Positions 1-29,278 of a stretch of 29,278 nt of DNA are shown here, in pieces (the first letter of the stretch is position 1; every line of letters starts with the position of its first letter). A program made the position numbers and the translations under genes. Under the pieces are notes generated by a model. That model did no database searches and was not told the origin of the DNA. It saw only the letters and a program-made list of their open reading frames with translations. This DNA is from Bugula neritina (Eukaryota; Animalia; Bryozoa). The stretch covers positions 1 to 29,278 of the forward strand of contig CAXIUT010000195.1 of the NCBI GenBank assembly GCA_964035545.1, in the 5' to 3' direction.

Positions 1-117
1 CCCAACCCCAACCCCAACCCCAACCCCAACCCCAACCCCAACCCCAACCCCAACCCCAACCCCAACCCCAACCCCAACCCCAACCCCAACCCCAACCCCA
101 ACCCCAACCCCAACCCC
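1..117 (+). repeat. Left telomere, (CCCCAA)n
   Basis: Perfect C4A2 tandem repeat at the 5' end of the window. This is the Tetrahymena/oligohymenophorean-type telomeric repeat. Confidence 0.98.
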
Positions 118-237
118 ATAATTTTGATTTTAAATATGTAGTAAATTATATAATGAGTTTCAAATCAGATGTTAGAATTATTTACTTTTTTATGATTAGA
201 AAAATATATTTATTGAATAAAAAAGTAAATAAAACAT

Positions 238-2019
238 TCATAAAAGTCCTCCAATATTTACTTTGGCAATAGTTCTATTCCGAAGTTGTTTGAAAGGTAT
301 TTATGATGTAGATTCTATTGATGGAGCTCTCAAAAATTGATTTTTTCGACTATTTTTTTATTTTAAGGAACTTATTTTTGCTATTTTATTTGAAATACCT
401 GGAACCAAAGGCTTTCTATTGACTTTGCTAGTATAAGTCATTTGACTTTTGTTCAGTTGATCTAAAATATCTTGTTTAACTCCTGTAAGGGTCTTCATCG
501 AGGAATGAGGAATCCTTGAAGCAGGATTTAATTAAAATAAATCTAAAAGTGATACTAGTATATTTTTGCCCAAATTTTAGTAACTTTTAATGGTAAAATA
601 ATTATTTTTTCTTCCACAGTAGTATGAAGATTTGATATTTTAGAGTTAATCTGGAAGTATTGAATGTCTATCGAACTTTCTATGAGCATTTTCAATTGAA
701 GGAATCTAATTTAGGCAATTACTAGCTGTATAGCCACATTCCATAGTATATGCAAATGGCATGTTAAAATGAGTATTAAAAACAACTCTTCCTGCTCCTT
801 ACTTAGTTAAATCTTAATTTCTATCTTTGGCGTTCATATGATATTTACTAAAAGAACTAGCATTGTAATCGAATTAAATACAATTGAGAGATAAAAGTTT
901 GGCAAAGAGTTGGGTTTCAGCTTGTTGTGGAAAAGTATCCATAGCATTTCCATATATAAAATTCCCTTTTTTCTGAGGATGTGAATGTAAGTCGATATAG
1001 AAACATAACCTTTCTTCACTGTGATAATATTAACCTATTTTTTTGATCCCAAATACTGAAGGTTGTTTATATACATCAGGATTATGATAGAATCTATTCA
1101 AATTTTGACCTAATAAGTCCATTCTATAGTGACCATGAGATACTCCATCGGGATTAATCATAGGAACTAGCTTAAAAAGAAAGTTTCTTCTTAGATAATG
1201 AGCTCTCGCGTCATTTGATAGTAAAAATTTAAGTAATCCATTGAAAGTATGACTTGAAGGTGCTTATCCAGGATGAACTCTTGCACTGATTAAAACAACT
1301 TTTTTAGATTTTTTGAAACTAGAAGGTCTATCTCCATGATTGAAAAGAAATTAATTGATCTTTTATTCTTTGTTATCGTATTTATCATCATTTGAACTAA
1401 CAGTTAAGAGGTGTATCGATCTTCCTTCTATGGATTTAATTAGAATTTAGTCTTTATAGTAAATCTGCTTATGACCTTTCAGATCTTTACCGATAGTTTT
1501 AAGCATTTTTTCACATTATTCGTAACTAAATGGATAGCTATAAGCAAAGTATACTGTCTGTCCTTTGGGAAAGATAAAATCGAAGTGTAGTTATGTATCG
1601 TCTTACTTAGTCTATCATCTATATTAGATAAAATACGAACACAATAGCTTGCTAAAGTCTTTGCCATTCTTCTCCTACTATCTTATAGACAGGCCTGAAG
1701 TAATCACTAAACTTAAGCTATATATGACAACTGGTACTTGTGTACTCATTGGAGACATCTTCTTGATTATGAACTTGACCTTCGTGTGGAAAGGAACTCC
1801 AGCTACTGAGAAGTAGAACCAGCCTTTCGAGTGGCTGATATACTCTGAGGTAGAGCAATCGTTGGCTGGGATAATTATGACTGATTGATTGAGACCAATA
1901 GTAGCTTGTGCCATGTTTCCTGAATCAAATTGACTTGATATAGTAATTGGTGGTGAATCTTTTCTTAGTGAAATTGTAAAAGTGTTTTTAGGTGAGAGAA
2001 TGGGTTGAATATTTTACAT
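238..2019 (-). CDS. Cytosolic carboxypeptidase (M14D, CCP5/AGBL5-like tubulin deglutamylase)
   Basis: Read with TAR=Glu it shows FDSGNM, WFYF, VYFAYSYPFSY, Zn-binding SARVHPG[TAA=E], PMINPDGV, NLNR, IDLHSH and catalytic YTMECGY. Introns at 1718-1737 (20 nt) and 1612-1636 (25 nt). Ends in TGA. Confidence 0.9.
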
Positions 2020-2162
2020 GTTATAATTTTAATAAAGTAAGAAATAATGAGAAAAATTCTCAATATCAACAAACTGTGAAAGTTAAATTAAAAATAGATG
2101 AAGCTAAATAATATTATTTTACTCTTTTGAGCGCTTTATTGAAAATTATAAATATATAATTA

Positions 2163-3016
2163 ATGAGTACTAAAGAATTGCCTGTCTTATAGCAACTAAA
2201 GGAGCAACAAGTGGTAACTAATCTTCTATCTAGAAAGAAAGCTTTGAATCGAGAGAAAAAATACGGCAAAGTAACAGACTATCTAACTCCAAAGATGAAG
2301 AAGTAAAATAGCAAAATGGCGCAGATTAACTCTAAAAGACTGAAGCGAAGGTTGTTATCGATGAGTCCAAGTTGTTCGATAAGAAACCAAGTATTTTTGG
2401 AAGTAAAAACTAAAACTAGACCAAATCAAACATTTTTGCCAACAGAAAATCAGTCAATTTATTCAATATTAATCAGTCAAATGGAAGTGATAAGACCATC
2501 AACATATTCAAAATGGCAGCTAGTTCGCAACCTGCAGTCGTCAGCCCTTAAGACGATGATTTTCTTTCCTAAAGTAGCAATAATTCTCAAGAGTTAGTTG
2601 ACAAACAAAATCTACCAGACCCTTAAACTAAAGTCATGAAGTTTGAGTATGAAGAAACAACTTAAAAATTGGGTGAATTCAGGATGGCTAAGTTCAAAAA
2701 TGGAGCTAATCCAATCAAAGAAGGTTTGATTCTAAGTCTAGAAAAAGACAAAAACAGTGAATCAACTGTGCTATACCTCATACTGAGAAACTAAGCTACC
2801 AAAATCAGAATGTATGAAGGTTTTATACCCCAGAAAACCAAAGTTGAATCATTTATGAACCGTGAAGAGAACGTGAAACTATGGGTAATGAATCCTCGAA
2901 AAGATGGATAAAAGGTGACAAACGAGGCAGAAAATGTAAAACTTCAATTTTAGAAAGTATAAGATGCCAAAAAGTTTAAATAAATGTTGAAGAGTCCTGA
3001 AAAAGTAGAGTAATGA
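2163..3016 (+). CDS. Putative Nup50/Nup2-like protein with C-terminal RanBD (PH-like) domain
   Basis: Open in table 30 after a 20-nt intron (2214-2233). It has a low-complexity N-terminal half with SIFG/NIF/LFN motifs and a C-terminal LYLILRNE..KIRMYEG..KLQFEKVEDAKKFKEML segment resembling a RanBD. Ends TAA TGA TGA. The product call is tentative. Confidence 0.55.
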
Positions 3017-3057
3017 TGAATGTATGGGTGATGATATCTAAATAAAAGTGTATTTAA

Positions 3058-3672
3058 TCAACAGCAATTATCTTAATTTTTCTTTTTCTTTCCTATATCT
3101 TTTTGTTGTAATTTAAAACCCTAAACTGTAGATTCTAATTTCTTTTTTCTTTTAAGAATCTTAGCTACTAATTGATCAAAGGCTACTCTTGTAGTCTCTA
3201 AAGCTTTAGCACTGGTCTATACATATACGATACCTATTTGTTCGGCTATTTAATTAGCTTTTAGTTTAGTAACTTCTCGATCTTCTTCTAAATCGATTTT
3301 ATTTCCAACAAGTAAGAGATCTATTTTGGCTACATCTGTTTTTTAGTTGACTTATTTGATCCAAAAATTGATCATATCGAACGACTTCAGGCTTGAAATA
3401 TCAAAAACCATAAGTATTCCATCTACATTTCTATAATAGTTGGGTGTGATAGTATTGTACCTGGTAGTTCCTGCTGTATCCCATATTTGTACTCTTATCG
3501 AGGTATCATCTTCTAATTTAACAGTTTTTTGTTTGTATTATACTCCGATAGTGGCTGCGTGGTTGGCACTAAACTATTAGTCTACATATTGTTTGAGGAG
3601 AGAACTTTTACCAACACAACTTTCACCAATTATGAGTAACTTGACACGTATCTATTAACGGGATGAGTTCAT
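3058..3672 (-). CDS. Rab-family small GTPase (atypical G3 motif)
   Basis: GESCVGKS, ATIGV[TAA=E]YK, WDTAGTTRY, NYYRNVDG, GNKID, [TAG=E]TSAK and a C-terminal CC prenylation motif before TGA. Intronless. Confidence 0.93.
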
Positions 3673-3847
3673 ACAGGCTATTATCTTGAACTTAACTAAT
3701 AGAATTATAAAGGTTTGTTCAATAATCAACTAGAATCATCTTTGGGTGGAAAAAACAAAAATACATATTTATATGGCTGATGTCTAATAAATTTTTGATT
3801 GACATTGTCCTAGTTCAAATATTTAAATTAGATTTTGATTTATATTG

Positions 3848-4683
3848 ATGTTAAGAATCATCAGAAGACTATCTTATAACTACCAAGTTATCAAACGATC
3901 AAATGGTCTTTCTGGCACTCCTCTTTCAAACATGTAGCAATTCTATCTAACAAATGACCAAGGGAAGTAACTTTCTTTCTGGAATGATGTTCCAATAAAT
4001 ATCCAGAATGACACTTTAACTTGTTGCATCGAGGTGCCCAAGTAACGTAGTAATAAGTACTAGGTCATAAAAGAGATAAAATATCATCCGTTTATGCAGG
4101 ATACTAAAAAAAATATATTTAGTAGATAGGAATAATTGAGATATTATGCGATCTTTCCAATATTTAACTATGGATTTATTCCTAGGACTTGGTAGCAAAA
4201 TCTTGTTAAAGATAAGATGGGCTATTATGTACATTTTTATTTATTTGAGGGAGATGATGATCCTATTGATGTTTGTGATTTGAGTCAAAAACAAATGCAA
4301 ATTGGTTCGATCTTTCGAGGTAAAGTGCTTGGATGTTTCTGTCTGATCGATCAAGGAGAAATTGATTGGAAGATCTTGACGATGGATGCTGAGTAGGCAT
4401 AGCGCTAGAATGTAGTTGGAGATTGAAGCAGATTAATGATATCGATGACATAGCCAGTGAACGAGTAAGGGCAGTAATGGATTGGTTCAAGAAGATCAAA
4501 GTATTTGATGGGAAGAAAGCCAATACGATAGCATATGACGAGCAGATCTTTTCAAAGAATACAACAATGAAGGTAATAAATGATACTCATTTGGAGTGGA
4601 AGAAGTTGGTATTGAGTTCTGACCCTGTATATAAATCAATCAGATAGAAATATCATATATCTGATATTGTTTTGTAGTAATGA
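3848..4683 (+). CDS. Soluble inorganic pyrophosphatase (family I), probably mitochondrial
   Basis: SFWNDVP, IEVPK, NYGFIPRTW[TAG=E], GDDDPIDV, LIDQGEIDWKI, WFKKIKVFDGK and an Arg-rich N-terminal presequence MLRIIRRLSY. Intron 4412-4431 (20 nt) and probable intron 4229-4249 (21 nt, in frame). Confidence 0.92.
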
Positions 4684-4712
4684 GATGACTATTAATGACA
4701 TTTTATTGATGA

Positions 4713-6363
4713 TCATCCCTGTGGTTCTGGTTCAACTACATCATCGATCTTGAGGATCATCTTTACCACTTGGGTGGCTAATTGAAGTTGTCCCTTCTTG
4801 GAAAGAAGTGTTTCAAAAACTTTTTGTTCTTTCATGTTGGAGTTGCCTGTTGAAAGACAATCAATCCCGAATTCTGCATTTGATTTTTATGTTTGATCTA
4901 ATTTTGCCTGGGTAACTACTTTTAATGCATTAAGTCCTGAATTTTCAGCAAGGGCCATGGGAATTTATTAAAGAGCATCGGCAAAAGCTCTAACTGCATA
5001 TTGTTCAGTGGTTTTAATTTCTTTTGCGTGATTATTGACAGCCACACTTGCAGCGATTTCTGAAGCTCCTCCTCCCCAAACGATTCTGTTGCATCTGATA
5101 AGAGTAGAGACAACACAGAGAGCATCATGGATTGATCTCTTAGCTTCTTCTACGATCATTTTTGATCCACCTCTGACGAGAATGGTGACTGCTTTACAGT
5201 TGGCACAGTCTTCAATAACAAGCATCTTTTCATCGCCTGTACCGAAATGGATTTCTTTTATTCTTCCAGCTTTTCCAAGTTTTTGAGCTGTGATTTATTA
5301 AAATCTGGGAATAATTCTAGCTCCAGTAGCCATGGCAATAAGTTCAATATCAACTCCTCCAACCCATCTAACTGCTGGCAATTTATGTTGCAACAAAAGA
5401 TGGTTAGCTTCATCTTAGAAACCCCATTGACAAAGAGCAATATTACATCCATTCTTTTGAAGATAATCTATCATATCTGTGAAATATTTTTGTTCAAGTT
5501 TGTATAATTTTTGGAAACTTTCAGCACTGGTAATATCAATGTTATGTTTGGTTTTTGGTTTAGGAGCTTAGAAAGGACAAGTTAAGATAGCTATTCTTGC
5601 ATCAAGTACTTCTTTAGGCATTTGTGGATGAGAAAAATCTTTATCAATGAGGATACCTTCAATCAATTGGGTGTCTTCAATGCTAGCACCTGTTTTTTAT
5701 TGAATTTTAATTAATTCAAGATTAACATCTTTTCTTTCCAAATCAGCTACATCAAGGACAGCTTTGACAGCAATTTATGCTAATCTTTTTTTATCTTTGC
5801 TGACAACTTTAGATCCCAAGGAAACGCAAGCAGCATCTACAAGTCCAGCATACTCTTCTTTTGAAAATTTGATTTATTCACTAAATTCTTACAATCTTTT
5901 GACAGCAACTTCAACAGCGATATCAAATCCATCAGATATTTTCAAAGGATGCAATCCTAAATAACTAATATAATACCTTTATCTAATAATTTTTATGCTT
6001 GTTCAAGTAGTGCTCCAGCAAGTACGACAATTCCTGTTGTTCCATCACCAACTTAGTTATCATGACTTTTTGATAGTTCAACCATCAATTTAGCAACTGG
6101 ATGTTGAATCTCCATCTTTTAGACAATAGTAGCACCATCGTTGGTCACTGTTACTTCTTGATCACCAGACATAAGCAATTTATCAAGTCCTTTAGGTCCA
6201 AGTGATGATCGTAAAGTGGAGGCAACTGCTTTAGCGGCAAGGATATTTCTCTGGATAGAAGAGATTTTACTTTAATGGCATCAATTCCTTTGACTCTCAT
6301 CTTGGAGTCCTGTTCTTTGATGACAATGAAGGGTCGTCCGTACTAGTCGAATGCTAAACTCAT
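4713..6363 (-). CDS. CCT5: T-complex protein 1 subunit epsilon (chaperonin CCT/TRiC)
   Basis: MSLAFD[TAG][22 protein letters not shown][TAA][22 protein letters not shown][TAA][25 protein letters not shown] and KMILKIDDV. Two 20-nt introns at 6251-6270 and 5957-5976. Confidence 0.97.
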
Positions 6364-6404
6364 AATTTTAAAAAGATTTAAATATTATTTTAAGTTGTCT
6401 ATTA

Positions 6405-7480
6405 TCATTTCCGTAAATATTCATGTTTAAGATGATTTTTGTCGTAAGTAGATGTGTATGGTTGGTAAGGTCTCCCTATCTTTTCTTGAGTTAATATTGA
6501 AATCTATCCTCCAGCAGCTGGAATACGGGTCTGATAGTTCTTTTCATAGAGCTTTGTTATGATAAAAATACTGATTCTTTATGGAATTAGCGGGCTGATT
6601 GGTTGGGATCAGGTTCATAGAATGAATTTACTTGAGTTTGTGGGGTAACTTTTTGTCCATAAGAGAGATCATAGCATGTAGATAGTTGTCTTTTTTGGAA
6701 CTAGATAAATGAAAAGATACATCTTCAAGAGCAATTCCATGACCGAATAGAACATCTCTTTGTTCTCCTTTATGATGAGGATAGACAAATTTATGATATT
6801 ATACTTCTTAAAACTTCTGGATTTCAGGTTTAACGATGGAATTCGATGCATAAGGATTGATTCCTTTGGTAGTGACATGCTTGTCAATTTTAGCTTTTTA
6901 TTTTTGATCAACATAAACTTATGATCCAATACTCGGTCTGTTTTTCAAAATTTATCCTGTTAAAATATCTGGAATATCTTCTCCAAGGTTCTGCACTGAG
7001 GGATCGTTTCCTTGAGGCCTATGGAATTTATTTGCTAATTGTTGTCTTGTGACTTCATATGATTTACCTTCACTTTATAGTCTTTATTATAGTTTTGGAT
7101 TGTTGTTGACTAAAGGCACCTTTCTTGCTACTTATTTTTAATGGAATATGCCATATGAAGTTGATTTTTATGGTCTTTTGTACTAAATAATTTTATTGAT
7201 ACAGGCTCTCCAGTCACTCCGAACCCACTCTTGTAAAATTGAGAGCGGTCTGGATTTTGGCTGGCCATGAACTCATTGGCTCTATGAAGTGAGTGAGATA
7301 AGTTGTGATTGATTTGGTTAGTTGTGACTTTGGGAGCGTCGGGGAGTGGACCCTAGATAGAAAGAATGATACTTTTTAATGAAGGTCTCTTCCTATTTTA
7401 TCTTCGACAAAGTTTCCAACTAAGACACCGTGGCGGTATTTGTTGACTGGATCCATGACAGAGTAAGCAGACATTGACAT
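6405..7480 (-). CDS. Putative ciliary microtubule inner protein, CFAP107/C1orf158-like
   Basis: N-terminal KYRHGVLVGNFVEDK resembles the YSxxVLIGNWxE motif of CFAP107/CFAP95-type proteins, followed later by VLFGHG..STCYDLSY. Four 20-nt introns (7353-7372, 7183-7202, 6701-6720, 6552-6571) give one continuous ORF. The family call is tentative. Confidence 0.6.
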
Positions 7481-7820
7481 TTGGAAGTTATATATTAGTT
7501 ATATTATGGTGTTTTATCATCAAAACATGATATTATTCACAAAAAAAGTCTTTTGATGATGATTTGAGTGCTATTTTGGAATAATTATCCCTTTAAGTAA
7601 GGAATATTTTAAGTTACTGAAGTATTCATATTCAAATAGAAGATATTTGAAAATGAATAGAGGGTTTTTAGATAGAATTAATCATTTAAGATCTTTTATT
7701 GAGAAATAATATGACTTAGAAGATGATTATGTTCAAATCTTGGTGATTAACAGATTATAATAGTTGTTTAGCCTCTATAACACAAGATGACCTCTCCCAT
7801 TAATAATAATTAATTTACAT

Positions 7821-8502
7821 ATGTCCTAAGGCGCCCTTCAACCTCTCAACAACCAACCATCCACCCACCAGAGAAAAAAGTCATGGACCAAGCAGGAAGA
7901 CTAGGGCTATCATACATCCATATGCACTCATGCAACTGAACACACCAACAAAAACTAAGAAGAAAAAGAAGAAGGACTTATCTCCTCCAGCTCAGATGAG
8001 TCGAGTAAACAAGAAGAAGAGAAACCTCGAGATAGATGGAGTGGAGGCTTAAAAGAAAGAAAAAAAGTTGAAGAAAGTCGGTAGTGGGGCAAGTTAGGGA
8101 GAAACAAACGTTCTTATTCTCGTCATAATGACTCTAATTCTCGGTAGGATAATTACTACTCAGATCTAGAAGTCGTTAAAATTTGAAAAGAGCTCAGCGC
8201 CAACCTTCTTACTATCCTGATCGCAGTGAAAGTCAAAGCAAAGAGTACCGTCACGACCGTTAGACTATTTAAGTTAAAATTTTGGTGCCTAGAAGACTAG
8301 GCCAGGACACTCAAGAATTGAAATATTTGTAGACTTTATGCAAATCAAGGATAATTATTGGAGAACAGGTACTCATAATGTGATATAGACAACTGGTGGG
8401 GAGATAGTTTTGATAATTAGAGGGCAGTTGAAAGATAACATTGAGTGTTTAGAGTTGCTGCAGAAACGATTGGCTAGAATGAAGATCTTTGTGTCTAGGT
8501 GA
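7821..8502 (+). CDS. Charged/RS-rich protein with a degenerate C-terminal KH-like domain
   Basis: Continuous ORF after 20-nt introns at 8144-8163 and 8369-8388. The C-terminus EVKILVPRRLG..LETLCKSRIIIG..IVLIIRGQLKDNIECLELL fits the KH beta-alpha-alpha-beta-beta-alpha pattern. Confidence 0.55.
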
Positions 8503-8600
8503 TTGGATAACTGTATGCATTTATTTGGTGATATCATTTATTGTTTAAAGAAGATATCACTCAATGGTTTTTATTGATTTATAATAATTGATTAATCGAG

Positions 8601-8999
8601 ATGAACAGATTCCAACGCTTGGCTTCTAGCCATAAATACTATGGCTATCTTAATGAGTATACTCCCTAAACTTTGAGGACTTATCAATCATAACGTTTTT
8701 ACTGTTTGGGTCGAAGAGGTGCATATGATACTTTGGTTCTTAAAATGGGAGCAGACCATATCAACTACGAGTAGGAGATGAATCAGCAGTATAAAACACC
8801 TACTGTCATTGTGAACACTTGGATGAGAGTGGCTTGGTTCCTGTTTTTGATTCCAGGATTGATGCTTATGGTAAATCAGGATGATATGGTAAGAATTTTT
8901 GTTCCTCACAGATGGAACTACATAGGCAGAGCATCAGATGTCAATATTCCCACAAGATACGAGACTTTATATGCAATCGACAATATCCCAAAATATTGA
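8601..8999 (+). CDS. Small single-pass membrane protein, possibly mitochondrial (132 aa)
   Basis: ATG to TGA ORF in table 30 that extends the supplied 8778-8999 ORF. Starts MNRFQRLAS and has one hydrophobic segment VAWFLFLIPGLMLMV. No family recognised. Confidence 0.7.
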
Positions 9000-9074
9000 T
9001 TGAATCATAATCTAATCATCTATTTCATTTGTTTAACATCTAATAATAGTTTAGAATGATAAAATTAAATCAAA

Positions 9075-9145
9075 GGGGTTGGGGTTGGGGTTGGGGTTGG
9101 GGTTGGGGTTGGGGTTGGGGTTGGGGTTGGGGTTGGGGTTGGGTT
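9075..9145 (+). repeat. Internal telomeric tract (GGGGTT)11+GGGTT
   Basis: 71 bp of G4T2 repeat in right-end orientation, 75 bp after the preceding stop codon. Confidence 0.97.
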
Positions 9146-9161
9146 AATAAAGTAGTACGGA

Positions 9162-9824
9162 ATGGAGGCTGTTGTTAAATTGGTTGATACTATTCGACCA
9201 TTTTTACCTCATTTTCTTACAGATTAATAACTAATACCATTGACAATCATGCTTATTGGTATGATAATGCCTATTGGCATTGGTTCTGCGGTTGTTGTTG
9301 TTGATATTTTATCAAGTGTTAGCATTTTTGGAGTTAAAACTGGAGTGGCTGCAGTTAAGGGGACAGCTGGTATAGTAAGAACTAGTGTAGAAGTAGCAGC
9401 TGATTTGTTAATAGTAAAACCTGTATATTTACTATCATACCCTTTTCGAAGATGGAGTTAGAAGAAAGACGTGATGGAGAAGTTATAAGCATGTCGATTG
9501 ACTGAATTTTAGTTGATGAAGTATCAAAAGATGTATAGAGAAGTAAAATAGGTGGATAAAATATTTATAATGATTCGGGAAGTAGGTACAATTAATGAAA
9601 ATAAGCAAGATATTAGGGCATTAATTGGATCTCTCGACTGGAATGATAATGTAAGTCGTTTACTACCTTTGATAAAGAAGAATAGTAAGAATTATACAAA
9701 AGAAAGTATTCAGTTAATTTGTAATAAGAATATAGTTCGTTGGGATGCAAAATTAAAGTAGTTGCCAAGAAATGAGATTGGAATTGTAGAGGTGTACTAT
9801 ATTGTTTTGGAAACCTTTGGATGA
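9162..9824 (+). CDS. Hypothetical membrane-associated protein, possibly 5'-truncated
   Basis: Joins the supplied ORFs 9240-9461 and 9552-9761 in one frame through TAR codons and ends at TGA 9822-9824. It has a hydrophobic Gly/Val-rich stretch. The frame stays open upstream into the telomeric tract. Confidence 0.6.
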
Positions 9825-10177
9825 TTACTTTAATGTACTTTTAAAAGATTTTTATCTCTTGTATAAATATTTATAAAGAACAAGTTTTTATAAAACTTTT
9901 TAAAGTTAATTCAAGCCACCAGAAATGAAAACAATTCTTAAGTTAGTCTATTTGTCAATTTGTTATTTATATTATATTTTAATCTTACATTTCCTCACTA
10001 TAATCTCTTTTATAAATGCTGATAATAATATAAATCATTTTTAACTATTTTTCCTCATAATATAAAGCTTCTTTATTCTATCTCTAATTTATTGGAAATA
10101 ATTGAAAAAAATGATGATTTTAAAAATATAGGCGGGTATAACTATTAATTTGACTAGTTTGAATCCTTATAATATAA

Positions 10178-10948
10178 ATGAAGTTGACTTGTTTAGTACT
10201 GCTTCTAGCTCTCGCCTTTCTCAGTGTTGCAGGACCTTACCCCAACGAATTCACCGACAGTTAGCATGTTCGGATTTAACTTTCTTAATAGGAAGGAATA
10301 CGTTTCTTTTTTGGTAACTTAACAGATGAAGAAAAGATCTATATCTAAGAAAAAAAGGTTATTCTCTATTATGATGGTGTAGGGTTCTGTCTCTTCTAGA
10401 ATGGTTAATTTCCAACTTTTGATTTTCTAGATAGAGTTGTATCAAAAGAGCTAAATATTGAGTATTTGAAGTAAGTAGAAAGTGATTACTCTTCATACCA
10501 TCAAGGAGTGTTTGTGGGTTCAGGTACAAAAAACTATATAAATTTACCAGTTAAGCTGAACAATAAAGATTGCCCTATCTCTATTAATGTGATATTCATT
10601 GTGTCAGTTCACAATACTCCTTGGATGAAAACATAAACATATTTGGCTTCATAAGTGATTGATAAACTACAATAACTATGTCCTCAAAATTAAGAGTATA
10701 ATGGAGAAGTGTTGATAAACTCTTGGCCGGTAAAAACATTTCAAGCAAGTAGAAAAAGTTAATTGTCAGCTAATGTGCTTGGTTATAATTATATTCATAG
10801 TTTTGCTCCGGGAATAACAAATTCATATGATCAAGAATATGTACGAAAATTTGAACTCTTTTTTAAATAGAAAAACAACCCTCGAAATTAAACTTAGAAA
10901 ATAGGAGATGATATTCCTTATTTTTAGAAATAGGATAGTGACATGTGA
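10178..10948 (+). CDS. Secreted protein (256 aa) with a retropepsin-like pattern lacking the catalytic DTG
   Basis: Signal peptide MKLTCLVLLLALAFLSVAG. Intronless ORF in table 30 with the segment INVIFIVSVHN..TYLASEVIDKL..LINSWPV..ANVLGYNYI. The ORF is well supported; the fold is inferred. Confidence 0.65.
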
Positions 10949-11099
10949 TAGTGGATGACATTTGTTAATTACTTTTAAATATTTTTTAATCTAAATTTAA
11001 GTCAGTATTACAATGCAGATATTACTATTTTATTGATTAAATATTGAGTACTTTACTATTGATATATTTAGAATTCATATTATTTTAAACCAAAATCAA

Positions 11100-12520
11100 A
11101 TGGAACTGCTTAAAGATCCAGGAAATACGCGAGTCTACAAAGGTCTACCTCCTCCCCCACAAAAACCTATTAAATCCTAAATTCTTTTTCAAGGAGGTCA
11201 TATCCAAGTATCAGTCCTCAAGGATTTCCTTAAAAAATAAGGTAAAGTAGCACCTGAAGATTACAAACGCATTGTACGTTAAGCCACGCAAATATTCAGT
11301 ATGTCTTGTACTAGCCAGGATCAGAACCTAACTTAATTGTCATTGATGACCCAGTCACCATTGTTGGAGATATTCATGGACAGTTTTATGACTTTCTTAA
11401 GTTACTTGAACCTTAAATCGGAGGAAATTGCTAGAATACGAAATATGTTTTTTTGGGAGATTATGTGGATCGAGGTAATTTCTCAATAGAAGTTTTACTT
11501 CTCATTATGTCCATGAAAATAAGCCGACCGAAACAAGTAATAATGCTTCGAGGAAACCACGAATGCCGACAGCTTACATCGTACTTCAACTTCAGACAAT
11601 AATGTACTATCAAATCTATTCAGGTCTGAGTAAATACAATCAATAGATATACGATCTCACGATGGAAATGTTCGATCAGATTCCTTTATCATGTATTCTT
11701 AATAAAAAATTCATTTGCGTACATGGAGGCATCTCCCATGACTTAAAGACAGTATTTTTTGGACGATTTAGTTGGAAGATGTTAAAAAAATAGACAGGTT
11801 TCGAGAGATACCGAAAATGGGTCTTTTTTGTGATTTGATGTGGGCTGATCCAGTTGATAGCAAAACTGGTATTTGCGAGGGCCTTGTGAAGCAAAATGAT
11901 GTACGTGGATGTTCATACTACTTTGGGAGCGAACTTACTAAACAATTTTTCGATAAGAATAAAATAATATCAGTAATTCGAGCACATGAAGCTCAAGCTG
12001 AAGGGTTTAAAATGTACAAATGGTCAGGAGCTTAAAAATTTCCTGCAGTTATAACAATTTTTTCAGCACCTAACTACTGTGATTTCTATAATAACAAAGG
12101 CGCTGTCATCAAGTTTGAGGTATTTTAGTATTAAATCAGAATAACACCTTGAATATTCAACAATTTGTTGAGAGTCCTCATCCTTATTTGTTACCAAATT
12201 TTATGAATTTATTTTCTTGGTCGATTCCTTTTGTGATAGAAAAGGCAACATAGGTATTTTACCACTTGATAAAACCATAATCGAAAATAGAGTCAACAGA
12301 ATTACCAATGTAGTTTGTTTTACATAAGAATGTATTGTAGAAGTTGATGGATCATACTAAGAAGCAGATAGAGACGAATATGTAGTTGGTGAGTTTGAAT
12401 GGTAATTGTCCTGACGAGAAGTTGTTGTAGACTGGTCGCTATCAGCAAGGTAAGAAGTAGTCTTTTGAGTAGAGGAAGCATATTGATTCTCGTAATGAGA
12501 GTCGACCTAGTCCAAATTGA
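11100..12520 (+). CDS. Calcineurin A (PP2B catalytic subunit)-like phosphatase
   Basis: [44 protein letters not shown], the CnB-binding segment [23 protein letters not shown] and an autoinhibitory-like tail [16 protein letters not shown]. Four 20-nt introns (11299-11318, 11604-11623, 11752-11771, 12120-12139). Confidence 0.95.
11299..11318 (+). other. Representative 20-nt spliceosomal intron (GTATGTCTTGTACTAGCCAG)
   Basis: Removal restores the conserved calcineurin frame (IFRSEPNL). It has A at +15, and the internal AG at 15-16 is skipped. Confidence 0.9.
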
Positions 12521-12560
12521 TAATGTTATAAGTTTTAAATTTGATTTGTTATTATAACTT

Positions 12561-14398
12561 ATGATTAATCAGGAGGTAGCTGCTTTGAGACCACAGGAGT
12601 ACACATCAAACAATTCGATAAGAAAATCTTAGAAAGTTATTAATTATCCTGCTAACTTTCATCTTAAGACTTAAACTCAGGATAGAGGTGAAGACTAGCA
12701 TCGTTCTCCTTAACATAACAAAATGGAATTCAGAGAAACATCATGGAGAAAACCTCGAATGCCTTATAACAAATTTCCTGACGCTTTTCAAATGAGAAAT
12801 AAAGGGTATTTATCATATTAGAAAGGAAAAGTATCGATCGAGGGGCGGCAGACGATTATTAGAAGTTAGTTAAGGAGAGATAGTTTAAACAGGTCAAGTA
12901 GTACCTCAATCCCATCAGTTTGGTAGATTTTGAAATAGGTAGTAAAAAAGACAATAAAAACCAAAAGAATAAAGTGCTAACCCTTTGGCGGCCTACAAGC
13001 GATATTTATAGATGCAAAAAAAATATACTAAGTAATTTCAAGATTAAGATCCTTTCCGTCGTAGCAAACAACTCTCTTTCAAAAAAAGTACATCTGGAAT
13101 CAGAATCAATGACTGTATCACTCTAGATGTTATCAAAAGAGGTCATAATACTGGTACTATCAAAAAAATGTTACATGTTCCTACTTTATAACTAGTTTGT
13201 ATCAGAGAAGAGCCAACTAATACTCGATAGTCAAGGAATTCTATTAAGGATTGGGTGGGTTTTTGGCAAAATAAGTTGAATAGATAGACGAGACTACCTT
13301 TTATGCAGGTGCATTCTGTTGCTTATAACTACCCTTAGGGTGCTATTTCGATAGTTATTGATTATTTCCAGGAAGGTTCTTTGCTTGATTTGCTTGAAGT
13401 GGTGCTTACTTTGCCTGAACTAGTTATCAGATAGGTATTTTAGCAGGTTTTGATCAGTTTGAAGACGTATTATTAGTTGACTGACATGCAATTCGGAGGG
13501 TTATCTCCATCACAGATACTAATAACTAATTAAGGAGAAATCAAATTAGGAATGGGATTGTATTATCATTTTACTAATAGTACATCTAACTCGATTTATC
13601 ATATTCGTACTCCTCAGAAAACCAGTATTTTATTTCTGATTTAGTATATTTTAGATGAACATGACTCAAAAAAACTTCATGAAGAGTTCAATAGTTCAGC
13701 CACTAAACTTATAAATCGAAAGATCTTTAGATATATTCAAACTGGGTTTAATAATGTTATAATGCGCGATAGGTGGTTTTGAAAACTACTAGCAATCTGA
13801 TTCTTTACACTAGATTCTCAAGATAGTATTCAGTGAATAGGGTCAAAAGATAGTATAACGTGACAATGTATGCTGTATGATCCATTCATAGTTGTACTTG
13901 ATTGAGTGGGGTAATCGCTAGTAACGACTTAAGCGATAACAAATCGATCCGGATAAAATAATACTTTATATGAAGTATATCAAAGATAGATTTTCTGTTG
14001 GCTTTATTAATTTCTTATGTTCTTGCTTGAAGTTGTCGCATGGAAGGAGAGTTTCTTTAAATTAGTTGATGGTGCATTCTTTTTTACGATCTGAAGGTAA
14101 AGATAGTAGAACTGTTGGACTTCAGTTGAAAGATCTGCTATTGGTGAGAAGGAGCGAACCGGATCCGATTATTTAATCTGTATATTTTTGATTTATCTAG
14201 AGTCGAATGGAGAGAGTAGATAAATTTATTGGACATGTGATGTCGATATTGAACGAGAGACCTCGATAGGAGTTGTTGGGTTTGATGCGAGGGAAAGACA
14301 AGATAATGGACCTGGGTAGGTATATAGGTGTAAATTATTATGGTTTGGGTGAGAAGTTGTTTGCTGCGATGGGGGAGATGGCGAGGACAAAGGTATGA
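12561..14398 (+). CDS. MAP2K/STE7-like pseudokinase
   Basis: Kinase-fold landmarks (LHVPTLELVCIRE, ISIVIDYFQEGSLLDLL, LSPSQILITNEGEIKLG, DIFKLGLIMLECAIG, FINFLCSCL..LMVHSFL) with the VAIK, HRD and DFG motifs degenerate. Introns at 12806-12825, 12923-12942, 13625-13644 and 14180-14200. The frame near 13580-13660 is unresolved. Confidence 0.7.
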
Positions 14399-14457
14399 AT
14401 AATATTATATTTTTATTGTTTTTATTTTTACTTATACTAAATATATAAAATAAATAA

Positions 14458-15411
14458 ATGAAAAAGCAGAGAACTATTTCTAACTATTCAGCTTTAAAGC
14501 ATCATACTAAGCAGCACTGTCCGATGGATTTGAGTTGTCAGGAGTGTTGTCCTTGTGTATAGCAATTGAAAAAGCAAAATAAGATACTGAGTGATAAGAA
14601 TATGACATGGAATCGTGAGAAAGATGATTTACTGAAGTAGATAATGCGTATGAGGAAGGAGATAAAGGGATGGTAGAAGAAAGAGAAGTAGTTTAGAGAT
14701 TTATAGGAAGTAAAGAGGAGGTTGAGGGAATAAGTTCGAGCATAAGTTCAGGGGTAGCATCGAGTTTAGGATATGATAATGAAGTAAAAAGTAGCACATG
14801 CTAAACAGGAAAGAGATCAACTCAAAAAATAACAAAATTAACTCTTAGAACAACTTCAAGACATACAGAATAAAGTCAAAAAAGCATCAGAAGATATCGT
14901 TAAAAGCGAATAGAGTTATAAAAAGTTGAAGAAGTAGTTCTAAGCTAAATGTTAGCAAACCTAAAAGTTATAATAAAATCTTTCTGACTTGAGAGATAAA
15001 AACATTTCTCTTGATAGGATGATAAAAGATAAGTCAAATATAATATAGCAGTTATAGAGAGGTCTGAATCAATCATAGAAAAACTATCTAACTGAAAAAG
15101 CAAGTAATAATTCAAAATAGACCTAACTCAATCGTTACAAATCGGATATAAAGGCGATATCTGAATCAGTGAGGCAGCTGAAAAGATAGACTGAGGATAA
15201 AAATTTATCAATTCAGGAACTGACTGACAAGAATAGCAAATTGGATAAAATAGTACATAATTTAGATTCTACGATATATTCTTATGGAATGTTGGAAGGA
15301 GAGCTTAGAAATAGGATTTTGGTTTCTGAGGAATATGCCATTCAGAAATAGATCTAGGTGAAGCGATTGGAAGCTGACTACTATGACGCTGTGTATCATC
15401 GGAGTGTGTGA
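14458..15411 (+). CDS. Coiled-coil protein (317 aa) with an N-terminal Cys/His cluster
   Basis: Intronless ATG to TGA ORF, rich in K/E/Q heptads once TAR=Glu, with HCPMDLSCQECCPC near the N-terminus. Confidence 0.75.
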
Positions 15412-15461
15412 TTGTTTATTTTTTATGATTAAATTATATCTATGTTGATAATAGATAGTAG

Positions 15462-17732
15462 ATGTTTCGAGGGTTGTTGGGTTTTTATATGAAGAGTAGG
15501 CAGAAGTTGATGATCAAACGTAGGAAAATACAACTTAAAAATAGACCTGTTTCAAAGAAACATCTCAAAGAAGAAAGAGAGCAGATGAATATATCATACT
15601 AAACTAAACTTTTGAATATCAGAAAAGAAATGGATAAGGGGAAGAGTCAAAATCATCATCTTAACTAAATTATTTAGGATATTTTCTATCCTTAAATCAG
15701 AATGAGTAATGAAAAATAAATCGAAGAGAGAGTTAGGCAGGTTACTAGTGATGCCATTAGCAAGGAAGAATAATGGTAGTAGTTGGTAAAAATGGATGAT
15801 CTTTCAGCATAGTTGATGCAAAGTGCACTTCCTCTTGAACTGCTGGAACTTCATTAGCAAAAAGTAAATCAGTTCAAAACTTCCCACTATATACTTTTGA
15901 TGGACAAAATGAATAATTACTGTTATCGACGTGAAAAGATAAAACGCTAGAGAATGTAGAATTGGTAGAAAATGTTAAAGAAGATGAAAACAAGAGATTC
16001 TAAATCAAAATAGATCAGATGTCCTTATTTATTTTTGTAAAGAGAGGATATTACAAGACATGAATATTGGATAAATTTTATCTAAACAATGAAGATAAGG
16101 CTATAATAAAAAAACAAAATATGGTAAATAAATGAATTTATACCTGTTTTACTTATGATCCAAAAAACATTTTATTCAATTCCTGGTGAATTATATCAAC
16201 TGGTGATGAATAGAAACGCAATGGTTGATTTTTCTGAGTTGACAGTTGAACATATCGGTGACTTATTGAATTTACTTAAATATAGAACTAAAATAAAGTT
16301 CAACTCGCATGTCAAAATAGATGCTCCTGAGACTCTGATACCCAAAGAGTATAATCATATATATTTGGCTCGTAAGTTGGTGTCGTATGTGATAGACAAT
16401 GCTTCTCTTTTTACTGTAGAGCATCTGATAGATATCTTTAAGGTGATTAATAGTCGTAAGAAGAAGATGGATATTTTATAGCAAAATCAGTATTAAAAGA
16501 TAGAGCATTTGATGGGTCCTTTGCTCAATGATTTGTCTTTTGAGAGTGTAGAAACATTTTTTGTGATATATTGCACATTCAACCAGAATCCTAATTTGTA
16601 ATTTATCTAAATTATCAAATATGATTTGTTTAGAAAAGCAGAAACGTGTGGAATGTATTATTATCTCTTTGATTTGATTATCAAAATCAAAAACAGGAAG
16701 TTGTCTTTTAAAGTATACATGCAGAAAGGAGTATAAGCAAGAAAGTTGTAACTTGAAGGTTTTGATTTGTTGATGAGATTGGCTCAAACAATAACACCTT
16801 TTCTTGATCGTATGAAATCATAGGAGTTGGTGTTGCTGATTGATACTTATTTTGATAATGAGGTTTAGGATTTATCTTTGGTCTAGCTTGTTTCTACTTA
16901 AATGATTAAAAGAGGAGAGTATTCTTTATAAGAGTTGGGTCGTAGTATGTTCAAGTTGACCTTATTGGGTCATTAGTCTAAAATACTAGCGAAATATGTT
17001 TTCAATGAATATAGCAATCGATATCATAGTTAGATGAAAAATTATAAAGAAGAAGGTGTCTTTTTATTGCCAACTGAGTAGCAAGTTAATATACTTGATA
17101 TGAATTTCAAGTAAATTCATCTGCAATAATGTTTGTTGATGATGATATGGGCTATGATAAGACAATTAGATAGTAAAAAATTGTAAAAAGAGGTTGATCT
17201 ATCAAAATTGTTGGAAATTATGCCTGTTAAAGTATAAAGTGGAGATCCTTTGGTTGTTTAGCTAGTTGTTAATATTAATTCAGTATTAAAGCGGTTTGAT
17301 TTGTTTCCTAAAATAAAATAAAATCAATTTGAATTTAGTAAAATTCCTTTTGGTAGATTTAGTGATTTATATCGAAAAGATTTTTCAAAAAATGATGTAG
17401 ATTTGATTATGTAATAAGAAGCAAAATAGTCTAATTTGTTTATTTCTAACTACAATCCTAAAGCAAAGAAGTTTTTGGCTTAAAGATGGTCAAAGTATAA
17501 TATTTATCATCAGTAATAGTATATCAGATTTTGTCAAGAGATGATGATAAATTAAAAATAAAAAACAAAGAGTTTCTTTGGAAATGTTGAGCTTAGTGAA
17601 GAGTTTTTAAAGAAAAGAGACGAACTGATGTTATCTTTGGGTTAAAAGAGAAAAAAGAAGGAAGGGGAAAAGGTCAAAAAAGAAAAGATAAATAAGAAAA
17701 AAACATAAAAAATATATGATATGCTTTTATGA
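15462..17732 (+). CDS. Large alpha-helical protein (756 aa), possibly a mitochondrial helical-repeat protein
   Basis: 2.27-kb TGA-free frame that includes the supplied ORF 16155-16481. Basic N-terminus MFRGLLGFYMKSRQKL. Function not recognised. Confidence 0.7.
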
Positions 17733-17865
17733 TATATTTTGTTATTCAGTGTTTTTTAAATGTTATGAATTAAAAATGATAAAAATAGAAGTCGAGAAGA
17801 ATGGTACTGGTTTGAGTTCAGTAGATATATATTTTATTGTGCTTTAAATTCATGATGAATGTTGA

Positions 17866-18437
17866 TCAGAGTCCCATTTCGGTTTTTCTATGGGCAAGTT
17901 TTCTTTTAATGTGGGAATTGAATTTTTCCCAGCTGATTGTTTCACAGTTATATCCTCCTACTGCATGGATGATTTCCAAAAGTTGAAGTTCAGTGTAGCC
18001 GTACTTCAATTGCTCATTGATAAACTTCAAGTCTTTGAACTCTAATTCTCCCTTTCCTTCGTAGTCAATCAAGTTGAAAGTTGCATGTCTACCTTCTTCA
18101 GTGAAAGGATTGCCCTGAATAAGTCATTATTTACAATTCTATTGGTGAGTTCCTTGACAAATCCTTCGAAATCAAGAGCGTGACCGTCGTTTAACTCATG
18201 GATTTCATTGAGAAGTCTAAGAGCCATTCCGAATTTTTAATCAAGGCCAAGAGTAGTGGCAGTGAGGATAATATCTCTGATATCAGTTCTTCTTTGACGA
18301 GGATCAGCGTAGAGGTTGAAGACTTGGTAGAGTTCTTCAATGTGTCCTGGCGCGAAGATGGGATTTTTGGCTCCAATGTCTTTAGCCATGATAGCTTTAA
18401 GATCTCTGTCGTGAGTTTACTTTCTTTCCTTGGTCAT
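17866..18437 (-). CDS. Divergent centrin-like EF-hand protein
   Basis: EELYQVFNLY..LGL..ALDFEGFV..FNLIDYEGKGELEFKDLKFI..ISWEKFNSHI follows the four-EF-hand centrin layout. One 20-nt intron at 18115-18134. Confidence 0.8.
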
Positions 18438-18551
18438 AAAATATCTTACAATAATAGAAATATCAATAAAATAAATCTTATTCAACTCTTCATTTACAGT
18501 TATTTTTATTAAATAAAATAATTAACAAAAACATCATAATTCTGATTGTTT

Positions 18552-21115
18552 TCAAGGCTGTCCATAAAAAATATGAGTGATAGGTCCATCTTGTTAATAA
18601 CCTAGCGTATCTTTCCATAATGATGATACTAAATCACTTGATTTTTTTTGTCTTTATCTTAGTCTTTCCATAGTATCTAATTTTTTATTAACAACTAGAG
18701 TTGGTTGATATCTGATGACAGGTCTATCTCTATTGGAAGGTGTTGGATGTATTCTTCTTAATTTTTATAAATGAGCTTATTTTTTGCCTTCAGAAAGGAT
18801 ACAAAGCAAAGGAAATTAATCATCTTTCTTTGATTTGATCTATTAAACTTGAAAATTTAGTTGTTTTGAACGATAGGTTGATCTAAATTATGAATCCATA
18901 TAAGAATTTAATGTTTTTTTGTTATTTTATAATTACAAAGATTAATTTTTTGTCTTTTTTATTATATATTTTGTATTTCTTTATGTTTCTTTTGACTTCT
19001 TATCTTATCTGCTTGCATTTTTTTATGATCTTTTAAGAATTCTTTATAAAAAGTTGTTAGTTGTAGTACTATCAGCTCTTGGTCTAGTCATAAGTAAAGG
19101 AGGTTTTTATACTTTATTTTGTATTGGTTATTAAGAAATTGTGTTTCTTGTTACTCTTGCTAATTTATCTATTTTTTTTAATTATCTTTTATTTCCTTTA
19201 TTTTTCTTTATCTTTACTACTTGTAACTTTTTCTTTTATTAATCTTCATTCAAACCAAAAGCCTATTCAACTGCTGTACATTTTGGTATTATATTTCCTA
19301 TTTTTTAAGTTATAGCTATTTAGTCTATTTCAGGTTAAGAGTCTGATCCTGATTCTTAATGAAAAGAATATTTTTATTTATTTTTGCTTTTTAAAATTGC
19401 TACTTAAGCTAATACTTTTGGTAATTATTATTAAACTTGAATTGCTTCTTGACTTTTAGAATAGTATTGATTCAAAGCTTTAAGTAAAGCATTTGAAAAA
19501 GAAATAAAAACAGATGGAGTCAGTACTTTAATTGGATTATTAGCTGCAAAAAATGATGATTCTATCGTCAATACATCAGGAGCTCTAGTTATTTACGAGA
19601 TAACAGCTCTAGCTGTAGTTTCTTTATATTTCGATATTCCAAAGGTACACAATGGAAAAGAAAATATACTTGAAGCTCTTGACATCAATAAAGGTAATAT
19701 TTTTCCATGATTATCAGTTTTACAACAATATGCAAAAATATTATACTCTTTGCTATGAGAATGAAGATCGAAACAGCTGACAACTTATTCTTAATTACTT
19801 AACCTTCTTATTTACTATTTGATGGCTATAAGATGAGGATGTAAGAGTTTATTAGGTTCTTTCCAAGCTCGATTCATATCCATTCCACTGAGATCACATC
19901 TGAAGTTTCCATAAATAACACCATCAACGTTGATCATAGGAAATATTCTGAAAGTATAATTTTTTAGTAGCCAATCTTTTTATACAAAAGAATCTCTTAT
20001 TAATTCTTTTATTAATGCTTCCATGAGAAAGGAAGACCATACTTCTCCTGGATGTTGCCTTGCTAGAAATATGATATTCTTTTTTGATGGTTCTGGAGCG
20101 CTGATGGTCAGATATGGTACTTGTGTGTTGGAGAGAGAATATGAAATGGTTTGTAGGTTGAATTTCAAATCAGGTCTTTCTAGAAGGGATTGTTTTGATT
20201 CTAGTAGGAAATTGGTCATTTTTGAGTATGAGTAAGGAGAGAGAAGGGAGAAATAGTTGGTATCATTCTAATAATCAAAGGTGGCTTCGAAGGTGAGTGT
20301 ATAATTTTAGTTATAGTGTCGATATTAATTTTAATTTCCTATTTTAGAATGATACATGTTGACTTTATTGCATTTGGACCATCCATTTCCTTTGGCTTCT
20401 TGTTACTTTACTGAAAATCTCGTAGGTTTCATTCCTTGTTTGACGAATCCTAGATATTTTCTAAAATTAACAATTGAAAAAGTATAGGTGCTATATCTTT
20501 TTTTATTTTTAACTGCGAAGTAAAACCATTTATTATATCCATTGGTATTGGTGTCATTAGAGAGAAAGAGGACATAGTGGTTATGTGCAGCTATGTTTTT
20601 ATAGGCATATAGTAGATTTCCACATTAAAATCTGGATTCGAAGGTGAGATCTTAACTTTGGTTTTTTAGTTACCAATTTTTAAGAAGTGAATAATTTTAT
20701 GCTGAGTAATTGACAACGCTGGTTAGGTTGATATTATTTTAGGTGTTGATGGACTAGAGATCTATTTTTTTATTGTTTCTTTGGTAAATGAGTTGATAAT
20801 TTTTGTTAGGAAAGTTGGGTTAATCTATTTTGGATATGATTTCTTTATCTTTTTTAGTACTTTTTATGCTGTTTTGATTCTCTTCTAGTGTAAAATGCGG
20901 ATATGAGTTGATTACTTCTGGTAGTTATTTTCTTTATATGATGATGTATACCTTATCAATGAATGAGTATTGATGTATCTTGGTTGATAGTCGTTGGGTC
21001 TGATAGTAGAATTAATGACTAATTTAGGTGTATCTTTATGTTATATTTTTATTATATTTTGAACAAATCCCTAGTCGTTATCTGAATCTCCCTATTAATT
21101 TTTATTGAACTACAT
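18552..21115 (-). CDS. Cytosolic carboxypeptidase (M14D, CCP1-4/Nna1-like) with a long charged C-terminal tail
   Basis: FESRF[TAA]CGNL, DTNTNGYNKWFYF, PYSYS, LARQHPGEVWSS, PMINVDGVIYGNFRC, DMNRAW, FDLHSHS, TARAV and LTIESSF. A 20-nt intron at 20932-20951 links the ATG at 21115 to the long frame. Confidence 0.9.
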
Positions 21116-21518
21116 TATTATTGCTTTTATAAAATATTTTCAAAAACCTTTCTTCATATTTTAGTACTTTTTCTATATCTATCACTTCAGATAGATAACT
21201 ATGATAGAAAAAGGAGGATTTTTGAGTTTTATTGTACTTAATATATAAAATTTTATATAAGTATATCTTATGGGTAATCAAATGCTCTGTAAATAAAGTT
21301 AGTGCTGTCAGTAATATATCGGATAAAAGGGAATATAGGTATAATTTCAAAATAAATCACCATCTCGATCTCAATAACCAAATTATTTACCAGAATAATA
21401 AGCAATCAGATAAAGCGATGGTTCTACTAGACCAAAATAATCCATCCAAACTGTAAAATAAATAATAAAATAGTAAAACTATATCTAAAACTAACTAAAA
21501 TTACAAAACTAATCATCT

Positions 21519-22172
21519 ATGCATTAAATACGTCTATCAATTGATTCAAAATGGGTCCATAAAATGAAAAACAATGCTATGTAGCCAATCGATATATTCA
21601 AAGTATACAATTTTATCAAAAAAGCATCATCTAAATAGACCAAACAAATCTATCAAAGACTTAGCTACTAGAATAGAAAGATGCAATTGTTGTTCAATCA
21701 GGTTATACCATCAATAGGTAGCTATTTTTTTGAAATTTAATTGATATCGTATCTGCCTAAACATAAATGTTAGTTTACTGTTGGGATTGTCAACTACTTT
21801 GCTGCGGTGGAGCTGTTGCATTGTAGAGATAGAACTAACCAGCAGCAAAGTTATACTTATAGGTAAAGAAATTTTAATATGGAATTGGAATGTCCCAATA
21901 ATCCTTTAATGCTCAATAAAATCATTAAAGTTTAAGTGTCAAGAGATGGAAATCATCCATACATAGCCTTTTATATCGATGAAGAAGAAATATAAAAAGA
22001 ATAACTGACTAAATAGATGCAGGAAGTAGGGGTATCAATGGTTCCTTATATTCAGACACAGCATGAGGGGATGTGTTTCGGTTGGAAGACGCCCTCTGGT
22101 TCAAATAGTCAAGGAATTAGATTATCGACTATTCCAGAAGAAAGTCAAAGTGGAATATCTGCAACAAGATGA
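21519..22172 (+). CDS. Hypothetical protein with a SPRY/B30.2-like beta-rich pattern
   Basis: ATG to TGA ORF in table 30 with GSYFFEIELI..FTVGIV..IIKVEV..IAFYIDE..MVPYI. The fold call is tentative. Confidence 0.55.
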
Positions 22173-22199
22173 TTTTTCTCAGATAGATTTGTAAAGATA

Positions 22200-23980
22200 T
22201 CATTAGTCAGTAATTGGATCTGTGATGAAGGGATGGTTGAGTGCTTCTTTTGCTGAAAATCTAACGCTTGGATCTATTTTGAGACATTTGCTGAGGAAGT
22301 CAAGGAAGTTTTTGTTGTTTGATTGAATTCTGCTTTTGAGGTTGGTCAATTTAGGTAGATATACTCGTTGATGTCCTGTTTTTCTTTTCTTTTTATTGGG
22401 TTATTCACCTATTTCTTAGTATATTTCTTATAAAAGTATTAATTATTTAGTAAAATATTTTTGCACCTCTTTACCGCTTTGAATCATCCATGAAGGCCAT
22501 GGTCCTCTCAATCCTTGTATCTTAGCCAAAATCCCAATCGCATTATCACTTTAAAAAAGCACTTGTCTTGAATATAATTAGGCAATAATGCATCCTAAGC
22601 TCCAAATATCAATTTTTTAAGTATAATCACATCCGAGTATGATCTCAGGTGCTCTGTAGCTTCTAGTTTGTACGTAGAATTGAAGATCATCATGGAAGAA
22701 AACGGAAGATCCGATATCTATGACTTTGATTTGGACATTTGAATATGATTTTATAAGAATATTTTATGGTTTAAGATCGTTATGGATAATATGCAGTCTA
22801 TGCATCGTGGATAGGGCTGTTAGTATTTGTTTTGTAATGCTTTGTAGGTTTTTTAGTGTAAAGTATTATGGTTTTTTTTGATAAACATCGTATAGATTTT
22901 ATTTTAGCAGTTCTGTGACGATCATGAGATGTTCTCTGTGATAGAAGAAATCATGCATGTTGATGATACTTGATTAATCTAGATTGCAGTTGGCTTTTAT
23001 GTATTTTAGCAATTTGATTTAATCTAGGGCTTGATCCATGTAATCTTTATTGTTGTGTATCATTTTGATACAAAATCTTTGTTTTTGGTTGTTGGAGGTG
23101 AGATCTTTGACTTAGATGGCTTTTGAAAATTGCGCTTGACCTAAATTTGATAAAATTTGAAATCTACCAGCCAAAACCTCATTGATAACTATCGGCATTT
23201 ATCTCTATTACTAGAATCCTGTCTTATGTCGATCATAGATCACTTTCAGAGGATATGAGGCCAGTGCTATTCCATTGTCTTAGAGTGGATATCCATCATT
23301 ATTATTATTTTTAGAATCGAAGAGAAGATTGGGTGGCAATTTTGTTTTTATTTTATCGTTGTGGTTATAGGCGATGATATTTTTCATTTGTTACCATATG
23401 TTGTAGAAACTTTAAGGATATGGTACGTTTTTAATAGCGCTGAATAGATGTAAATTAACTTGGTTTCGTAGTGTTTGAGGGATTGTATTTATTTGATGAC
23501 TTTATTGAGTTAATTGGCTTGGAATTATATCATGTCATAGCCGTTATCGTATTACCCTTACCATTAATTTTAATGCAATCTTGATTAATCTAGAAATTGT
23601 GGTGCAGAATTGAAAGTATCAAGTATATTTTATTTATATTGTTAATACAATTTATTTTATTTATTTACTAATTTTTTAAAGAAAGGTAATTATACTAATT
23701 TTTAATACTAGCTTGTAGAATGATGATTATTTGATTTTTTTATTCTCTATACAAACTTTTTTAAATATCTATTGTCTGTTTTCTGAAGATGTTCTCTTAA
23801 TTTATTTTGATTTTATTCATCATTTGGTATTATTGTCTTATTTATTGTTGTTAGAGATTTATGAAAATTACGAATTGGGGCATTAGATGTTCTTCTACTC
23901 TATGACTGGAAGGTTTTCATCGTTTTTAGTAAGTTATTTTTCTATAGAAAGGATTCGATTGAACGAGGGATATCATTCAT
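22200..23980 (-). CDS. DYRK-family kinase of the DYRKP type
   Basis: LisH-like N-terminus, KTGF[TAG TAA TAG]R..VLAGRF, LGQAQFSKA, CIKMI, DQALD[TAA]IKLL, HNDLKP[TAA]NIL, DIGSS, YVQTRSYRAPE and DIWSLGC. One 20-nt intron at 23440-23459. Confidence 0.92.
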
Positions 23981-24049
23981 TTTATTTAAAATTTGAATTT
24001 TATTATTATTATTGCTAATTATAGGAAATGGAATTTACATTTATAGAAA

Positions 24050-27000
24050 TCAGAGGGTCATCATTAGTTCTGGTTGGCCGTAGTGGTTGTATTGGTCGTC
24101 TTTTAGGACTGGTTGGAATGGAACTAAACTGTCTTGACATCCTACGTATATCATATTGTAGATTCTCCAGTACATATGTCTTACTCTTCTTGCTGGGTGC
24201 CATAATCCTTGTAAAGTATACATAAGTACTATACCTCCTCCAACGCTAATCCTTATACTTTCAATAGCTTATAGAACAGAGTTGATCACATGAGGACTGG
24301 TTTCAAAAATATTAGGCCAGATATAGTTCAAAAGATGAATAAGAGCATCTTCACAGCCAAATCCTTGAACTCCAAGAGCAAGATGCTTTATTGCTGCTGC
24401 AGCTGTTTGACGATGAACTAGATCTCTATCAGTTAGTGCATCTTCTAAAAGAGGAGTTACAGCATAGATGTAGTCTTTTGCCATTTAGCCTATGTATTCA
24501 AACATAAAGGCAAAACTTTTTAGAACACCATTTTGAACGTTCAGTTATTGCACTCTGTATTCGTTCATTAGAGCTGGTAGAACTGTAAATGGTCCACAAC
24601 TTTCAGAAACTATAGCTATAGCAACTGTAGTACAAACTCTTAGCTGTCTTTCTTGAACTTTCAAGTTGTTTAGAAGAGTAACCAAAACATCTTGAGGACC
24701 AATTGCTCTTGCAATAAAACCAAATGTAGTTACTGTAGCTCTCCTGATGTTTTTCTTATGGGCTTTGAGCATTTATAATAGATCGAAACATATTCTGATC
24801 CATTCTTTTGGAGAAACTTAGTCAGCTCCTTTATCAGCAATCCGACCGACAAGTTAGATACAGTTTTACTGAACCTTTTAGTTTCTATTTTTGAGGATTG
24901 GAGTGAGTCTAGGCAAAAGATCTTTGATAGGTGGTGTCATTTTAGCCATTCCTACTTCAATAACAATGCTTTTCAATGCTCCTAGAATACTACCAAGGAC
25001 TTCAGGATATTCTTATCTTAGACATTCGTTGAGATTTAAACCTAATCTACCTAATCTCGCTTCTTCTCCACAAATTTTCATGGAATGGGCTATTTTAGTA
25101 ACTAAATCTGCTGCTTGCTGTCTAATTCTGATACTTTTATGATTCAATCTCCAGTGAATAGTTCCAACAATTTGCACAAAGTAAGGTTTAGATCTTAATC
25201 CAAGTGCTGTAACAATGGCTCCAAAACCATTGAGGATAATATTATCATCAGTAGTTTGTTAGTGGAAAGCAGCTAGTACGCAATCCATGAGTTAATTTCT
25301 AAAAGTTTATGTAGCATATCCGATTTAGGATCCATTGGGTGTTTATAATATTTTAGTGATACCTTCCATAACCATTTTTCTATATGATTAATTTTAATCT
25401 TTTAATCCAAGATATATTTTTTATACTATTTCAATAACACCTATCTTAATACCAATTTATACAGTTGTTTATATAAGTTGTTTATAATTTCTTTTCTATG
25501 ATGCCATTCTCTTAACCCAAAAAAACTTGAAAAATGGCTATAAAACATCTTTTCTTATATATTGAGCATCTATTCCATCACAAGCCATCATCTGCTTTAA
25601 TACTTTAAGGATTATCTTTCTCATCTAGTCATCTGGTGTCTCAAATTGTCTTATAAGAGTTGGCATTATTGTCTTTATGTATTGGTTTGCATGACGTGCT
25701 TACATTAATGGAAAAATAAAACCTACTGCTTTTAGGAATGCGCCAAGAGATTTATCTCGGATCTATGTTATTCTTTTCCAAAGTGGCTAAAGAACACAAT
25801 TAAAGGCTTCAATTCCATAAGGTGCGGAGGCTTATGCTAAAGCTGAAATGGCTAAAGCAGTCATTGACTTTACTTTCTTTTGAGCATCATCTAATCCATT
25901 TTTAATACACTAGACTAACTGTTTAAGAAATGGAAGAACTGAACAACCCATGAGGATAGCTATTTGTTGGATAACTTTAATTCCTGTATATCTTGCTTCC
26001 CAACTCTTTTTACTCATACATACAGCTTTCAAAAAAGGCAAAAGAGCACCAATACCTAAAGAACTTGCTACAACTGCTAAAGCTCTTGAAACAGTATTTC
26101 TCACAAATTCATCTTTATGATCGATATCTGGTTTCATAGTGGTTATCATAGTAGGCAATCCTGCTGCTTTGGCTAAGTTGCTGACTATCTATCTTCCTTA
26201 AACTCTTGCATAGTAGTCTTCATCGACCAGCATGGGCAATATGACCAAAAGAATTTTACTGGTATATGGTCTAACAAGAGAATCTAGTTTGTAGAGGATT
26301 CTATCTACTACTTTGACAAGAAGATGTCTTTGTTGTGGATCAGTAGTCGCCATAAGAAGAGGAAGGATATGGTTGAAAAGAGCTCCTGCTCCAAATTAGC
26401 GGGCATTTATGGTGATTTGACGAAGAGCGCTTTTTCTCATTTGAGGATTTCCATCTTTTATTTTTAAAAGCATAGTTAAAATTTTTCTCTATTTCTGTTC
26501 TTCGATTGATAGTTCACTTTCTACTACATTTTATAGCAAAGGTGCAAAGAATTTATACTATTCAGGTTTGATGGGTGGAAGATCTCCTGAAGTAGCTTCA
26601 AGATTTTGTGTGCTGGGAGTTCCAGTTTAAGATGGGTATTTGTATTAATTGGATTGAGGAGCTATGCCAGTTTTGCTTTGATTTTGATAGTTTTCGGGTT
26701 GTTTTAAAATCTAATATCCATCGTCATTTCCTGGAAGAAGCATATCGAGTTCTTAATCAGTGTAAGGTCTATTTCTTTCTTAGAGTTCTTTTTACCATCT
26801 TAGTTGTTGCAATTTTGTACTTGATAAGTTGAGAATATCAGGTGTTTTTAGATTGTTGGGAGTTGGTGTTGCGCCTGAATACCCAGGAGTTGCTCCTCCT
26901 ATCATTGGAGTTTTATCATCCCATCTTCTAGGAGTTTGAGCTTCTCCTTTTCTCATGGGAGTTTAAGAAAATCTTGAAGGAGTTTGATCTGATCTCATTG

Positions 27001-27124
27001 GTGTACGATCAGTCATTCTTCTGGGATCATTGTTAAGATCATGCTTGACCATAGGAGTAGTATCCCACTTTGTGCGTTTAGGCGTACTTTCTGGCTGGGT
27101 ATTGCTCTGACTCTTTTGATCCAT
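24050..27124 (-). CDS. SF3B1: Splicing factor 3B subunit 1 (U2 snRNP, SAP155/Hsh155), 1024 aa
   Basis: RxxWD/TP motifs, the p14-binding region [12 protein letters not shown] and HEAT repeats close to human SF3B1 (DEDYYARV[TAA]GR[TAG][42 protein letters not shown]). Single frame with no intron needed. Confidence 0.98.
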
Positions 27125-27214
27125 ATAGTTAATATTATAAGAGAATGGTTATTTTAAAGAAGAAAAAGGATTAATAATGAATAATTATAAGAATTAATAA
27201 GATGAATGTTGGAA

Positions 27215-28564
27215 TCAAACGTTTTTATCTCTAAGATTTCCAGCCGATCCATGAGGATCATTTGTTTGTGGTTGAGAATCGTTATATAGTCCGAAATCAG
27301 GGCTGACCAACTTGGTAAAGATGTGATCATTTTCAGGATCACGTGAGATCATGACCAAAAGACCTGTTATTACTCCTGTTCCTGCTCCAATCAAAAGAGT
27401 CACTCCGAACATTCCCAAGTAGAAAGTTGATGTTCTTTCATTTTATATTTTCATGGTCAATTCTGCTGGAAGTAAACCTTCACTCTTGTAGGCTCCGAAT
27501 ATTGCTGGTGCTACGATGGCTGATCCAAGGAAAGCGTTGATGAAGATAGGACCGAAAATACCAAGTTGATCATAAGTTTTTGCAGAGTTGATTTTCGGAT
27601 GAATAACTCTAAGCCAGAAACCACTAATAAATCCTGCAACTGCTCCAATAGCAAGACAGGCTCCGATGTTATTGATATAAGCTGCTACTGCTCCAACAAT
27701 GGCTACTCCACCCAAGATGCCGACAAGAGCTTCTCTGACTCCTACTTTGTAGTTTCCAAAGATGGCTGAGCTGCAGTAGGTCATAATAACTGATGATGAG
27801 AGTGTGAAATAGACATTGAGAGGATATTCATATGCTCCAGATGAAGTAGCAAAGTTGAATCCTGTGAATGGAGATGCAGCAAAGGCGATACCGGTTCCAA
27901 TCATGCCAATAAAGGCTGATTGTCTGGATCCGCTTAATGATCCTCTGTTTCCTTCTTTACAGTTGATGAAGATAGATACTAAAATGGCAAAAGTTCCAGC
28001 GAATAAATAAACATAGTTTCCTCCAATTGAATCTCTGACTTCTACTTCGTTAGTCCATTTATCCATTCTGAGGTATTCGATGAAGTGGAAGTTGAGAGGC
28101 CAGGCTACGTTGAAGCAAATGATGAAGATAAAAGTATCAACTAGACCTAATCTACCAGATATGGCACATAAGGCAACTAGCATTGAAACAAGCATGGCCA
28201 TAACTCCAGCTTATAGACCTAGGTTCATCATAAACTTTCCGTCAAAACCTTGGAAGACATATCCCCAAAATACATCGAGGAGTGGTTGCAGTTGCACACT
28301 TAAACCGACAGCTAGTAAGGTAGTTATCAGTCCTGAGATGGCTGAGTTTTCGGAATAGGCAATAATGAGTCCCCAGCCGAGAATGGCAAGGGTGGCCGTT
28401 AGAAGATAGCTAATAATTTGTAGTGATTGGTCATTGGTGGTGGAAAAGTTGTTTTGTATTTCAGAACCAACACCATAGGCAACCATTATTCCTATTTCTA
28501 AGAGAATGAGGAAGACAGCGAATATTTTAACTTTAGTTGTTGAGTTCTCTTGGTGTGCAAGCAT
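27215..28564 (-). CDS. Rh/Amt-family ammonium transporter-like membrane protein (449 aa)
   Basis: Three supplied ORFs in one frame joined by two TAA codons. Multiple TM helices with Rh-like motifs (AISGRLG, DSIGGNY, AFIGMIGT, LGGVAIVGA, IGAVAGFIS, GAGTGVITG). Confidence 0.85.
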
Positions 28565-29180
28565 TAATTGATATATTTAAATTGAATAAAATCAATATAT
28601 ATCATGCCTACTTATTATCGTTACGATTCTTCTGATGTCAAAAAACCTAGAATTTCTTGTATTTTTAATAAAGATACGAATATTGACTTTGTTAGTTGAT
28701 TTTAATTTATTCAGACAGCATAGTTTAAGTCTATTTATGATTGTCCTATTTTTGATATAAATAACCTTCTCTTTATGTTGTTTATAACGCAATAACCTTT
28801 ATTTACTGTTTATAAGGTCATATTAAGTATTTTAGTTTGTAAAATTTTGACTGATTAGATGTATCACTCAAAATAAAATGATCAATTAAATGATAAGAAG
28901 AGAGATAGTTTGAATAATTATCTTATTTTTGACTCTACTATAGTTCTATCTCCTGATTTATCTTTTAAAATTCAAGACATAATATTTTAAACTTGATATA
29001 TGACCAAATATTAGAATATTTAAAGGATAATCAGGTCATTAAAGTTAAAGAAAATATCAAATTAAACTATTTATACTTAACTAAAATCATAAAAACAAAA
29101 GATAAGAAATAACTATTCAATAAATGTCTGATATTTTATATTATTTTATTTATTTTATTGCTATTTATAAAACAAATAAC

Positions 29181-29278
29181 GGGGTTGGGGTTGGGGGTTG
29201 GGGTTGGGGTTGGGGTTGGGGTTGGGGTTGGGGTTGGGGTTGGGGTTGGGGTTGGGGTTGGGTGGGGTTGGGGTTGGG
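29181..29278 (+). repeat. Right telomere, (GGGGTT)n
   Basis: Terminal G4T2 repeat with two variant units (G5T2, G4T1). Confidence 0.98.

What the first reader, a model, noticed from the sequence alone, without database searches (positions are those of the whole stretch)
1718..23459. Ruler-defined 20-nt introns with an invariant adenosine at +15 (-6)
Seen: 20 introns needed to restore reading frames are exactly 20 nt (1718-37, 2214-33, 4412-31, 5957-76, 6251-70, 6552-71, 6701-20, 7183-202, 7353-72, 8144-63, 8369-88, 11299-318, 11604-23, 11752-71, 12120-39, 12806-25, 12923-42, 18115-34, 20932-51, 23440-59). All 20 have A at position 15, giving GT(A)N11-A-NNN-AG. The introns were picked by frame restoration before this A was noticed. 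There is no GTAAGT extension, no branch-site consensus and no polypyrimidine tract, and AAG acceptors occur. Established: heterotrichs (Stentor, Blepharisma) have ~15-nt introns with an A at -6, and Paramecium introns are ~25 nt with a length spread. Inference: this lineage independently evolved a spliceosome that places the branch A at a fixed distance (15-nt lariat loop) and ligates 5 nt downstream. I cannot confirm from here whether this has been described for peritrichs.
Basis: partly seen in the sequence, partly recalled or inferred. Interest (0 to 1): 0.9.

Follow-up and report, generated by a model that had tools for sequence, protein, structure and literature searches.

The report
Fixed 20-base introns in a ciliate
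The genes on this small ciliate chromosome are interrupted by tiny introns that are almost always exactly 20 bases long, with one invariant A six bases from the end; this is a longer version of the 15-base introns known from Stentor, and it holds across many related species.

Summary
All 20 listed segments are 20-nt GT..AG with A at +15 (19 start GTA).

Independent checks:
- In 200 kb of other small contigs of the assembly, GTA..AG strings are over-represented only at length 20, and the whole excess carries A at -6.
- A gene finder blind to intron length and content finds a spike at 20 nt.
- Splicing four of the introns gives a calcineurin A that aligns without gaps to 25 homologues.
- In about 20 related metagenomic ciliates, 58 of 62 unique introns in this gene are exactly 20 nt. 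All 58 have A15, while the interiors are fully diverged.

TAA and TAG align with conserved Glu, which is the peritrich code. The window is a complete telomere-capped 29-kb chromosome.

Limits:
- No RNA run was available, so neither splicing nor the branch point is shown directly.
- The length is not absolute. The window needs one 25- or 31-nt intron, and relatives show rare 19-, 22- and 23-nt introns.
The A sits in y-N-A-y, the interior is U-rich, and the acceptor is never GAG.

The layout matches the heterotrich 15-nt introns, with A also at -6. A 2026 paper already reports narrow intron lengths in three peritrichs. Other readers of this scan noted the same pattern on other contigs.

The parts
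1718..1737 (-). 20-nt intron candidate in the cytosolic carboxypeptidase gene (GTACCAGTTGTCATATATAG)
   Evidence: GTA/A15/AG pattern. The upstream exon matches Pfam PF18027 positions 1-57 of 107, so the domain must continue past it. The downstream frame needs a second, non-20 intron. Partial support.
1612..1636 (-).
   Evidence: Only a 3n+1 GT..AG here joins the frame '...WQRLeQAIVF' to '...LHFDFIFPKGQTVYFAYSYPFSY' and skips the in-frame TGA at 1615-1617. This is inference from frames, with no homology check.
2214..2233 (+). 20-nt intron candidate
   Evidence: Pattern. Removal extends the ORF from 304 to 367 codons. No independent support.
4412..4431 (+). 20-nt intron in the inorganic pyrophosphatase gene
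   Evidence: Pfam PF00719: the upstream piece ends at profile position 93, seven codons before the junction, and the downstream piece starts at 101, so the two abut exactly. Unspliced, every frame hits a TGA.
5957..5976 (-). 20-nt intron in the CCT/TCP-1-like gene
   Evidence: Blind HMM. ORF grows from 429 to 555 codons. Unspliced, the frame hits a TGA.
6251..6270 (-). 20-nt intron in the same gene
   Evidence: Blind HMM. ORF grows from 515 to 555 codons.
6552..6571 (-). 20-nt intron candidate in the upstream minus-strand gene
   Evidence: Pattern only. The local coding score is +4.1, which is weak.
6701..6720 (-). 20-nt intron
   Evidence: Blind HMM.
7183..7202 (-). 20-nt intron
   Evidence: Blind HMM.
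7353..7372 (-). 20-nt intron
   Evidence: Blind HMM.
8144..8163 (+). 20-nt intron
   Evidence: Unspliced, all frames hit a TGA within 75 nt.
8369..8388 (+). 20-nt intron candidate
   Evidence: Pattern only. A T>A polymorphism at 8379 (intron position 11) is seen in two other DNA runs, with no length change.
11299..11318 (+). Intron 1 of the calcineurin A (PP2B) gene, phase 1
   Evidence: The spliced protein aligns without gaps to 25 homologues. Orthologous 20-nt introns with A15 occur in many relatives.
11604..11623 (+). Intron 2 of calcineurin A, phase 1
   Evidence: Same evidence as intron 1. This intron is absent in relative L033.
11752..11771 (+). Intron 3 of calcineurin A, phase 0
   Evidence: Also blind HMM.
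12120..12139 (+). Intron 4 of calcineurin A, phase 0
   Evidence: Also blind HMM. The orthologue in L031 is 19 nt with the A kept at -6.
12806..12825 (+). 20-nt intron candidate
   Evidence: ORF grows from 326 to 380 codons. The HMM placed a 32-nt alternative with the same frame shift nearby.
12923..12942 (+). 20-nt intron
   Evidence: Blind HMM. ORF grows from 282 to 326 codons.
13625..13644 (+).
   Evidence: Blind HMM at intron penalty 4. It has GTA, A15 and TAG.
18115..18134 (-). 20-nt intron
   Evidence: Blind HMM. Unspliced, the frame hits a TGA.
20932..20951 (-). 20-nt intron candidate
   Evidence: The blind HMM picks it. However, the 934-codon ORF is open without it, so it is not needed to restore the frame.
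23440..23459 (-). 20-nt intron, the only one starting GTT
   Evidence: Blind HMM. ORF grows from 444 to 609 codons.
24053..27214 (-). Intron-less SF3B1 gene, encoding the U2 snRNP protein that holds the branch adenosine
   Evidence: A 1054-codon TGA-free ORF. The C-terminal 72 aa match human SF3B1 residues 1233-1300 at E = 3e-16.

Best explanation
These are ordinary U2-type (GT-AG) spliceosomal introns, shrunk to a nearly fixed 20 nt, in a ciliate that reads UAA/UAG as glutamate (the peritrich code).

Every part of the 20 nt is a canonical signal at minimal spacing:
- GUA at the 5' splice site.
- A U-rich, G-poor interior.
- A degenerate branch site y-N-A-y with the A at position 15.
- Three free bases.
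- A YAG (rarely AAG, never GAG) acceptor.

The A at +15/-6 is most likely the branch point. That would give a 15-nt lariat loop and a 5-nt tail. This is the heterotrich (Stentor/Blepharisma) layout with five more bases between the 5' splice site and the branch.

The length is held by selection, not by descent. Orthologous introns in many related species keep 20 nt and A15 while every other interior base has changed. Because 20 = 3n+2, any retained intron shifts the frame.

Shown: the pattern, its excess over chance, restoration of frame and homology, and conservation across the clade.
Inferred: actual splicing in this species, the A as branch point, and the reason for the fixed length.
For: 1. 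Pattern: 20/20 A15 and 19/20 GTA.
2. Independent 200-kb sample: an excess only at k=20, all of it with A(-6). The tighter motif gives 75 vs about 18.
3. A gene finder blind to length and content gives a spike at 20 nt, with 35/37 and 48/52 carrying A15.
4. Calcineurin A: splicing the four introns gives a 446-aa protein that is gapless against 25 homologues at all four junctions. It is colinear over 421 aa, with no gap, with intron-less transcript-like contigs of a 75%-identical relative.
5. Pyrophosphatase: Pfam profile coordinates abut exactly across 4412-4431.
6. Relatives with GC 24-52%: 58 of 62 unique introns (two 40-nt artefacts excluded) are 20 nt. Of these, 58/58 have A15 and 57/58 start GTA. 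No other interior column is conserved (manual checks).
7. The introns are present in DNA contigs of four other runs, with no indel in 11 introns. They are therefore not removed at the DNA level.
8. Machinery: SF3B1 lies in the window, and a ciliate-type U1 with ACUUACCU lies on a small contig.
9. The same -6 geometry is published for Stentor and Blepharisma (PMC9505925, PMC13685798).
Against: - No RNA evidence exists for this species. The only runs holding the sequence are DNA. No cDNA/genomic pair at 95% identity or more was found among relatives.
- The branch point is not mapped. The A could instead be part of an extended 3' splice-site signal.
- The length is not absolute. The window has a 25/31-nt intron. 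Relatives have one 19-nt, two 22-nt and two near-identical 23-nt introns. In those the A is at -6 in two cases, at +15 in one, and at neither in the 23-nt pair, so the anchoring end is unresolved.
- Four or five of the 20 listed introns have no support beyond the pattern.
- The ciliate's own U2 and U6 were not found.
Confidence: 0.78

Rival explanations
1. They are real 20-nt spliceosomal introns, but A15 is not the branch point. It would be a recognition base of an extended 3' splice-site signal (A-N3-AG) read by a protein factor or by the catalytic core, with branching at another interior A or a non-A residue.
For: No branch mapping is available. Three bases between a branch A and the AG is shorter than the spacing known to work in yeast or human (general knowledge). 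Many introns have other A residues at positions 10-14. In the 22- and 23-nt exceptions the A is not consistently at -6.
Against: A15 is the only invariant interior base in 58/58 diverged introns, and it sits in y-N-A-y, like the yUnAy branch consensus. The same -6 A is read as the branch point in Stentor and Blepharisma (PMC9505925, PMC13685798). Some introns have no other interior A upstream of 15, for example GTACTCTTCTACTCATGCAG-type sequences with few A residues.
Confidence: 0.14
2. The fixed length reflects no ruler in the machinery. It would be a mutation-selection equilibrium: deletion bias shrinks introns to the shortest length that still splices, and selection against 3n and against longer, costlier introns trims the upper side.
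For: The same argument is made for 15-nt heterotrich introns (PMC13685798, section 'Why choose 15 bp?'). Also, 20 = 3n+2 gives a frameshift on retention. Rare 19-, 22- and 23-nt introns exist, so other lengths can apparently be tolerated.
Against: The upper side is as sharp as the lower: no excess at 21-26 nt in 200 kb, and 58/62 introns at exactly 20 nt across species with GC from 24 to 52%. Paramecium, under similar pressures, keeps a spread of 20-35 nt (PMC12862383). This differs from the main reading in emphasis rather than in kind.
Confidence: 0.3
3. The segments are not spliceosomal introns. They would be DNA-level eliminated sequences left in the assembly, translational bypass or frameshift sites, or assembly artefacts.
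For: No RNA data show their removal.
Against: They carry GT..AG ends, not TA..TA. They are present, at the same length, in DNA contigs of four other runs and in metagenome assemblies from many projects. Transcript-like contigs of a relative lack any insert at the four orthologous sites. Their density (about 0.5 per kb) and strand always follow the coding strand.
Confidence: 0.02

Closest known systems
Heterotrich tiny introns (Stentor coeruleus, Blepharisma, Fabrea): 15-16 nt, GTAAWWTTTATWTAG
   Same: One dominant length. GTA start and YAG end. AU-rich interior. A single near-invariant A exactly 6 nt from the 3' end, which shifts with length in Stentor (position 10 of 15 nt, position 11 of 16 nt). 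Canonical snRNA recognition motifs (PMC9505925, PMC13685798).
   Different: Here the length is 20 nt, not 15, so the loop from the 5' splice site to the A is 5 nt longer. The length class is 3n+2 rather than 3n. Phases are roughly even (19/13/13) rather than biased to phase 0. Intron density is about 0.5 per kb rather than mostly intron-less genes. The host has a different class and genetic code (UAR = Glu).
Paramecium short introns (median 24-25 nt)
   Same: An oligohymenophorean ciliate. GTA...YAG ends. Very short and AT-rich. Non-3n lengths are favoured (PMC12862383; Jaillon 2008 as cited there).
   Different: Paramecium shows a spread (15-100 nt, with the middle half at 23-26 nt), and PMC10946202 reports no conserved 3'-proximal A for it. 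Here 90% or more of introns are a single length with an invariant A.
Chlorarachniophyte nucleomorph introns (18-24 nt, mode 19)
   Same: A comparable size and a strongly peaked length distribution (19 nt makes up 49-78% of introns; PMC4035089).
   Different: That system is a reduced endosymbiont nucleus with the standard code, a broader distribution and no reported invariant interior A. Here the host is a ciliate somatic chromosome with C4A2 telomeres.
Fused branch-site/3' splice-site motifs of Trichomonas and Giardia (Irimia and Roy 2008, cited in PMC10946202)
   Same: The branch A lies at a fixed, very short distance from the acceptor AG.
   Different: Those introns have a long conserved motif, variable total length and very low numbers. 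Here only the A itself is conserved and the total length is fixed.
Published peritrich genomes (Vorticella campanula, Epistylis hentscheli, Campanella sinica) in PMC13685798
   Same: The same genetic-code group. The paper states that the three peritrichs have 'similarly narrow' intron length distributions and few 3n introns.
   Different: The readable text gives no modal length, no A15 and no cross-species conservation. I could not see its figures or supplements, so I cannot say how much of this is already shown there.

Membership tests
U2-type GT-AG spliceosomal introns | GT at the 5' end and AG at the 3' end on the coding strand | tested here: met
   20/20 in the window. 58/58 unique 20-nt introns of relatives.
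U2-type GT-AG spliceosomal introns | Removal restores one reading frame that is colinear with homologous proteins | tested here: met
   Four calcineurin A junctions are gapless against 25 homologues. The pyrophosphatase junction is exact in Pfam profile coordinates. The other introns are supported only by ORF or HMM arguments.
U2-type GT-AG spliceosomal introns | Present in genomic DNA but absent from mature mRNA | tested here: inconclusive
   DNA presence is shown in four other runs. No RNA run holds this species. Transcript-like contigs of a 75%-identical relative lack inserts at all four orthologous sites, but the matching genomic DNA of that relative was not found.
U2-type GT-AG spliceosomal introns | Branch-point adenosine forming a lariat | not testable with these tools
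   Only the invariant A15 in a y-N-A-y context is seen.
U2-type GT-AG spliceosomal introns | Host encodes the major spliceosome | tested here: met
   SF3B1 lies in the window. A U1 (73 bits) with a 5' ACUUACCU lies on small contig C244. U2 and U6 of the ciliate were not found: the hits lie on Mb-size contigs that seem to be another organism.
Heterotrich-type length-locked tiny introns | A single dominant intron length | tested here: met
   An excess only at k=20 in 200 kb. 58/62 introns at 20 nt across relatives.
Heterotrich-type length-locked tiny introns | Near-invariant A at -6 | tested here: met
   20/20 in the window, 58/58 in relatives, 44/45 HMM-predicted GTA introns.
Heterotrich-type length-locked tiny introns | Length 15-16 nt (3n dominant, phase-0 bias) | tested here: not met
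   The length is 20 nt (3n+2) and the phases are 19/13/13. No excess at 15-16 nt.
Peritrich nuclear genetic code (UAA/UAG = Glu, UGA stop) | In-frame UAA and UAG at conserved Glu positions; UGA is the only stop | tested here: met
   In calcineurin A, UAA aligns with E in 25/25 and 20/25 homologues, and UAG with E in 12/25, 12/25 and 11/25. In-frame UAR codons of relatives align with the window's E (211) or UAR (186). TGA-only ORF statistics agree.
Paramecium-type short introns | Length spread of about 20-35 nt around 24-25 | tested here: not met
   No excess at 21-35 nt.

The most novel reading that the evidence does not exclude
The spliceosome of this ciliate clade defines an intron by three anchor points at fixed spacing (GUA at 1-3, A at 15, AG at 19-20). 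It would then act as a true molecular ruler that tolerates almost no other length. Such a mechanism would need no exon context at all. That could explain the tandem arrays of 20-nt introns separated by 1- to 2-nt exons that other first-stage readers report on other contigs of this genome (not checked here). It would also make this clade, beside the 15-nt heterotrichs, a second calibration point for the minimal geometry of the catalytic spliceosome.
Probability: 0.3. Interest if true: 0.8.

Novelty: new member of a known kind. Interest (0 to 1): 0.5.

Why it matters
1. Annotation. Any gene caller run on these contigs needs genetic code 30 and a 20-nt intron model. Standard settings shred every gene, as the fragmentary public protein predictions for relatives show.
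2. Mechanism. There is now a second ciliate class of length-locked introns with the same A-N3-AG 3' module as the 15-nt heterotrich introns, but a 5-nt longer 5' arm. The pair is a natural experiment on how close the 5' splice site, branch helix and acceptor can sit in a working spliceosome.
3. Evolution. The rule holds in about 20 species spanning GC 24-52%, while the intron sequences are scrambled. This is clean evidence of selection on length alone.
4. Practical use. GTA-N11-A-N3-AG at about 0.5 per kb, on the coding strand, flags contigs of this ciliate group in metagenomes and in mixed assemblies such as this one.

Tried and rejected
- RNA evidence. The look-up of sequencing runs gave six holders of unknown kind. 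The four I laid (X1, X3, X4, X5) are all DNA contigs about 1% diverged, with no spliced joints.
- Genome-wide sampling.
- Single-strand gene finder. The first version, and runs allowing introns up to 150 nt, were too weak. Long 'introns' simply skipped short exons between two real 20-nt introns.
- Local coding-score test (+/-75 nt). It is underpowered: it gives -1.7 for the homology-proven intron 11604. I therefore did not use it to reject any intron.
- snRNAs. The high-scoring U2, U6 and U1 genes lie on Mb-size contigs C1-C9. Those contigs lack the 20-nt signal, carry no copy of the window and have more standard-code ORFs. I do not attribute them to the ciliate.
- U2 branch-binding motif. A pattern search found no copy on small contigs.
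- Rfam scan. A scan of 149 kb of ciliate contigs found nothing. The SSU rRNA search failed twice.
- Pfam on the 21-aa exon after intron 1718. No hit.
- cDNA/genomic pair. None at 95% identity or more among 41 related loci.
- Literature. Searches for the accession numbers of related contigs, and for '20 nt introns' in ciliates, found nothing relevant.
- The two '40-nt introns'. These are artefacts of two neighbouring 20-nt introns whose short middle exon gave no alignment, so I excluded them.

Full report
**The observation.** All 20 coordinates hold a 20-nt segment. Ten read GT..AG on the + strand and ten on the - strand. In the sense orientation, 19 start GTA (one GTT), all 20 have A at position 15 (= -6), 15 have T at 14, 13 have T at 16, 17 have C or T at -3, and three are AAG acceptors. 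The window is 32% GC and is open only under a TGA-only stop code. With A at or below 0.35 on either strand, 20 of 20 by chance is about 8e-10, provided the set was picked blind to that A.

- Window-wide, the string GTA-N11-A-N3-AG occurs 35 times. The same construct at other lengths occurs about 18 times.
- I fetched 20 x 10 kb from other contigs of the same assembly. Three were not ciliate-like and were dropped.
- In the remaining 201,581 bases, GTA..AG counts follow a 3-periodic background at every length from 12 to 35 except 20 (405 vs about 305). The entire excess has A at -6 (215 vs about 110).
- A tighter motif (GTA..TA-NN-YAG) gives 75 at length 20, against a range of 10-25 (typically 15-21) at every other length from 13 to 40. 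Introns starting GT[C/G/T] show no peak.
- From these counts, each other single length can hold at most roughly a tenth of the introns.

**A blind gene finder.** I wrote a two-strand HMM with 3-periodic Markov coding states, a TGA stop, and introns defined only by GT..AG with a flat length prior and no content model. I self-trained it on long ORFs.
- With lengths of 10-45 allowed, 37 of 92 predicted introns (intron penalty 6) or 52 of 138 (penalty 4) are exactly 20 nt. No other length exceeds 8.
- Many of the 3n+2 'others' (29, 32, 38, 41 nt) sit on top of a canonical 20-mer and are misplacements.
- Of the 20-nt predictions, 35/37 and 48/52 have A15. Among those starting GTA, 44 of 45 do.
- For 45 such introns the phases are 19/13/13. 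The interior (positions 4-14) is 53% T, 27% A, 14% C and 5% G. Interior GC is 20%, against 32% in predicted CDS.

**Homology.**
- The gene at about 11100-12480 (+) is calcineurin A. Removing 11299-11318, 11604-11623, 11752-11771 and 12120-12139 gives a 446-aa protein. It scores E = 1e-130 against full-length homologues and aligns without a gap at all four junctions to 25 of them.
- In that alignment, UAA and UAG fall on conserved Glu columns (25/25, 20/25, 12/25, 12/25, 11/25). The organism therefore uses the peritrich code.
- For 4412-4431, the two flanking exon pieces match the pyrophosphatase Pfam profile at positions 46-93 (plus seven codons) and 101-153, which is an exact abutment.
- Together with the HMM and with in-frame TGAs in the unspliced reading, 16 of the 20 have support beyond the pattern.
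- 2214, 6552 and 8369 do not. 12806 has only an extension of the open frame from 326 to 380 codons. 1718 is partly supported: the carboxypeptidase N-domain continues past it. 20932 is not needed for ORF continuity.

**Exceptions inside the window.**
- After intron 1718, the carboxypeptidase frame still has to shift by +1 and skip a TGA at 1615-1617. Only a 25-nt (1612-1636) or 31-nt (1606-1636) GT..AG does that. So not every intron is 20 nt.

**Relatives.**
- Public protein fragments similar to the calcineurin exon read straight into 'V...' after KFE/KFK. That is, they read into a GT(A) at the position of intron 4.
- I fetched their contigs and 36 more loci from metagenomes. I located introns by spliced alignment to the window protein, with no length preference.
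- After removing two 40-nt artefacts, 62 unique introns remain, from roughly 20 distinct relatives with GC of 24-52%.
- Of these, 58 are exactly 20 nt. All 58 have A15 and 57 start GTA. Position 13 is Y in 51, position 16 is Y in 48, and -3 is never G. No other interior column is conserved.
- Orthologous introns share no sequence beyond these anchors. For intron 1, compare GTATGTCTTGTACTAGCCAG here with GTAACTCGCAGTGGACGCAG and GTACCCCCACATCCACTCAG elsewhere.
- The in-frame UAR codons of the relatives align with Glu or UAR of the window (397 of about 600), so they share the code.
- Exceptions:
  - One 19-nt intron has A at -6.
  - One 22-nt intron has A at -6 and another has A at +15.
  - Two near-identical 23-nt introns have the A at neither position.
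  - These are too few to say from which end the spacing is measured.
- Three transcript-like contigs from three sequencing runs, ending in sequencing adapter, carry the orthologue of a 75%-identical relative in one uninterrupted frame. They are gapless over 421 aa with my spliced model.

**What could not be shown.**
- No RNA run holds this species. The four runs I laid are DNA contigs about 1% diverged. They contain all 11 introns of the 6-kb stretch with no indel, and one substitution at an unconstrained position (8379).
- This argues against DNA-level excision but does not show splicing. The branch point is not mapped.

**Where the window comes from.**
- It is the whole of contig C204 and carries CCCCAA repeats at one end and GGGGTT at the other. 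It is therefore a complete 29-kb somatic chromosome.
- The assembly (216 Mb, 321 contigs) also has Mb-size contigs. These carry no copy of the window, lack the 20-nt signal in a 56-kb sample, and have about three times more long standard-code ORFs.
- Those contigs hold the high-scoring U1, U2 and U6 genes. I take them for a second organism and do not use their snRNAs.
- A lower-scoring U1 on small contig C244 has the canonical 5' ACUUACCU and an Sm site.
- The window itself encodes an intron-less SF3B1. Nothing seen suggests an altered core machinery.

**Comparison with what is known.**
- Stentor introns are 15 nt with the putative branch A at position 10, and 16 nt with it at position 11. That gives a 10-11-nt loop and a 5-nt tail (PMC9505925).
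- Blepharisma has GTAAWWTTTATWTAG with the A at position 10 (PMC13685798).
- A conserved 3'-proximal A is also reported in Euplotes and Oxytricha, but not in the other species that paper examined (PMC10946202).
- Paramecium has a median of 24-25 nt with a spread (PMC12862383). Nucleomorph introns peak at 19 nt (PMC4035089).
- The present introns share the A-N3-AG module and the GTA start with the heterotrich type. They differ in having 11 rather than 6 bases between GTA and the A, in being 3n+2, and in occurring at about 0.5 per kb.
- PMC13685798 says three peritrichs have narrow intron-length distributions, but its readable text gives neither the mode nor the A.

I therefore file this as a new member of the known kind 'length-locked tiny ciliate introns'. 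The claim of an independently evolved spliceosome is untested.

Two other first-stage notes on other contigs of this genome describe the same pattern. Others describe tandem arrays of such introns with 1- to 2-nt exons, which I did not examine.

Noticed in passing
window 1-120 and 29160-29278: The window starts with (CCCCAA)n and ends with (GGGGTT)n, and it is the whole of contig C204. It is therefore a complete, telomere-capped 29-kb multi-gene somatic chromosome.
   Followed up: partly
G000 contigs C1-C9 (loci L001-L004, L025-L030, L034, L036-L048); L024 = C5:1-10000: The assembly seems to hold a second organism. It has Mb-size contigs (C5 is 17.7 Mb and begins with 10 kb of CCCCAAA repeats). 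These contigs carry very high-scoring U1, U2 and U6 genes, no copy of the window, no 20-nt intron signal, and about three times more long standard-code ORFs than the small contigs. Whether they are a host or co-isolate, or something else, is open.
   Followed up: partly
L014 (C200:1-10000) and L021 (C300:1-10000): Two small contigs have 45-48% GC and long standard-code ORFs, which looks bacterial. The assembly is therefore mixed.
   Followed up: no
window 24053-27214 (-): An intron-less SF3B1 gene (1054 codons, many in-frame UAR) lies on the same chromosome. It encodes the U2 snRNP protein that cradles the branch adenosine. It would be the first protein to compare with Stentor and Paramecium.
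   Followed up: partly
window 1606-1636 (-): A 25- or 31-nt GT..AG is needed to keep the carboxypeptidase gene in frame. The 25-nt form has A at +15 but T at -6. The 31-nt form has A at -6.
   Followed up: partly
window 9060-9150: A (GT)n-type microsatellite reads as GVGVGV... inside an open frame. The read-laying tool skipped 9067-9150 as a repeat, and contigs of other runs break there.
   Followed up: no
window 9800-10160: All indels between this assembly and the four other DNA runs (1, 3 and 6 bases) cluster at 7664 and 9833-10156, outside the introns. None of the 11 introns in the 6-kb stretch differs in length.
   Followed up: partly
L035 1501-1655 (-) = G000:C244:2223-2377: A ciliate-type U1 snRNA candidate (73 bits) with a 5' UUACUUACCUGG and an AAUUUCUGA Sm-like site lies on a 31% GC small contig. 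It is quite unlike the 155-bit U1 copies on the large contigs.
   Followed up: partly
L033 (NCBI GCA_006844875.1, contig SPJK01062808.1): A public genome assembly holds a 50% GC calcineurin orthologue with the same 20-nt/A15 introns at sites 3 and 4 and no intron at site 2. That assembly is either of a related ciliate or contains one.
   Followed up: no
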